From Squalus acanthias (taxonomy: Eukaryota), in assembly GCA_030390025.1 (NCBI GenBank), contig CM059449.1, positions 36,270,001 through 36,334,000 of the forward strand: 64,000 bases of DNA. Reading direction: 5' to 3'. Below, in pieces: positions 1 to 64,000 of the stretch (position 1 is its first letter; every line of letters starts with the position of its first letter). The translations under genes were made by a program, and so were the position numbers. Below the pieces are notes generated by a model. It saw nothing but the letters and a program-made list of their open reading frames with translations. It did not search any database and was not told where the DNA came from.

Positions 1-175
1 ACTGGGGGTAATACTGAGATGATTACCTTTGAGGTCCTGCTTTTTAATTAATTTCCTAACACCCTTTATTCTGCTTGCAGGACCTCGTCCCTCTTTCTAC
101 CTATGTCATTGGTACCGATATGGACCACGACCTCTGCTGTTCACCCTCCCCCTTCAGAATGTCCTGCAGCCGCTC
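1..175 (-). mobile_element. CR1 LINE ORF1 (SGNH esterase region) fragment, inverted relative to the adjacent ORF2 piece
   Basis: Reverse complement resembles the esterase segment seen on + at ~3400-3570 (VVVHIGTNDI...KLKSRTSKVIISVLLP-type motif). Confidence 0.7.
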
Positions 176-1218
176 AGTGACAACATAAACGGTAATCCAA
201 AAATCTTCTACAGGCACATAAATAGTAAAAAGGCATTAAGAGCAGAGGTGGTGCCGATTAGAGAGCAAAACGCAGACCTACGCATAGAGGCAGAGGGTAT
301 AGCTGAGATACTAAATGAGTACTTTGCATCTGTCTTCCCATTGGAAGAGGATGCTTCCATAGACATTGTGAAGGAAGAGGTAGTAGAGACACTTGATAGG
401 ATAAAAATTGATTAGGAAGAGGTATTAGAAAGGCTGGCTGCACTTAAAGTTGATAAATCACCAGGAGCAGATGGGATGCATCCCAGCATGCTGAAGGAAT
501 TGATGGCGGAAATCGCAGAGGTACTGGTCATAATATTCCAATCTTCCATAGATACGGGGGTGGTGCCAGAGGACAGGAGAATTGCAAAAGTTAAACCATT
601 GTTCAAAAAAGGGTGCAAGGATAAACCCAGCAACTACAGGCCAGTCAGTTTAACCTCGGTAGTGGGGAAGCTTTCAGAAACAGAAGTCAGGGACAAAACC
701 AAGTCATTTGGATAGGGGTGGATCAATTAAGCAAAGCCAGCACGGATTTGTTAAAGGCATATCGTGTTTAACCAACTTGATCGAGTTTTTTTCTGAGGTA
801 ACAGAGAGGGTTGATGAGGGTATAGTGGTTGACCTAATCTACATGGATTTCCAAAAGGTGATCGACAAAATGCAACGTAATAGGCTCGCCAGCAAAATTG
901 AAGTCCATGGAATAAAAGGGACAGTGGCAGCATGGATACGAAATTGGCTAAGTGACAGGAAACAGAGAGAAGTAATGAACGGTTGTTTATTGGACTGGTG
1001 GAAGGGATACAGTGGTGTTCCCAAGGGGTCGGTTCTAAGACCACTGCTGTTTCTGATATATATTAATGACTGGGACGTGAGTGTGCAGGGCACAATTTCA
1101 AAATTTGCATTTGATACAAAACTTGGAAGTACAGTGAAAAGTAAGGAGGAGAGTGATAGACTTCAGGAAGACATAGACAGGCTGGTGGACTGGGTGGATA
1201 TGTGGCAGATGAAAGTTA
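176..1218 (+). mobile_element. CR1 LINE ORF2 (reverse transcriptase) fragment, frameshifted
   Basis: Motifs NPKIFY, PLFKKG..KPSNYRPVSLTSVVGK, QHGFVKG..CLTNL, DLIYMDFQK, GVPKGSVL, SKFAFDTKLG spread over broken ORFs. Confidence 0.95.
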
Positions 1219-1269
1219 ACCCCTCCTCTCCTCTGTTTTACTTACATCTGTCTCGTTTTCCTCTTTGAC

Positions 1270-2045
1270 TTTTGTGACTCTAGAATTATTCACTCATTTA
1301 TCTCTCTCTCTCTCTCTGCTACTTCGTGATCTAATTTTACATCAAATGGAAGCATCCCCTCTGTGGGTTTGTGTTGATTTACACCGAATGACTGCGCCCC
1401 TCTGTCGTTTTGTATTCAAATATAAACCTGATAAAAGCGCCTCTGAAAGGTTTTGTACTGAAACCATATCTAATGAATATGCCCCCGCCTGATTTTATAC
1501 TGATTTTAAGCCAATTCAAAGCGCCGATTGCATAAGTTGTATTAATTTTATACCAAATGACTGCACCCCGTGTACAATTTTACTCTACCTTTACACTGGA
1601 ATGCAGTGTGTGCGATTGTGTTCTGATTTTACACTTACTGAATGCACCCCTGTGTGATTTTGTTCTGAATTTATGCCTAATAAATTAATTCTCTGTGTGA
1701 TTTAATTCTGATTTAACTCTTACGGAATGCAGTCCCAGTATGTTATTTTTACTATCTAAAGGTAATGAATGCATTCCCCGTATGATTCTTTTAAATTACA
1801 TAAATCTAATAAATGCATTCCTTGTGTGATTTAGCACTGATTATGAATGCCTCCTCCCTCCCCGGAATGTTTTTGCCCTGGCTTTGCAGCAATGAATCCA
1901 CCGCCCCGCCCCCGCAAGATTACATATCGATTTTATATTGATTTTACACTGACTGAAAGCGCACCCTGTATAGTTTTGAATGACTTTATACACAATGGCT
2001 TCTCCCTGTACGATGTTGTACACCTTTTACAGTTGAATACAATTC
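1270..2045. repeat. Degenerate ~42-bp AT-rich minisatellite
   Basis: Recurrent unit similar to GATTTTACACTTACTGAATGCACCCCTGTGTGATTTTGTTCT. Confidence 0.7.
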
Positions 2046-2419
2046 ATGACCACAGTCAGTCACTAGATTCCAAAGTGTGCTCTTCATTACCAGACTTAAT
2101 ACAGTACTTATTTTTGGTAAACATCATATGTGATGCATTACAGATAAACACGGAAGTAATTATTTGGTTTAGTTTAACATTGAAAATAAAAGTACACCAA
2201 CTTATGTTACTGTAATTTGAACACTGACTTATTGGAATGAATGGATGTGATTTGCACGAAAGGGAATAGAACATTGCACAGTGATGCAGGAGGGGGCGCT
2301 CCTCCGAGGTTAGAGCTGAGGAACTTAATTGAGGTGGAAGAGAGAGCTTCACTCTGCATCCAACGGCAAATTCTTGACTCGTCCGTGCTTGTTACTAACA
2401 CTGGGTATCAGCGGGAGAG

Positions 2420-2570
2420 TGATTCTGAGGGGGATTGACAGGGTAGATGCCGAGAGGCTGTTTCCCCTGGCTGGAGAGTTTAGAACTAGGGGGCACAGTC
2501 TCAGGAGAAGGGCGTGGCCATTTAGGGCTGAGATGAGGAGACATTTCTTCATTCAGAGGCTTTTGAATCT
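2420..2570 (+). mobile_element. CR1 3' ORF2 fragment
   Basis: Translates ILRGIDRVDAERLFPLAGEFRTRGHSLR, the conserved CR1 C-terminus. Confidence 0.85.
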
Positions 2571-2574
2571 TATA

Positions 2575-3800
2575 CAGAGCGGGATTAAAAGGAGTGGACT
2601 TAAACAGCGCATTTTATTTGGGAATTTGGAAAGAGTGGGAAGTCGGAGAAGAGGGGGAAGAAGTTGCTGCTTTTTGCCTACACTTCTTGTAGTGCTTTGT
2701 GTTACAGGTAGATATTTAATTTCAGTACAATTAACTTAATCTAGATCAAGTCAGTAGTGAAGGAACTACACTGCAAATTAAGTTAGCTAAATACACAATG
2801 AATAACATTTAATTAAATAAAACAAGGTCATATAGGGATGGCAGTGCAGATTGTTTGCCGCAATTGTAGCATGTGGGAGTTTGCGGAGAGAATTCTGATA
2901 CCGCACAACCAAATTTGCAGTAAATGCCTAGATCTTGAGGTACTTCATCTCAGAGTTTTTGAGCTGGAGTCTGAAGTGCAGACATTACGGGACATCACGA
3001 ATGGGTAGACTTACCTGGATGCTTTGATCAATGAGGCAGTCACACCACTTAGGTTAGATATTGGTACAGGTCTGGTTAGTGGTCAGGGACAGGAGAGTGT
3101 GACGACAATTCAGGCAGGTACAGGGACCCCAGGTGCAGTGATGGAGGAGCCTCAGACCTTGCCCTGGTCCAAAAGGTATGAGGTCCTTGCTGCCAGTGTG
3201 GATGAGGGAAAAGTCTGCAGGATGGCTGAGTAAGTTGACCATGGTAGCATGGTGCAGGAGGCCATTCAAGTGGTGGGAGTGAAAGGGAATGTTGTTAAGG
3301 TAGGAGACATTATAGTCAGGGGGATAGATACTGTTCTCTGCAGCCGAAGTTCTGAAGGTTGAGTTGCCTGCCCGGTGCCAGGGTTAAAGATATCTCCTCG
3401 CGGCTGGGGAAGAATTTGGAGTGCGAGGGGGAGAATCCAGTTGTCGTGGTCCATGTAGGAATCAACGACATAAGTAGAACTAGGAGTGAGGTTTAGCTGA
3501 GGGAATTTGAGGACCTAGGATCCAAATTAAAAAGCAGAAACTCAAAGGTAAGAATCTCTGGATTGTTACCTGAGCCACGCGCACATTGGCATAGGGACAA
3601 ACAGATTAGAGCTTTAAATGCTTGGCTTCAAAGAGTGATGTGGGAGGAAGGGGTTGCAGTTCATGGGGAACTGACAACAGTACTGGGAAAAGAGGGAACT
3701 GTTCCGTTGGGATGGGCTCCACTTAAACCGGGCTTGCACCAGTGTCCTGCCGAACGGAATAACTAGGGCAGTAGACAGGGCATTAAACTAATGAAGGTGT
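2575..3800 (+). mobile_element. CR1 LINE 5' UTR and ORF1 (zinc finger/leucine zipper plus SGNH esterase), decayed
   Basis: ATG at 2838 gives MAVQIVCRNCSMWE...QICSKC..LEVLHLRVFELESEVQTLR; esterase motifs (VGDIIVRGID, CLPGARVKD, VVHVGINDI, LLPEP, LNAWL) follow with stops. Confidence 0.85.
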
Positions 3801-3834
3801 GGGTGGGAGGATTCAGGGAAGAGTAAATTTAAAA

Positions 3835-5690
3835 TAGATGAAGAAAGGGGAAATTCGAATATGAGAGTAAATTGGGAGAGACATAAAGACAGACTGTAAA
3901 AGGTTCTATAGGTATGTAAAAATGAAAGGATTAGCGAAAGTAAATGTCGGTCTCTGACAGGCTGAGACCGGAGAAATTATAATGGAGAATACGGAAATGG
4001 CAGAAGAATGAAATAAATACTTTGTGCCTGTCTTCATGGAAGAAGATGCAAAAAACTTCCCGGAAATAGTGGAGAACCAAGGGTCTAGCGAGAATGAGGA
4101 ACTGGAAGAAATTAATGTTAGTTAAAAAAAAGTACTGGACAAATTAATGGGACTGAAAGCCAATAAATCCCCTGGACCAGATGGCCGACATCCTAGGGTT
4201 TTGAAAGAGGTGGATATAGAGATAGTGGATGCATTGGTTGTCATTTTCCAAAATTCCATAGATTCTAGAACGGGTACCGCGGATTGGAAGATAGCAAATG
4301 TAACCCCACTCTTTAAGAAAGGAGGGAGAGAGAAAACGGAAAATTACAGACCAGTTAGCCTGACATCAGTAGTGGAGAAAATGCTAAAATCTATTATTAA
4401 AGATGCGGAAACAGGGCACTTAGAAAATAATAATAAGATTGGGCAGAATCAAAACGGATTTATGAATGGGAAATCGTGTTTGACAAATCTGTTAGAGTTT
4501 TTTGAGACTGTAGCTAGCTGAATTGATAAGATGGAAACAGTGGATGTGGTGCATTTGGATTTTCAGAATACTTTCGATAAGGTGCCACACAAGAGGGTGG
4601 TAAACAAAATTAGGTCTCATGGGAATGGTGGTAATATATTAGCATGGATTGAGGATATGTTGACGGACAGAAAACAGAGAGTAGGAATAAACGGGTCATT
4701 TTCGGGATGGCAGGCTGTGACTAGTTGGGTACCGCAAGGATCAGTGCTTGGGCCTCAGCATTCACAATCTACATCAATGATTTGGATGAGTGGACTATAT
4801 GTAATATCCAAGTTTGCTCATGATACAAAGCTGGGTGGGAGGGTAAGTTGTGAGGAGGATGCAAGGAGGCTTCGAGGAGATATAGACAGGCTAAGTGAGT
4901 GGGCAAGAACGCGGTAAATGGAATATAATGTGGAAAAATGTGAAGTTATCCACTTTGGCAGGAAAAATAGAAAAGCAGAGAATTTTTAAATATTGAGAGA
5001 TTGGAAAATGGCGGTGGGCAGAGGGACCTGGGTGTCCTTGTACATGAATCACTGAAAGTTAACATGCAGCTGCAGCAAAAAACTAGGAAAGCAAATGGTA
5101 TGTTGGCCTTTATTACAAGAGGATTTGTGTATTAGAATAAAGATGTCTTACTGCAATTATATAGGGCCCTGGTGAGGCCACACCTGGAGTGTTGTGTACA
5201 GTTTTGGACTCCTTACCTGAGGAAGAATATACTTGCCATAGAGAGAGGGCAACGAAGGTTCATCAGACTTGATCCTGGGATGGTGGGTTTATCCTATGAG
5301 GAGAGATTGAGCAGACTAGGTCTATAATCTCTAGAATTTAGAAGAATGAAAGGTGATCTCATTGAAACATACAACATTCTTACAAGGGTTGACAGGGTAG
5401 ATGTTTCCCCTGGTTGGAGAGTCTAGGATCGAGATGAGGAGATATTTCTTCACTCAGATGGTGGTGAATCTTTGGAAATCTGTACTCCAGAGGGTTGTGG
5501 CGGCTCAGTGTTGAGTATATTCAAGACAGAGATCGATTTATTTTTGAATATTAAGGGAATCATGGGATATGGGGATAGTGCAGGAAAGTGGCGATGAGGT
5601 AAAAGTTCAGCCATGATCTTATTGAATGGTGGAGCAGGCTCAAAAGGCCAAATGGATACTCCTGCTCCTATTTTATATGTTCTTATGTAA
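3835..5690 (+). mobile_element. CR1 LINE ORF2 RT and 3' UTR, decayed; endonuclease absent
   Basis: KSPGPDG, PLFKKG, NYRPVSLTS, LDFQNTFDKVPH, VPQGSVLGP, SKFAHDTKLGG; 3' end CTCCTGCTCCTATTTTATATGTTCTTATGT. Confidence 0.95.
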
Positions 5691-6465
5691 CGAGTCCACA
5701 TACTCTTTGGAAAATAAGAGACTAAATGAGGTACAGCAGCAAAGAGATCTAGTTGTAAACATTCACAGATCATTAAATGAAGCAACATTGGTTAATAAGG
5801 CCATAAAATGCTAACAAAGCACTGGGATTGATTTCTAGATAACTACAATTCAAAAGCAGAGAAGTTATGTTAAACTTGTATTGAACCTTGCTTAGATCAC
5901 GTTTAGATTACTATGCACAGTTCTGGTTTGCATACTTTAAAAAAAGGATATAGATGCATTGGAAAATATACTTTTTTTTACAAGGATGTCAACAAACTGA
6001 GAGGTTATAACTGTCAGGAAAAAATGAACAGACTGGGGCTCTTTACTCTAGAAAAGGGAAGACTGAGGGGTGACCTGAGAGAGGTCTTTAAGATTATGAA
6101 GGTGTTCGATAGAGTAGACTTAGAGAAGATTATTCTACTTGTGGGGAATCCAAAACTAGGCGCCACAAATATAAGATAATCACTAATAAATCTAACAAGG
6201 AAATCAGGAGAAAGTTCTTTGCTCAGAGAGCGGTGAGAATGTGGAACTCGCTACCATGTGGAGTGTTTGGGGCGAATAGCATAGACATATTTAAGGTGAA
6301 GCTAGATAAGTATATGAGGGAGAAAGGAATAGAAGGATATGTGTATAGGGTGAGATGAAGCAAATAGATTCCAAGGATGCTGGTCTGGAGCATAGGCACT
6401 GGCAGGGGCCAGTTGGGCCAGTTGGGCCGTATGGCCTGTTTCTGTGCTGTAAACACGATGTAATG
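5690..6465 (+). mobile_element. Second CR1 subfamily, 3' fragment
   Basis: NRLGLFTLEKGRLRGDLREVFKIMK; 3' end GGCCTGTTTCTGTGCTGTAA. Confidence 0.9.
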
Positions 6466-8387
6466 CACCGCGTGAAGAAAAGTGTTCGGTGTTGTAGTTA
6501 GTGACAGGTCCTAGGCATCCTTTATATAATTGAAGAAAACTAACTCTAAGATAATTTTTCTTTTTCGTGGATTTATTTTCTTATTACTACGCAGAATTAT
6601 TTGAAATAACCAACAGCTTTATATCTCCAGGTCTGTTTCTCACTATTACCGAATTGAAATGTACGGTTTCGAGAATGTTTCTATTGTTTTGGGGGTGGCG
6701 ATGAACTATTTGTTCTCTCCTATACCGGAGACAGTGACTCACGGTGGAGTGCACAAGAACCAACAGACATCGGATAGAACACCTTTCAGTCTGAGTTTCA
6801 TGGGGGAGCCCAGACACTGAGTCTTGGTTTGCTGGTAAAGTTCCTCTCCCGCAAGGCGGCCGCACTGGCCATTTATGATGTGACTGGAAGGACTCTTCAT
6901 ACTTGTTTTGAACAAGGAATTCCGTCCTTACCTCCTGGCCTCGCACGGTGCCCAGACCGGCAGGTTTCACGATTAAAACACAGACGGGGGCGGGAGGAGG
7001 GGGCGAGGTGTTAGATATACTTGTGGAACTTTGAGCTTTCCAGTGAATAAAGAACCCCTTTAATTAATATGAAATCCTCCTTCCGTAATTGGTACAATGC
7101 AGCCAAGTTGAGAACAAACTTTAATAAGAACAGATTTCCTTTAAAATCGGAGCTCAATCATTGAGATCAGCCAGGTGGTCATTTAAACGGTTATCGAGTC
7201 CGATAAACTTTTCAAACACTGCCTTTATTTTATGTACATATCTGCGCGCCTCCAATTCCGGCCTCTTGCGCTCCCCCGATAGAGGAATGGCGGATCCAAT
7301 AGTTTCCCAATGTAACGTTCCAATTTACTGGATCCGCTGGAGTTTCCAAATATTCTATTTTAGCAAAACAGAGTCTAAAAATACCGAAAGAAAGCGGAAG
7401 AATGAGAATTCACCATTTAGAACACCATTGTTATTTACGACATTTACTTAAATTCACTCTGTATACACAATGGATGTAATGAGAGCTGGGCTCGGAATGG
7501 TCGATTCCGTGATCCGACTGTGTAACATGTTGTGGATGTTTCTAGCAATGTGCTCTGTGCTATATTTGTTGTCGCTTGCGGTTTAAGTGCAGGGACTTTC
7601 TGCGAACACTGCTCGTCTCTGACTGACAAAAAACGAAACTTTGCTCCTTTAGCATCTGCCGAACTGGACAGACACCCGCGTCCCTTCAACAAAGTAGTTT
7701 CCGTTACCGGACTCACGGTTCCGCATGTTCAGTGATTCAACCGCGAGAAGACAGCTAGAGATCCTTCAACCTTTGCAAATTGCTCCATAGCAGCAAAACA
7801 AGCCATGAACAAACATACTGCAGCGAATATGAAACTTCTAATATTCAATGTCCCAGGACTTGAGCTGTTAACAAGGCACATTGCCCGTCTGCCTTCATTC
7901 CGCGGATCCACGCTATGACTAGACCCCGCCGGTGTAGTAACTGCAATGGAGAACCTCCGCTCTACATGTTAAAGGGCACAGTTCCATGTACCAGTATTTG
8001 TATTCAATAATCAGCACCAAAACCTTGCCATGTACAGACATTTTGGTCCAGTAGAAGTGCCCCAACTTTACCAGTGCAGAGACTATTGAGCTACATTTGG
8101 CGGTGGACATTGAAGCTCCCTTCAGCCTACATTCTGTGTCCGTGCTTCCCTGAGCATTTCCTCCAACCTGCCTTCAATATGGAGCAGTACTAAATCCGCA
8201 GTTAAGTGACAGTGGGCTGTTTCGGTAGGTGGGCTCCAGCAAGACATTTCCTTGGTCTTGCTTGTCCGAAAGCCATAAGATATTTGCGATGGAGTCTTTT
8301 TGTGTGAGAAATGTAGTGGTGTGAAACAGAAAGATTGAAAACTCTCACTGTGGGTCCTAGGTTCAAAACACAACTCGAAGAATGGGA

Positions 8388-8800
8388 GATTTTATCAGTG
8401 TGTTAAGGGGTCACACCACCCCACGGGGTGATTTCATATCAGTGTGTTATGGGGTCACACCACCCCACAGGGTGATTTCATATCAGTGTGTTAAGGGGTC
8501 ACACTGCCCCACAGGGTGATTTCATATCAGTGTGTTAAGGGCTCACACCACCCCACAGGGTGATTTCATATCAGTGTGTTAAGGGGTCATGCTATTCCAC
8601 AGGGTGATTTCGTATCAGTGTGTTAAGGAGTCACACCGCCTCACACAGTGATTTCCTATCAGTGTGTTAAGGGGTCACACCGCTCCACAGGGTGATTTCA
8701 TATCAGTGTGTTAAGGGGGCATGCGGTCACTCAAGCTGTTTTCACATCGGTGTGTTAGGATTTCTACGATCCCACAGGGAGATTTTATCTCAATCTGTTA
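8388..8800. repeat. 44-bp minisatellite, ~9 copies
   Basis: Head-to-tail unit GATTTCATATCAGTGTGTTAAGGGGTCACACCACCCCACAGGGT. Confidence 0.95.
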
Positions 8801-9482
8801 AGGCCACTTTCAAGAGAACAGAATAAAAGTTTAAAGTAAATCAGAAGACACAGATCTAGGTTAGTGCTTTCGGAGTTGAAAACAATTATTAGGAGCAACT
8901 TTCCTCAAGGATGATGAAAGCTACGATGAATTCCTGAGTAGGAAAGCACGAATGGTAATCATTGGCGGTGTTCCCAATGCAGTTCGAATATACTGGGACA
9001 GTCTTGGTCCCAGGGGGATGAGTTGGAATGGGCCCAATGGCCTTTTCTTGTACAGAAAATGTTAACCTATGATTTACCACAATAAAGATTTTTCACTGGT
9101 CCTCCAGGTTTCTTCAATATTAGTTCAGGAAACATCATTGAGAAAAACCTGGTAAAATGTAAAGAAAAGCCATCCCCGCTCACTGATCGCTACAGATGTA
9201 TGCTGGGAAATTAGGCCGAGTTAACAATCCCAGATTGAATCGTTACCATCAAACTCAAAGACCAAGCTTCTGAAGAGAATGAGGCCTTCAGGTAGACAGT
9301 TTGAGGAAAGCAATTTACTGGATAGAATTAATGATTGCATTGTAAAATATAATAGTTGACGTTTTAAAATGTAATCTCTTATTGTGGACAATAGAATGCT
9401 CAGACAACCGCGATTGGAAAAAAAACACACAAAGATGTTTGAGTAATTTGTGGGAACCCCGTGGCCAGATTGCATAATTTCA

Positions 9483-9692
9483 NNNNNNNNNNNNNNNNNN
9501 NNNNNNNNNNNNNNNNNNNNNNNNNNNNNNNNNNNNNNNNNNNNNNNNNNNNNNNNNNNNNNNNNNNNNNNNNNNNNNNNNNNNNNNNNNNNNNNNNNNN
9601 NNNNNNNNNNNNNNNNNNNNNNNNNNNNNNNNNNNNNNNNNNNNNNNNNNNNNNNNNNNNNNNNNNNNNNNNNNNNNNNNNNNNNNNNNNNN
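9483..9692. other. Assembly gap
   Basis: Run of N. Confidence 1.
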
Positions 9693-9837
9693 TTTTATCT
9701 TCTCAGGAAACGTGTATTAATTTCCACTGATTAAAGGTTTCTGGTGTCAGAATATACGTTTAGACTCTTGCATAAATTGTTCAGTGAACTGGTATTTCTA
9801 TCACTTGATGTTATTTTAATATGTTATGATGTTCTAG

Positions 9838-10097
9838 ATTCTCAATCTTTGATGTATAACTACACACTGAACCATGGCATTTCTCATCTTCCAGACTATA
9901 GTATAATGGAGGTTGTGGATGGCTGTGAGAGAGACTTTTATGATAGCAGTATGCACATAACGGTTCCAAGGAAGCAGTGGATGGTAAATTCCTATGACTC
10001 CAGTTACTGTGAGGAACTCACAATTACTGTAGCCAGTTTCCACGGAATCAGAAAGGGCAAGTTTCCAGAACGTTGCAGCAGATAAACCTCAGTTCAC
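9838..10097 (+). pseudogene. Orphan MHC class I-like alpha1 exon, frameshifted
   Basis: TAG acceptor 9835-37 and GTAAGT donor 10098; translates DSQSLMYNYTLNHGISHLPDYSIMEVVDGCERDFYDS..TVPRKQWM..Y. Colinear with 18395-18655 but 260 nt long (1-nt deletion near 10065); conserved YW changed to YC. Confidence 0.88.
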
Positions 10098-11384
10098 GTA
10101 AGTTGATTGGTAAAACAATCTCCCTGGATCCACCTGGTGAAACGCACTGCCCGCAATCCCACTTGAATTCTATTATTTACTGTTGCCTATTCATTCAACT
10201 GCACCAGAGAACTATGAAAGCAGGTTTCTGTAAATACATTAGCAATGTTCCAGAACGAGTAAGGGGCAAAATACAGTAGCCTAGTGACGATAGTACTGGA
10301 CGAGTATCGCAAAGGTGTTGAGGCCAAATTCCAATATGGGAAGTTGTAAAATTGAAATCAGTAAGACTGATAATTTGTGGGCTATCACCAAGAAAAATGA
10401 CCGCGGAAGCTGGCAGATTATCATAAAACCGCACTGTTTCACTAATGTCTTACAGAGAAGGAGACCTGACAGTCTTTATCTGGTCTGGCCTACAAGTGAT
10501 TCTATCCCACCCAACATAGGTGGCTCTTAATGCAGTCAAGGCAAGAAGCGATGGACAATAAATGCTGGCTTGCCAGAATCGCTCAACTAGGAAGAACAAA
10601 TCATAACATCTAATAATACGCTTGCAGTTATATATATATTAATAGTTTACCGATTTAGTATCAGTTTCTTTGCATATTTGATGAATAATTGTAGTTTAGA
10701 GACAGTTAATAATCATTTAATGAATGACACTTGTGCCTTGATACTTCTCCGTGTCAGTCTCAAGCCTAATCAAAAGCTAATAGATCTAATCTACAGTGTC
10801 TTCACTCTTAGTTTTTTTCATCTGTAGACATTCTCAGTTATAATAACCACTGAAATCGGAAATCACATCTCAGTTCAACTTTGGGCGGGGAAGCGAACAC
10901 ACTACACAGAAGTCTGCCCAATCTCCCCTCCATATAAAGGAATGAATGGACAATCAGAGAGCTCCATTTGGGGAAAGCCCTCTACTCTACCGGAGGTTTT
11001 CATGTATTCAAAGCAACAGACAATTCAACAGCTCCCAGGTGCAGAGACAGGAACATCTGGCCCACATTCAGCGAATGTGAGTGAAAGAATCCATTAGGGG
11101 TTCCGGATGTCACTTCTTTGCTGCATCTATAGGACTGATACTGAGGGGTTGAATTAGATTTCCATTAGATGTTGCTTCATACACAAATATAACAAAGCTT
11201 CATTTAGGCGGAACATAAAGAGCGGATTGGCTAAGTTTTGTAGTGAAGCCTTGAGAAATTAAAGTTTTGTCAGGTAAGCACTGTGACACACCTCTGGGAC
11301 ACCATCAGATATAATCTGAGATGATCGAAAATGTACATAATCAATAGCACAGCGATAGTCATAACCTGAACAATTATGGAACAT

Positions 11385-11800
11385 AACAGCATAGGAGGAG
11401 GCCTTTCGGCCAATATAGCCTGTGCCGGCTCTTTGAAAGAGCTATTGAATTAGTCCCACTCCCCTGCTTTTTCTCCAAAGCCTGCAATTACCTTCCCTGC
11501 ATGTATTTATACATTTCCCTTTTGAAAGTTATAATTGAATCTGCTTCCACCACCCTTTCATGCAGTGCATTCCAGATCACAACAACTCACTGCGTAAAAT
11601 AAATTCCTCATCTCACCTGCGGTTCTTTTGCCAACTACCATAAATCTGAGTCCTTTGGTTCCATGACCATTCTTTCAGTGGAAACAGTTGCTCCTTATTT
11701 ACTCTGTCAAATCCCTTCATGATTTTGATCAAGTCTATTACAGCTTAACCATCTCTACTCGAAGGAGAACAATCCCAGCTTCTGTAGTCTCCCCACAGAA
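11385..11800 (-). mobile_element. CR1 3' fragment
   Basis: Reverse complement of the CR1 C-terminus and 3' UTR, similar to 20865-21210. Confidence 0.85.
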
Positions 11801-12249
11801 TCACTGTCATAATATTCTGGGTCACTGCTGCTATAGATAGGGGCAAACACATTAAATATCAAAAAGTTGATGAGCAGGATGGAATATCAGACGAAGCCTT
11901 AGTGTAGAAATCTGTGTTCATAATTATCTACCTCCTTCTGACATGTATTGCTTCCAGATGATGAATTACAGGAAGGAGAACATGTGGGGGTGATTTTAAC
12001 CTCACCCGGCGGGAACGAGTTCGGGTCAGACGCCTGTGTCCCAGTCGCCAGATGTGAATTCAGTATAAGAATTTGAATAAAACACATTTGACTTGATTAT
12101 CAAACGCTAGAAGTCTACAGGTTGCAATATATAATTTACTCATTTTTGGATATCCCACATAATACCAGTTAAATTAAATGTTTTGTAGTCACTTCACCAT
12201 CGCCTGTTTTGCGCTGGGCCCGAGACCAATTTCTCCCTGGAGAATATAA

Positions 12250-12555
12250 TATAAAATAGTCAGCATGGATTTGTAAAAGGAAGTCCATGTTTAAGCAAAC
12301 TTATTGAATAGGTTGAAGAATTAATGGAAGGAATACACAAGGGCAATGTGTTCAAAAGGCCTTCCATAAGGTGCTCGATAAGCGGCCTGTGGAGTCAGAG
12401 GTCAGGTATCAGAATGCATTGAAAGATGGTTAGAATATAGAACATGGGTGATAAGCGATGTTTCCCAGACTGTCAGCAAGTGGGAAGTGCTGTCCCGCAG
12501 GGATCTGAGTTGGGACCACTGTTGTCCACCATAAACATCAATGATATCGACCAGC
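12250..12555 (+). mobile_element. Highly decayed CR1 RT fragment
   Basis: QHGFVKGSPCL, AFHKV, VPQGSELGPLL...INDID remnants. Confidence 0.75.
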
Positions 12556-13431
12556 AATGTGTACCTGGGATCTGTCAGCCCATAACACGGAGGCTAATTC
12601 TAATCCCACATCCCACCAGGTCGCAGCCTTGGATGAAATAACAACCTCAACACAGAGCAGAGGGACACATCTACTCTTTGTTGGAGACGGAAAATTCCAA
12701 CAAAGCAACAATTTGTAATTGCCCACCTTGAAGGAATAATGTGCATATTCACCACAAAATGTTGCAACTTGTTTTATTAACCACCCCTGAAGGGTAGAGT
12801 TCCTTTCCAAAACCGTGATAGTGCAACCAAGAAACCAGTGATTCTGATGTCACTGTTGACCTTGCCTGGCATTGCACACAAGGTGATGACCAAGGGGCAG
12901 ATTTCCATCCCTACCGCCTGGATTTTCAGCCTCGCCTGGGCAGAGCACAGAGTAAAACCAGCTGGAGCGGTTCCCACAACATTTGCAGAACCCGCCTGAT
13001 TTCCCTTCTATTGAACATTTAGCACCGAGTGTATTATTCCAGTGAGGTGGGTTCGAGGCTTGTGGGAAACTGGAGCAAGGCGCCCAGACATCATTCCTCT
13101 CCATCTATCTGTAATTTTTGCCTTCTCTCCTTACTGATAGAAACCTTTGGTTTTATGTAACTCATAGTTACATACGAAGATTTACGGTAATTTAGGAAGT
13201 GGTTAATTGGGGTGGTTGGAGCATTGGGTGTTTTTCCTAGAATAATTCATTCCCATTTGAAAGTCACTACTTTCGGTCCTTATTTTTACTCAGTACTTTG
13301 ACTGTATATTTTACAGATTGGTTTTACAGCGCATAAGCATAATATAACGTCAGTTCAAGTGTAAAGTAAGCTGGAATTGTTTTTAAAAAGCATTAGACCA
13401 CACGCCGCTGCTGTAATGACAGCCGCAGTTT

Positions 13432-13615
13432 GGGGCAATTTTAACCTAAGTGGCTGGGCGGGATCCCAAGGGCGGGTGGAACGCTGATTTCCCATTCCCG
13501 CGCAATATTACTCTCCACTGATTTCAATGGAGAGTAAATTGGGCGCGGTGTAAAAGCAGCGTTGCCCCCGTTCCCGTTAGTTGTTCGGCCGGGCGGGTTA
13601 GGTTAAAATTGGACC
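13432..13615. mobile_element. Palindromic MITE-like element
   Basis: Terminal inverted repeats GGGGCAATTTTAACCTAA / TTAGGTTAAAATTGGACC; central hairpin TACTCTCCACTGATTTCAATGGAGAGTA. Confidence 0.75.
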
Positions 13616-13819
13616 ACGGGGTCAGAAAGGTTTTAATTGTCGTGATATGAACTTCAGTGATACACTGTATTGAGCTTCAGGTAGCTGAATACTTTATGAC
13701 TTGACTCTCTGCGGCAACGAGGGCATTTCCCGCTAGATTCAGGCAATATATTCATTGTTATCAATTATACAACATAACCACCGGAGCGCTATGTTAAAAA
13801 TATTTCTAACCGCCCGCCG

Positions 13820-13935
13820 TGTGTTGTCCATGGCCACATGGCGCAGGCCTTGGACTGTGAGTCAGTTTCGGTGCTGCTCACGGTTCAGGGACAGCCCTGA
13901 ACAATCAGTGACGGATCTTTACTGCGATTGGATGG
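13820..13935 (+). promoter_or_regulatory. Candidate MHC class I promoter (ISRE-like, X1/X2-like, Y box)
   Basis: AGTTTCGGTGCT 13864-75, TGACG 13909-13 and inverted CCAAT (ATTGG) 13927-31, in class I promoter order; RFX-like GTTGTCCATGGCCAC at ~13823; CpG-rich context upstream of a leader-like exon. Confidence 0.5.
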
Positions 13936-14029
13936 TGAGCTCCCGCACTGCCCACTTGTGAGTGAAGCTGGGCTCGGATTCATTCAAGGCGCTCAATCTT
14001 GTTCTGTCACTGGGAGAGACGGCGGGCGG

Positions 14030-14099
14030 ACGGACGGTGGGGACGGCAAGTTTCTGTCACTTGTACTGAGTTTCTCCCGCCTACAAGCGGCCCTGTCTG
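14030..14099 (+). pseudogene. Candidate MHC class I leader (signal peptide) exon lacking ATG
   Basis: Reads (T)DGGDGKFLSLVLSFSRLQAALS plus G, then GTGAGT. The phase-1 donor joins in frame to alpha1 (E-SHSL). Only ACG is present at the expected start. Confidence 0.5.
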
Positions 14100-14879
14100 G
14101 TGAGTAGCCGGTTCCCGCTGCATCATTGATTGTCTACAGGCTCACCCTCTGATCTTAGACTGTAACCGGCAGGCCTGTCGGTCACATCAGGTGTTTCACA
14201 CAGGGAAACTAGACAGTGTGTGCGGAAGTGAAGCGATGAAGCGGGATTGGAATCTCCATCCTGCTTCTCAGGCTCGCTTCTCCCTTTGCTTGGATTAGAT
14301 GATGTCCATTACTGTCCGGACAGCCTGACATTACAGCTCAGTTACTGTGACAGCTTGTATGTTCTCTCTGATAAGCAGGAGGGAGACGGACAGTGTGTTC
14401 CCGCTAAGCGGCTTGCGGGTACGGAAGTGTCAGTATAACTGCGAGCCCAGTCCCGACCTGACCCCCTGAGTGACCCAGAGCCCAGCGGCGAGACTCCTGC
14501 AGGAAAGCGGCTCAGTCGGTTCGGGTTCACACCTGTTTCAGTTTAACTCCAGCCGGCGGGAAGCTGCATTTTAAAAGCTTCATTCTACCTCCTGGGAACT
14601 TGGAAAACCTTTAGACCTCCCAATAAACCGGACAAATCATTAAAAATACAGAGGGAGGGGTTCACTTTTATCAAAGGGGGAAACGGGTTCCAGCGACCCG
14701 GGAACCTCTTTTACACTTTCCGACTCGCTTTAGAATGAAGCCTTGAGGCGATCCGTGCAGGTTCGGGTGAAGATTGAGCTCCCAGAGTTAACCTCTCTGT
14801 CTCTTTCACACTGACCTGTTGCATGTTTGCAACATTAGCTGTTTGTAGCGGATTCCCACCATGTGCGGTTCCATTCGGG

Positions 14880-15060
14880 CTCATGTTGACTCTGTGCGAT
14901 GGTGTAAAGAGGGCGAGAGCGAGTCGGACGCCCGTTTTCCATCTTTCTCTCCGTTTCCCCCTTCTATTGAGTTCAATGGCAGTAAAAATCTGGAGAGCTG
15001 TAAAAGGAGCTGGCGACTGGCTATCGCCCGTTTTACTATCGCACAAAGTCAAGATCGAGA
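14880..15060. mobile_element. Palindromic MITE-like element
   Basis: Inverted ends TTGACTCTGTGCGATGGTGTAAA / TTTTACTATCGCACAAAGTCAA; core CTATTGAGTTCAATGG. Confidence 0.7.
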
Positions 15061-15164
15061 CCACTGACTGTTGGAATTGATCGGCGCCTGCTGCTCACAG
15101 CCTGGAGCTGTTCGGGGTGAACATCAGAGGCAGCTTTCGGCACCTGTTACAGCTCGCTGTGGAA

Positions 15165-15495
15165 GAAAGAGAGAAAGAAAGACTTGCATTTCTACAGCGC
15201 CTTTCACCACCTCAGGACATCGGGTGGAAGCCGATTTAACAGAAACTTTGAAAATGGAATTGGACAAATACTTAAAGGGAAAACAAAAGTACATGGCTAT
15301 GGAGAAAGAACAGGTGAGTGGGAATCATTGGCTTGTTCTACCAAATCGCCGGCACAGGCACAATGGGCCGAATGTGTTCCTTCTGTCCTGTATCATTCCA
15401 TGATTGGATGGAGTTAAAATACAGATCAGCCATGACCTAATTGAATGACAGTAAAAGGCTCGAGGGGATGAATGGCCTCCTCCTGTTCCTAAATC
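15165..15495. mobile_element. SINE/L2 tail (-) followed by two CR1 3' tails (+)
   Basis: GAAAGACTTGCATTT...GCGCCTTTCAC tail, then GAATTGGACAAATACTTAAAG...GGGCCGAATG and GAATGGCCTCCTCCTGTTCCT CR1 ends. Confidence 0.7.
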
Positions 15496-16439
15496 AATGT
15501 TGGTGATATTGGAGGTGAAATGCTTACCATATTGGTGTAACATTCCTATGCCTGTTATTTTAATGGTGCAGCGTGCTTAAAACAAGTGGGATATCACCTG
15601 TGTTACAGCAATGGACGATAATGTGTCTCACTAATATTGCCAACAGTAATTTTAGGCAGAACATGTACAGCGGTACAGCGAGAAATAAGAGTCAATCAAC
15701 AAGTGTATTGGTAGCTTGGTCTTAAATTCCTCTTTTCACTATTTTAGCAGATCCTCAATCTGTTCACAGCAGATAGATTTACACCGCCACTGAAAGGGAG
15801 GAGTGTTGAATTTTCAGATTGTGTAGCTTGTAAACTTTCTATCACCCAGCAGAAACATTGAAAGTGACCAGCCTGTGAGTGGCCTTTCATTGACCTTAAC
15901 AAGGCGAGGCTATATTTGCCAGTGAGGTTTGCACCTGTTCTGATAAGGTACAAACACAGGATTGGAGATTGCTGCTGCTTTTAACAGCCAGCTCTACAAT
16001 CGCTACCGATCAGGTTCAGTGGGAAATATTCTCGCCGGTGCTTTCAATTTGTGTCCCAGTCTCCCTCCAGTTTCAAGTCTTTGCCATTGACCAGTGTGTT
16101 ACTTTCTAATCCAATTCTGCCCGCAGTTCCTAATGCTGGGAATAGAGCCAGAGATTCCCTCCCCAGTGACGGGAGGTGATTTCTTTCCCATTGGATAGAA
16201 TGAGTTTCACTGAACGAGATAAGCAGAATAATGTGGGCGGGGTTCGGACATCTACAAAACCTTCCCGTCTCGTTGTGCAGGGTTTTAACTGAGTGACTCC
16301 CTGAAACATGTTTCTCTTTGCTTTACTGAGCCTTTACTTTTTTCTAAGGATGATTCCTGGTAAGTCAAATGACAGGACTTGAGCGGCTATATTCATTATT
16401 GCACGACTAGACCGCCATCGTGAACAACGTATTTGACCT

Positions 16440-16710
16440 GGGTTTAGTCGGTGATACACCGGCTGCCCCCGTGTTTAGTCCGGGATACACCGACTGCCCC
16501 CTGTTTCGTCCGGTTTCCACTGCCTGTTCCGTGTTTAGTCCGGGTTACACTGACTGCCCCGTGTTTCGTCCGGGATACGATGACTGCCCCGATGTTTAGT
16601 CCGGGTTACACCGAATGCCTCTTGTTTAGTCCGGGTTACACCGACTGCCCTCTTGTTTAGTCCGGGTTACACCGACTGCCCTCTTGTTTAGCCCGGGTTA
16701 CACTGACTGG
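16440..16710. repeat. 30-31-bp minisatellite, ~9 copies
   Basis: Unit GTTTAGTCCGGGTTACACCGACTGCCC(C/T)(C/G)T. Confidence 0.93.
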
Positions 16711-18394
16711 CTCGGAACTTACGGATGCCCTGGGGGAGTTCCTGTGTTGGTTGAAATGGTGTGGTGACGGTAGGGGCTCGTGTGGCGCTGGCCGCTTAAG
16801 AAAGGTGCCGGAGAGTTACTGCAGGACTGAAGTAATGTCCCTCAATTAAAGATGGGGATTTGTGCGGTGTATCAGGGCGACGTGTTGGCAACGTTGGTTG
16901 AACTCATTCCAAGAGCTTTCATCACATGACCTCCAGCCCAGTCATCCAGCCTTTTGTCCCAGCTCTAATATTATTATAATTGTGATTGTTGTGTTGTTGT
17001 TATCTTTCTCATGAGTTTCTTGCAGTAAGCAGTCCCTTATAAGGCCGGTGCACTTTTCAAGGGTGGTTAATGGAGAGCGACTTATTGAAGCAGCAGGTTG
17101 CATGAAATGGTCAGGTGTCCTCCGATTCTCTGGGCAGCGGTGGAAATGTTTGTAGAGCAAGTTAGCACCGGTATTGAGGACCTCGTCTCCTCTAATAGGT
17201 AACGATAGGCCCGTCAAATTAGACAGCTGCAATGGCGAGTGGTGGATGAGCAAGCCAAAGGCAGCAACATTGGGTATAAAGTGCACGGTACCCGTAGCGG
17301 CTGATGGAGATCGACAGCCTGTTTTGATCTATTACCCAATTTTCTTTTCCAATGACTTCAATCGAATAGAAATTCAGCGGGCGGGCAAAGCTGGCTGCTG
17401 ATTCGCTATCGCCCATTCCGCGCTGCCACCCAAGACAAAGTTATATTCCATTTTCCCAAGGATCTAGCTGCATTGCAGGAAGAAACGTAATGACCTCACA
17501 TGGACTGCCAAGGTCAGACTCGGCTTCACATCTCTCTTACTGTCTGCACAGCCTCGGACCGCCGGAAATTAGCCGCTGCATTACTAATCCTGTCCCCCCC
17601 ACTGCCCATGGCTCACCTCCAATCACAACAGATCCTTCAGTACATTCCACAGTGGAATTACCAGTTGCCCGTTAACAGTTCAAAATATTCAGCAGCAACT
17701 ACAAGAATTTTAAGTGGATTAAGTAGTGAAATTCAACAACATAATAGAAGAAAATGTCTCCCAAATATTCCAGGATTTTATTTGAGACCAACTGAGGATC
17801 CCTGTAATATCTGCCTCCCGAGTGATTCCAGTTTGTGGGCAGAATCAGGAACTAGCGGGAACAATGTGGGCAGAGAGGGAAATGTTGTTGAGCGCCTTGA
17901 TAAGGGTCTTTAACCCCAATTTGCATATATTCAAGCTGCCTTTTCCCCTCTTCCGCTCAGTAAATCTGAGGCCAATTTTAATGTCGATACAAGCAGCGGG
18001 CTGGGAGCAGATCACTGTGCACGCACTAGGGATGGATTCTGCACGGCTTAGTACCATAATTCAGGGTGCACTTCCTCGCTAATTCACCAAAGAATCCCCA
18101 GGTCAGACGTGGGACTAAAATCTTAAAGTTACGATTTAAAAATGAGATGAGCTGATGTAATTTATTCGAAACATCAAATTTTTCATTTATTTCGAAAATG
18201 GGAATATTCTTGTAATGGATAATATTTAATATTATGGCTCATTTTACCTTCTCTGCAATGGTTTAACACGGGAGCGATGGCAAAATAGCCAGTGATCTCG
18301 CATTTTTCTGACTAAATTATTTTTCCCAAGTTGTTTAGCAAACTGACATTTCTAATATTTGATATCCCAATGATTTTGTTTTATTATGTCCCAG

Positions 18395-18655
18395 AGTCTC
18401 ACTCACTGCTATATTACTACACCCTGAACCATGGGAATGCTGATCTGCCGGAGTATAGTGTTATGGGGCTTTTGGATGGCTGTCAGATAGACTATTTCGA
18501 CAAAAATATGAAAATAACTGTTCCAAGACAGCAATGGATGGCAGAAGCATTTGAGAAGAGTTACTGGGACGAATACACAATAACTCAAGCTGGTTTCCAC
18601 AGACTCATCAAGGGACCGGTTGATAGATGTTTGCAGCAGAACAACCAAACATCAA
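18395..18655 (+). pseudogene. Non-classical MHC class I-like gene, alpha1 exon (open frame)
   Basis: CAG acceptor and GTGAGT donor, 261 nt, phase 1-1. ESHSLLYYYTLNHGNADLPEYSVMGLLDGCQIDYFDKNMKITVPRQQWMAEAFEKSYWDEYT...LQQNNQTS contains SHSL, PRxxWM, YW and the NQT glycosylation site. Confidence 0.95.
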
Positions 18656-18692
18656 GTGAGTGTTTTCATTTGAATGAATGCAGCGAACGACA

Positions 18693-18848
18693 GGGGTCAT
18701 TTAAATTTGGAGGATAGAGTAACATGAGTGATATCGAACTGCTTATCGAATTGACTTCAATAGAAGGGAACATTAGGCGAGTTGTATAATGGGCAACTAA
18801 TTGGATATCAGCCATTTTACACAATCTCTGGAAGGTAACATTAACCCC
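18693..18848. mobile_element. Palindromic MITE-like element
   Basis: GGGGTCATTT ... ATTAACCCC ends; core ATTGACTTCAAT. Confidence 0.6.
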
Positions 18849-19199
18849 AATGAATAGTATTGGTCATACTGGGGCTGAAATTCAGTGTTGGTGGGTGTAA
18901 AATGGGCAGTCGCAGCGAGGCCGCCCTTTATACATGCTGCACGATTTTCCTTCCCATTCCTTTCACAGTAAAATTGCCCGGACTCTACAATAGGCGGCTT
19001 GTCCGCTCCCACCCGTTCAGCAACCCTGCTGAATTTGAATTTCACTTTCATAACATGATAAAATATGGTCGCCTGTGACTCAGCTGTTGTTTTACACCTC
19101 GATCGATAAAGAAAATGAGATGTGGTTTAAAACGGGCGAAATATGGGCGCCTGTGAATCAGCTGCCGTTTCACACCGTAATCGATTTTCTGAAAATCGG

Positions 19200-19710
19200 A
19201 CATGGTGTACTCTTTTGGTGCACACTATAAACAAATAAACTGTAACTAAAAATAAGCATTAATGAAAACTTAACATTTTAAATTAAAAATTTGGTTACCG
19301 GGGAGATAATGCTCTCCAGTCCCTGCGGTGCCCACCGATCGTGGAAGGCCTCGAGCGTGCCGGCGGACACCGTGGACTCCATCTCCAGGGCCACCCGGGC
19401 GTGAACGTGGCCGCGGAAGAGAGGCAGGCAGTCGGGCCGAATGACCCCCTCGACAGCCCGCTGCCTGGAACAGTTGATGGCCACTTTGACCAGGCCCAGG
19501 AGCAGTCCTACGAGGAGGTCCCCCGATCTGGCCGCTCCCCTCCGCACCGGGTGACCATATATCAGGAGCGTGAGACTGAAGTGCAGCGAAAAATCGAGGA
19601 GCAGCCCCTTCAGATAATGGAAGAGGGGCCGCAACCTCTCACATTCGATATATACATGGAACACGGACTCCTCCAGGCTCGGACATGGTGTAAAGTGGGC
19701 GGCCCATTCA
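19200..19710 (-). mobile_element. Tx1-clade non-LTR retrotransposon 3' fragment
   Basis: C..LEESVFHVYIECERLRPL...FSLHFS..LLIYGHP...DLLVGLLLGLVKVAI..SR...FRGHVHARV...GTLEAFHDRWAP matches the Tx1 ORF2 zinc-knuckle and C-terminus as recalled. Confidence 0.85.
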
Positions 19711-19769
19711 GCATTGGTCAAATTTCACCTGATGATAACAGTTAAAAATCCACCCCTCCCCACCACCAC

Positions 19770-20245
19770 CAGTGTTTATTGAATGACATTTCTATTATTA
19801 CATTTAATTAATGATATTTTTAATATTATGTTTATTTAATTGTTTTACTTATATTTTACATGCAACTAATCATATTATGTTTATTGGGCAATTTTTTTAC
19901 TCTTCAGCAAATAAGTGAAGTGGCCAATATTGGACGGATCCAATTCTACACCTCCCTCAGATTCCCTTTCAATTGGGCGAAGTTTGTAACAGGCCACTGA
20001 TTCGATAGTGTCCGCTTTGCACTATGCCCACAATTTAAAATTAAACCCCCATGCATGGTAATATTACTTTTAATGAATAATATTCGTAACAGATTTATTG
20101 AATGACATTGGAAATAACATATTTATTGAATCATATTGACAATATTGTGTTTATTGAATTATATTGTCGATATTAAATTGAAGGATTATTATTCATATGA
20201 TTGCATTTGCTCAGTGATATTGGTGAGCACATATTTGATATATAA
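19770..20245. repeat. AT-rich degenerate tandem repeat, interrupted by a MITE-like piece
   Basis: Recurrent TTTATTGAATGACATT / TTTATTGAATCATATT motifs. Confidence 0.5.
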
Positions 20246-20342
20246 GGTAGATGTGTAAGTTTGAGGCTCCAATGCCATCTTATATCCCGCAGGTGGCTTA
20301 TCAGAAAAGCATAATGCACTGCCCGCAGTTTTCTATTCATTT

Positions 20343-20527
20343 GGAGTAAATTTTATATTTGGGCAATAGTGTAAAATGAGCGATATCGAACTGACTACCC
20401 AATATACTCCCTGTCTGATATTCCCTTCCGTTGACCTCAATGGACATGAAATCAGGCGGGGTGGAAAATGGGCGGACGATCCAATATCGTCCATTTTAAA
20501 CTCTCAGCCAATGTCAAAATTACCTCC
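20343..20527. mobile_element. Palindromic MITE-like element
   Basis: GGAGTAAATTTT ... AAAATTACCTCC ends; core CCGTTGACCTCAATGG. Confidence 0.7.
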
Positions 20528-20864
20528 ATGGAGACAAGTCCATTGTAACAAGGTTGGAGGACATGGAATGTTAGCCCATGCTGTGCAAACATAACTCAGT
20601 CCCCAATTTAATGTCATACATTCTGGCATGTATTGTGACAGCATTGGCTTATATTCTGGTATGTTATTTATAGTTAAGTAACAACATTGCTAGAAAATTG
20701 TGAAGGTGAGAAGTAGAGTTGGTTCACACACGGGGGTTTTCCAGAATTATAGCCTGAAGAGATGGGCAACAGAAAACTGAGGCATTAAAGCACCACCACT
20801 GGAGCGAGGGTGCAATTGCAACATGCTGACTTTACATCAGGAACTCCCATTTCAATTGTTGACG

Positions 20865-21830
20865 TATAGAATCATAGAATAATACAGCACAGAAAGAGGC
20901 AATTCGGCCCATCGTGCCTGTGCCGGATCTTTGAAAGCTATCCGATTAGACCCGCTCCCCTGCCCTTTCCCCATAGCCCTGCAACGTTTCCCCTTCAAGT
21001 ATGTGTCCAATTCCCTTTTGAAAGTCACGATTGAATCTGCTTCCAGCACCCTCTCAGGTAATGCATTCCAGATCACAACAACCCACTACGTAAAAAAAAC
21101 CTCATATCACCTCTGTTACTTTTTCCAATTACCTTAAAGCTGTGTCCTCTGGGTAGCGACCTTTCTCCATATTCACTCAATCCAAGGCATTCATGATTTT
21201 GAACATGAATCCAGAGGAATTGATAATTGGAAAAAGTTGATAAAAATGTGACCACAGGAAGTAAGTACATAAGAACATAAGAACATAAGAAATAGGAGCA
21301 GGAGCAGGTCATTTGGCCCCTCGAGCCTGCTCTGCCATTTAATGCGATCATGGCTGATACGATTTTGGCCTCAACTCCACTTTGCTGCCCGCTCCCCATA
21401 ACCCTTGACTCCCCTGTTGCTCAAAAATCTGTCTATCTCAGCCTTGAATGTATTCAATGACTCAGTTTCCACAGCTCTCTGGGGTAAAGAATTCCAAAGC
21501 TTCCCGACCCTCTGAGAAAAGAAATTCCTCCTCATCTTCGTCTTAAATGGACAACCCCTTATTCTGACAATGTGCCCCCTCGTTCTAGATTCACTGACGA
21601 GGGAAACATCCTTTCAGCATCAACTCTGTTCAACCCCCACAGAATCTTATATGTTACAATAAGATCACCTGGCATTCTTCGAATCTCCAATGAGTATAGG
21701 CCGAACCTGCACAACCTTTCCTCATAAGACAACACTTCCATCCCAAGAATCAACCTAGTGAACCTTCTCTGAACTGCCTCCAATGGAAGTATATCCCTCC
21801 TTAAATAAGGGGACCAAAACTGTACGTAGT
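20865..21830 (-). mobile_element. Two CR1 3' fragments
   Basis: WNALPERVLEADSIVTFKRELD and VQRRFTRLI..LSYEERL...GDLI; (ATAGAATC)n and (AAGAACAT)n tail repeats. Confidence 0.92.
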
Positions 21831-22471
21831 AGGTTGTGTGGACAGGTAGTACATAACATTTCTAATATAATACAGACAGATTTATAGTTAACTAGCAACA
21901 TTTATTCAATTTGGGAAGCGGAGAAGCAGAATTTTTTGGAGCACAGCGGTTTCTCTGGGAAATGCAAAGCTAAGTCCGACAGTGCCTCCACCGGTGGGAG
22001 GCTGTCATTGCAGCATGACCAGCTTGCGGTGGCAGCTTCCTCATAAAGGTGGACGTAGGAATTTATAAAGGGAAATGTTAAAACAAATGTAATAGAAATA
22101 TGAGAACAGGAAGTATGCTTTTGTGAACAGGAATTGCACACAGATGTAAGATTTTTTAAATGTTCTACTCAATTTCCTGTGGCTTACAGAAGACATTGGT
22201 TAGGACACTGTCGGGGTCTTTCATTTAGTTCTAAGCACCTAATATAGCAAAAATATTACAGAAAACAGCTGCTTTTAATTTTGGTGCCAATTGTTCTCTT
22301 TCTGTGCTATAAATTCTATGTCCCTGTGTGATGAACCCTGTTTTAGACGCCAAACTTCATTTCTACGCTTAGTAATGGAAAGAGTGACGAGAACACAACT
22401 GAAATTCTCAGATTTAGTGTGAATAGATGCGATAATTATGCAGCTATTGATCGATTCAATTACTGCTCTAG

Positions 22472-22735
22472 GTACTTACTACATTCAAGGACTGTTTGGC
22501 TGTGAGCTGAATGATGCCAATCCTAGTGTAGGGGTTTTGAAGTTGGCTTTTGATGGAAGATACACATTTAGTTTTGATAAAGAAAAATTGGTTTGGACCG
22601 TACATGATCCAGTAGCTCAGACCCTCAAAGTGAAATAGGATAAGGAAACAAAAATGAATCTTTATTTAGAAAATGACTGTGTGGATGTATGGAGGACATA
22701 CTATTCAATTGGAAACGCATCACTAACCAGACAAG
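22472..22735 (+). pseudogene. MHC class I-like alpha2 exon with nonsense codon
   Basis: TAG acceptor and GTAAG donor, 264 nt. TYYIQGLFGCEL...AFDGRYTFSFDKEKLVW...AQTLKVK*DKETKMNLYLENDCVDVWRTY..GNASLTRQ; TAG at 22636-38 replaces conserved W147; both alpha2 cysteines present. Confidence 0.95.
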
Positions 22736-22962
22736 GTAAGTTCAGAACAACCTGGGGGTAATTTAAAGTTTGGCGATAGTGTAGAACTGGCGATATTGGA
22801 TCAGATTCTGTTATAAACCTCTCTCCATTCTCCTTTAACAGGCGGCTGATCCGATATCACCTGTTTTACATTAGTGGCAAATGTTAAAATGACTTCCTTC
22901 ATTCTATTCTGAAATCTGTGTTTTTTATTGAAGTTGAAAATAACTGTCGTTCTATCATGTAG

Positions 22963-23235
22963 TTTCCCCTGAGGTCTCAGTTATTGCCAGGGCTGCTGAT
23001 CGTTGATTTCTCCATTGCATTGTGACTGGATTTTACCTGCAGTCCCTCAGCGTGACCTGATTGAAGAATGGCGAACATGTCCCTGAGACCAAATGTACTG
23101 GGTTATTACCCAATGAAGATGGGACCTATCAACTAACGACAACCCTTGAATTTGATCCGTATGATGGGGAACAATACTCCTGTAATATTGAGCACAGCAG
23201 CTTGCCGGGAGGGGGGGGGGGGACTGTCTTCTGGG
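22963..23235 (+). pseudogene. MHC class I-like alpha3 (Ig C1) exon with two stops and a dead donor
   Basis: VSPEVSV..R*FLHCIVTGFYLQSLSVT*LKNG...LLPNEDGTYQL...YSCNIEHSSL..VFW; TGA at 23004 and 23058; donor GTAAG changed to ATAAG at 23236. Confidence 0.95.
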
Positions 23236-24354
23236 ATAAGGACATGAGCAGCAATACTGAACAATCCATCAATAATAGCAACACTCACCCATACAGAGAT
23301 AGAGAGCAGAAAGAGGTCAATTAAATGAATGACTGAAGCAAATTGCACATTACCTCCCTGCTTGACTATTCTATTGCTCTAGAAATGAACTGTATATTCT
23401 GTCTCCCGGTGATGTTTATTTGTTACTATTGGGTCTTCTGTGCTGTTGCTGATGGACAAGAACAGGAAAATTGAAATCTTCCACTCCCTGTAACTGTCTT
23501 TTCTTATCCGTCACTTTTCTATGTCTTGCTCTTTCTCTCTACTTCTTTATACATCAGACAACACGTTTATTATGTCTGTTCTTCAGGCTGTCTGTGAATG
23601 TTCTTCATTCTTGCTCTCCCTTTTAGTCCATTTCTGTTATCTACTGACTCTTCCATAATCTGCACCTACCCCTCCTTGTGTGCTTCTCACACTCTTGCTT
23701 TCTCCAGATATCATACAATTTGCTTCTTACTGTCTATCTCCACTCCATAACAACACCCCACACACACTGCATGGTCTCAGAGTTAGATAACAAATGAAAC
23801 CCTCTTCATAGTCTATCTGGGTTCGAGAATGGATTAATCTACATTCACCACCCACTCTCAGACATCAGACGTTTTATTTGCCCGACTTGCTGTTGCTTCA
23901 ATGTTTGTTTCTGCTTTCTCATTGTTGTTCCCTTTCACTGTGGTGATGGAGCTGCTCGGTTTCTGAGCTGGAACTTTTGCTCTGTTCTGAGCTATTTCCC
24001 TCTCAGTTTCATTGTGGTTTTTGCTTCTCTTGTCGCTTTGCTCTGGTGGGGAGTGAGTGGACGGGTCTCTTTGGGATATTAGAGGAGGAGTGGGGAAGTG
24101 TTGTGAGGAAAGATCATTAAAATGTAGTGCAGTGGTGGGAGGGGTGATAAAATAATGCGGCTTGGCGGCAAGGGTGAGTGTGAGACTGGGAGCTGCAGGC
24201 AGGGAAGGTGGGTAAAACAAGAATCTGCAGCAAGAATGGAGGTTGAGACAGCTGGGGGGCAACCCCAGGAAATAAGCCTAGAAATTGCTGTTGGTGATTA
24301 ACAGGGTCAATAAATGACTCCAGGGGAACCTCCTGCTATTGGTTTAGACACAGC

Positions 24355-24493
24355 GGGGTAGATTTCCAACCTGCCGCCCGGGTGTAAAACCGGAGTTTCC
24401 TCCAATGGGAATGAAAAGCGGGCAGTTTGTGTGACAGGCGGCTGATCCACAGCGGCAGGTTCACACCAGAGCGGCACGGTGAAAATCTACCGC
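24355..24493. mobile_element. Palindromic MITE-like element
   Basis: GGGGTAGATTTCC ... GAAAATCTACCGC ends. Confidence 0.6.
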
Positions 24494-24759
24494 AAATTGT
24501 TTAATAGATAACGGTGCTGCTCACTCAGGTCTCTCCATGGAAAGGTGCCTCCCTCAGGGGAACAGGTAGGATGATCCTTATGAGCTGGAAATGTATTTCT
24601 GGTCGGTTACTGCGCTGATCCTCTGCTGAGGGCAAGTTCCAGATGTTGCGGCCCAACCTGTGCAATTCCCAGTTGTTTAGTACAATCCCTTCAATTAGAC
24701 AATCGGTTCATTAAAGTCAGTGTATAAGCTGCATATACACAGCTTCAAATAATCCTGTC

Positions 24760-25394
24760 NNNNNNNNNNNNNNNNNNNNNNNNNNNNNNNNNNNNNNNNN
24801 NNNNNNNNNNNNNNNNNNNNNNNNNNNNNNNNNNNNNNNNNNNNNNNNNNNNNNNNNNNNNNNNNNNNNNNNNNNNNNNNNNNNNNNNNNNNNNNNNNNN
24901 NNNNNNNNNNNNNNNNNNNNNNNNNNNNNNNNNNNNNNNNNNNNNNNNNNNNNNNNNNNNNNNNNNNNNNNNNNNNNNNNNNNNNNNNNNNNNNNNNNNN
25001 NNNNNNNNNNNNNNNNNNNNNNNNNNNNNNNNNNNNNNNNNNNNNNNNNNNNNNNNNNNNNNNNNNNNNNNNNNNNNNNNNNNNNNNNNNNNNNNNNNNN
25101 NNNNNNNNNNNNNNNNNNNNNNNNNNNNNNNNNNNNNCTCTCTGTGGCTCTGTCTCTCTCTGTCTCTATCTCTGTCTCTCTCTCTGGCTCTNNNNNNNNN
25201 NNNNNNNNNNNNNNNNNNNNNNNNNNNNNNNNNNNNNNNNNNNNNNNNNNNNNNNNNNNNNNNNNNNNNNNNNNNNNNNNNNNNNNNNNNNNNNNNNNNN
25301 NNNNNNNNNNNNNNNNNNNNNNNNNNNNNNNNNNNNNNNNNNNNNNNNNNNNNNNNNNNNNNNNNNNNNNNNNNNNNNNNNNNNNNNNNNNNNN
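24760..25394. other. Two assembly gaps flanking a (TC)-rich microsatellite (25138-25191)
   Basis: N runs 24760-25137 and 25192-25394. Confidence 1.
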
Positions 25395-25761
25395 CTCTGG
25401 GTACCACGACCACAACCCTTTTCCACTGTCCTCCCAGCCGCACATTCTTATCGCTGGCCCAGCCCCGATCAGTCTAGAATCCATGCTTCACTCTTCACAG
25501 CCATTGCTTCTTCCGCCACCGCCCCCCAGTCACCTTTACAGCCTGCCCACCTCTCGTTGACCAGAGTCTGTGCTTTATTCCCAAAAACTGAACTTTATGG
25601 CTTGAAAGAAACCTGGCTCTGCCTTAGTGAAATAATACATTGTGCACTATATGGTGTGGGGATACTGTCCATATAAAACAGCGCATCATACAGGTTTCCA
25701 CTGATTAGATATAACTGTCAATCCGCACATATAATTATACAACCCTTGCTAATATATTCAG

Positions 25762-25867
25762 AAGGAAAAGTAGAGAAAGTCAAGCATGTGGGGCTGATTG
25801 TCGTGTGTGTACTGGTATTGCTGGCTATTGTTATAGTTTTAATCTATATGTGGAGGATAAAACAGAG
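25762..25867 (+). pseudogene. MHC class I-like connecting peptide/transmembrane exon
   Basis: CAG acceptor and GTAAG donor; EGKVEKVKHVGLIVVCVLVLLAIVIVLIYMWRIKQR is a hydrophobic span plus basic stop-transfer; phase compatible with alpha3. Confidence 0.85.
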
Positions 25868-25981
25868 GTAAGGCGAGGGAATAATGATGCAGTCTTATTT
25901 GTAAAAGTATGACACAGCGGCTTTGCAGAAAATCTTTTGGCCTGCCCCAGGTTTATACTTGAATTTTAAATATCTGTTATA

Positions 25982-26364
25982 AAGAAAGGAAAAGAAAAAC
26001 TTTCATTTATATCGCGCCTTTCACGACCTCAGGACTGCAAAAAGCGCTTTACAGCCACTGAAGTACTTTCGTTTTAAGTGTAGTCACTGTTGTAATGTAG
26101 GAAACGCGGCAGCCAAGTTGTGGACAGCAAGTCCCCACAAAGAGTGGTGTGATAATGATCAGATAATCTGTTTTTAATGATACTGAATGAGGGATAAATA
26201 TTGGCCAGGAAACCGGAGAGATCTCCCTTGCTCTTGTTCGAGCTAGTGTCACGGGATGTTTTACATTCACCTGAGAGGGCAGATGGAGCCTCGGTTTAAC
26301 ATTTCATCTGAAAGACGGCACCTCCAGCAGTGCGGCACTCCCTCAGTATTGCACTGGGGTGTCA
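25982..26364 (-). mobile_element. Deu-domain SINE (SacSINE1/AmnSINE1-like), head truncated at a CR1 insertion
   Basis: Reverse complement reads TGACACCCCAGTGCAATACTGAGGGAGTGCCGCACTG...GGTGCCGTCTTTCAGATGA...TCCTGGCCAATATTTATCCCTCA...GAAAGGCGCG tail. Confidence 0.85.
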
Positions 26365-26365
26365 T

Positions 26366-27750
26366 AGCAACATAGAAACATAGAAAAATAGGAGCAGGCG
26401 TAGGCCATTTGGACCTTCGAGATTGCTCCCCCATTCAATATGATCATGGCTGATCCTCTAACTCAATACCATATTCCCGCTCTCTCCCCATACCCCTTGA
26501 TGCCTTTTGTTTCTAGAAATCTATCTCTCTCCTTCTTAAATATATTCAGTGATGTGGCCTCCACAGCCTTCTGTGGTAGAGAATTCCATAGGTTCACCAC
26601 CCTCTGAGTGAAGAAATTTCTCCTCATCTCAGTCCTAAATGTCCTACCCCGTATCCTGAGACTGTGACCCCTCGTTCCAGACCCCCCAGCCAGGGGAAAC
26701 ATCCTCCCTGCATCCAGTCCGTCTAGCCCTGTCAGAATTTAACACGATTCAATGAGATCCCTTCTCATTCTTCTAAACTCTAATGAATACAGGTCTAGTC
26801 GAACCAATATCTCCTCATACGACAGTCTTGCCATCCCAGGAATCAGTCTGGTGAAAATTTGCTGCACCCCCTCTATGGCAAGTATATCCTTTCTTAGTTA
26901 AGGAGACCAAAACTGCACAAAATACTCCAGTGTGGTCTCAGCAAGGTCCTGTATAACTGTAGTAAGACATCCTTGCTCCTGTACTATAATCCTCTTGCAA
27001 TGAAGGCCAACATACCATGTGCCTTCCTAATTGCTTGCTGCACCTGCATGTTTGCTTTCAGTGACTGGTGTACAAGAACAACCAGGTCCCTTTGTACATT
27101 AACATTTTCCAATCTATCAACATTTAAATAATGCTCTACCTTTCTGTGTTTCCTACCGAAGTGGATAACTTCACATTTATCCACGTTATACTGCATCTGC
27201 CATGTATTTGCCCACTCACTCAACGTGTCTAAATCTCCTGGAAGCCTCGTTGCATCCTCCTCACAACTCACAATCCCTCCTAGTTTTGTGTCGTGAGCAA
27301 ACTTGGAAATATTACATTTGGTTCCGTCATCCAAGTCAGCGATATATATTGTGAATAGCTGGTGCCCAAGCACTGATCCTTGCGGTACCCCACTAGTCAC
27401 CGCCTGCCAAACCCGAAAAAGACCCATTTATTCCTACTCTCTTTTTCCTGTCTGTTAACCAATTACCAATCCATGCCAGTATATTACCCCCAATCCGATG
27501 TGCTTTAATTTTGCACACTAACGTCTTATGTGGGACTTTATCAAAGGCCTTCTGAAAATCCAAATACACCACATCCAGTGGTTCTCCCTTATATATTCTA
27601 CCAGTTACATCCTCAAACAACTCCAGTAGGTTTGTCAAACACGATTTCCCTTTCATAAATCCATGCTGACTTTGTCTAATCCCGTTGATATTTTCTAAGT
27701 GTCATGTTAACACATCCTTTATAATAGACTCTAGCATTTTCCCTACAACT
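26366..27750 (-). mobile_element. CR1 LINE RT and 3' end
   Basis: KGKSCLTNLL, YLDFQKAFDKVPH, GVPQGSVLG, SKFAHDTKLGG, TRGHSLRI. Confidence 0.96.
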
Positions 27751-27789
27751 ATCAGCCTAGATTTTAGCGCTCAAGTCTCTGGAGTAGGA

Positions 27790-28480
27790 TTAAAATGGTG
27801 CATTTATTGAGAACAAATGGTATCTTATCGTGGCAAAGTTGCCAATGGAATTCTAGGTTTAATCACAAAAGGTATAGAACATTTCAGCCAAGACGTAACT
27901 ATGAGGCTCTATAAAACCTTAATAAGACCTGAGTTAGAGCACTGTGTGCAGTATTGAATTTCACGCGATAGGTGGGATCTTGAGCTTTCCTGAAGCTACA
28001 AGGTGAATTCACTTGTATGCGGCCCGATAGCAGGAAACACAAATATAAGGAAAGGCTTGGAAAATGCGCATTTTTATTAGAACAATGCATATTACGGGTG
28101 ATATAATACAAGTGTTTAAAATGATGGAAGGATGGCTCAGGGTAGATAGAAGCAGATTGTTTCCAGTAGTTGAAGGTCAAGAATGAGGAGTTATAAATAC
28201 CAGGTTAAATGTTAGAGATTTAGGACAGAGGGTAGGAGATGGTTCTTTTCACAGAGCGTTGTGAGGCTGTGGAATCCACTTCCAGTAATAGAGGTTGAGG
28301 CAGAAACTATGGCAACATTTAAGATTAGATTCAGAAGTTGGACAAAGGGAAAAGGGGTTTAAGGGATATGAGAACAGGGTGGTAAATGTGATTAGGAATA
28401 TTTACTCATGTGTAGAGTAAATGCCGATACTCACTGGTTGGGCTGAAGGATTTGTTTCCATGTTGTAACTTCTGTATATT
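27790..28480 (+). mobile_element. Old CR1 3' fragment
   Basis: ANGILG...LYKTLIRPELEHCVQY, FFSQSVVRLWNPLP remnants. Confidence 0.8.
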
Positions 28481-28541
28481 TCGATATGCACGTGCCCTAA
28501 GATAAGTGAAATTGAAATCCAGTTCTTTATTAATCAATTTA

Positions 28542-28699
28542 GGGGGTGAAATTGGTCTTCGGCAATAACACATAATAGCCACTAGTGAATCGGCCGCCCT
28601 TTCATTGAAGTCAATGGAAAAGCCCTTGGGGTAGGAGTGAAACTGGCTGGTGATTCGCTATCGCCAGTTGGCGTTACCGCCTGAGCCCAATTTCACCCC
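28542..28699. mobile_element. Palindromic MITE-like element
   Basis: GGGGGTGAAATTGG ... CCCAATTTCACCCC terminal inverted repeats; core TTCATTGAAGTCAATGG. Confidence 0.75.
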
Positions 28700-28871
28700 A
28701 TTAAGTTTTCTAACAGGTGGGCCACACATGAAAACTTTCCACATGGTAACACCATCAGCATCAACATGATTCTATGTTTGATTGATGTGTTCAGAGGGAA
28801 GCATACTTGCTGAAAACATTTATTACCAACATCATCGTATGATTACAAGCGTTCTCTCTCTGTCTTTTCAG

Positions 28872-28944
28872 AACAAGGCTGACACTTAAAATACTTACTG
28901 ATGCCGCACCCCACTTCCTACCAATCAAAAGAACCCAGATTTAA
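28872..28944 (+). pseudogene. Possible cytoplasmic/terminal exon of the class I-like gene
   Basis: Strong polypyrimidine acceptor (CTCTCTCTGTCTTTTCAG); in phase with the TM exon gives RTRLTLKILTDAAPHFLPIKRTQI*. No recognisable motif. Confidence 0.3.
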
Positions 28945-29467
28945 AAAAGGTCAGCATCACACTCCATGGAAAGAGTCATTTCGTCTGGCACGTTTTAAAG
29001 GCGAACCTTAATTCCTAGTAGTGAATGAAAGGGGGCTGACAGGACACAGATCCACAATAATTGTCTCAGTGACAATGCAAGTTTAATAACCTTCCTGATT
29101 CAGTATTGTAGCGAATACTTTATCTTCCCACAGGCCACATTCATACTGCAGTCTGAGGATACATAAGGGCTGGTTTGGCTTAACGCCGGATGTTTTAGTG
29201 TAAATCCAGATTCAGGACCCCACGTGACTGTCAGGTGAAGTAGAGGGAGACTGCCTCCTTCGGAATATTCCTTCTCACCAAATCTAAGGTTGTGATGTAA
29301 ATGGTTTCAGAGTGGCATTAAGGTAAAGGGAGGAAATATAATCAGAAGATCACAAAGCGGACTAGAACTCCCAGGTGTTAAAAAGAGTGCCCTATTAGGG
29401 CAAATATTGCCCGTCTCTACTATGGTCATGGCACCTTCATAGGGGCAAGACAGGTTGGAGAGTCATT

Positions 29468-29648
29468 GGGAGTCATTTTCAGATTTGGAGATAAGGTAAA
29501 ACGGGCGATATCTGATCAGCCGCCCGTTGCATACCTCTCCCAACTTTCTTTCCCATTGACTTCATGGAAAAATCGGAAGAGCTGTACAAAAGATACCCGA
29601 TCCGATATCGCCCGTTTTACATTAACACCAATAATTAAAATGACACCC
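29468..29648. mobile_element. Palindromic MITE-like element
   Basis: GGGAGTCATTTT ... AAAATGACACCC ends; internal GTAAAACGGGCGATATC / GATATCGCCCGTTTTAC; core TTCCCATTGACTTCATGGAA. Confidence 0.75.
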
Positions 29649-30159
29649 ATTGGTGTATAAGTTTGTCTTCGGCGGGAGTTCAAATCGTTTGCTAATGACT
29701 TGACAGAAAATGGGAGAGAGCGACTTGGCAGCAAATCGGGCGATAGTGACTTGGCAGGACGGCAGTCCGGGATGCAAGCAAGTCTCTTCAGTTACATCGC
29801 CTGTGGAACTGGTTGGTGCCTGCACAACACTAACGGGAGGATAAGGCTGTAGGCCCCATCTGGAGGCCATTACCGGCACGTTAAATCCGGGCGAAGGCAG
29901 TGAGAATCGACCGCCCTTTAGGCCCGCTGTTTCTGTGCACTAAACTAACTGCCACTGAGCTAACTTTAAGGGGAAGAACCATGAAAAGAGAATGAGCAAG
30001 TCACTTCATCTATATAGTATGCTCTGCACCAACATCTCGGGATGGTCCAACATTTGGATTTCACTCCCTAGATTTCAAAGGTGTTTAACAAGAACCTGAG
30101 AGGGGCAAACGCGAGGTTTCCATTGGATCCAAGAACATGCTGAAATAGTCATCGTGAAT

Positions 30160-31105
30160 CATAGGAACATATGAACATAGGAAAAGTATAAGGCCTGCTA
30201 CGCCATTCATTGAGATATTAGCTGATCTGCGACCTTACTCCATAAACACGCCTTTCGCCCATAGCCCTCAATCCCTATGGTTAACAGAAAGCTATCAATC
30301 TACGATTTAAAATTAACAATTGCTCTTGCATCAATTGCCATTTGCGGAAGTGCGTTCCAAACGTCTACCACCCTTTTTGTGTCGAATTGTTTCCTAATTT
30401 CACTCCTGACAGATCTGGCTCTAATTTTTAGACCATGCCCCCTAGTACTTGAATTCCCAACCAGTGGAAATAGTTTTGCTCTATCTACCCTTTCTGCATC
30501 CCTTAATATCTTGAAAATTTCGAACAGATCACCACTTAACCTTCTAAATTGTAGGGAATACAAACCTAATTTGTGTAATCTCTCCTCATAACTTAAACCT
30601 TGAAGTCCGGGTATCATTCTGGTAAACCTACGCTGCACTCCCTGCAAGGCCAATAAATCCTTCTTAAGGTGTGGTGCCCAGAACTTTTCACAGTACTCCA
30701 GGTGTGGTCTAACCAGGGTGTTGTACAAGTTGCAGCATAAGTTCTACCCTCTTGTATTCTAGACCTCTAGATATAAAGGCCAGCATCTCATTAGCCTTTT
30801 TGATTATTTTCTGTACCTGTTGATGACATTTTATTCATCTATGTACCTGGACCCCAAAGTCTCTTTGGACCCCCAATGTTTTTAGCCTTTGACCATTCAG
30901 AAATAATCCTGTTCTATCAATTTTACGTACAAAGTGGATGAACTCATATTTGCCTACATTGAAATACATTTGCCACAGTTTTGCCCATTCACATAATCTG
31001 TAGATATCCTGTCGTAACTTTATGCTTCCAAATACACTGCCTACAATTCCACATATACTTGTGTCGTCGGCAAATTTGGATATATGGTTTTCTATGTATT
31101 CATCT
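30160..31105 (-). mobile_element. CR1 3' fragment
   Basis: SKFADDT, YNTLVRPHLEYC, VQRRFTRMIPGL..LSYEERL, TRGHGLKI. Confidence 0.95.
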
Positions 31106-32077
31106 AAGTGCAATTGCTTTATTACTGAAAAAACTCAATTTGCATAAACATTTCACCGCGACTTATATTTCAGTCACTTTATTAAAATATTACTAACTTG
31201 TTTAACATTGCAGGAACATTGTCAAATCTCATCTGCAATTGCAGAAACTGGCTCTTTAGACGTTACATTTTGGCCGCGTGGAATAAAGGCACGCCAGGGA
31301 TTTAAAATATGTTTTGTTAATATTTATACATTCATAATTATCAGAATTGACACCGACATTGGCCTCAGATAAACAGTCTACTCTTGTGAGCAGAAACAAT
31401 GACCATGAAAACACTTTTCAATTGCTGGAAACACAGCCGAGCCCGATCCTGCCACACACTCACATTTCACCAGCAGCATCGCCAACACAGTGGTCCGGAG
31501 CAAATCCCGAGGCCACTTCTGCCTCTGTAACTGAAGGGAGCGAGGCCAGTTAAGTAATCTGCTGCTAACCCTGGGATTACAATGGGAATGAGAATAAGAC
31601 GGTTTCTATCACCGGTGGCGAATCTGCAACTTCGGTTTCAGGCTCCAGCGGCAAGTTGAAAATCTTCGCCAGAGAGTCAAGTTGAAAGTTTAAATGTCAC
31701 ACAACTAAAAATGGATATGGGGAATATTTTGCAGGGAACCTTCTAATTTGGCGTAGAGTAAAATGGGGAGAATTGGATCGCCTGTTGTTTATAAACGCCG
31801 CCCGAATCTCCTTCCATTGACCTCGCTCCCGCCAGAGGTGAAAGTTCCACCGACCGGGGGTGAAATTCACCTTCAGGTGCGGTGTGAAACAGGCGGGAGC
31901 AGGTCGGCCGCTCATTACACACCCGCCCGACTTTCCTCTCCATTAAACTCGACCGAAAAGCACATCGTGTTGGGCGAATAACAGGCGGCTGATCGGCTGC
32001 TGCCCGTGTTGAATAAATAAGATGGAAGCGAGTCTCAAGTCTTTGTAGTCAGCTCTGGTTAGACTCAGACCTTTCAA

Positions 32078-32424
32078 TTATTTCCGTAAATTAGTAATTA
32101 CAGACAAGGGATATTGAATCAGATTCTTTAACTCCTCTCTTAATTTAGTCTGGGACACTGCATAAATAATGGTGTTTGTGCAGGAACTCAAATTCTGCAG
32201 CATATATCCAGTTTATTCCATGATGGTGACATTATTACGGTAGTCTGTGTGCAAGTATTGAATATCCATAATTTGTAAATATATTTGATGAATAAAAGTT
32301 ACCGTCCGTAACAGGATAAAACTGCCAGATATGACCAGCGGTAGAACGATGGATTTCCTACGGCTGTTTCCTTTGGCGAGACCGCACTTTCCCCGGTGGA
32401 GAATCGCGATGGTCATCAAGTTGG
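32078..32424 (-). pseudogene. GPR139-like GPCR exon-2 pseudogene with large internal deletion
   Basis: Acceptor TTTGCAG, then ANLMTIAILHRGKCGLAK joined to SRRKSIVLPLVISGSFILL...TIME*TGYMLQNLSSCTNTIIYAVSQTKLREEL; colinear with both ends of 45799-46712. Confidence 0.93.
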
Positions 32425-33049
32425 CTGCAAACAGGGGCAGGACAGGCGGTGGAGGGGAAGTGAAATACATCAGGATATCAAAATTAAATCGTACAATTAA
32501 ACCGGGTATTAATTAATGCTGATTGTTCCTTCACTCAAATCATTCAATCCCTGTGAAACACACTCAAGATGGCTCCTGGGCTGGCAGCTCAATTCTGTTC
32601 AACTGTATCCGTGGTCATCCATTGCCATCCTTTGTCCTTTCTTCCCCCAAACTCATTTCTTCCATTGCTTAAGATACTCTGGCTTTGATAGCGAAGGCAT
32701 TTCAGCGGAAACTACACGTTCAACCTACAAGTTTAAAGCTCCCCCTGCAGAGCCAGCTGCTCATCCCTCGACCCAGCGTGTCTTTGTACTCACTGAGCTC
32801 TTTCAACTGCCGGAACTCTGGTGAAACTTAACCTCCATCACTGGATTCCTCGCGAACAGGAGTCCGTTGCTCTACTGATGACAGTGTTTCACTCAGCGGC
32901 TGTGGCTCTGCTCTGCTTTGCAGTCGCTTCAAGTTTTATGCTGCTGGATTCTTTTGTCAATTTCTTTTCCGATCTCCTGGACTTCTTTGGATATCTAGAC
33001 TACGTTTCTGCTTTGTACTACACTGGATTACATCAATAGACGGAGTCTT

Positions 33050-33762
33050 CCTGCGGGGGTAAGGCTTCCCCGCGATATCTCACTGCGCGCGGGCTTTTTC
33101 ATTCCGAGCTCGCACGAACTTGATTTTCTAGACAGCAGCTGGGCAGTGCTTGCGTATCCCACAGGCGCAGTTGATTCGTGCGAGCTGTGGGATCACGTGA
33201 TTCAGTTAGAGCCAATGGCAGCACACCATCTTTCATTCATAGGTTTCACATCAAGTGCTGTGAAAGCTATGAATCTATACCCCCCAAAAGAACAGCTAAA
33301 CCTCAATTAAATTAAAAAAAACCATCACATTAATAAAATAAGTATAGTTAAATAAATTAACCACTTTAAACAAAAAATAAAATTTTTGAAAAAATTTAAA
33401 ATCTTTTAAAAAGTTATAAAAATAAACTTACCTTTCTTTAAAGTCTCTAAAAAAGATATACCTGTTGAAAAAATTCAAAATAATACTTAATTAACTACTT
33501 ACCTTGTTAAAAGAGGGTCTTACGCCTCCTTTCTTTATGTGCAAAATCTTCCATGCTTACCTGCGCGTTCAAAGCACTAAGTGCACTGCGTGCGCGCAGC
33601 CTGTAGCGCGCACGCGGTTCACTTCGGAACCGCCCCATTTTGAAATCACCAAGTGCCGGTTTTCAGCGCATGCGCAGTGCATGCAGAAAACCGGCAATTG
33701 GAGACAGAATACGCGAGAGTACACAATGCGTACTCTCGCGTAGAGAGACTAATTTTTGGGCC
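33050..33762. mobile_element. Probable non-autonomous DNA transposon (CpG-rich ends, A-rich middle)
   Basis: CpG-rich termini with right end AATTTTTGGGCC, similar to other element ends in the window; no ORF. Confidence 0.4.
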
Positions 33763-33934
33763 AATATGTTTCTGCACTGGACTACACCGAATTACACTGT
33801 AAGACTTACATGCTGTGTCTATCTCTGCTGCTAAACGTAGATTTTGTTTACCTTTCAAAACTGTGGCTGTGTCTCTGCTGAACTGGTTCTACTGGTTTTT
33901 CAGCTGTGCTGGCTTCTAGCTAGCAGCTGCTGCT

Positions 33935-35740
33935 TCATAGAATTACATCGGATATACGGCACAGAAACAGGCCATTCGGACCAACCAGTCCATGCCGGTG
34001 TTTATGCTCCTCTCGAGTCTCCTCCCGTCTTTCCTCATTTAAATCTATCAGCATAACCCTCTATTCCCTTCTCCCTCATATGTTTGACCAGCCTCCCTCT
34101 AAATGCATTTATACTATTCGCTTCAACCACTCCCTGTGGTAGCCAGTTCCACATTCTCACCACTCTTTGTGTAAAGAAGTTTCTTCTGAATTCCCTCTTG
34201 GATTTCTTGGTGACTATCTTATATTGTTGTCCTCTAGTTATGCTGTTCCCCACAAGTGGAAACATTCTCTCTGTATCCACTCTATCAAAACCGTTCATAA
34301 TTTTATAGACCTCTATTAGGTCACTCCTCAGCCTTCTTTTTTCAAGAGAAAAGAGACCCAGCCTCTACGTTTTTTTTCCTGATATGTATACCCTCGCATT
34401 TCTGGTATCATCCTTGTAAATCATCTCTGCACCCGCTCCAGTACAACTATATTCTTTTTTATAATATGGCGACCAGAACTGCATGCCGTATTCCAAGTTT
34501 AGCATAACTTACTTGCTTTTCAATTCTATCCCTCTAGAAATAAACCCTAGTGCTTGGTTTGCATTTTTATTGACCTTGCTAACCTGTGGTGCAACTTTCA
34601 GTGATTTGTGTATTTGTACTCCGAGACCCGTTTGTTCCTCTACCCCACCTAGACTCGCATCCTGAAAGTGATAAGTGACCTCTTTATTCTTCCTACCAAA
34701 ATGTAATACCTCACATTTGTCTCTGTTGAACTTCATTTGCCAATTATTTTCCCATTCTGGAAGTTTATTAATGTCCTCCTGTAATTTGTTGCAGTCCTCC
34801 TCAGCATTGACTATCCCCCCCAATTTGGTATCATCCGCAAATTTAGAAATTGTCTTTGATTCCAAAGTCGAAATCGTTAATGTAAATTGTGAACAGCAGC
34901 GGTCCCAGCACTGATCCTTGTGGAACACCACTACCCAACTTCTGCCACTTTGAATATTTACCCTTAACTCCCACTCTGTGCTTTCTGTCTTGAAGCCAGC
35001 TAGCTATCCATTCTGCTACTTGTCCCCTGACTCCACATTCTCTGACCTTATCCATTAGACTTTTATGGGGTACCTTATCGAAGGACTTTTGAAAGTCTAG
35101 ATAAATTACGTCTATAGAATTACCATTGTCTACTCTCTCTGTTACCTCTTCAAAAAAAATCAATAATGCTGTTCAAGCAACATTTTACCTTTGGAAATCC
35201 ATGCTGACTATTCATTGATATACTTTTCGTTGCTGGATGTTCTTCTATTCTCTCCTTTAGTAGGGATTCCATTATTTTTCCTACCGCCGATGTTAAGCTC
35301 ACTGGTCTATAATTCCCTGGACATGTTCTATCCCCCTTCTCAAATATAGGTATTATGTTAGTTTTACCGCCAGCCCTCTGGCATTACACCTTTTTCTAAT
35401 GAATTATTAAATATTTGTAGTAAAGCCTCTGCTTTATCTTCCCTGGGTTCTTTTAAAATGCGTGGATGTATTCCATCCAGACCAGGGCTTTAATCATCTT
35501 TGAGTTTAATTCGTTTATTTAATATATCCACTTTTTTAATTAAAATGCACTTATCTCATTACTCATCTCATCATCCAATGTCACGTCCACGTGTTCTTTC
35601 TCCCTGGTAAATACCGAAGCGAAATAATGCTTTAATATTTCTGCTATCTCTCTGTTGTTACCTGTTGTATTGTCCTGTCCATCCCTTAATGGACTTATTC
35701 CCATCCCAACCTTCCTTTTTTATTGATGTACCTGTACTAT
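33935..35740 (-). mobile_element. CR1 LINE ORF2 and 3' end
   Basis: IYLDFQKSFDKVPH, GVPQGSVLGPLLFTIYIND, SKFADDTKLGG, RRNFFTQRVV. Confidence 0.95.
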
Positions 35741-36199
35741 TTTACTATTTTGTTTTATGTTTTTACTTGCTGTCTGGTGACTCGTTCTACCAGTTTTCAG
35801 CTCTGCTGGTAGCTGGCTTGTGGTTTTACTTTTTATCCAGCACTTTGATCTATGGTGAACTCCAACTTGCGTCAATTTCACCATCGTCTTTCTGCACCGC
35901 TACTGACTCTCATTCCTAGGGAAAAAACTTCCATCCTCGCACTCTCTACCCTTCACATATCTTCAGGACCTCACTTGTCTGCTTTGGACAGCGGTTCGTC
36001 GATGCTCTGTGCCGGCCCCAAACGGCTTACATTGGCTTTGGCATTCCACAGTACCTCTGACTTAGACATTGGTCTCCCTACTCTTGTCTCTAACCTATTC
36101 CCTGCTACCAGGATATATGTATCCCAATAATTACAACATTTAAACAGGCCTATGTAACCTGAACTTTTCTCGTGTCCATTCGTGTGCACACTTTGGCTG

Positions 36200-37459
36200 T
36201 CGTTCTGGAACCGAGCCATTCAATAATTTTCCACTTCCCCCCCGCCCCCCTGTTCCTTTTCTCTATATCCCTCCCTAACCGCTCTCGCCCATCGTCTTGC
36301 CTCCTTTCATTTCTCCTCTCTCGGATACTCTGCCATCCCGAATCCCTACCCCAATCATTCATTACTCTTCGACCTCCCTACTCTCCTGCCACCGTCCCAC
36401 GCTTGGCTCCCTATTAGATAAGCCTACAGCTTCCCTCTGTGCCTCTCCTGGCATCCAATGAAGGGCCCATCGAGGCACTCGTCGCTACATCCTTACGAGC
36501 AGCAACCCCAACTGTCCCATACTACTCTCTCGCCGAGCTTCCCGCCCAGCGAGCCCACTGAGGGTTAATCTTGGCAATCTCCTCCCCGTCCAAATCATCC
36601 TCCCCAGCGCTTACCTTGTGGATGCTTGCAGTGGGGCAACCATCACCGACCCTCTCCACATCTCCCTCCAGAATATCCATTCACTTGCAAACAAGGCCCT
36701 TAATATTCATGAGCTTATCGTGAATGATTGCATTGACATCATGGCCCTGACGGAAACCTGGTTGAGGGGTGATTAAACGTAACCCTTAAATGAAGCCTCC
36801 CCACCTGGCTACACCTTCCAACACTTGCCCCGCCCAGATAGCCCTGGTGGCGGTGTGGCTCTCATCGTCAAATCACACCTTGGTCTGTCCCCCTACTTCT
36901 CCGGCACTTTCTCCTTCTTTGAGCATCTCACCTTATTCCACCTCTCTCACCTCTCATTTAAAATTGACGTTGTCTATCGCCCACTCAAGTACCATAAAAA
37001 TTACCGAGATATCTCCACTGCTTTACTTCCTCAGCCTCTGCACCGAACAAATTCTCAACCTCCGTTATTTGAACCTCCATCTCAATGCATCATGCCCTCT
37101 CTCCTGTGAGTTCACTAGCCTCCTATCCTCCCTTAATCTCTCCCTCCATGTAAACTTCTGAACCCATATTCATGGCCAACCCCTTGACCATGCCATCTCT
37201 CGTGGCCTCGCTACTCCCATCATGTCAATTGCAGGTAACGCCATCACTGACCACTTCCTCGTGTCGCTCTCCACCCACATCACCCTTCCAGCACCCCACC
37301 ACCTCCCAACTCTACTTCTTTCTGTGTCCGCTTCTGGAAAAACATCTCTCCCAACTCTCTTACAACTGCATTTATGAAATCTCAACTGTCCAGGCTTTGG
37401 CCCTCCATTCACATGGCATTTCTGCAGCTATCGATCTGCTCAACCACACCATCACCACT
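36200..37459 (+). mobile_element. L2-clade LINE 5' portion (APE endonuclease), 3' truncated
   Basis: LQNIHSLANK...DIMALTETWL, PPGYTFQHLPR..GGGVALIVK, VVYRP, HGQPLD, ITDHFLVS; matches the - strand L2 at ~53000-53440. Confidence 0.88.
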
Positions 37460-40170
37460 ATGAACGAGAAAGAGCCATGGACATGAACTTAGAGCATCTG
37501 AAACTTCACTTGGAGAAGCTCAATGTTAGTAATGTGGTATCTGAAAATAAGACGGGAACTCTGATTGGACTGCTGACACCGCACTGTGAAGACCCATTGG
37601 TTCCTGATCGGCAGATGGCCATGTGGGTTGGTTTGTGCCTCTCCTTAGTGCCTCCGGGGGGCGCCAACGGGTTGCAAATCCCATAGCGCCTGGGCGCGGC
37701 GCCACTAACGCCTCCCGCAAAACTTAGCGCGAGGTTAGCTACGGCGGCGTTAACCAGTAGTGCCCTGCGACGCTGCGCTGCTAGCGATGACGTCACCACC
37801 GTGCGCAGTGATGCGCTTGCGCCCCAGCCGCAAAGTTCCTATGAGTTCCCTGACCTATCGCCGGACGATATGTTGGATAGGATCAGGGGGCGTTTTTGCA
37901 GCGGCAGCGGCGCTACTTAAAGGGCTGGTGTCGGGCTTCATTTTTATTTTGGCTAACTGCCAGCACCTGCCCCCTTTCCCTTTTTTATGCAGGTTGCCGG
38001 CCGCGATCGCTCAGCCCGGCACTCCACTTGAGTGTTGGGCTGTTTTCACGGCACCCCGCTCCCCATTGGGCCAGCAGGGCCCTGTTCGTACAGCGCTAGG
38101 CCCCGCCCATTTAATAAGGGGAGGAGGCCTGCAATGACGCGGCACCTGCTCGGTGCACTACTACTGAATTTATGGTGGAGGAGCATTACCTTTGCCGGGT
38201 GATAAAATTAGCGCCCCAGCGACGTTAGCGCTCCAAAAGGGGCGCCACCCAATTTTTCCCACTTTGTACATAATCCTGTCCATTCAGTTATCGTACGAAG
38301 GTACCAATCTGGATCAGCAAAATGATCAGTTCGTGGCACTGAAAACAATCAGAGAACAGTTAGTTAACCCTGACACTCCAGGCCTCTTTCAAACATGATG
38401 TCAGATCACAGAGGTCATTTCCAAGTGTTTGCCCCATGACCAGCTGGGCATCTTGCTCTTCATTGTCTTCAAAGGACTGTCCGACCAACACACCAGCTGT
38501 TCCAGTGCAGCCGCTATGCTCATGCGAAGCGTCATTAAAAGATGAGTCAGTGAACCTCTGGATCAGATATTTGACATGCTGAGGATTCAATTGCAATCAT
38601 TTCCTGACGAGGAGGTGAAACATTTCAGTTCTGAGTATTATCGCCATTCTGGTCTTACACAGCACAACAGTCGTGTCCTGTCTCCTCACCTACCCTGTCC
38701 CTTTGGAGAAGTACGTCAGTGAAGTGTGGAGATCACTGGCTAAGGACAAAGAATGTGCCATGAGTACAATGGGAGAGTTGCTGGACACACTGAATAAACA
38801 GTTACCATTTGGGATAAGCAGAACCTGTCCGATCAGTGAGAACGTGACACAGTATTCGACCCTCGAATCCCTGGCTGCCATCTGTGGAATGCACCAGATG
38901 ATAATTAAGCCCGAGTCAGCAAAGGCGGTGACTTTGTTATTCCCGCAGTTATTCAGTGCCCTGCTCATTCATCTCAACTCTTGCGTTAAAGTTTCTCTGC
39001 TCAATGGTTTTGCCCCTGATGGTAAATCGAACCAGATAGAATGCTCAGCTGAATTTCACACATCTGGTAATAGATATGTGTATGTGAACTGTGTGGAGAC
39101 AGTAAAGGAGCTTCTAGCTCGGACAAATAATAAAGCAGGAGCTAATTATATGGTGATGAGTGGAGGATGTGACCAGATGATGAACCTCCGCAAATTCGAC
39201 AACGGGGTTGTCCTGCTGGCCAGAGAAATGGTGGAATATGTTGGCCTCAGCCTACCTGGCATTGTGGTACAGCTGGCAGCTCAGATCCTTGCCGTCCAAG
39301 ACTGTCAGGCAGTCACCGTGGTTTGCTTCTTTAGAGAGCTGTTAAACTCTTCTGTGTGTTCACAGCTTCAGCTCACAGACATCCTGGTGAGCAGATTACT
39401 GAGGTGTTTTCTCTACTGCTGCCCAGTTGCCCCGTTGCTGTGTGTCAGGGCCCTGTGCATCTTTACAATTGGAGCTTACAGCTGGGTCTCATAAAGTGAT
39501 GGGCAAATTGATTAGTCTGTTGGGGGAACAAGGAGAACCAGAATGAGGTGCTAATGGTTGTGGTGCTGTCGTGCCTCTCGAAGAGCTTAATTCAGTTGAG
39601 AGCAAACACCATCCAACTCCTTGTAGACAAAATGCTCGCAAATATTCAACCACTTTTCGAGGCTCAGTGCGATAAAGTGCAGGTTGAAGCAATCTTTGTG
39701 TTGCTGCTCTTTACCAAGTGTGGAATCGAAAGTTCCAGTTGCTTCTAACCAGGTGCGGTTGATGTTGGACTTGGTTGGTAGTGAATAGGTCACCAGGTGT
39801 TGTAGTTCAACACTGCAATTGGTTGTCCCCTTATTGGATGAGCGAGGCTCCCTCATCAATAGAGAACTATCTAGGGGATCCCAACAGGAGCTACATTAAC
39901 TTCCTCAGAGACCACTCACTGCATTTGTTTCAAGATTTCCCCGACAGGATCAATTCTTACGCCATGGATTATGTGTCCGTCTTCCACAACCCCAAGGAGC
40001 AGCTAGAAGCACACGCAGTAGCTTTTTCAACTTTACTTTGCCAACAGTCAGAACGTATCCCACCCGCCTGGAGGGTCACCTGGTGGATCAGCAGCGTAAT
40101 GAACTACTCCTGTCTCCAGCATAATGAAGCCTCAACACACCCCTCACCAACCTTCTCCACCTCCTCTTCT
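37459..40170 (+). pseudogene. MROH1: MROH1-like (maestro HEAT-repeat) processed pseudogene, C-terminal region, split by an insertion
   Basis: ERERAM..LIGLLTPHCED, LSIQLSYEG, VWRSLA, LESLAAICGM, LFPQLFSALL, GVVLLAREMVEY.G..LP, ELLNS, IQPLFE, QDFPD align colinearly with the MROH1 C-terminal part as recalled. No introns; stops at 38396 and 39492 plus frameshifts; ATTAAA at ~40232. Confidence 0.88.
37627..38260. mobile_element. ~630-bp CpG-rich non-autonomous element inserted in the MROH1 retrocopy
   Basis: Interrupts contiguous RQMAM / LYIIL coding sequence; repeated TTAGCGC and GGGCGCC motifs; right end CCCAATTTTTCCC. Confidence 0.7.
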
Positions 40171-40324
40171 TAGCAGCAGTCTGATCATTCTTTCAACATG
40201 ACTTTTAAATTTGTAATTTTATGAATTGTAATTAAATAGATATCTTGTTGTACCATTGGAACTATCGGCCGATCTTCAAACGTTGCAGGTCCCGCTGCTG
40301 TGTGACTGTGAGTGAAATTTCCCG

Positions 40325-40815
40325 ATGTACACACACTGACACACACACACAAACCCTCACCCTAATATTCACACACACTCACGCAGAGTCACCGTAATAC
40401 TCAGACACTCACACAGACACAGCTTCACACACTCGCACACACACACATACACCCTCACACTCGCACACACATCCTCACACAGACACTCTCATACTCCCTC
40501 ACACACACCCTCACCATAATACACACACACAGACTCTCTCTCACAAACACACACTCACACACACAGACTCAATCCCTCATCCTCACACTCACACAGAATC
40601 TCACACTCACACATACACACACACCCAGCCACAGAATCACGCACTCACACACACCCTCACCCTCACCCGCACACACTCTCTCACCCTCACTTACACACTC
40701 TAATAGACTCATACTCATACACACCCTCACACACATTCACACATACCCTCACCCACACACAAGCTCATATATACCCTTACCCTCAAACACACCGTCACAC
40801 TCACACACACACAAT
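40325..40815. repeat. (CA)/(CT)-rich low-complexity repeat
   Basis: Degenerate CACACACTCACACCCT runs. Confidence 0.95.
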
Positions 40816-41364
40816 TCTGACATTAGAGACAAATCCTGCCCCTCAGTCCATGCAATTCCTCGCTGAATCACGATGCTACTTTATATATAGACACAGTTCC
40901 CATTCGCTTTCTAACTGTCCTGTCATTTGCTTGCGGACGGCTTTTGGGCCTTGTCGGTGCAGTGCAAGTGGCCTATGGATGCTCTGGTGAAGCCCAGCCG
41001 ACCTATGGGCTGGAAGCAGAAAGGTTAGGAGTCGGGGGTGAAGTCTGCTAGTTATGCCCAGTACTGCTATAAAATGGCGGTCGGGCTCCTGCACGCCACA
41101 GGTCCACGATTTGTATATTAAAATGGTCCGATTGCATGATTCAGGTGACCCGCTCTGGGTGTCCTAGGCTGTCCCGCTCCGCTGCCGTAACTTCACCAGA
41201 GGTGCGACCTTGTATCGAACGACAGCAACCGACCACTCACACCGCCCTGGGTCCGACGACCTTGGCCCTCCTCGCTGGCATTCACTACAAGTGCAGCCGA
41301 TGGAGAGAGGAGCACGGGCCAGGGAGGGAGAACGGGAGAAGGGGGGAGGGCGGGAGCTTTGAGG

Positions 41365-41925
41365 AATACAGGGGGCTACTGGAGCCGGGGGTTACACGAG
41401 CCAGGGTCTGCTGATACAGGAGCGGGGGAGGGTGTGGGTACAGGAGCTGGGTGGGGAGTGTACAGGATCCGGGGGCTGGGGGGTGGGGGGGGGGGGGCGG
41501 CTGCAAGAGCCAGTGGGTACAGATGCCAAGGAGTACAGTAGCCATTGAGGATAAAGGACCTGGCGGATGCGGGTACGGGAGCCAGGAGTTTTCACAAGAG
41601 CCGGGGGGATAAAAAGCCCCGGTGGATGAGGTTACAGGTACCAGGAGGCGGTATAAGAGCCGTGTGGGATGGCTACTGGAGCCAGGGGGTAAAGGAGACG
41701 GGTGGGGTTCAGGAATCGTGTGGTAGATGTGCAGAAGACGGGGCCACAGCAGCCGAGGGGGTAAAAGACCCGATGGATGGAGGTAGAGGAGTTAGGGGGC
41801 GGTAAAAGATGCGGGGGTGGGGTACAAGAGCAGGGGCGCTGAGTGCTACAAGACCGGGGGTACAGGAGCCAGGTGGGGGGTGCACAGAAGCCGGGGTTGC
41901 AGGAGCCAAGGGGGATACAGGGGCT
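41365..41925. repeat. G-rich degenerate ~20-bp minisatellite
   Basis: Recurrent GGGGGTACAGGAGCC core. Confidence 0.85.
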
Positions 41926-42049
41926 GACACTGAGACACACAGTACAGTACCAGACAGGAGTGAGTCATTCCATTTTACCCGCTATGTGTGCGGTACATAC
42001 ACAGGTGCTGACACTGAGACACACACGGACTGTACAGTACCAGACGTTG

Positions 42050-42390
42050 TGTGTAAAAAGGGCTTTAAATCTTGATGTAAAAAGTGGTTTCAAAAAGTGG
42101 GTAAAAGTGGTTGTGAAAAGGGTTTGAAAGGAACTTCAAATATGGAGGTTGAAAACAGGTTCAAAATGGGTGTAAAGCAAAAAGGTTTGATGGGGGGAAT
42201 AAAATAGGCATTTGTTGATAGGTTTCAAGGGAGGCTAAAAAAGGGGTTTTAAAAAGCTAGAAATGGGTTTTCAAAGGAAGGCTAAGGGTGTCCAAAAGGG
42301 TTTAAAATGTGTTTTGAACGTAGGTTAAATGGGGTTTAAAACAGGTATAAAAAGAATTCGAAGGGCTTGAAATAAGGCTTAAAAGAGGGC
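42050..42390. repeat. Low-complexity AAAAGGGTTT-type repeat
   Basis: Recurrent AAAAAGGG(G)TTT(A/C)AA. Confidence 0.7.
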
Positions 42391-42419
42391 AAGGGGCCAT
42401 TGCTCGCACAGGAAGTGAT

Positions 42420-42850
42420 CTCACTGCATAGCTATGACAGGCAATATGGCCGCCGCCGCCAACTTCCCCTTCCACATCCGCCATCTTGAAAATACACGGA
42501 AGTAACTCACGCGTAGACGCGCAGCCAAAATGGCTGGGCTCTCCCACTCGGCCGCCTGTCCTGAAGTCAGGTGACTCCATCTCCAAGAGTGCACCGCGGC
42601 CGGTCTCTCCATCGATGGGGCCTTTTCCGCGCCGTGCTGCATTGTGGGAAGGCGGGGCCGCCATCGCCGCCTCCGTTGGACTGGAATTTATTATAATTAC
42701 TTCTCAGGTGGCAATCTGTCCCTGAGTAATGTGGAAAAGGGGGACCCCCTTCCCTCTGAATGAGGCAGAAAGTGGATCAAACTCTCATATTATTAAAAAT
42801 CAAAAACCCAGAATTTGTATTGTGCGACATGAATGATTATTTGAATAATA
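42420..42850 (-). promoter_or_regulatory. CpG-rich promoter and first-exon module, copy 1
   Basis: YY1-type CCGCCATCTTG and AAAATGGC, ETS CGGAAGT, ZNF143/Staf-type TTCCCACAATGCA (- strand); on - strand CAAGATGGCG start and a GTGAG donor near 42425. Confidence 0.6.
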
Positions 42851-43139
42851 TTCTTACGTGACCCGTTGTCAAATTTTGTTTCATAACATTCCTGTGAAGC
42901 GCCTGTAGAGGTTTTGCTACATTAAGTGCGCTGTTCAAATGCAAGTTGTTGTTGCAGTATTGGTATGATCACTGAGGGGAGATGACGAATAATATACTTA
43001 TGCTAGATATGGCTTTGTTGCGTCGGCAGAGGGTATCTACTTTATTGAAGTGCAGGCTGAGAGGGGATGTGCTTGAAGTTTTTTAAAATGATGAAGGGAT
43101 CAGACGCAATGTGTTTATTTGAAATGGATGCAACATGTC

Positions 43140-45340
43140 ATAGAGCCATAGAGTCATAACTGCACAGAAGGAGGCCATTCGGCCCATCGAGTCGGTGCCG
43201 GCTCTCTGTAGAGCAATCCAGTCAGCCTCATTCCCCCGCTCTTTCCCCGTAGCCCTGGAAATTTATTTCCCTCAAGTGCCTATCCAGTCACCGCTTGAAA
43301 ACATTTGAGTGTCTCCGATTCCACCACTTCCGTTGGCAGCGAAATCCTGAACATCACCACTTGCTGCATAAAAAAGTTTTTCCTCACATTCCCCCCTGTA
43401 TTTCTTGCCCGAAACCTTAAATCTGTGACCCCTAGTCCTTCTACCATCAAATAATGGGAACAGCCTTTCCCCGTCAAGCCTATCCAAACCCGTCATAACC
43501 TTATACTCCTCCATCAAATCACCCCTCAACCTCCTTTGCTCTAACGAAAACAAATCCAGCTTCCACAACCCGTCCTTGTAGCTAAGATCCCCCATCCCGG
43601 AACCATTCTGGTAAATCTCCTCTACATTCGCTTAAGGGCCTTCACATCCTTCCTAAATTGTGGTGATCAGAACTGGACGCAATACTCCAGTTGTGGCCTA
43701 AGCAGCGCTTTAAAAACGTTCAGCATAACGTCTCTACTTTTGTCCTCAATACCTCTATTTATGAAGCTCAAGATCCCATATGCTTTGTTATCCACTCCCG
43801 AAATATGTCGTGCCACCTTCAGGGACCTATGCCCATTAACTCCCAGACCCCCCTGTCCCTGCACACTCTTCAAAACTGTGCCATTAGTTGTAGATTGTCC
43901 TTACACCCTTTCTTGAACAATGGTGTCAAATTTGCCACTTTCCAATCCTCAGGCACCTCCCGCGCATTTAGAGAAGATTGGTACATTATGGCAAGCCCTT
44001 CGCTATTTCCTCCCCCAATTCTATTAGCAACCTGACATGCAAGCCATCTGGACCAGGCGACTTGTCCACTCTATGCATACACAGCCTTTCTAGTACAAGC
44101 TTTATATCAATTTTGACCCCTTCCATTGCTTCTAACTTTTCCACTTTTACTGATATTTTGTCAGCATCCACCTCCTTAGTAAACACCTATACAAAGTACT
44201 CATTGAGTATTCTAGCCTTGCCCTGCACCTCTAAGCATATATCACCTTTTTTGACTCTAATAGGCCCCACCCCGCCTCTTACTACCCGCTTACTGTTTAC
44301 TTGCTGGTAGAAGATTTTTGGGTTCCCTATTATGTTAATCACCATTGTATGGTAATATTCTCTCTTTGCAAATCTTATTTTCATCTTCACATCCCCTCTC
44401 AACGTATTGTATTTGGTCTGCTTGTCACTTGAAGAATTCACCTGACATGCATCCTACACGCTGTTTCTTGGTTTCATCATCTTCTCTATCTCCTTCGTCA
44501 TCCTTGCTTTGGTTCCCTTAACCTTCCCTGTTGTTGGAATGCACCTAGCCTGTTCTTGGAACATCTCATCCATAAAGATCACCCATTGTTCTGTTACTGT
44601 TTTTCCTGTCAATTTTTGGTTCCATTTTACCCTGGCTAGATCCTTTCGCATCCCATTGAGCTTAGCCGTATTGCAGTTTAGAAGTTCCACTCTAGATTGT
44701 TCCTTGCTCCTCTCCATTGCTAATCTAAATCTTATGATACGATGATCACTCGTACCCAAGTGTTCTCCCAGAGACACTTGGTCGACCTGGCCAACCTCAT
44801 TCCCCAGCACCAGATCCAGCAATGCCTCATTCCATGTTGGGCCAAGAACATATTGGTCAAGGAAATTCTCCTGAACACATTTCAGAAATTCCTCCCACTA
44901 CTTTCCCTTTAACCTACCATTATCCTAATCGATATTTGGGTAATTAAAGTCCCCCAATATCACCACTCTATAGCTCTTGCATATCTCTGCGATTTCCCTG
45001 CAGATTTGCTCCTCTACCTCCCTCTCACTATTTGGAGGCCTATAGAATACGCCCAATAGCGTGATCATACCCTTTTTGCTCCTCATATCAAACCAAATGG
45101 ATTCTATCCTTGTCACCTCAAGAACATCCTCCCTTTCCAACACTACAATGTCTTTCTTAATCAGCACTGCCACCCCACCTCCATGTGTTCCTTCCCTACC
45201 TTTTCTGAACACCTTGTACCCTTGAATATTAAGTGCACAGTCCTCACTGCTTTTAAGCCACGTTTTCGTTATTGCCTCAACTTCATATTGCCACACGGCT
45301 AATTGTGCGTGTAGGTCACCAACCTTATTCACCACACTTT
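43140..45340 (-). mobile_element. CR1 LINE with endonuclease and 3' end; RT core deleted
   Basis: AITKTWL, GGGVAVLIK, GVFYRPP, ILGDFNYPNID, LDLVL, SDH, KSPGPDG; jumps from PLFKKG to the post-RT region near 43895. Confidence 0.93.
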
Positions 45341-45659
45341 GTGTGGGGTTTCTGAGAGTCGGTGAGTGAGGGGTAGGGAGTCTGAAAGTCGGTGACTAAT
45401 TGAGTTCTAGAGCAAAACAATTCCTTCGACACTTTAATATATTCCTTTCAAGACAGAAGAAAAGTGCTCTTATGTATCAGTGTGGTTTCCCCGAGCTTAT
45501 TCAGTCTTTCTCATTGGCTGTTAAGCGCTTTAGGAAGTCTTGAGGTCGTGAAATGGGCTATATAAATGCAATTATTTCATTGTTTCGAACTTGCCCGTAT
45601 TCAATCCAAATCCAGACAGTCAAGGTTGCTTCACACAATATTGTGTGGGTGCAGTGGGG

Positions 45660-45702
45660 GGAAGAAAGAAAGAAAGAAGGAAAGAAAGAAAGAAAGAAAG
45701 GG
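45660..45702. repeat. (GAAA)n microsatellite
   Basis: Direct reading. Confidence 0.9.
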
Positions 45703-45798
45703 AAATATAAAATGTCAAAGAACTATTAATAGAATTAGACAATACACGGTGATAGTTACTGGATAACCTAAGGCTGAGTAAGACAGAATTGGGAGAAG

Positions 45799-46712
45799 TT
45801 ATTTTAATAATTTCGCTAACTTAATAATTAGCTCAAAGGGACTCTTAATCACATTCACCAGCTGCCCTCTGAATTTATTCTGCGCAACTGCATAAATAAA
45901 TGTGTTTGTGCAGGAACTCAAACTCTGAAGCATGTATCCAGTATCTTCCATGATGGCGAGAGGGTTATCGGAAGCTGTGAACATGAACTGAATATGTACA
46001 ATTTGTACACAGATATAATATGTAAAAGTTACCAACCATAACAGGATAAAACTGCCTGAGATGGCAAGCAGTAAAATTATGGATTTTCTCCGACTCTCTA
46101 TCTCTGGATCTTTGTGATTCTCAGTATTGTTATTGCCTCTGAGTCCCCTCCTGACTCTACTGGCCATCAGAATGTGCCTGATGGTCAAAACATTGAACAA
46201 CAAAATCAGAACAAATGGGGCGAATGGTGTTAAAACAATGTCAAACCAGTAGAATGCCGTCCACACAGGTGAGGTATAGAAGCTTGATTTAACTGTACAG
46301 AACCACGATTCGTTGTCAATTATTTCCTGATGTTCAATTGTAAAGTACATTGGAATGTTTTCTACAAAGATTAGCCCACACACTGTTGCTATAACGACGG
46401 CCGCCGTCTTTTCGGTGCTATATTTGACTCTCAGCTTCTGGGAACAAATGGCCACAAATCGATCCAAAGTGAAAGAGACTGTTAACCAGACGGAACAATC
46501 AATGGCAACAAAACGTAGGGCGAGGCTTATACTGCAGATAGAAGTGTAGTTCAGAAATGAATTTGTGAAATAAATATTATTAATCTCATACATTATCACA
46601 TTAACAATAATGAACAGTAGATCCGCCGCAGCCATGGCAAACAGGTAACGAGTTATGCATTTTGAGAGGCCGCACTTTCCTCGGGAGAGAATCACAATTG
46701 TCATTAAATTAG
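45799..46712 (-). CDS. GPR139-like: GPR139-like class A GPCR, exon 2 (end of TM1 through C-terminus)
   Basis: Open 304-codon frame after acceptor CTCTCTCTTGCAG. AMAAADLL (TM2), SVWLTVSFTLDRFVAIC (TM3), ECL2 Cys, PFVLILLFNVLTI (TM5), SFILLW (TM6), LSSCTNTFIY (TM7). Confidence 0.95.
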
Positions 46713-47559
46713 CTGCAAGAGAGAGGAAAAAAATGAAAATAAGCGATTCTCACGACAAAAGGATTATCATTGTTTAAAAATGAGTAACAAGTATTGCGGT
46801 TTCAATCAACTCGTTCTGTCCTTATATGGATTAAATGGATCATTCCCGAGCAAAACAATTCTTTATCCAGACACATTAATATATTCCCTCCAAGACACAA
46901 AATGAGCTGTTATGGATCAGATTGTTTTCCCGGACTTTATTCATTTTATATCGGTTTTGTTACAAAGTTTGCTTCACACAATAGTGTAATAAACACAGGC
47001 ACTGTAGAGCAACATCCATACATCCCCTGCAGCTTTACTCTAAATTGCTGTAATGAGAATGTGCACCGCACACACAGACCTGGCGCATTTATTATAAATA
47101 ACCTGAGGGATACATTGTACCGTCCAGTTGTGTGATAATTGGACTCACAATGTGACACTTCATACAGTGGATGAGGAAACAGATGGAAATCATTGGAAAG
47201 GTGTTGCCCCGGTACATGCCCTGTGAGTAATGATGTTGGTCAGGTGGCTCTGTGCAACGTTGTATTAAGGCACAATGTAAAAAGAAAGAATTTCACACCG
47301 GACTCGCAACTAGTTACAAACAGCTGAAATTAACCGCGTTAAAGCAGTTTGGCACATAGATGCTTGGACATACTGGATGCGTTTCCGTAAAATACCAATT
47401 CATAGTCATTACTGGAAACACGCATTTTACAACAGAACAAAAATATTTTAATCGCCTGTTTGACAAGTAGATTACATAAAATGGCCGAGAACTATTGCAA
47501 TGACACGTCAGCCCATGGAAGGTTCACTGGCTCCTTGTAACATGGAGACAGATATATAT

Positions 47560-47842
47560 AGAAACATAGAAACATAGAATCTAGGAGCAGGAGTAGGCCA
47601 TTCGGCCCGTCGAGCCTGCTCCACCATTCAATACGATCATGGCTGATCATCCAAATCCAGTACCCTGTCCCCTGCTTTAATCCCCACAGTACACATATCC
47701 CACCCTACCCCCGTAACCCCACATATTTAATTCCCCCTAACATATCCCATCCTATCCCCATAACCCCACATATTTAATCCCCCCCTAACACTAAGGGTCA
47801 ATTTATCATAGCCAAATCAACCTAACCCGCACATTTTTGGCC
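47560..47842 (-). mobile_element. CR1 3' tail and SINE-like fragment in the GPCR intron
   Basis: (ATAGAAAC)n tail, AGGAGCAGGAGTAGGCCATTCGGCCC, then AAGGGTCAATTTATCATAGCCAA..CCTAACC. Confidence 0.7.
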
Positions 47843-49036
47843 ATATAATAGATCACTAGTGCTCAGTAACAGGTGTTTACAGGGTATCTCATGGACCCAG
47901 AGACGGCAGGCGTCCGGGCCAAATGGCGTGTTTATCCACACAAAGTAGGACCAGTTAAATAACGTGTTTCTCGTCAACCCAGACAATCGCAACTGAGCAA
48001 TATGGAATGGGCCGCACCCCATCCGATATTCAGTTCCATTGGCTTCAATCCGGCGTCCGATTGGCTAAGATCCGCATCTCCGAAGAGGAAATTACAAAAA
48101 CACTGAGTCCTTTTCGCGCTACTTCAGAAGTCCGATTTCAGTCATGATTGTCCAAATCCGTACCTCTGCTCCACACAGAATGATATTTCTGCTCAGGGAC
48201 ATGACCCGCCATTTTCCTGCAACTTTAGTGCTTCTTCGGGATGTGCCAGGGAGCCTGCCCTGAGCAGGCAGTCGGTAAATGGCCAAGGTTCGGATTGTAC
48301 TGAGGCGGGGTGGACTCTTTAGTCTAGGTCTCACCGCCCTGTTGTACCTCATGGTCTGTGCCACAACAGAGGGTGGCGAGGAGGGGGACTGAACTGCAGG
48401 CAAAAAATTGGCATTGCGATCTGCCCCGGAGTCCTGCTGATCCAGATCTCTGGCACAGTGGGGACAGGCAGAAGATTGTAATCTAGGATTTCAGAGTTAG
48501 TCAATACCATCCTCAGCATCCTTAAATCTAAGCGAGAACCCCAAGCTGCCGGTGGAGATCGGTAGCCAGAAGTTCCTGTTCCCCGAGATCAGAAACTGGC
48601 ACGGCCGGCAGGGTTCCGATTGTCTTCTCCGGACAGTCCGTGTGCTTGTTCTCTGCTGCCCACAAACCATTTAAGTGGAAGGTACAGCAAATAGTGTCGA
48701 TCCGAGTGCTGGAAAGCAACAGTGCAATTTAGATTGGCTACACCTGCCGAGTGCTGTGACACGGGAGCCAATAATCTGCGTTAATATTATGACCGAGAAT
48801 AAATTGTTACAATTGTAGATTTTGAAACTTCTGAAAAAATCCTGTTATCCGTCTGATGCTTAGATTAAAAAAATGTTGCGATATGTGATCAAGTTCCTCA
48901 TTTATCTGATATCAGAAACTAATGACCTTACATCAAACACATCAAAACAAACAAATGGCTGAATTAGACAGACAGTAAGAACAGTAATACAGTTAACACT
49001 GAGACAGGTTATGGATAACTGTATGTAGTGACTTAC

Positions 49037-49106
49037 CAGGGACACCAACCATTGCCAAAATAGGATAGTAAATTGCCGATATTTGAACAATTATAGGCCG
49101 CCCCAT
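49037..49106 (-). CDS. GPR139-like: GPR139-like GPCR, exon 1
   Basis: ATG at 49106 gives MGRPIIVQISAIYYPILAMVGVP plus G, then GTAAGT. The phase-1 join to exon 2 gives ...YYPILAMVGVPANLMTIVILS (327 aa total). Too short for the ORF track. Confidence 0.92.
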
Positions 49107-49178
49107 TTACTCTGAGAGGTAACGTTGGCGGTCGGTATGATTGACACACGGATCAAACATCTTCAGATCAAACCTTCC

Positions 49179-49184
49179 TTTATA
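49179..49184 (-). promoter_or_regulatory. Candidate TATA box of the GPCR gene
   Basis: TATAAA on - strand ~73 nt upstream of the ATG. Confidence 0.55.
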
Positions 49185-50039
49185 TCAGAGAGAAATCTCA
49201 AGTATACAGAATAATTGACATTAGTTACAGTCATTGAACAAACAGATTAGGTAACTGCTTCACTGTAATACTGATCTGGGAATAGATTATTTTAGTAACA
49301 TTCCCGAGTGAATTCAGAGAGAATAATAGCCTAAAATATTACTGCTTGTTTAGGTTAAAAATATTACTAAATCTCCACTTCTACAGCACTGGTGCATTCT
49401 ATTCCAATACAAGATATTTATTTCATCAGATCTGTCACATTGTCTTGGATTCTTACGGTGTATTTAGTCAAATAAATGCATCCATTTATATCACCTTAGT
49501 CTAATATGGATAATAGAAAGACGGGAAATATAAGCTATACTTGTTTAATGTTGTTCTCTGCAGAGTTAATGTATAATACGTTAATCTTACACAGTTTGAT
49601 ACAAACTGCACAATAGGCTGTGTACAGTAGTTAGTCTGTAAAAGTTAGATGTGCCCTATCATAATGATTTAGTCAGATTTGAAAGCACTTGAAGTGAGCA
49701 ACACCTGACCTGAATCTGACCTGATTTGCAGCTTCATGTCTTTAGAATACCCCTTGATCCCCCAGAGCAGATGAGCCCCTTGGCAGCTGCTCGCACCTGT
49801 CAGCGGGAGTAGAAAGCCAGCTACTGCTGAAGGACAGAGAAACCTACAACAGTCAGAAGACCCCCAGCTCCGAGCCTGCAAAGGGTTCCTGTTGTAAAGG
49901 AAGGCCAACACCATTCTAGTCTTCTTCACTTTACTTCCTGTGACTCTCACACCCACTGATCTGTGGGAGGTGGTGTGAAGGCCACAAGAGTGAGCTGCGG
50001 CCTCGTCATTAGGGCAACTTTGAAACTAAAGGAAAAGGT

Positions 50040-53000
50040 GTACATAAAATACTTAAAAACTGAAAGAGAGGATGAGAATAGGGAGCACGAATAGGTTAGG
50101 AATATAAGTAAAATAAAACAATTCAGAAGGCAAAGAGTAACAATAAGATTATATTATCAAGGAATGTAAAAATAATAAGTAAATTATTAAATATAAAAGA
50201 TACATCAGGATAGGAATAGGGCTAGTGAGGAATGAATAATTTAAAATCATTTAAAATTACAGGTAATAACAGCGAAATGGCAGCAATATTGAACAGTTAA
50301 CTTGCCTCATTATTGACCAGGGCGATTAATAGGTTGGGAATGACAGCAGAAGAAGAGATGATGTTTAAGGTAGAAAGGGAGTAGATAATTAACAAACTAA
50401 CCAAACTTAGAGAGGGTACAACTGGATGGATTGAATCCGAGCATGTTTAAAGAAGTTAGGGAAGAGATAGCAGAGGCACTGTTACGTATATAAGAAAACA
50501 TTAGAAAAGGGAATAGTACTCGAGGACTGGCCTTGCAGCTAATATTAATATTTTGAATGGAGATAGAACAAACCCAGGGCCCTTTAGAACAGTTAGCTTA
50601 ACGGTGGTGGTAGGAAAGATAATGGAATCTTTACTCAAAGATGTAATAGAAATATATTTGAGGGACAGAAATTCATCTCGAACTCTGGAGCAAAAACGGC
50701 GGTATTGGATCGGCCACCTGTTATACGCAGCGCCTGATATTTAATCCCATTGCCTGCGATGGAACTGAATATTGGGCGGTGTGTCGAACAGGCGGCGGAA
50801 GCTGTACCGCCCGTTTGGCGCTACCGCCCGTGACAAAGGTCTAACGGACAGAATCCGGGCATACAGTAAAGAATAGTCAGCACCGATTTCAAAGGGGAAG
50901 ATCATGCTTGACTAATCTTGTTCAATTTTCTGAAGAAGTTACAGAAAGATTAGATTATGTTAATGTAGCATATGTACTATATTTAGATTTTAAAAAGGCC
51001 TTCGATAAGGCATTCATGATAGTGGACTCATTGAAGATGTCAGGACACGTGGAGTCAGGGGAAATGGGGCAGAATTGATAGCAAACTGCCTACAAAACAG
51101 AAAAAATAGCGTGTGGGTTAAGGTTAGCTACTCAGACTGGCAGAAGATGGGACGTGGTGTTACACAAGGTTCAGTGCTGGGACAACTGATATTTACCAAT
51201 TACATAAACTATTTCGACTGTATTCAGAAGTACAAATTCCAAATTTGCAAATACAACAACAACAACGTGCATTCATATAGTGCCGTTAACACAGTAAAAC
51301 GTTCCAAGGCGCTACACAGGAGTGTTATAAGACAAAAACATTGACACCCAACCACATAAGGAGAAATTAGGGCAGGTGCCCAAAAGCTTGGTCGAAGAGG
51401 TAGGTTTTAAGGAGCGTCTTAAAGACGAAAAGAGAGGTGGAAAGGCGGAGAGGTTTAGGCAAGGAATTCCAGCGTTTCAGGCAGCGGCAACAGAAGGCAC
51501 GGCCACCAATGGTTGAGCGATTATAATCAGAGATGCTCTAGGGCAGCATTAGAGGAACACAGATATCTCGGAGGTTTGTGGGGCTGGAGGAGATTACTGA
51601 GCTAGGGAGGGGCGAGGCCATGGAGGGATATGAAAACAAGGATGATAATTTTGAAAACGAGGCGTTGCTTAATCGGGATCCAATGTAGGTCAGCGAGTAC
51701 CGGAGTGATGGGTGAACAGGACTTGGTGCGAGTTAGGACACGGGCAGCCGAGTTTATGGATGACCTCAAATTTATGCAGGGTATAACGTGGGAGGCCAAA
51801 CAGGAATGCATTGGAATTGTCCAGTCTAGACGTAATAAAGGAATGGATGAGGATTTCAGCAGCAAAGGAGCTGAGGCAATGTTGAAAACGGGCAATGTTG
51901 CAGGAGTGGAAATAGGTGGTCTTAGTTATGCCACGGATATGTGGTCCGAAGCTCATTTCACGGTCAAAGGTTTGTGAACAGTGTGGTTCAGCCTCAGACA
52001 AATGTTAGGGAGAGGGATGGAGTCAGTGCTAGGGAACGGAGTTTGTGGCGGGGACCGAAAACAATGGCTTCGTTCTTCCCATTATTTAATTGGAGAATTC
52101 TGCTCATCCAGAACTGTATGTCGGACAAGCATTGACAATTTAGATACAGAGAGAAGTGTTGGTGATGTGGAGCTGGTTGTTATCAGTGTATATGTGGAAA
52201 CTGACACTGAGCTTTTGGATGATGTTGCTAAGGAGCAGCATGTAGCTGATAAATAGTACGGGGCCAAGGATAGATCCTTGGGAGACTCCAGAGTTAATGA
52301 TGCGGGAGCGGGAAGAGATGCCATTGGAGGTGATTCTCTGGCTACGATTTGATAGATAAGAATGGAACCAGGCGAATGCAGTCCCACCCAGCTGAATGAC
52401 AGTGGAGAGGTGTTGGAGGAGGATGAAGTGATCAACCATGTCAAAGGTTGCAGACAAATCAAGAAGGACGAGGAGGGATCGGTTAACTTTGTCACAGTCA
52501 CAACGGATGTCATTTGTGACTTTGATGACAACCGTTTCGGTACTGTGGCAGGAGCGGAAACCTGATTGGAGGGCTACAAACATGGAGTTGTGGGAAAGAT
52601 GGGCACGGAATTGGGAGGCGACAGCATTTCAAGGACTTTGAAGCGGAACGGGAGTTTGGAGATGGGGTGGTAGTTTTCAAGTACGGAGGTGTCATGCGTT
52701 GTTTTTTTGAGGAGGGGGGTGATGACAGCAGATTTGAAGGAGACGGGGACAGTACGCGAGGAGAGAGAATCGTTAACAATGTCAGCTAACATGGGAGCCA
52801 GAAAAGGAAGTTGGGTGGTCAGCAGTTTGGTGGGAACAGGGTTGAGGGTGCAGGAAGTGAGGGTGGAGGAGACAGGGAGAGGTGTAGAAGGAGACGGTTT
52901 GCAGTAGAGAATAGAAGCCGGAGTTTATCTTTGTATTTCAGAATGATTCTGGAATAGAGTACAATTTTGGCAGATGGGAGCAGGGCCTCTTAATTCTTTA

Positions 53001-53990
53001 CATGGTCCAGCCAGATCTGGTGGTGAATGGCTAAAGCAGTTGTACAAAATAGCTGTTCAAGTCTGCGTCCCTTGGAATTAAGGGAACGAAGGTGAGGGCT
53101 GTACCAGGGGAAACGGACAGCGTGAGAGAAAATAATTGTTTTAATTGTGAGTAGGGCATCAAAAGTAGTGGTGAAGGTTTGATTGAGCAGATCGGTAACT
53201 GCAAAAATGTCGTGGAGGATGGATGGCCAAAGGCTGGGCAGTTGGGATTTCTTTAGTGCAGTTGTAAGAGAGTTGGGAGAGAGTTTTTTCCAGGGTTGGA
53301 CACAGAAGGAAGTTGGGTTGGGAGTGGGTGGGGGTGACGGGGATGTGGGTGAAGAGCGATACGAGGAAGTGGTCAGAGATGGCTTTAACTGCGATTGACA
53401 CAATGGGACTAGCGAGTCCACGAGAAAAGCCAAGGTCGATGAATATGATTTGGGGAGCTTACATGGGGGGAGAGCACCAAATTGGGAGGTTTAGTCAATA
53501 ATAAGAAAGACTACGAAAAATTACAAGAAGACATTAAAGAACTTTCAGAATAGACGTGTGATTGGCAAATGAATTTCAATATAGAGAAGTGTGACGTGGT
53601 CACTTTGATAGTAAGAATAAGGACGCCACATATTCCTTGGAAATTAATAGCCTAAATGCAGTACAGGAGCAAATTGATCTACTGGTACAGATATCCATGT
53701 CGCTAGGATACATTTCTAGAGGGATCTAATTGGAAAGCAGTGAAGATACGTTAAATTTACATAGAACCGTGTTTAGCCGACACAGAGCACTGTGCACAGT
53801 TCTAGTCTCTATGATATAGAGGCACTGGAGAAGGCATAAAAACGATTTACAATGATAATACCTTAACCAAGAAGTTCTAACTTTTAGGAATGATTGAACA
53901 GGCTGGGGCTCATTTCTCTGGAAAAGAGAAGACTGGGAGGGGGCGGGGCTGGTAACCTGCTAGAGGTCTTCAAGATTATGAAAGGGTTGT
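50040..53990 (+). mobile_element. Decayed CR1 ORF2 split by a MITE (~50660-50860) and an L2 insertion
   Basis: RTVSLTVVVGKIME, YLDFKKAFDK, GVTQGSVLG, SKFA (~51250), resuming with TKLGG (~53475) and NRLGLISLEKRRL. Confidence 0.85.
51255..53445 (-). mobile_element. L2-clade LINE (RT and 3' tail), nested in CR1
   Basis: QSGFRSCHSTET, LVLLDLSATFDMVDH, GVSQGSILGPVLF, HSFITSRLD, LADLHWIP; tail GCACTATATGAATGCACG(TTG)n. Confidence 0.93.
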
Positions 53991-53994
53991 TTAA

Positions 53995-55345
53995 TGGGTT
54001 AGTTTGGGGGCAATGGGTCAGTTTAGGGGTGAGGTGCCAGCTTGGGGTGAGGGATCAGTTTCGGGGTGATGGGTCAGTTTGGGGCTGATGGGTCAGTTTG
54101 GGGTGATGGGTCAGTTTGTGGATGATGGGTCAGTTTGGGGGTGATTGGTCAGATTAGGGGTGATGGGTCAGTTTGGGGGTGATGGATCAGTTTGGGGTGA
54201 CAGGTCAAGTTGGGGCTGATGGGTCAGTTTGGGGGTGATGGGTCAGTTTGGGGCAGATTGGTCAGTTTGTGGTGATGGGTCAGTTTGGGGTGATGGGTCA
54301 GTTTGGGGGTGATAGGTCAGTTTGGGGGTGATGGGTCAGTTTGGGGTGATGGGTCAGTTTGGGGTGATGGGTAAGTTTTGGAGTGATGGGTCAGTTTGGG
54401 GGTGATGGGTCAGTTTGAGGGTGATCGGTCAGTTTGGAGGTGATGGGTCAGTTTGGGGGTGATTGGTCAGATTAGGGGTGAGAGGTCACGTTGGGACTTA
54501 TGTGTCAGTTTTGGGTGATTGGTCAGATTGAGGGTTGATGGGTCAGTTTAGGGGTGAGATGCGAGTTTGGTGTGAGGGATCAGTTTCGGGGTGATGGGTC
54601 AGTGTGGGGCTGATGGGTCAGTTTGGGATGATGCGTCAGTTTGTGGGTGATTGGTCAGAGTAGGGGTGATGTGTCAATTTTGGGTGATCGTTCAGTTTGG
54701 GGTTAATGGGTCAGTTTGGGGTGATTGGTCAGATTAGGATTGATGGGTCAGTTTAGGGGTGGGGTGCCAGTTTGGAGTGAGGGACAGTTTCGGGATGATG
54801 GGTCAGTTTAGGTGTGATGGCTCAGTTTGGGATGAGGCGTCAGTTTGGGGTGATTGGTCAGATTAGGGGTGATGGGTCAGTTTAGGGGTGATGGGTCAGT
54901 TTTGGGATGATAGGTCAAGTTGGGACTGATGGGTCAATTTGCGGGTGATGGGTCTGTTTGGGGCTGACGGGTCAGTTTGGAACTGATGAGTTAGATTGTG
55001 GTGATGGGTCAGTTTGGGAGTGATGGGTCAGTTTGGGGTGATGTGTCAGTTTGGAGATTATGGGTCAGTTTGGGGGTGACGGTTCAGTTTGGAGTGATGG
55101 GTCAGTTTAGAGTGTTGGCTCAATTTGGGGCTGATGGGTCACTTTGGGGACGATGGGCCAGTTTGAGGGTGATGGGTCAGTTTCGGGGTGATTGGTCAGT
55201 TTGCAGTGATGGGTCAGTTTGGAGGTGATGTGTCGGTTTGTGGGTGATGCTTCAGTTTGGGTTGATGGATCAGTTTGGGGGTGAGGATTCACATTGGGGG
55301 TGATGGGCCAGTTTGGGGGTGAGCGGTCAGTTTGGGGTGATGTGA
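53995..55345. repeat. 18-19-bp G-rich minisatellite, ~70 copies
   Basis: Unit GG(G)GTGATGGGTCAGTTT(G). Confidence 0.97.
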
Positions 55346-55409
55346 CACTTAGACACAAACAGATGGAGGTTTATCAATGGACCTGAGGGCTCAGTGCCTG
55401 TTGTCGACA

Positions 55410-55790
55410 GTGACCTCACCGTGCAGATATGACAGACAATGTAGCCGCCGCCAGCCCCTGCCAATACCCGGAAGTTAAATTACCGTGCCAACGAGCAGCC
55501 AACATACCCCTCCCCCTCCGCCACATGTCCGGGTTCAGGTGACTCCATCTCCCATGGTGCAGCGGGTCCTGTGCTGTCCATCGACGGAGCCTTTTCTCCG
55601 CCGTGCTGCATTGTGGGCAGGTGGTGCCACCATCGCTGCCTCCGCTGCCCCGGAAATTCTTATAATTCCTTCATAGCTCTTCCTGAGTAATGTGAAAAAG
55701 GTGAATCCTCTTGCATGTGAAGCAAACGCTATTATATTATTGGAGATGAATAGAAAGTGTCTTGTGCAACGTTAATGATTATTTGAATAA
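55410..55790 (-). promoter_or_regulatory. CpG-rich promoter and first-exon module, copy 2 (paralog of 42420-42850)
   Basis: Shares TCAGGTGACTCCATCTCC, CCATCGA..GGAGCCTTTTC, GCCGTGCTGCATTGTGGG and CCTGAGTAATGTG with copy 1; CCGGAAGT; GTGAG donor on - strand near 55419. Confidence 0.6.
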
Positions 55791-56049
55791 TGAGAAAATT
55801 CCTTAATTTCCATATAACCTTGTGGGAGGCAATTCGACCGGGAAGATCATTCATGTCAAATTCCTTCTTCTGGTATTGTACAGGAGCCAGTGAACCGGTT
55901 ATTGTGAAACGTTTAAGGGCTCCAATAAATACAAAGTGGATTGTTGTATCAGACGCATCATTTTCTGCACAATCTTATCCAGAGGTGGAATCCACACGTC
56001 TCTTAAACGAGAGGACACAATAATTTCACCTCCTCTACTCTGTTACTGT

Positions 56050-56738
56050 CTACACAGTTTTGGTCTCCATAATATTAAAACGTGTATAGAGGCACTGGAG
56101 AAGGTGTAAAGAATGATTCTCAAGGGTGACACCAGTGCTAAGAGGATATATATAACAGGAAAGGCTGAACAGGTTGGGACTCTTTTCTCTAGACAAGGGA
56201 AAGCTGAGGTGTGAACTGATAGTGGTCTTTAAAATGATGACATGGTTTCATAGGTTAGACGTTAGACGTAGAGAACATGTCTCCACTTGTGGGGTGACCA
56301 AAACTAGGAGCCATCAAGATTAGATAGTCAGTAATAAATCAAATAGGGAATTCAGGAGAAACTTCTTTTCACCCAGAGAGTGGTTAGAATGTGGAAACTT
56401 CTACCACATGCAATAATTAGGTGAATAGCATAGATGCAGGTGAGGGGAATCTAGATTCGCGTATGCGGGAGAAAGGAATATAAAGTTATGCTGATGGGCT
56501 CAGATGAAGCGGGATGGGAGGAGGTTCATGTGGAGCACAGACCAGTTGGGCCGAATGGTCTGTTTCGGTGGTGTAGACTCGATGTAACTCGATGTAATAT
56601 TAAAGAGGATTGATGACTTTAAATGGGATGCAGGGAAATAGAGTCCCGGAGTTTCTGTACACAAATCTTTGAAGGTGGCAGGACAAGTTGAGAAGTCTCT
56701 TTAAAAAGCATAACTATGGCTTTTTAAATAGAGGCATA
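56050..56738 (+). mobile_element. CR1 3' fragments; the second is cut at the duplication boundary
   Basis: CR1 C-terminal and 3' UTR motifs; last piece ends at AATAGAGGCATAG. Confidence 0.8.
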
Positions 56739-58650
56739 GGCGAAGATTTTCACCTTGTCGCTGGAGCCTGAAATCGATGTTGCAGATTGGCCACCGGTGC
56801 TAGAAATTCGTCTTATTCTCATTCCCATTTTAACCACAGGGTTAGCAGCAGAGTACTACACTGGCCTCGCTCCCTTCAGTTACAGAGGGAGAAGTGGCCT
56901 CGGGATTTGCTCCGGACAACTGTGTTGGCGATGCTGCTGGTGAAATGTGAGTGTGTGGACAGGATCGGGCGCGGCTGTGTTTCCAGTAATTGAACAGTGT
57001 TTGCAGTCACTGTTTCTGCTCACAGATGGAGACTGTCTACCTGAGGCCAATGTCGGAGTCAATTGTACTAATTAGGAAGGTATAAATATTAACAAAACAA
57101 AATTTTAAATCCCTGGCGTGCCATTATTCAGTGCGGCCGTTACGTAATGTCTAAAACGCCAGTTTGTGCAAATGCAGATGAGATTTGACAATGTTCCTTC
57201 AAAGTTAAACAAGTTAGTAATATTTGAATTAAGTGACTGAAACATAAGTCGGGGTGAAATGTTTATGCAAATTGAGTTGTTTCAGTAGTAAAGCAATTGC
57301 ACTTAGATGAATACATGGAAATTCATATATCCAAATTTGCCGACTACACAAAATAGGTGGAATTGTAGGCAGTGTAGATGGAAGCATAACATTGCAAAGG
57401 GATATTGACAGATTAAGTGAATGGGCAAAACTGTGGCAAATTGATTTCAATGTAGGCAAATGTGAGGTCATTCACTTTGGACCTAAAAAGGATAGAACAG
57501 GATACTTTCTAAATGGTGAATTCTACAAACAGTGGAGGTCCAAAGAGACTTGGGGGACCATGTACATAGATGATTAAAATGTCATCAACAGGTACAAAAA
57601 ATATTCAAAAAGGCTAATGGGATGCTGGTCTTTATATATAGAGTTCTAGAATACAAGAGGGTTGAACTTATGCTGCAGCTGTACAAAACCCTGGTTAGAC
57701 CGCACTTGGAGTACTGTGAACAGTTCTGGGCACCACATCTTAGGAACCATTTATTGGCCATGGAGGGAGTGCAGCGTAAGTTTACCAGAATTATATCCGG
57801 ACTTCAAGGGTTAAGTTACAAGGAGAGATTGCACAAATTAGGGTTGTATTCCCTAGAATTTAGAAGGTTAAGAGGTGATCTGATCGAAATTTTCATGATA
57901 TTAAGGGATACAGAAAGGGTAGACAGAGAGAAACTATTTCCACTGGATGGGAATTCTAGGCCTAGGGGGCATAGTCTAAAAATTAGAGACAGACCTTTTA
58001 GGAGTGAAATTAGCAAATACTTCTACACACAAAGGGTGCTGGAAGTTTGGAACACTCTGCCGCAAACGGCAATTGATGCTAGAACAATTGTTAATAGTAA
58101 ATCGTAGATTAATAGCTTTCTGTTAACCAAAGGTATTAAGGGCTATGGTGCAAAGGTGCGTATATTGAGTTAGGTCGCAGATCAGCCAGGGTCTCATTTA
58201 ATGGCGGAGCAGGCTTAATCCTCTTCCTATGTTCATATGTTCCTCTGATTAACGATGATTATTTCAGCGTGTTCTTGGATCCAAAGCAATTCTCGCCTTT
58301 GACCCTCTCAGGTTCTGGTTAAACACCTTTGAAATCTAGGGAGTGAAATCCAAATGTTAGACAATCCCGAGATGATGGTGCAGAGCACAGTACAGAGAAT
58401 GAAGTGACTTGTTCATTCTCTTTACATGGTCCTTCCCCTTCAATGTAGCTGAGTGGCAGTTCGTTTAGTGCACAGGAGCAGCGGGACTAAAGAGTGGTCG
58501 ATTCTCACTGCTTTCGCCCGGCGTTAACGGGGCGGTAATGGCTTCCAAATGGGGTCGGTAGCCTTATCTTCCCGGTAACGTTGTGCAGGTTCCAATCAGT
58601 TCCACAGGCGATGGAACTGGAGAGATTTGCTTGCACTCCGGACTGCCGGG

Positions 58651-58935
58651 CTGCCAAGTCACTATCGCCCGATTTGCTGCCAAGTCGCAATCGCCATTTT
58701 GCTGCCATGTCACTATCGCCCGATTTGCTGGCAAGTAGCTCTCTCCCATTTTGCTGCCAAGTCGCTTTCTCCCATTTCGCTGCTAAGTTGATCTCTCCCA
58801 TTTTGCTGGCAAGTAGCTCTCTCCCATTTTGCTGCCAAGTCGCTTTCTCCCATTTCGCTGCTAAGTTGATCTCTCCCATTTTGCTGGCAAGTCGCTCTCT
58901 CCCATTTTGCTGCCAAGTCATTATCACCCGATTTG
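58651..58935. repeat. 26-bp minisatellite (~11 copies) with 78-bp higher-order unit
   Basis: Unit CTGCCAAGTCGCTCTCTCCCATTTTG; a three-unit block is repeated nearly exactly. Confidence 0.92.
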
Positions 58936-61900
58936 AACTACCGCCCAAGACAATTTTACACCCCAATGGGTGTCATTTTAATTATTGGTGTTAATGTAAA
59001 ACGGGCGATATTGAATTGGGTATCTGTTATTCACCTCTTCCGATTTTTCCATGAAGTCAATGGGAAAGAAAATTGGGGGAGGTGTGCAACGGGCGGCTGA
59101 TCAGATATCGCCCGTTTTACCCTATCTCCAAATCTAAAAATGACTCCCAATGACTCTCCAACCTGTCTTGCCCCTATGAAGGTGCCATGATCGCAGTAGA
59201 CACGGGCAATATTTGCCCTAATGGGGCATTATTTTTAACACCTGGGAGTTCTAGTTCGCTTTGTGCTCTTCTGATTACATTTCTACCCTTTACCTTAATG
59301 TCACTCTGAAGCCATTTACATCACAACCTTAGATTTGGTGTGAAGGGATATTCTGGAGGAGGCAGTCTCCCTCCACTTCACCTGGTAGTCAGGTGGGGTC
59401 CTGGATCTGGATTTACACTTAAACATCTGGCGTTAAGCCAAACCAGCCCTTAGGGATCCTCAGGCTGCAGTGTGAATGTGGCCTATGGGAAGAGAAAGTA
59501 CTCGCTCCAATGCAGAATCAGGAACGCTATTAAACTTGCATTGTCACTGAGACAATTAGTGTGGATCTGTGTCCTGTCAGCCCACTTTCATTCACTTCTA
59601 GGAATTAAGGTTCGCCTTTAAAACGTTTCAGAGGAATTGACCCTTTCCATGAAGTGTGATGCTGACCTCCATTCTTAAATCTGGGTTCTTTTGATTGGCA
59701 GGTTGTGGGGTGCTGCATAAGGAAGTATTTCAAGTATCCACCTTGTTCCGAAAAGACACACTTTCAGAGAGAACACTTGATGATGTTGGTAATAAAGGTT
59801 TTTTAGCAAGTATGCTTCCCTCTGAACATATCAATCAAACATAAAATCATGTTGATGCTGATGGTGTTACCATGGGGAAAGTTTTCATGTGTGGGCCACC
59901 TGTTAGAAAACGTAAAGAGGTGACATTGGGCTCAGGGGGTAGCGCCAAATGGCGATAGCGAATCACCAGCCAGTTTCACAACAACCCCATGGGCTTTTCT
60001 ATTGACTTCAATGAAAGGGCGGCCGATTCACAAGTGGATATTTTGTGTTATCGTCGAAGACCAATTTCGCCCCCTAAATTGATTAACAAAGAACTGGATT
60101 TCAATTTCACTACACTTAGGGCACGTGCATATCGAAATAAACAGAAGTTACAACATGGAAACAAATCCTTCAGCCCAACCAGTGCGTATCGGCATTTACT
60201 CTCCACACAAGTAAATATTACTAATCACATTTACCCACCCTGTTCTCATATCCCTTCAACCCCTTTTCCCTTTGTCCAACTTCTCAATCTAATCTTAAAT
60301 GTTGTGATAGTTTCTGCCTCAACTTCACTCACTGGAAATGGATTCCACAGCCTCACAACGCTCCGTGAAAAGAATCGTCTCCTACCTTCTGTTCTAAATC
60401 TCTAACATTTAACCTGGTATCTGTAACCCCTCAATTTTGACCTTCAACTATTGGAAACCGTCTGCTTCTATCTACCCTGAGCCATCCGTCCATCATTTTA
60501 AACACTTGTATTATGTCACCCGGTATAGCATTGTTCAAATAAAAAGGCGCATTTTCCAAGCCTTTCCTTATATTTGTGTTTCCTTCTATCAGGCCGCATC
60601 CTAGAGAATTCACCTTGTAGCTTCTCGAAAGCTCAAGATCCCACCTATCGCGTGAAATTCAATACTGCACACAGTGCTCTAACTCAGGGCTTATTAAGGT
60701 TTTATAGAGGCTCATAGTTACGTCTTGGCTGAAATGTTCTGTACCTTTGGGGTTAAACCTAGAATTCCATTAGTAAGTTTGCCACGATAAGATACCATTT
60801 GTTCTCAAACAATTCAATAAATGAACCATTTTAATCCCACTCCAGAGAATTGAGCATTAAAATCTAGGCTGATAGTAGTAGGGAAAATGCTAGAGTCTAC
60901 TATAAAGGATGTGATAACAGGACACTTAGAAAATATCAACGGGATGAGACAAAGTCAACATGGATTTATGAAAGGTAAATCGTGTTTGTCATACCTACTG
61001 GAGATTTTTGAGGATGTAACTGGTAGAATAGATAAGGGAGAACCAGTGGATGTGGTGTATTTGGATTTTCAGAAAACCTTTGATAAAGTCCCACATAAGA
61101 GGTTAGTGTGCAAAATTAAAGCACATGGGATTGGGGATAATACACTGGCATGGATTGGAAATTGGTTAACAGACAGGAAACAGAGAGTAGGAATAAATGG
61201 GACTTGTTCGGGGTGGCAGGCGGTGACTAGTGGGGTACCGCAGGGATCAGTGCTTGGGCCGCAGCTATTCACAATATAAATCAGTGATTTGGATGAGGAA
61301 ACCAAATGTAATATTTCCCAGTTTGCTGACGACACGAAACTTGGAGAGATTGTGAGTTGTGAGGAGGATGCAAAGAGGCTTCAAGGCGATTTAGACAAGT
61401 TGATTGAGTGGGCAAATACATGTCCGATGCAGTATAACGTAGATAAATGTGATGTTATCCACTTCGGTAGGAAAAACAGAAAGGTAGAGCATTATTTAAA
61501 TGGTGATAGATTGGGAAATGTTGATGTACAAAGGGACCTGGGTGTTCTTGTACACCAGTCACTGAAAGCAAACATGTACGTGCAGCAAGCAGTTAGGAAG
61601 TCAAATGCTATGTTGGCCTTCATTGCAAGAGGATTTGAGTACAGGAGGAAGGATGTTTTACTACAGTTATACAGGGTCTTGGTGAGACCACACCTGGAGT
61701 ACTGTGTGCAGTTTTGGTCTCCTTACGTAAGAAAGGATATACTTGCCATCGAGGGGAGCAACGAAGGTTCACCAGACTGATTCCTGGGATGGCAGGACTG
61801 TCGTATGAGGAGAGATTGGTTCGACTAGGCCTGTATTCATTAGAGTTTAGAAGAATGAGAAGGGATCTCATTTAAACGTCTTAAATTCTGACAGGGCTAG

Positions 61901-62749
61901 AAAGACTGGATGCAGGCAGGATGTTTCCCCTGGCTGGGGGGGGGGGGTCTAGAACGAGGGGTCACAGTCTCAGGATACGGGGTAGGACATTTAGGACTGA
62001 GATGAGGAGAAATTTCTTCACTCAGAGGGTGGTGAACCTGTGGAATTCTCTACCACAGAAGGCTGTGGAGGCCCAGTCACTGAATATATTTAAGAAGGAT
62101 ATAGATAGATTTCTAGACGCAAAAGGCATCGGGGGTATGGGGAGAGAGCGGGAATATGGTATTGAGATAGAGGATCAGCCATGATTATATTGAATGACGG
62201 AGCAGTCTCGATGGGCCGAATGGCCAATTCCTGCTCCTATTTTTCAATGTTTGTATGACACTCCAGTGCAGTACTGAGGGAGTGCCGAACTGTCGGAGGT
62301 GCCGTCCTTCAGATGAGATGTTAAACCGAGGCCCTATCTGCCCTCTCAGGTGGATGCAAAAGATCCCATGACACCAGCTCGAAGAAGAGCAGGGGAGATC
62401 TCTCCGGTTTCCTGGCCAATATTTATCCTTCATTCACGATCATTAAAAACAGATTATCATTATCACACCACTTTTTGCGGGAACTTGCTGTGCGCAACTT
62501 GGATGCCGCGTTTCCTACATTACAACAGTGACTACCCTGAAAACGAAAGTACTTCATTTGCTGTAAAGCACTTTGGGACGTCCTGAGGTCGTGAAAGGCG
62601 CGCGATATAAATGAAAGTTTTTCTTTTTCTTTCTTTATAACAGATATTTACAATTCAAATATAATCCTGGGGCAGGCCAAAGGATTTTCTGCAAAGCCGC
62701 TGTGTCATACTTTTACAAACAGGGGTGTAACATTATACCCTCGCCTTAC

Positions 62750-62855
62750 CTCTGTTTTTTCCTCCACATATAGATTAAAACTATAACGATAGCCAGCGAC
62801 ACCAGTACACACACGACAATCAGCCCCACATGCTTGACTTTCTCTACTTTTCCTT
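62750..62855 (-). CDS. Transmembrane exon of a second MHC class I-like gene (rest of gene expected beyond the window end; functional status unknown)
   Basis: Intact CAG and GTAAG sites; EGKVEKVKHVGLIVVCVLVSLAIVIVLIYMWRKKQR; 4 differences in 106 nt from 25762-25867. Confidence 0.8.
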
Positions 62856-63800
62856 CTGAAAAATATTGGCAAGGGTTGTATAATTATATGTGCGGATCGA
62901 CAGTTGTATATATAATCCGTGGAAATCTATGGCCCTGCTCATGGTAAGTAGGATGATGCGCTGTTTTATATGGACAGTATCCCTACACCATATAATGCAC
63001 AATGTATTATTTCATTAAGGTTTCTTTAAAGCCACAAACTTCACTTTTTGTGAATAAAGCACAGATTCTGGTCAAAGACAGGTGGTCAGGCTGTAAAGGT
63101 GACTGGGGGGTGGTGGAGGAAGAAGCAATGACTGTGAAGAATGAAGCATGGATTCTAGACTGATCGGGGCTGGGCCAGCGATAAGAATGTGCTGCTGGGA
63201 GGCCAGTGGAAAAGGGTTGTGGTCGTGGTGCTCAGCGAGGCAGGGGGAAAGCTAGCAGTCCTCTACCACGCAAACCCCCATGGATCGCTGTGTGAGGGGA
63301 GCCAGGTAGGAAAGTGGCAGAGGTCTGTGTCTGCGAGCCTGGTGAAAGGGGCAATATGAGGGGTAAGTAATGGCAGTTGAATAGATAATGCCACTGTGCC
63401 AGCTCCCAGGGCTGGGGGATCGAGCTTCTGACCGTCCCCGCAGCTCCGTGTGATGGGATGGGGCTCAAGGTGCAAAGTTTACATTTAATTCACACAGTTA
63501 AATGTTTGCCTTCTTTTACTTATCTACAGCAACATGGCTGCTGTCTCCAAAACCCAGACTGCTCCACAGTGCCACTCAGTGGTCAGAGTCTGTAACTGCT
63601 TACAGACTCCGTTTCTTTTATGCGAATTTTCAATGTCCTGCAAGAGCAGGTTTGTGGTATCGTTCAACAATAGGCGGCACCATATCATTTTCAATCTGTC
63701 ACCTAATGTAATGTTAGATTGGTGCAGCAGCTTCGGAATCTTAACCACAGTCACCATTTTCAAAATAGACAGATAGAAATCGCGAGATAGATAGATAGAG

Positions 63801-63994
63801 NNNNNNNNNNNNNNNNNNNNNNNNNNNNNNNNNNNNNNNNNNNNNNNNNNNNNNNNNNNNNNNNNNNNNNNNNNNNNNNNNNNNNNNNNNNNNNNNNNNN
63901 NNNNNNNNNNNNNNNNNNNNNNNNNNNNNNNNNNNNNNNNNNNNNNNNNNNNNNNNNNNNNNNNNNNNNNNNNNNNNNNNNNNNNNNNNNNNNN
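63801..63994. other. Assembly gap within a (GA)/(GATA) repeat
   Basis: Run of N. Confidence 1.
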
Positions 63995-64000
63995 AGAGAG

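What the first reader, a model, noticed from the sequence alone, without database searches (positions are those of the whole stretch)
9838..62855. Non-classical MHC class I genes interspersed with an orphan GPR139-like GPCR family
Seen: three class I-like loci (orphan alpha1; full pseudogene; TM exon of an inverted paralog) bracket two GPR139-like loci (one intact, one dead). Both families show duplication and decay inside 55 kb. Known: rodent class Ib (H2-Mv/M10) molecules are co-expressed with V2R receptors, and olfactory receptor clusters are MHC-linked in mammals. Inference: this may be an analogous cartilaginous-fish system pairing class Ib molecules with an expanded GPR139-like receptor family (chemosensory or immune). 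It could also be just a duplication-prone region that collects multigene families.
Basis: partly seen in the sequence, partly recalled or inferred. Interest (0 to 1): 0.8.

Follow-up and report, generated by a model that had tools for sequence, protein, structure and literature searches.

The report
Orphan receptor array inside shark MHC
This stretch is one repeat of a large array in a shark's immune-gene region (MHC) where a non-classical class I gene and orphan receptor genes were copied together many times; they are old neighbours in sharks and rays, but likely share real estate rather than work as a dedicated pair.

Summary
The exons are real, but they are not three independent class I loci. 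The window is the centre of a ~50-kb inverted duplication. Each arm carries a GPR139-like gene, a dead alpha1 exon and a class Ib gene of the known UGA lineage (PDB 9CH4; described as CD1-like). The 'TM-only' locus continues beyond the window with open alpha1-3 exons.

The array spans contig C26 at 29.7-38.6 Mb, beside C4-like genes. It holds at least 87 receptor loci and 16 UGA copies (11 open), although UGA is described as single- or low-copy. Its receptors form one clade, on the same contig as class I genes in 7 of 9 informative sharks and rays; ten GPR139-labelled genes lie between sawfish MHC-Ib clusters in a published supplement, undiscussed in that paper's text.

Against a dedicated pairing: the family has at least 1,449 motif hits genome-wide, in clusters without class I; a dead exon co-duplicates as well as the live gene; and partners die independently. 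Co-expression was not testable. The scan noted this giant family before in another genome, but not its MHC linkage.

The parts
1..31670 (.). Left arm of an inverted segmental duplication (begins about 14 kb before the window, at C26:36,255,905, where it carries an intact GPR139-like gene head-to-head with the class I unit)
   Evidence: blastn blocks 83-92% identical to C26:36,326,739-36,380,538; self-match 25397-31670 vs 63235-56739
9838..10097 (+). Dead alpha1-like exon (a1'), remnant of an older tandem duplicate; 3' end out of frame, TAA at 10083-10085
   Evidence: 53% identical to the live alpha1; 17 copies on C26; dN/dS 1.55 among 17 copies analysed, all with the same altered 3' end
14048..14099 (+). 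Leader-like exon A (start codon reads AAG in this copy)
   Evidence: match to leaders of P0124/P0125; GT donor
16308..16359 (+). Leader-like exon B (ATG and GT donor present)
   Evidence: match to leader of P0122
18395..18655 (+). UGA-lineage class Ib pseudogene, alpha1 exon (open)
   Evidence: 59-80% identical to 10 shark and ray proteins; resembles Gcirratum_UGA in the supplement; splice joint 18655-22472 seen in paralog contigs
22472..22735 (+). alpha2 exon, broken: TAG at 22636-22638 and a 12-nt deletion near 22665
22963..23235 (+). alpha3 exon, broken: TGA at 23004 and 23058, splice donor reads AT
   Evidence: donor is GT in 11 of 11 open paralogs
25762..25867 (+). Transmembrane exon of the pseudogene
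32072..32428 (-). Dead GPR139-like exon 2: internal deletion of about 185 codons and stops
   Evidence: tblastn, translation
45799..46712 (-). Intact GPR139-like gene, exon 2 (an alternative AG acceptor 3 nt upstream keeps the frame)
   Evidence: 77% to the best homologue; nearest solved structure human GPR139 at E 1.5e-9
49037..49106 (-). Intact GPR139-like gene, exon 1 (23 codons, GT donor)
56739..64000 (.). Right arm of the inverted duplication (continues to C26:36,380,538)
62750..62855 (-). Transmembrane exon of the next UGA gene, whose alpha1-3 exons lie beyond the window and are open

Best explanation
The window is the centre of an inverted duplication inside a multi-megabase array on a C4-bearing contig, where UGA-lineage class Ib genes and one clade of a huge GPR139-like receptor family were copied together, likely as passengers on shared duplication units in the MHC rather than as functional partners. 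Shown: unit structure, copy numbers, one receptor clade, tree congruence of neighbours, independent decay. Inferred: (1) a receptor of this family settled in the class Ib region before sharks and rays split and diversified there; (2) unequal crossing-over and inversion later amplified a receptor + dead exon + UGA unit in this lineage; (3) UGA keeps a lipid-binding, CD1-like role (from a review and the UGA groove residues), while the receptors probably act as small-molecule or peptide sensors like their many relatives elsewhere.
For: Unit repeated in inverted arms. 16 UGA alpha1 and 17 a1' copies at C26:32.7-38.4 Mb. 81 of the 129 best receptor matches on C26:29.7-38.6 Mb, 48 on 12 other contigs, 8 of which also carry class I exons. 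C4-like exons at C26:29.4, 29.7 and 32.4 Mb (2 of 3 tested, both best hit C4). UBA-like genes share contigs C812 and C3328 with this clade. Clade support SH-aLRT 100. Family is genome-wide: 1,449 motif hits, control 4. Receptor distances track the dead exon (r 0.72, p 0.0008, n 9) at least as well as the live alpha1 (r 0.50, p 0.010, n 8). 5 of 11 open UGA copies lack the usual neighbour, and 6 of 12 open neighbours have a broken or unlisted UGA. Other receptor clades sit just outside the array at 38.73, 38.79 and 40.08 Mb.
Against: The clade stayed with class I genes in 7 of 9 informative species, and 12 of its 13 UGA-adjacent copies have an open exon 2 with dN/dS 0.67, which a functional tie would also give. 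The head-to-head orientation is kept in 12 of 13 copies. No tissue-level expression was available, so co-regulation is not excluded. The core MHC is on unplaced contigs here (BET domain and UAA-like genes on C3751), so MHC identity of C26 rests on C4, UBA linkage and other species.
Confidence: 0.72

Rival explanations
1. The MHC-resident receptor clade is co-regulated with UGA or other class Ib genes in the same immune or barrier cells, for example sensing lipids or metabolites while UGA presents them, without physical contact.
For: Clade retained with class I genes in sharks and rays; conserved head-to-head arrangement in 12 of 13 copies; both under purifying selection.
Against: The gap between receptor and UGA leader is tens of kb; MHC synteny is generally conserved in elasmobranchs (PMC10751288 section 9), so retention needs no function; in Heptranchias the receptors on the UGA contig belong to a different subclade (P0016).
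Confidence: 0.14
2. UGA acts like mouse M10/H2-Mv, escorting or modulating these receptors in chemosensory neurons.
For: Interleaving and co-duplication; the receptor family has the size and birth-and-death pattern of a chemoreceptor family.
Against: Most of the family lies in clusters with no class I hit; partners decay independently; UGA is reported to bind lipids like CD1d; these are class A receptors, whereas V2Rs are class C (recalled).
Confidence: 0.06
3. Much of the UGA and receptor copy number is an assembly effect (both haplotypes or repeated contigs scaffolded in series).
For: Several copies are 98.8-99.6% identical over 5-8 kb, and unplaced contigs match C26 copies at 99.4-99.6%.
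Against: The 11 open UGA copies fall into 5 groups that differ by 3.5-7.8% in exons; the two arms at this window differ by about 10%.
Confidence: 0.08

Closest known systems
UGA non-classical class I lineage of cartilaginous fish (query set in PMC10751288 supplement file 10; PDB 9CH4 chain A; review PMC12562908)
   Same: Homologue P0122 matches 9CH4_A at E 3.8e-141 against 7.7e-55 for the next entry; the 9CH4 sequence reads like Gcirratum_UGA; MHC-linked.
   Different: Described as single- or low-copy; here 16 alpha1 copies on C26, 11 with open alpha1-3, at least 5 distinct groups, with two leader-like exons and a dead alpha1 passenger.
GPR139 / GPR142 class A orphan receptors
   Same: Best solved-structure hit is human GPR139; RefSeq labels most relatives 'probable GPR139'.
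   Different: Only E 1.5e-9 to human GPR139; bony-vertebrate proteins with that label are about 31% identical. This is an expanded family of over a thousand loci, not a one-to-one orthologue.
Mouse H2-M10/H2-Mv class Ib with V2R vomeronasal receptors (recalled, not read)
   Same: Class Ib multigene family plus a large receptor family.
   Different: That system is defined by co-expression and association, neither shown here; V2Rs are class C.
MHC-linked olfactory receptor clusters of mammals (recalled, not read)
   Same: A subset of a genome-wide class A receptor family resident in or beside the MHC.
   Different: Here an unrelated receptor family, inside the class Ib/C4 region and interleaved with class I genes on shared duplication units.

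Membership tests
UGA class Ib lineage | Closest to named UGA sequences rather than UAA/UBA/UDA/UEA/UFA | tested here: met
   alpha1 59-80% to homologues vs 32-36% to other class I genes of this genome; homologue matches 9CH4; supplement sequences compared by eye; no class I tree was built
UGA class Ib lineage | Loss of classical peptide-anchoring residues, hydrophobic groove | tested here: met
   in 6 homologues aligned with UAA: 84 Q/K, 143 F/L, 159 L, 167 L; Y59, K146, W147 kept (159 and 167 read from the alignment blocks because the reference has an insertion)
UGA class Ib lineage | MHC linkage | tested here: met
   C4-like exons on C26 within the array; UBA-like genes on C812 with a UGA exon
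UGA class Ib lineage | Single or low copy number | tested here: not met
   16 alpha1 copies on C26, 11 open
UGA class Ib lineage | Lipid binding | not testable with these tools
   reported as personal communication in PMC12562908
GPR139 orthologue | One-to-one orthology and high identity to vertebrate GPR139 | tested here: not met
   E 1.5e-9 to human GPR139; over 1,400 motif hits; no tree including true GPR139 was built
GPR139 orthologue | Activation by L-Trp/L-Phe | not testable with these tools
   needs a ligand assay
Cartilaginous-fish GPR139-like family | Class A 7TM, two exons, RGxCGLSKC motif after TM1 | tested here: met
M10/V2R-type pairing | Co-expression in the same sensory neurons | not testable with these tools
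   only three contig sets of unknown tissue
M10/V2R-type pairing | Physical association or escort function | not tested
   no complex prediction was run; neighbourhood alone did not justify it
M10/V2R-type pairing | Matched retention of receptor and class Ib partner | tested here: not met
   5 of 11 open UGA lack the neighbour; 6 of 12 open neighbours have a broken or unlisted UGA

The most novel reading that the evidence does not exclude
An orphan receptor clade has been a resident of the elasmobranch MHC class Ib region since before sharks and rays split because it works with the lipid-presenting UGA molecules, as a co-expressed sensor module or with UGA as escort, and this shark has expanded the whole module in step.
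Probability: 0.15. Interest if true: 0.88.

Novelty: new variant of a known kind. Interest (0 to 1): 0.55.

Why it matters
Two points stand without the pairing. First, the elasmobranch MHC is used as the model of the ancestral MHC, and it appears to hold a large receptor clade that the main description does not discuss; it parallels MHC-linked olfactory clusters with an unrelated family. Second, a CD1-like lineage thought to be single- or low-copy is expanded here to at least 5 distinct and up to 11 open genes, which gives natural variants for testing lipid presentation. The MHC clade is also a small, well-defined entry point for finding where this very large orphan family is expressed.

Tried and rejected
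Expression of the receptor: no RNA holder was listed; in three contig sets of unknown tissue the longest listed exon pieces were about 80-87% alike. This is no evidence either way. MHC markers in the own genome: MHC II beta, CutA and RPS18 family searches found nothing usable. Pfam scans of window exons failed on stop codons and were not completed. The idea that a1' is a live alternative exon was rejected: same altered 3' end in all 17 copies analysed, a stop before the donor in 16 of 17, dN/dS 1.55. A weak receptor hit at 13354-13459 (E 0.004) was not accepted as a third locus. A 1,194-aa open frame at C3751 is a simple repeat in an intron. No cytoplasmic exon was established. The white shark and catshark supplement sheets carry no gene names, so they could not be read for receptors. 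Papers not held: white shark genome paper, UEA and UDA papers. No fold or complex prediction was run.
Full report
Observation. The class I gene at 18.4-25.9 kb is a pseudogene: alpha2 has a TAG and a 12-nt deletion, alpha3 has two TGA and an AT in place of the GT donor. The receptor at 49106-45799 (-) has two exons and an open frame of 327 residues. The receptor at 32428-32072 has lost about 185 codons. Each arm runs receptor, dead alpha1, two leader-like exons, alpha1, alpha2, alpha3, TM. The two receptors inside the window lie in the spacer between the arms. The TM exon at 62.8 kb belongs to a gene with open alpha1-3 beyond the window.

The class I gene. Its alpha1 is 59-80% identical to 10 shark and ray proteins (10 of 16 candidates). 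One of them matches PDB 9CH4 chain A at E 3.8e-141, whose sequence reads like 'Gcirratum_UGA' in the supplement of PMC10751288 (compared by eye). [quoted passage not shown] Homologues lack four classical anchors (84, 143, 159, 167). In this genome there are 16 alpha1 copies on C26 at 32.7-38.4 Mb and 7 on unplaced contigs (64 matches of 74 candidates). Eleven of the 16 have open alpha1, alpha2 and alpha3 with intact splice sites; TM exons were checked for only three copies. dN/dS is 0.43, 0.34 and 0.28 for the three exons. The 11 fall into 5 groups 3.5-7.8% apart; copies within a group differ by 0.1-1.6% and could in part be haplotypes. Three contig sets labelled as the same species hold spliced UGA paralog sequence with GT-AG joints (alpha1-alpha2 in 2 of 3 runs, alpha2-alpha3 in 3 of 3), two of them with the 12 bases that this copy lacks; tissue is unknown.

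The dead exon. a1' occurs 17 times on C26. The 17 copies analysed (16 from C26, one from C812; one C26 copy with an internal deletion was left out) share an altered 3' end, 16 have a stop before the donor, and dN/dS is 1.55. It serves as a neutral marker of the duplication unit.

The receptor family. A 17-base motif has 1,449 exact hits genome-wide against 4 for the reversed control. All 6 motif-picked loci that I fetched were family members, three of them decayed or partial. The motif is present in 28 of 43 array loci and 10 of 15 others, which suggests about 2,200 loci including pseudogenes and haplotype duplicates. The first 100 listed hits lie on C1-C7, C11, C16 and C17, and adds C18, C29 and C30; none of these contigs had a class I hit (both give lower bounds). 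Of the 129 scored best matches to the window's receptor (4,727 candidates), 81 lie at C26:29.7-38.6 Mb and 48 on 12 other contigs; raise the C26 count to at least 87. Human GPR139 is the nearest solved structure, but only at E 1.5e-9. Bony-vertebrate proteins with that label are about 31% identical (10 of 150 hits looked up).

Is this the MHC? Thioester-protein exons lie at C26:29.4, 29.7 and 32.4 Mb; the two tested hit C4 best. UBA-like class I genes share C812 and C3328 with receptors of the array clade (UBA label by eye). A BET domain and UAA-like genes are on unplaced C3751, so the core MHC is not joined to C26 in this assembly.

Other species. All sampled array receptors form one clade (SH-aLRT 100; 48 of 86 and 51 of 91 sequences; a larger FastTree run gave 139 of 183 with support 0.73). 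None of the 18 loci sampled from other chromosomes that entered the trees, nor three C26 loci outside the array, fall in it. Homologues were chosen by likeness to the window's gene, so the clade itself is partly by design; its location is not. Judged by equal contig length, clade members share a contig with UGA or UAA-like genes in Heptranchias (0.53 Mb, accession numbers flanking UGA), Heterodontus, Stegostoma, Rhincodon, Mustelus, Pristis and Hemitrygon. The Pristis contig is chromosome 34, since LOC127585898 appears in both and the supplement. That table lists 13 'probable GPR139' genes, 10 of them between the beta2m/Ib cluster and the next Ib cluster and two among the C4 genes; only one Pristis protein was in my tree. 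Two species disagree: the catshark member is on a 145.0-Mb contig while the published MHC chromosome reaches 163.4 Mb, and the Chiloscyllium punctatum member is on 80.7 Mb while a UAA-like gene is on 81.3 Mb. Each rests on one protein. Pristiophorus, Rhinoraja, Leucoraja, Narcine, Scyliorhinus torazame, Cetorhinus, Mobula and Hypanus were uninformative.

Co-duplication. One receptor subclade (13 copies on C26 at 88% or more) lies head-to-head with an a1' exon within 7-26 kb in 12 of 13 cases, and with a UGA alpha1 beyond it in 10 of 13. Distances are correlated with both the dead exon (r 0.72, p 0.0008, n 9) and the live alpha1 (r 0.50, p 0.010, n 8). So they travel on one unit, but a dead exon does so equally well. 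Twelve of the 13 have an open exon 2; six of these have a broken or unlisted UGA partner, including this window's pseudogene. Five of 11 open UGA copies have no such neighbour; for three, 20 kb upstream held only a decayed receptor, for one a 10-kb stretch held none, and one was not checked. The window's own intact receptor belongs to a different subclade and lies outside the unit.

Mechanism. I commit to shared real estate (0.72): an old receptor clade in the class Ib region, amplified with UGA by segmental duplication. Co-regulation (0.14) and an M10-like escort role (0.06) are not excluded, because no tissue data were available.

Literature. PMC10751288: passages, section 9 and supplement parts 1, 15, 18, 19, 97 plus searches; its main text has no 'GPCR' or 'G-protein'. 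PMC12562908: passages. PMC12058573: term search only, no hits. Searches for a description of the linkage or of the family in sharks found none by title and abstract listing (for UGA 5, 31, 73). I recall the 2019 white shark genome paper noting extra GPR139 copies; it was not held. The UDA and UEA papers, which have synteny figures, were also not held, so the linkage may have been drawn before. M10/V2R and MHC-linked olfactory clusters are recalled, not read. The scan noted the giant family before in another genome and a satellite cassette at these genes in this genome.

Verdict. A real and partly undescribed arrangement built from known parts: new variant of a known kind, interest 0.55.

Noticed in passing
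G000:C26:30,699,752-30,710,363 (L017-L018): A divergent class I gene near the edge of the array: alpha1 52% to UGA with the same LNHG/PEYS motifs, alpha2 only 32%, all three exons open; possibly a UGA sister lineage.
   Followed up: partly
window 14048-14099 and 16308-16359: Two different leader-like exons upstream of UGA alpha1, repeated in two other copies; database homologues use one or the other.
   Followed up: partly
Identity of the two was not checked.
   Followed up: no
P0303-P0310 (ray proteins): Database models with two to five tandem alpha1-alpha2-alpha3 units in one class I protein in stingray, manta and sawfish; either merged tandem genes or real multi-domain class I molecules.
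   Followed up: no
L077, L078 (C26:35.88, 35.58 Mb): One receptor subclade has short branches and members in seven sharks and two skates, suggesting a conserved near one-to-one receptor; both synteny exceptions belong to it.
   Followed up: partly
L161, L163, L165 (C26:32.37, 29.70, 29.41 Mb): The three C4-like thioester exons read GCAEQ, as in C4, and are interleaved with receptor genes as in sawfish chromosome 34.
   Followed up: partly
window 53994-55342, 8393-8757, 16442-16709, 40405-40761: Minisatellites of 19, 44 and 30-31 bp and a CA-rich tract; the window also holds many decayed LINE reverse-transcriptase fragments.
   Followed up: no

Follow-up and report, generated by a model that had tools for sequence, protein, structure and literature searches.

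The 64,000-nucleotide stretch of Squalus acanthias DNA analysed here (the window) carries on its minus strand a gene that a preliminary description read as an intact GPR139-like receptor with altered activation motifs. This raises the question of whether the gene is a GPR139 of unusual sequence or belongs to something larger, and of what kind of ligand its product would sense. Splicing of its two coding exons produces a 984-nucleotide coding sequence that specifies 327 amino acids and a stop codon, with no internal stops. The gene is organized as follows.

49037..49106, minus strand: coding exon 1 (70 nt, 23 codons plus 1 nt), encoding the N-terminus and the first half of TM1, with the donor GTAAG.
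46713..49036, minus strand: phase-1 GT-AG intron (2,324 nt) that contains a high-copy repeat at about 47515-47877.
45799..46712, minus strand: coding exon 2 (914 nt), encoding the remainder of TM1 through the stop, with an acceptor formed by a pyrimidine tract and then CAG.
49179..49184, minus strand: putative TATA-like box, 78 nt 5' of the ATG.
45433..45438, minus strand: possible poly(A) signal ATTAAA, 360 nt beyond the stop.

The open run of exon 2 spans 303 codons, as compared to a maximum of 139 in 2,000 shuffles of the same exon. The encoded protein matches the Pfam 7tm_1 domain (E 4e-22), and an AlphaFold2 model of exon 2 built from a 110-row alignment predicts a seven-helix layout with an ECL2 hairpin (pLDDT 88). 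It also contains N1.50, D2.50, R3.50, P5.50, Y7.53 and the TM3-ECL2 cysteines. By its domain, fold and key residues it is a class A (rhodopsin-like) GPCR, and the original claim that two exons splice in phase to a complete seven-transmembrane protein stands. A scan of the predicted protein located sequons at N78 (ECL1), N157 (ECL2) and N218 (ICL3) and none in the N-terminus, in agreement with the short, unglycosylated N-terminus described initially. Immediately 5' of the ATG is an in-frame stop, and a short in-frame upstream ORF terminates exactly at the start codon. In four sequencing runs presumed to be RNA, searched at 80% likeness, short paralog-like pieces align to exon 2, many repeat contigs align to the intron and one contig runs from exon 1 into the intron; none of these joins the 49037/46712 junction.

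Of 4,007 candidate proteins in a search with exon 2, 2,302 reached E<=1e-10. Within the best 120 of these matches, the 116 that are named are without exception from sharks or rays (36 from Heterodontus, 32 from Heptranchias, 18 from Pristiophorus and 30 from ten further species); the other 4 are unnamed. The closest among the matches listed are Heptranchias P0001 (XP_067830247.1, 77%) and Pristiophorus P0002 (75%), both from squalomorph sharks. Family members are clustered, as a single 74.5-Mb contig carries 27 of the 36 listed Heterodontus matches and a single 21.1-Mb contig carries 16 of the 32 listed for Heptranchias, and they also occur on several contigs within single species. From the best 120 matches and the first 60 new cluster representatives we assembled a family alignment of 99 shark rows (295-345 aa). 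The start layout of the Squalus receptor (Met, 10-13 residues, then an aromatic pair) recurs in 57 of these 99 rows, none of which has an N-terminal sequon; because homologous members begin alike, its start and splice are supported.

How the receptor relates to GPR139 depends on which comparison is made. Human GPR139 (PDB 7vug) is its best solved relative by sequence (E 8.6e-9), ranks first in Foldseek and stands above the aminergic receptors in sequence comparison. With VIA-align many peptide receptors tie at Z 24-25 and GPR139 is placed at rank 28 (Z 24.5), so the fold alone fails to single out a family. Matches in the ESM Atlas consist only of same-named clusters and invertebrate FMRFamide/Srw-like clusters. 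A coelacanth gene model from a related lineage (P0271) reads through the donor at the same P|AN site in TM1 that is split in the Squalus gene, a site where the intron of human GPR139 presumably also lies. The intron position may thus be shared with GPR139-related relatives, as the reading through in P0271 would imply. Like the Squalus gene, human GPR139 has two exons (PMC7318219), and the human GPR139/GPR142 receptors resemble the Squalus protein in the YY...G.PAN sequence of TM1, in the absence of P7.50 and C6.47, and in the retention of F3.33 and W6.48. With GPR139 as its nearest characterised relative and two exons separated by an intron in TM1, the receptor belongs to the GPR139/GPR142-related group in the wide sense. 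It is nevertheless not the GPR139 ortholog, since it shares only 22-25% identity with GPR139, as compared to 70% between zebrafish and human GPR139 (PMC7318219), and many paralogs are far closer. We therefore rejected orthology, and the earlier view of a divergent paralog is borne out. The RefSeq labels of the family, mostly probable GPR139 and in some cases sex peptide, FMRFamide, galanin or vasopressin receptor-like, do not convey this relationship, and the GPR139 name on its elasmobranch members is misleading.

Phylogenetic analysis places the receptor more precisely. In a 57-row tree it nests within the shark set (33 rows, support 92/84), which is joined to three salamander rows at 100/100 in trees that contained no true GPR139 or GPR142 sequences and in which a long branch (1.3) leads to the salamander rows. 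As the receptor nests among many paralogs, a 1:1 relation to GPR139 is indirectly excluded. Together with P0001 and P0002 it forms a triplet that extends across shark orders (support 98-100), and its own terminal branch is short (0.08). Clade nesting, the ICL1 motif C..S.C, D/E3.37, D/E5.42, the loss of P6.50 and the short N-terminus together assign it to an elasmobranch expansion. Human GPR139/GPR142 differ in being one conserved gene, as opposed to many divergent paralogs per elasmobranch genome. Non-shark relatives were reached by a profile-free search of all cluster representatives, and because the salamander and coelacanth searches depend on shared words, the taxon ranges they return are those of the taxa matched; no chimaera sequence appeared among the matches listed. 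The salamander protein gave 25 matches, of which 20 are amphibian (frogs, salamander and caecilian, about one per species), 1 is from a sturgeon and 4 are elasmobranch. The sister of the elasmobranch family is apparently a single-copy gene of amphibians and sturgeon, of which Xenopus tropicalis XP_031757816.1 is an example. It shares with the Squalus receptor the short N-terminus, W6.48 and the sequence D-P-E..R-(R/K)-(R/K)-S before TM6, and it differs in its near-invariant basic pocket and its retention of P6.50 and K6.51. The coelacanth query gave 145 matches, of which the best 120 span sharks, ray-finned fish, amphibians and reptiles. It defines a second single-copy lineage that forms its own clade (99/99). 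Neither name nor score identified any match of the salamander or coelacanth query as a true GPR139 or GPR142. The second lineage is probably among the unnamed sets of orphans from coelacanth, gar and teleosts, close to GPR139/142, that Rinne et al. 2019 describe as 'GPR210A/B' (PMC6504862), a paper whose main text does not contain the word 'shark'. Thus, the preliminary description was right that the gene belongs to a large uncharacterised repertoire; the lineage is not purely that of sharks, given the sister in amphibians and sturgeon. We found no description of the elasmobranch family in the open-access literature, as judged largely from listings and with subscription papers outside the scope, and neither files 1-12 of the 24 in the whale shark supplement nor the searchable files of the little skate supplement contain a match to it.

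The motifs read in the preliminary description were all recovered (DRF at 107-109, LWLV at 248-251, NTFIY at 293-297 and GKCGLSKC at 35-42), and the family alignment reveals that they are not peculiar to this gene, as had been implied. Of the 99 family rows, 89 have F3.51 and 96 have T7.50, and just 3 retain P6.50. The corresponding motifs of human GPR139 are TIDRY, LWAPR and NFFLY; C6.47 and P7.50 are thus already missing there, and their loss is inherited. P6.50 is present in 19/19 amphibian sister rows and in 4/71 rows of the other single-copy lineage, and its loss is the only family-level change among the motifs. The short N-terminus is common to both single-copy lineages, and an ECL1 sequon occurs in 57/99 family rows. 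The features described as altered are thus traits of the family, most of them ancient. The Squalus receptor departs from 3 of 103 family-conserved columns, as compared to a family median of 4, and it is an ordinary family member.

The window also preserves traces of how such a family changes in number:

32078..32425, minus strand: exon-2 remnant of a broken paralog, lacking about 186 codons (TM2-TM5) and containing one in-frame stop; 75.6% nucleotide identity to the intact exon 2 over 295 nt.
56739..63235: arm 1 of an inverted duplication, 87-90% identical to the other arm, 7.6-14 kb upstream of the intact gene, with a 26-bp array at 58650-58919, which lies 9.5 kb from the promoter and not directly upstream of it.
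25397..31670: arm 2 of the inverted duplication, adjoining the broken paralog, with a short 26-bp array at 29697-29757.

Exon 1 of the broken paralog was not found within the 64 kb. Comparison of the intact and broken genes gives a dN/dS of 0.6 over 94 codons, a value in which one side is a pseudogene. A broken paralog and a roughly 6.3-kb inverted duplication occurring together in one window fit birth and death, the mode of evolution of the large elasmobranch family to which this intact two-exon class A GPCR gene belongs.

To gain insight into what the family might recognize, we compared sequence variability at the binding pocket and at the G-protein face, numbering residues from conserved anchors and defining the pocket by a list of 37 class A pocket positions. 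In the 99 shark rows, the ratio of pocket entropy to that of other TM positions is 1.47 (p 1e-4), where the rows are nearest matches as opposed to a random sample and their mutual relatedness makes this and the following p-values optimistic. Within species the ratio is 1.71 in Heptranchias, 1.46 in Heterodontus and 1.70 in Pristiophorus, as compared to 0.24 in the 19 amphibian rows and 0.70 in the 71 rows of the other single-copy lineage. At the G-protein face of the shark rows the entropy is 0.40 bits, versus 1.20 for other TM positions. Under a stricter control restricted to the extracellular helix halves the shark ratio falls to 1.15-1.23 (p 0.02-0.15) and is not significant within single species, whereas the contrast between sharks and the two single-copy lineages persists (p 0.003 and 0.0002). 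A fair reading of these alignments is that the pocket was released from ancestral constraint in the shark family, which falls short of positive selection. At eight pocket sites picked post hoc, 22 distinct patterns occur in 22 Heptranchias rows and 26 in 29 Heterodontus rows, as compared to 2 in 19 amphibian rows.

The changes in the pocket have a direction. K/R6.51 is retained in 3/99 shark rows versus 19/19 amphibian and 71/71 other single-copy rows, and acidic residues (D/E) at both 3.37 and 5.42 are found in 82/99 shark rows versus 0/19 and 0/71. The net pocket charge averages -3.2 in sharks and is -4 in the Squalus receptor, as opposed to +3 in amphibians. At position 3.32 the Squalus receptor has an arginine where most family rows have L, I, V or G; this residue could neutralise part of the acidic pocket or alter the receptor's selectivity. 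Among the residues of the Trp/Phe pocket of GPR139, F109 and W241 are kept (F91 and W249), and H187, R244 and N271 are replaced by D181, T252 and Y283, respectively. GPR139 activation is reported to need H187 and N271, with R244 as a modelled polar contact (PMC5430874). In addition to its acidic pocket, the Squalus receptor differs from human GPR139/GPR142 in the absence of R6.51, H187, N271 and P6.50. These replacements argue against aromatic amino-acid ligands and make the GPR139-style sensing first envisaged for this gene unlikely. A closer parallel in working mode, as distinct from membership, may be the teleost clade III TAARs, which also form a large expansion and are reported to recognise amines via Asp5.42 (PMC4695389). 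They belong to another branch of class A, and the Squalus receptor has no Asp3.32 and carries a second acid at 3.37. We rejected TAAR membership on account of the arginine at 3.32 and the higher rank of GPR139 over aminergic receptors. As the pocket has turned acidic, and by analogy with Asp5.42 of the teleost TAARs, the likeliest ligands of the family would be cations such as amines, polyamines or basic peptides.

The explanation that we favor overall, though tentatively and at somewhat less than even odds, is that the family constitutes a combinatorial repertoire of cation-sensing receptors, most likely in chemosensory epithelium. A GPR139/GPR142-related ancestor would have expanded by birth and death in elasmobranchs, and its basic pocket, marked by K/R6.51, would have been replaced by an acidic one containing D/E3.37 and D/E5.42. 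The members keep one intracellular face (DR, the ICL1 cysteine motif, D-P-E..R-R-K-S before TM6, and Y7.53), so that a shared G-protein output is probable. The pocket differs from copy to copy, and each copy may accordingly accommodate different cationic ligands. The family in this respect resembles a chemosensory repertoire, as clustered paralogs, pseudogenes, a variable pocket and a conserved signalling face are all present, with a pocket excess that is weak under the stricter control. Chemosensory epithelium is the likeliest site of action and the weakest step of the proposal. In the part of a catshark study that ranks the 50 most specific genes of a brain-and-olfactory library there is no GPCR (PMC11979771), which counts against an olfactory reading. 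Relaxed selection could yield the same pocket pattern.

A different role is suggested by the surroundings of the gene. The family could consist of diversified leukocyte or barrier-tissue receptors that detect microbial amines or cationic peptides, one subfamily of which lies within the MHC-Ib region; we consider this doubtful, yet it is the alternative that survives best. Formyl-peptide receptors and MRGPRs are parallels for a diversified immune or barrier receptor family. Two features of the window bear on it:

18394..23243, plus strand: UGA-type non-classical MHC class I gene, with alpha1 at about 18394-18660 (open), alpha2 at about 22470-22740 (one stop) and alpha3 at about 22965-23243 (two stops).
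9774..10088, plus strand: another alpha1-like exon in a more decayed state, with 71% identity to the first alpha1 over 319 nt.

The UGA-type gene lies about 23 kb from the receptor, and its alpha1 matches PDB 9ch4 (E 1.4e-41), a chain that visual comparison equates with the nurse shark UGA row in the supplementary data of Verissimo et al. 2023 (PMC10751288). UGA has been called CD1-like and MHC-linked, as a personal communication in PMC12562908. None of the MHC framework genes B2M, BRD2, RXRB and COL11A2 is found within the 64 kb. The neighbourhood of the receptor is immune in character and not olfactory, which counts against the chemosensory explanation. In sawfish, whose sheets in the PMC10751288 supplement were covered by the product-name look-up (the shark sheets carry no product names), the MHC chromosome chr34 has 13 genes that are identified by name only as 'probable GPR139'. 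Ten of the 13 are arrayed in tandem at 13.38-13.68 Mb, with the MHC-Ib genes of the B2M side on one flank and the MHC-Ib group that follows on the other, and others lie beside C4 and TRIM genes; the main text of that paper contains no occurrence of GPR, GPCR, G-protein or odorant (PMC10751288). The only sawfish protein among our listed matches (P0078) is on a 19,913,265-base contig, a length that fits chr34, where the last gene is at 19,829,058. A quick 90-row tree groups it with the Squalus receptor in a clade of 64 rows (SH-aLRT 100). The receptor's subfamily cluster thus probably adjoins non-classical MHC class I genes in sawfish too. We consider it probable that the Squalus window is located in the MHC, and an ancestral linkage of the subfamily to the MHC to be an evenly balanced proposition. 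However, linkage is not function, as the human MHC-linked olfactory receptors are not immune. Moreover, the closest listed catshark match is on a 144,966,053-base contig and hence off the MHC chromosome, which in catshark reaches at least 163.4 Mb, the family occupies several contigs per species, and the sawfish tandem is known by name only.

It is also conceivable, if rather unlikely, that the family reflects drift, in which segmental duplication in repeat-rich, immune-type regions has generated mostly redundant copies with relaxed pockets. The inverted 6-kb duplication, deleted paralog and broken class I copies within one 64-kb window are consistent with such a process, as is the weak pocket excess in the stricter control. 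Opposing it, lineages spanning sharks and rays show strong conservation of the G-protein face and of 103 columns, both acids are kept in most of the rows, and orthologue-like triplets such as that of the Squalus receptor, P0001 and P0002 persist across shark orders. A narrower version, in which the Squalus gene alone is an intact but young pseudogene, gains something from its broken neighbours and from the short upstream ORF that abuts its start codon, and is nonetheless improbable in view of its open frame, canonical splice sites, TATA-like box, short terminal branch and few departures from the family consensus. Least credible of all is that the receptor represents GPR139 itself or a paralog that has retained GPR139-style sensing of Trp and Phe: the high rank of GPR139 by sequence and Foldseek and the retained F3.33 and W6.48 are outweighed by the low identity, the far closer paralogs and the replacement of H187, N271 and R244, such that the orthology reading is largely refuted.

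In its most far-reaching form, which we put forward only as a speculation with the chances against it, the favored cation-sensing explanation describes an overlooked chemosensory family whose GPR139-related ancestor has stayed single-copy in frogs and salamanders, which converged on the acidic TM5 amine site of the fish TAARs, and of which an ancient subfamily forms a cluster within the MHC-Ib region, reminiscent of the MHC-linked odorant receptors of mammals.

The amphibian and sturgeon sister, the reversal of pocket charge and the adjacency to MHC-Ib genes are newly added here. The single-copy sister in Xenopus and axolotl offers a laboratory handle on ligand and expression, the two conserved acids are a concrete target for a ligand screen and mutation, and the MHC-Ib adjacency is relevant to the origin of the linkage between receptor clusters and the MHC. 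A relative scarcity of GPCRs and olfactory receptors has been attributed to cartilaginous fishes (PMC8455134). That view is called into question by a family that is hidden under a single automatic name and has at least 18-36 near members per species. The family is an apparently undescribed, expanded repertoire of class A sensors, whose genes are already annotated in RefSeq under a misleading name.

The two receptor copies, the intact gene and its broken paralog, are flanked by the arms of an inverted duplication, and several further features lie in the same window:

25397-31670 and 63235-56739, opposite orientations, inverted duplication arms, 87-90% identity
49160-49107, minus strand, 17-codon upstream ORF, in frame with the receptor
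38619-39494, plus strand, 291-codon open frame, Maestro HEAT-repeat match (E 5e-7)
18394-23243, plus strand, UGA-type class I copy 1, apparently broken
9774-10088, plus strand, UGA-type class I copy 2, apparently broken
53994-55342, minisatellite, 19-bp unit
8393-8757, minisatellite, 44-bp unit
16442-16709, minisatellite, ~30-bp unit

The inverted duplication is younger than the receptor split: the flanked receptor copies are 75.6% identical, as compared to 87-90% for the arms. LINE fragments occur in both arms, as does a 26-bp array, which has ~10 units in arm 56739-63235 versus 2 in arm 25397-31670. The stop codon of the upstream ORF directly abuts the receptor ATG, and this ORF could dampen receptor translation. 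The Maestro HEAT-repeat frame probably represents an MROH-like gene copied without its introns.

Although UGA has been characterised as a single- or low-copy gene, two copies are present here, which suggests a local duplication of this CD1-like lineage. Each of the two minisatellites with longer units (44 bp and ~30 bp) is followed 1-2 kb further on by a class I alpha1 exon.

Outside the shark expansion, P0234 (a protein from the similarity searches) and its relatives represent a conserved single-copy GPR139-related gene present in sharks, fishes, amphibians, turtles and squamates; the named entries in the best 120 of 145 matches include neither mammals nor birds. Two gene models of this lineage are fused to TMEM183A, which hints that TMEM183A is its neighbour. 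The basic pocket residue R6.51 is common to another lineage from teleosts (anchovy) and to relatives from amphioxus (proteins P0252, P0253, P0256 and P0261), which makes the GPR139-related group at least as old as the chordates.
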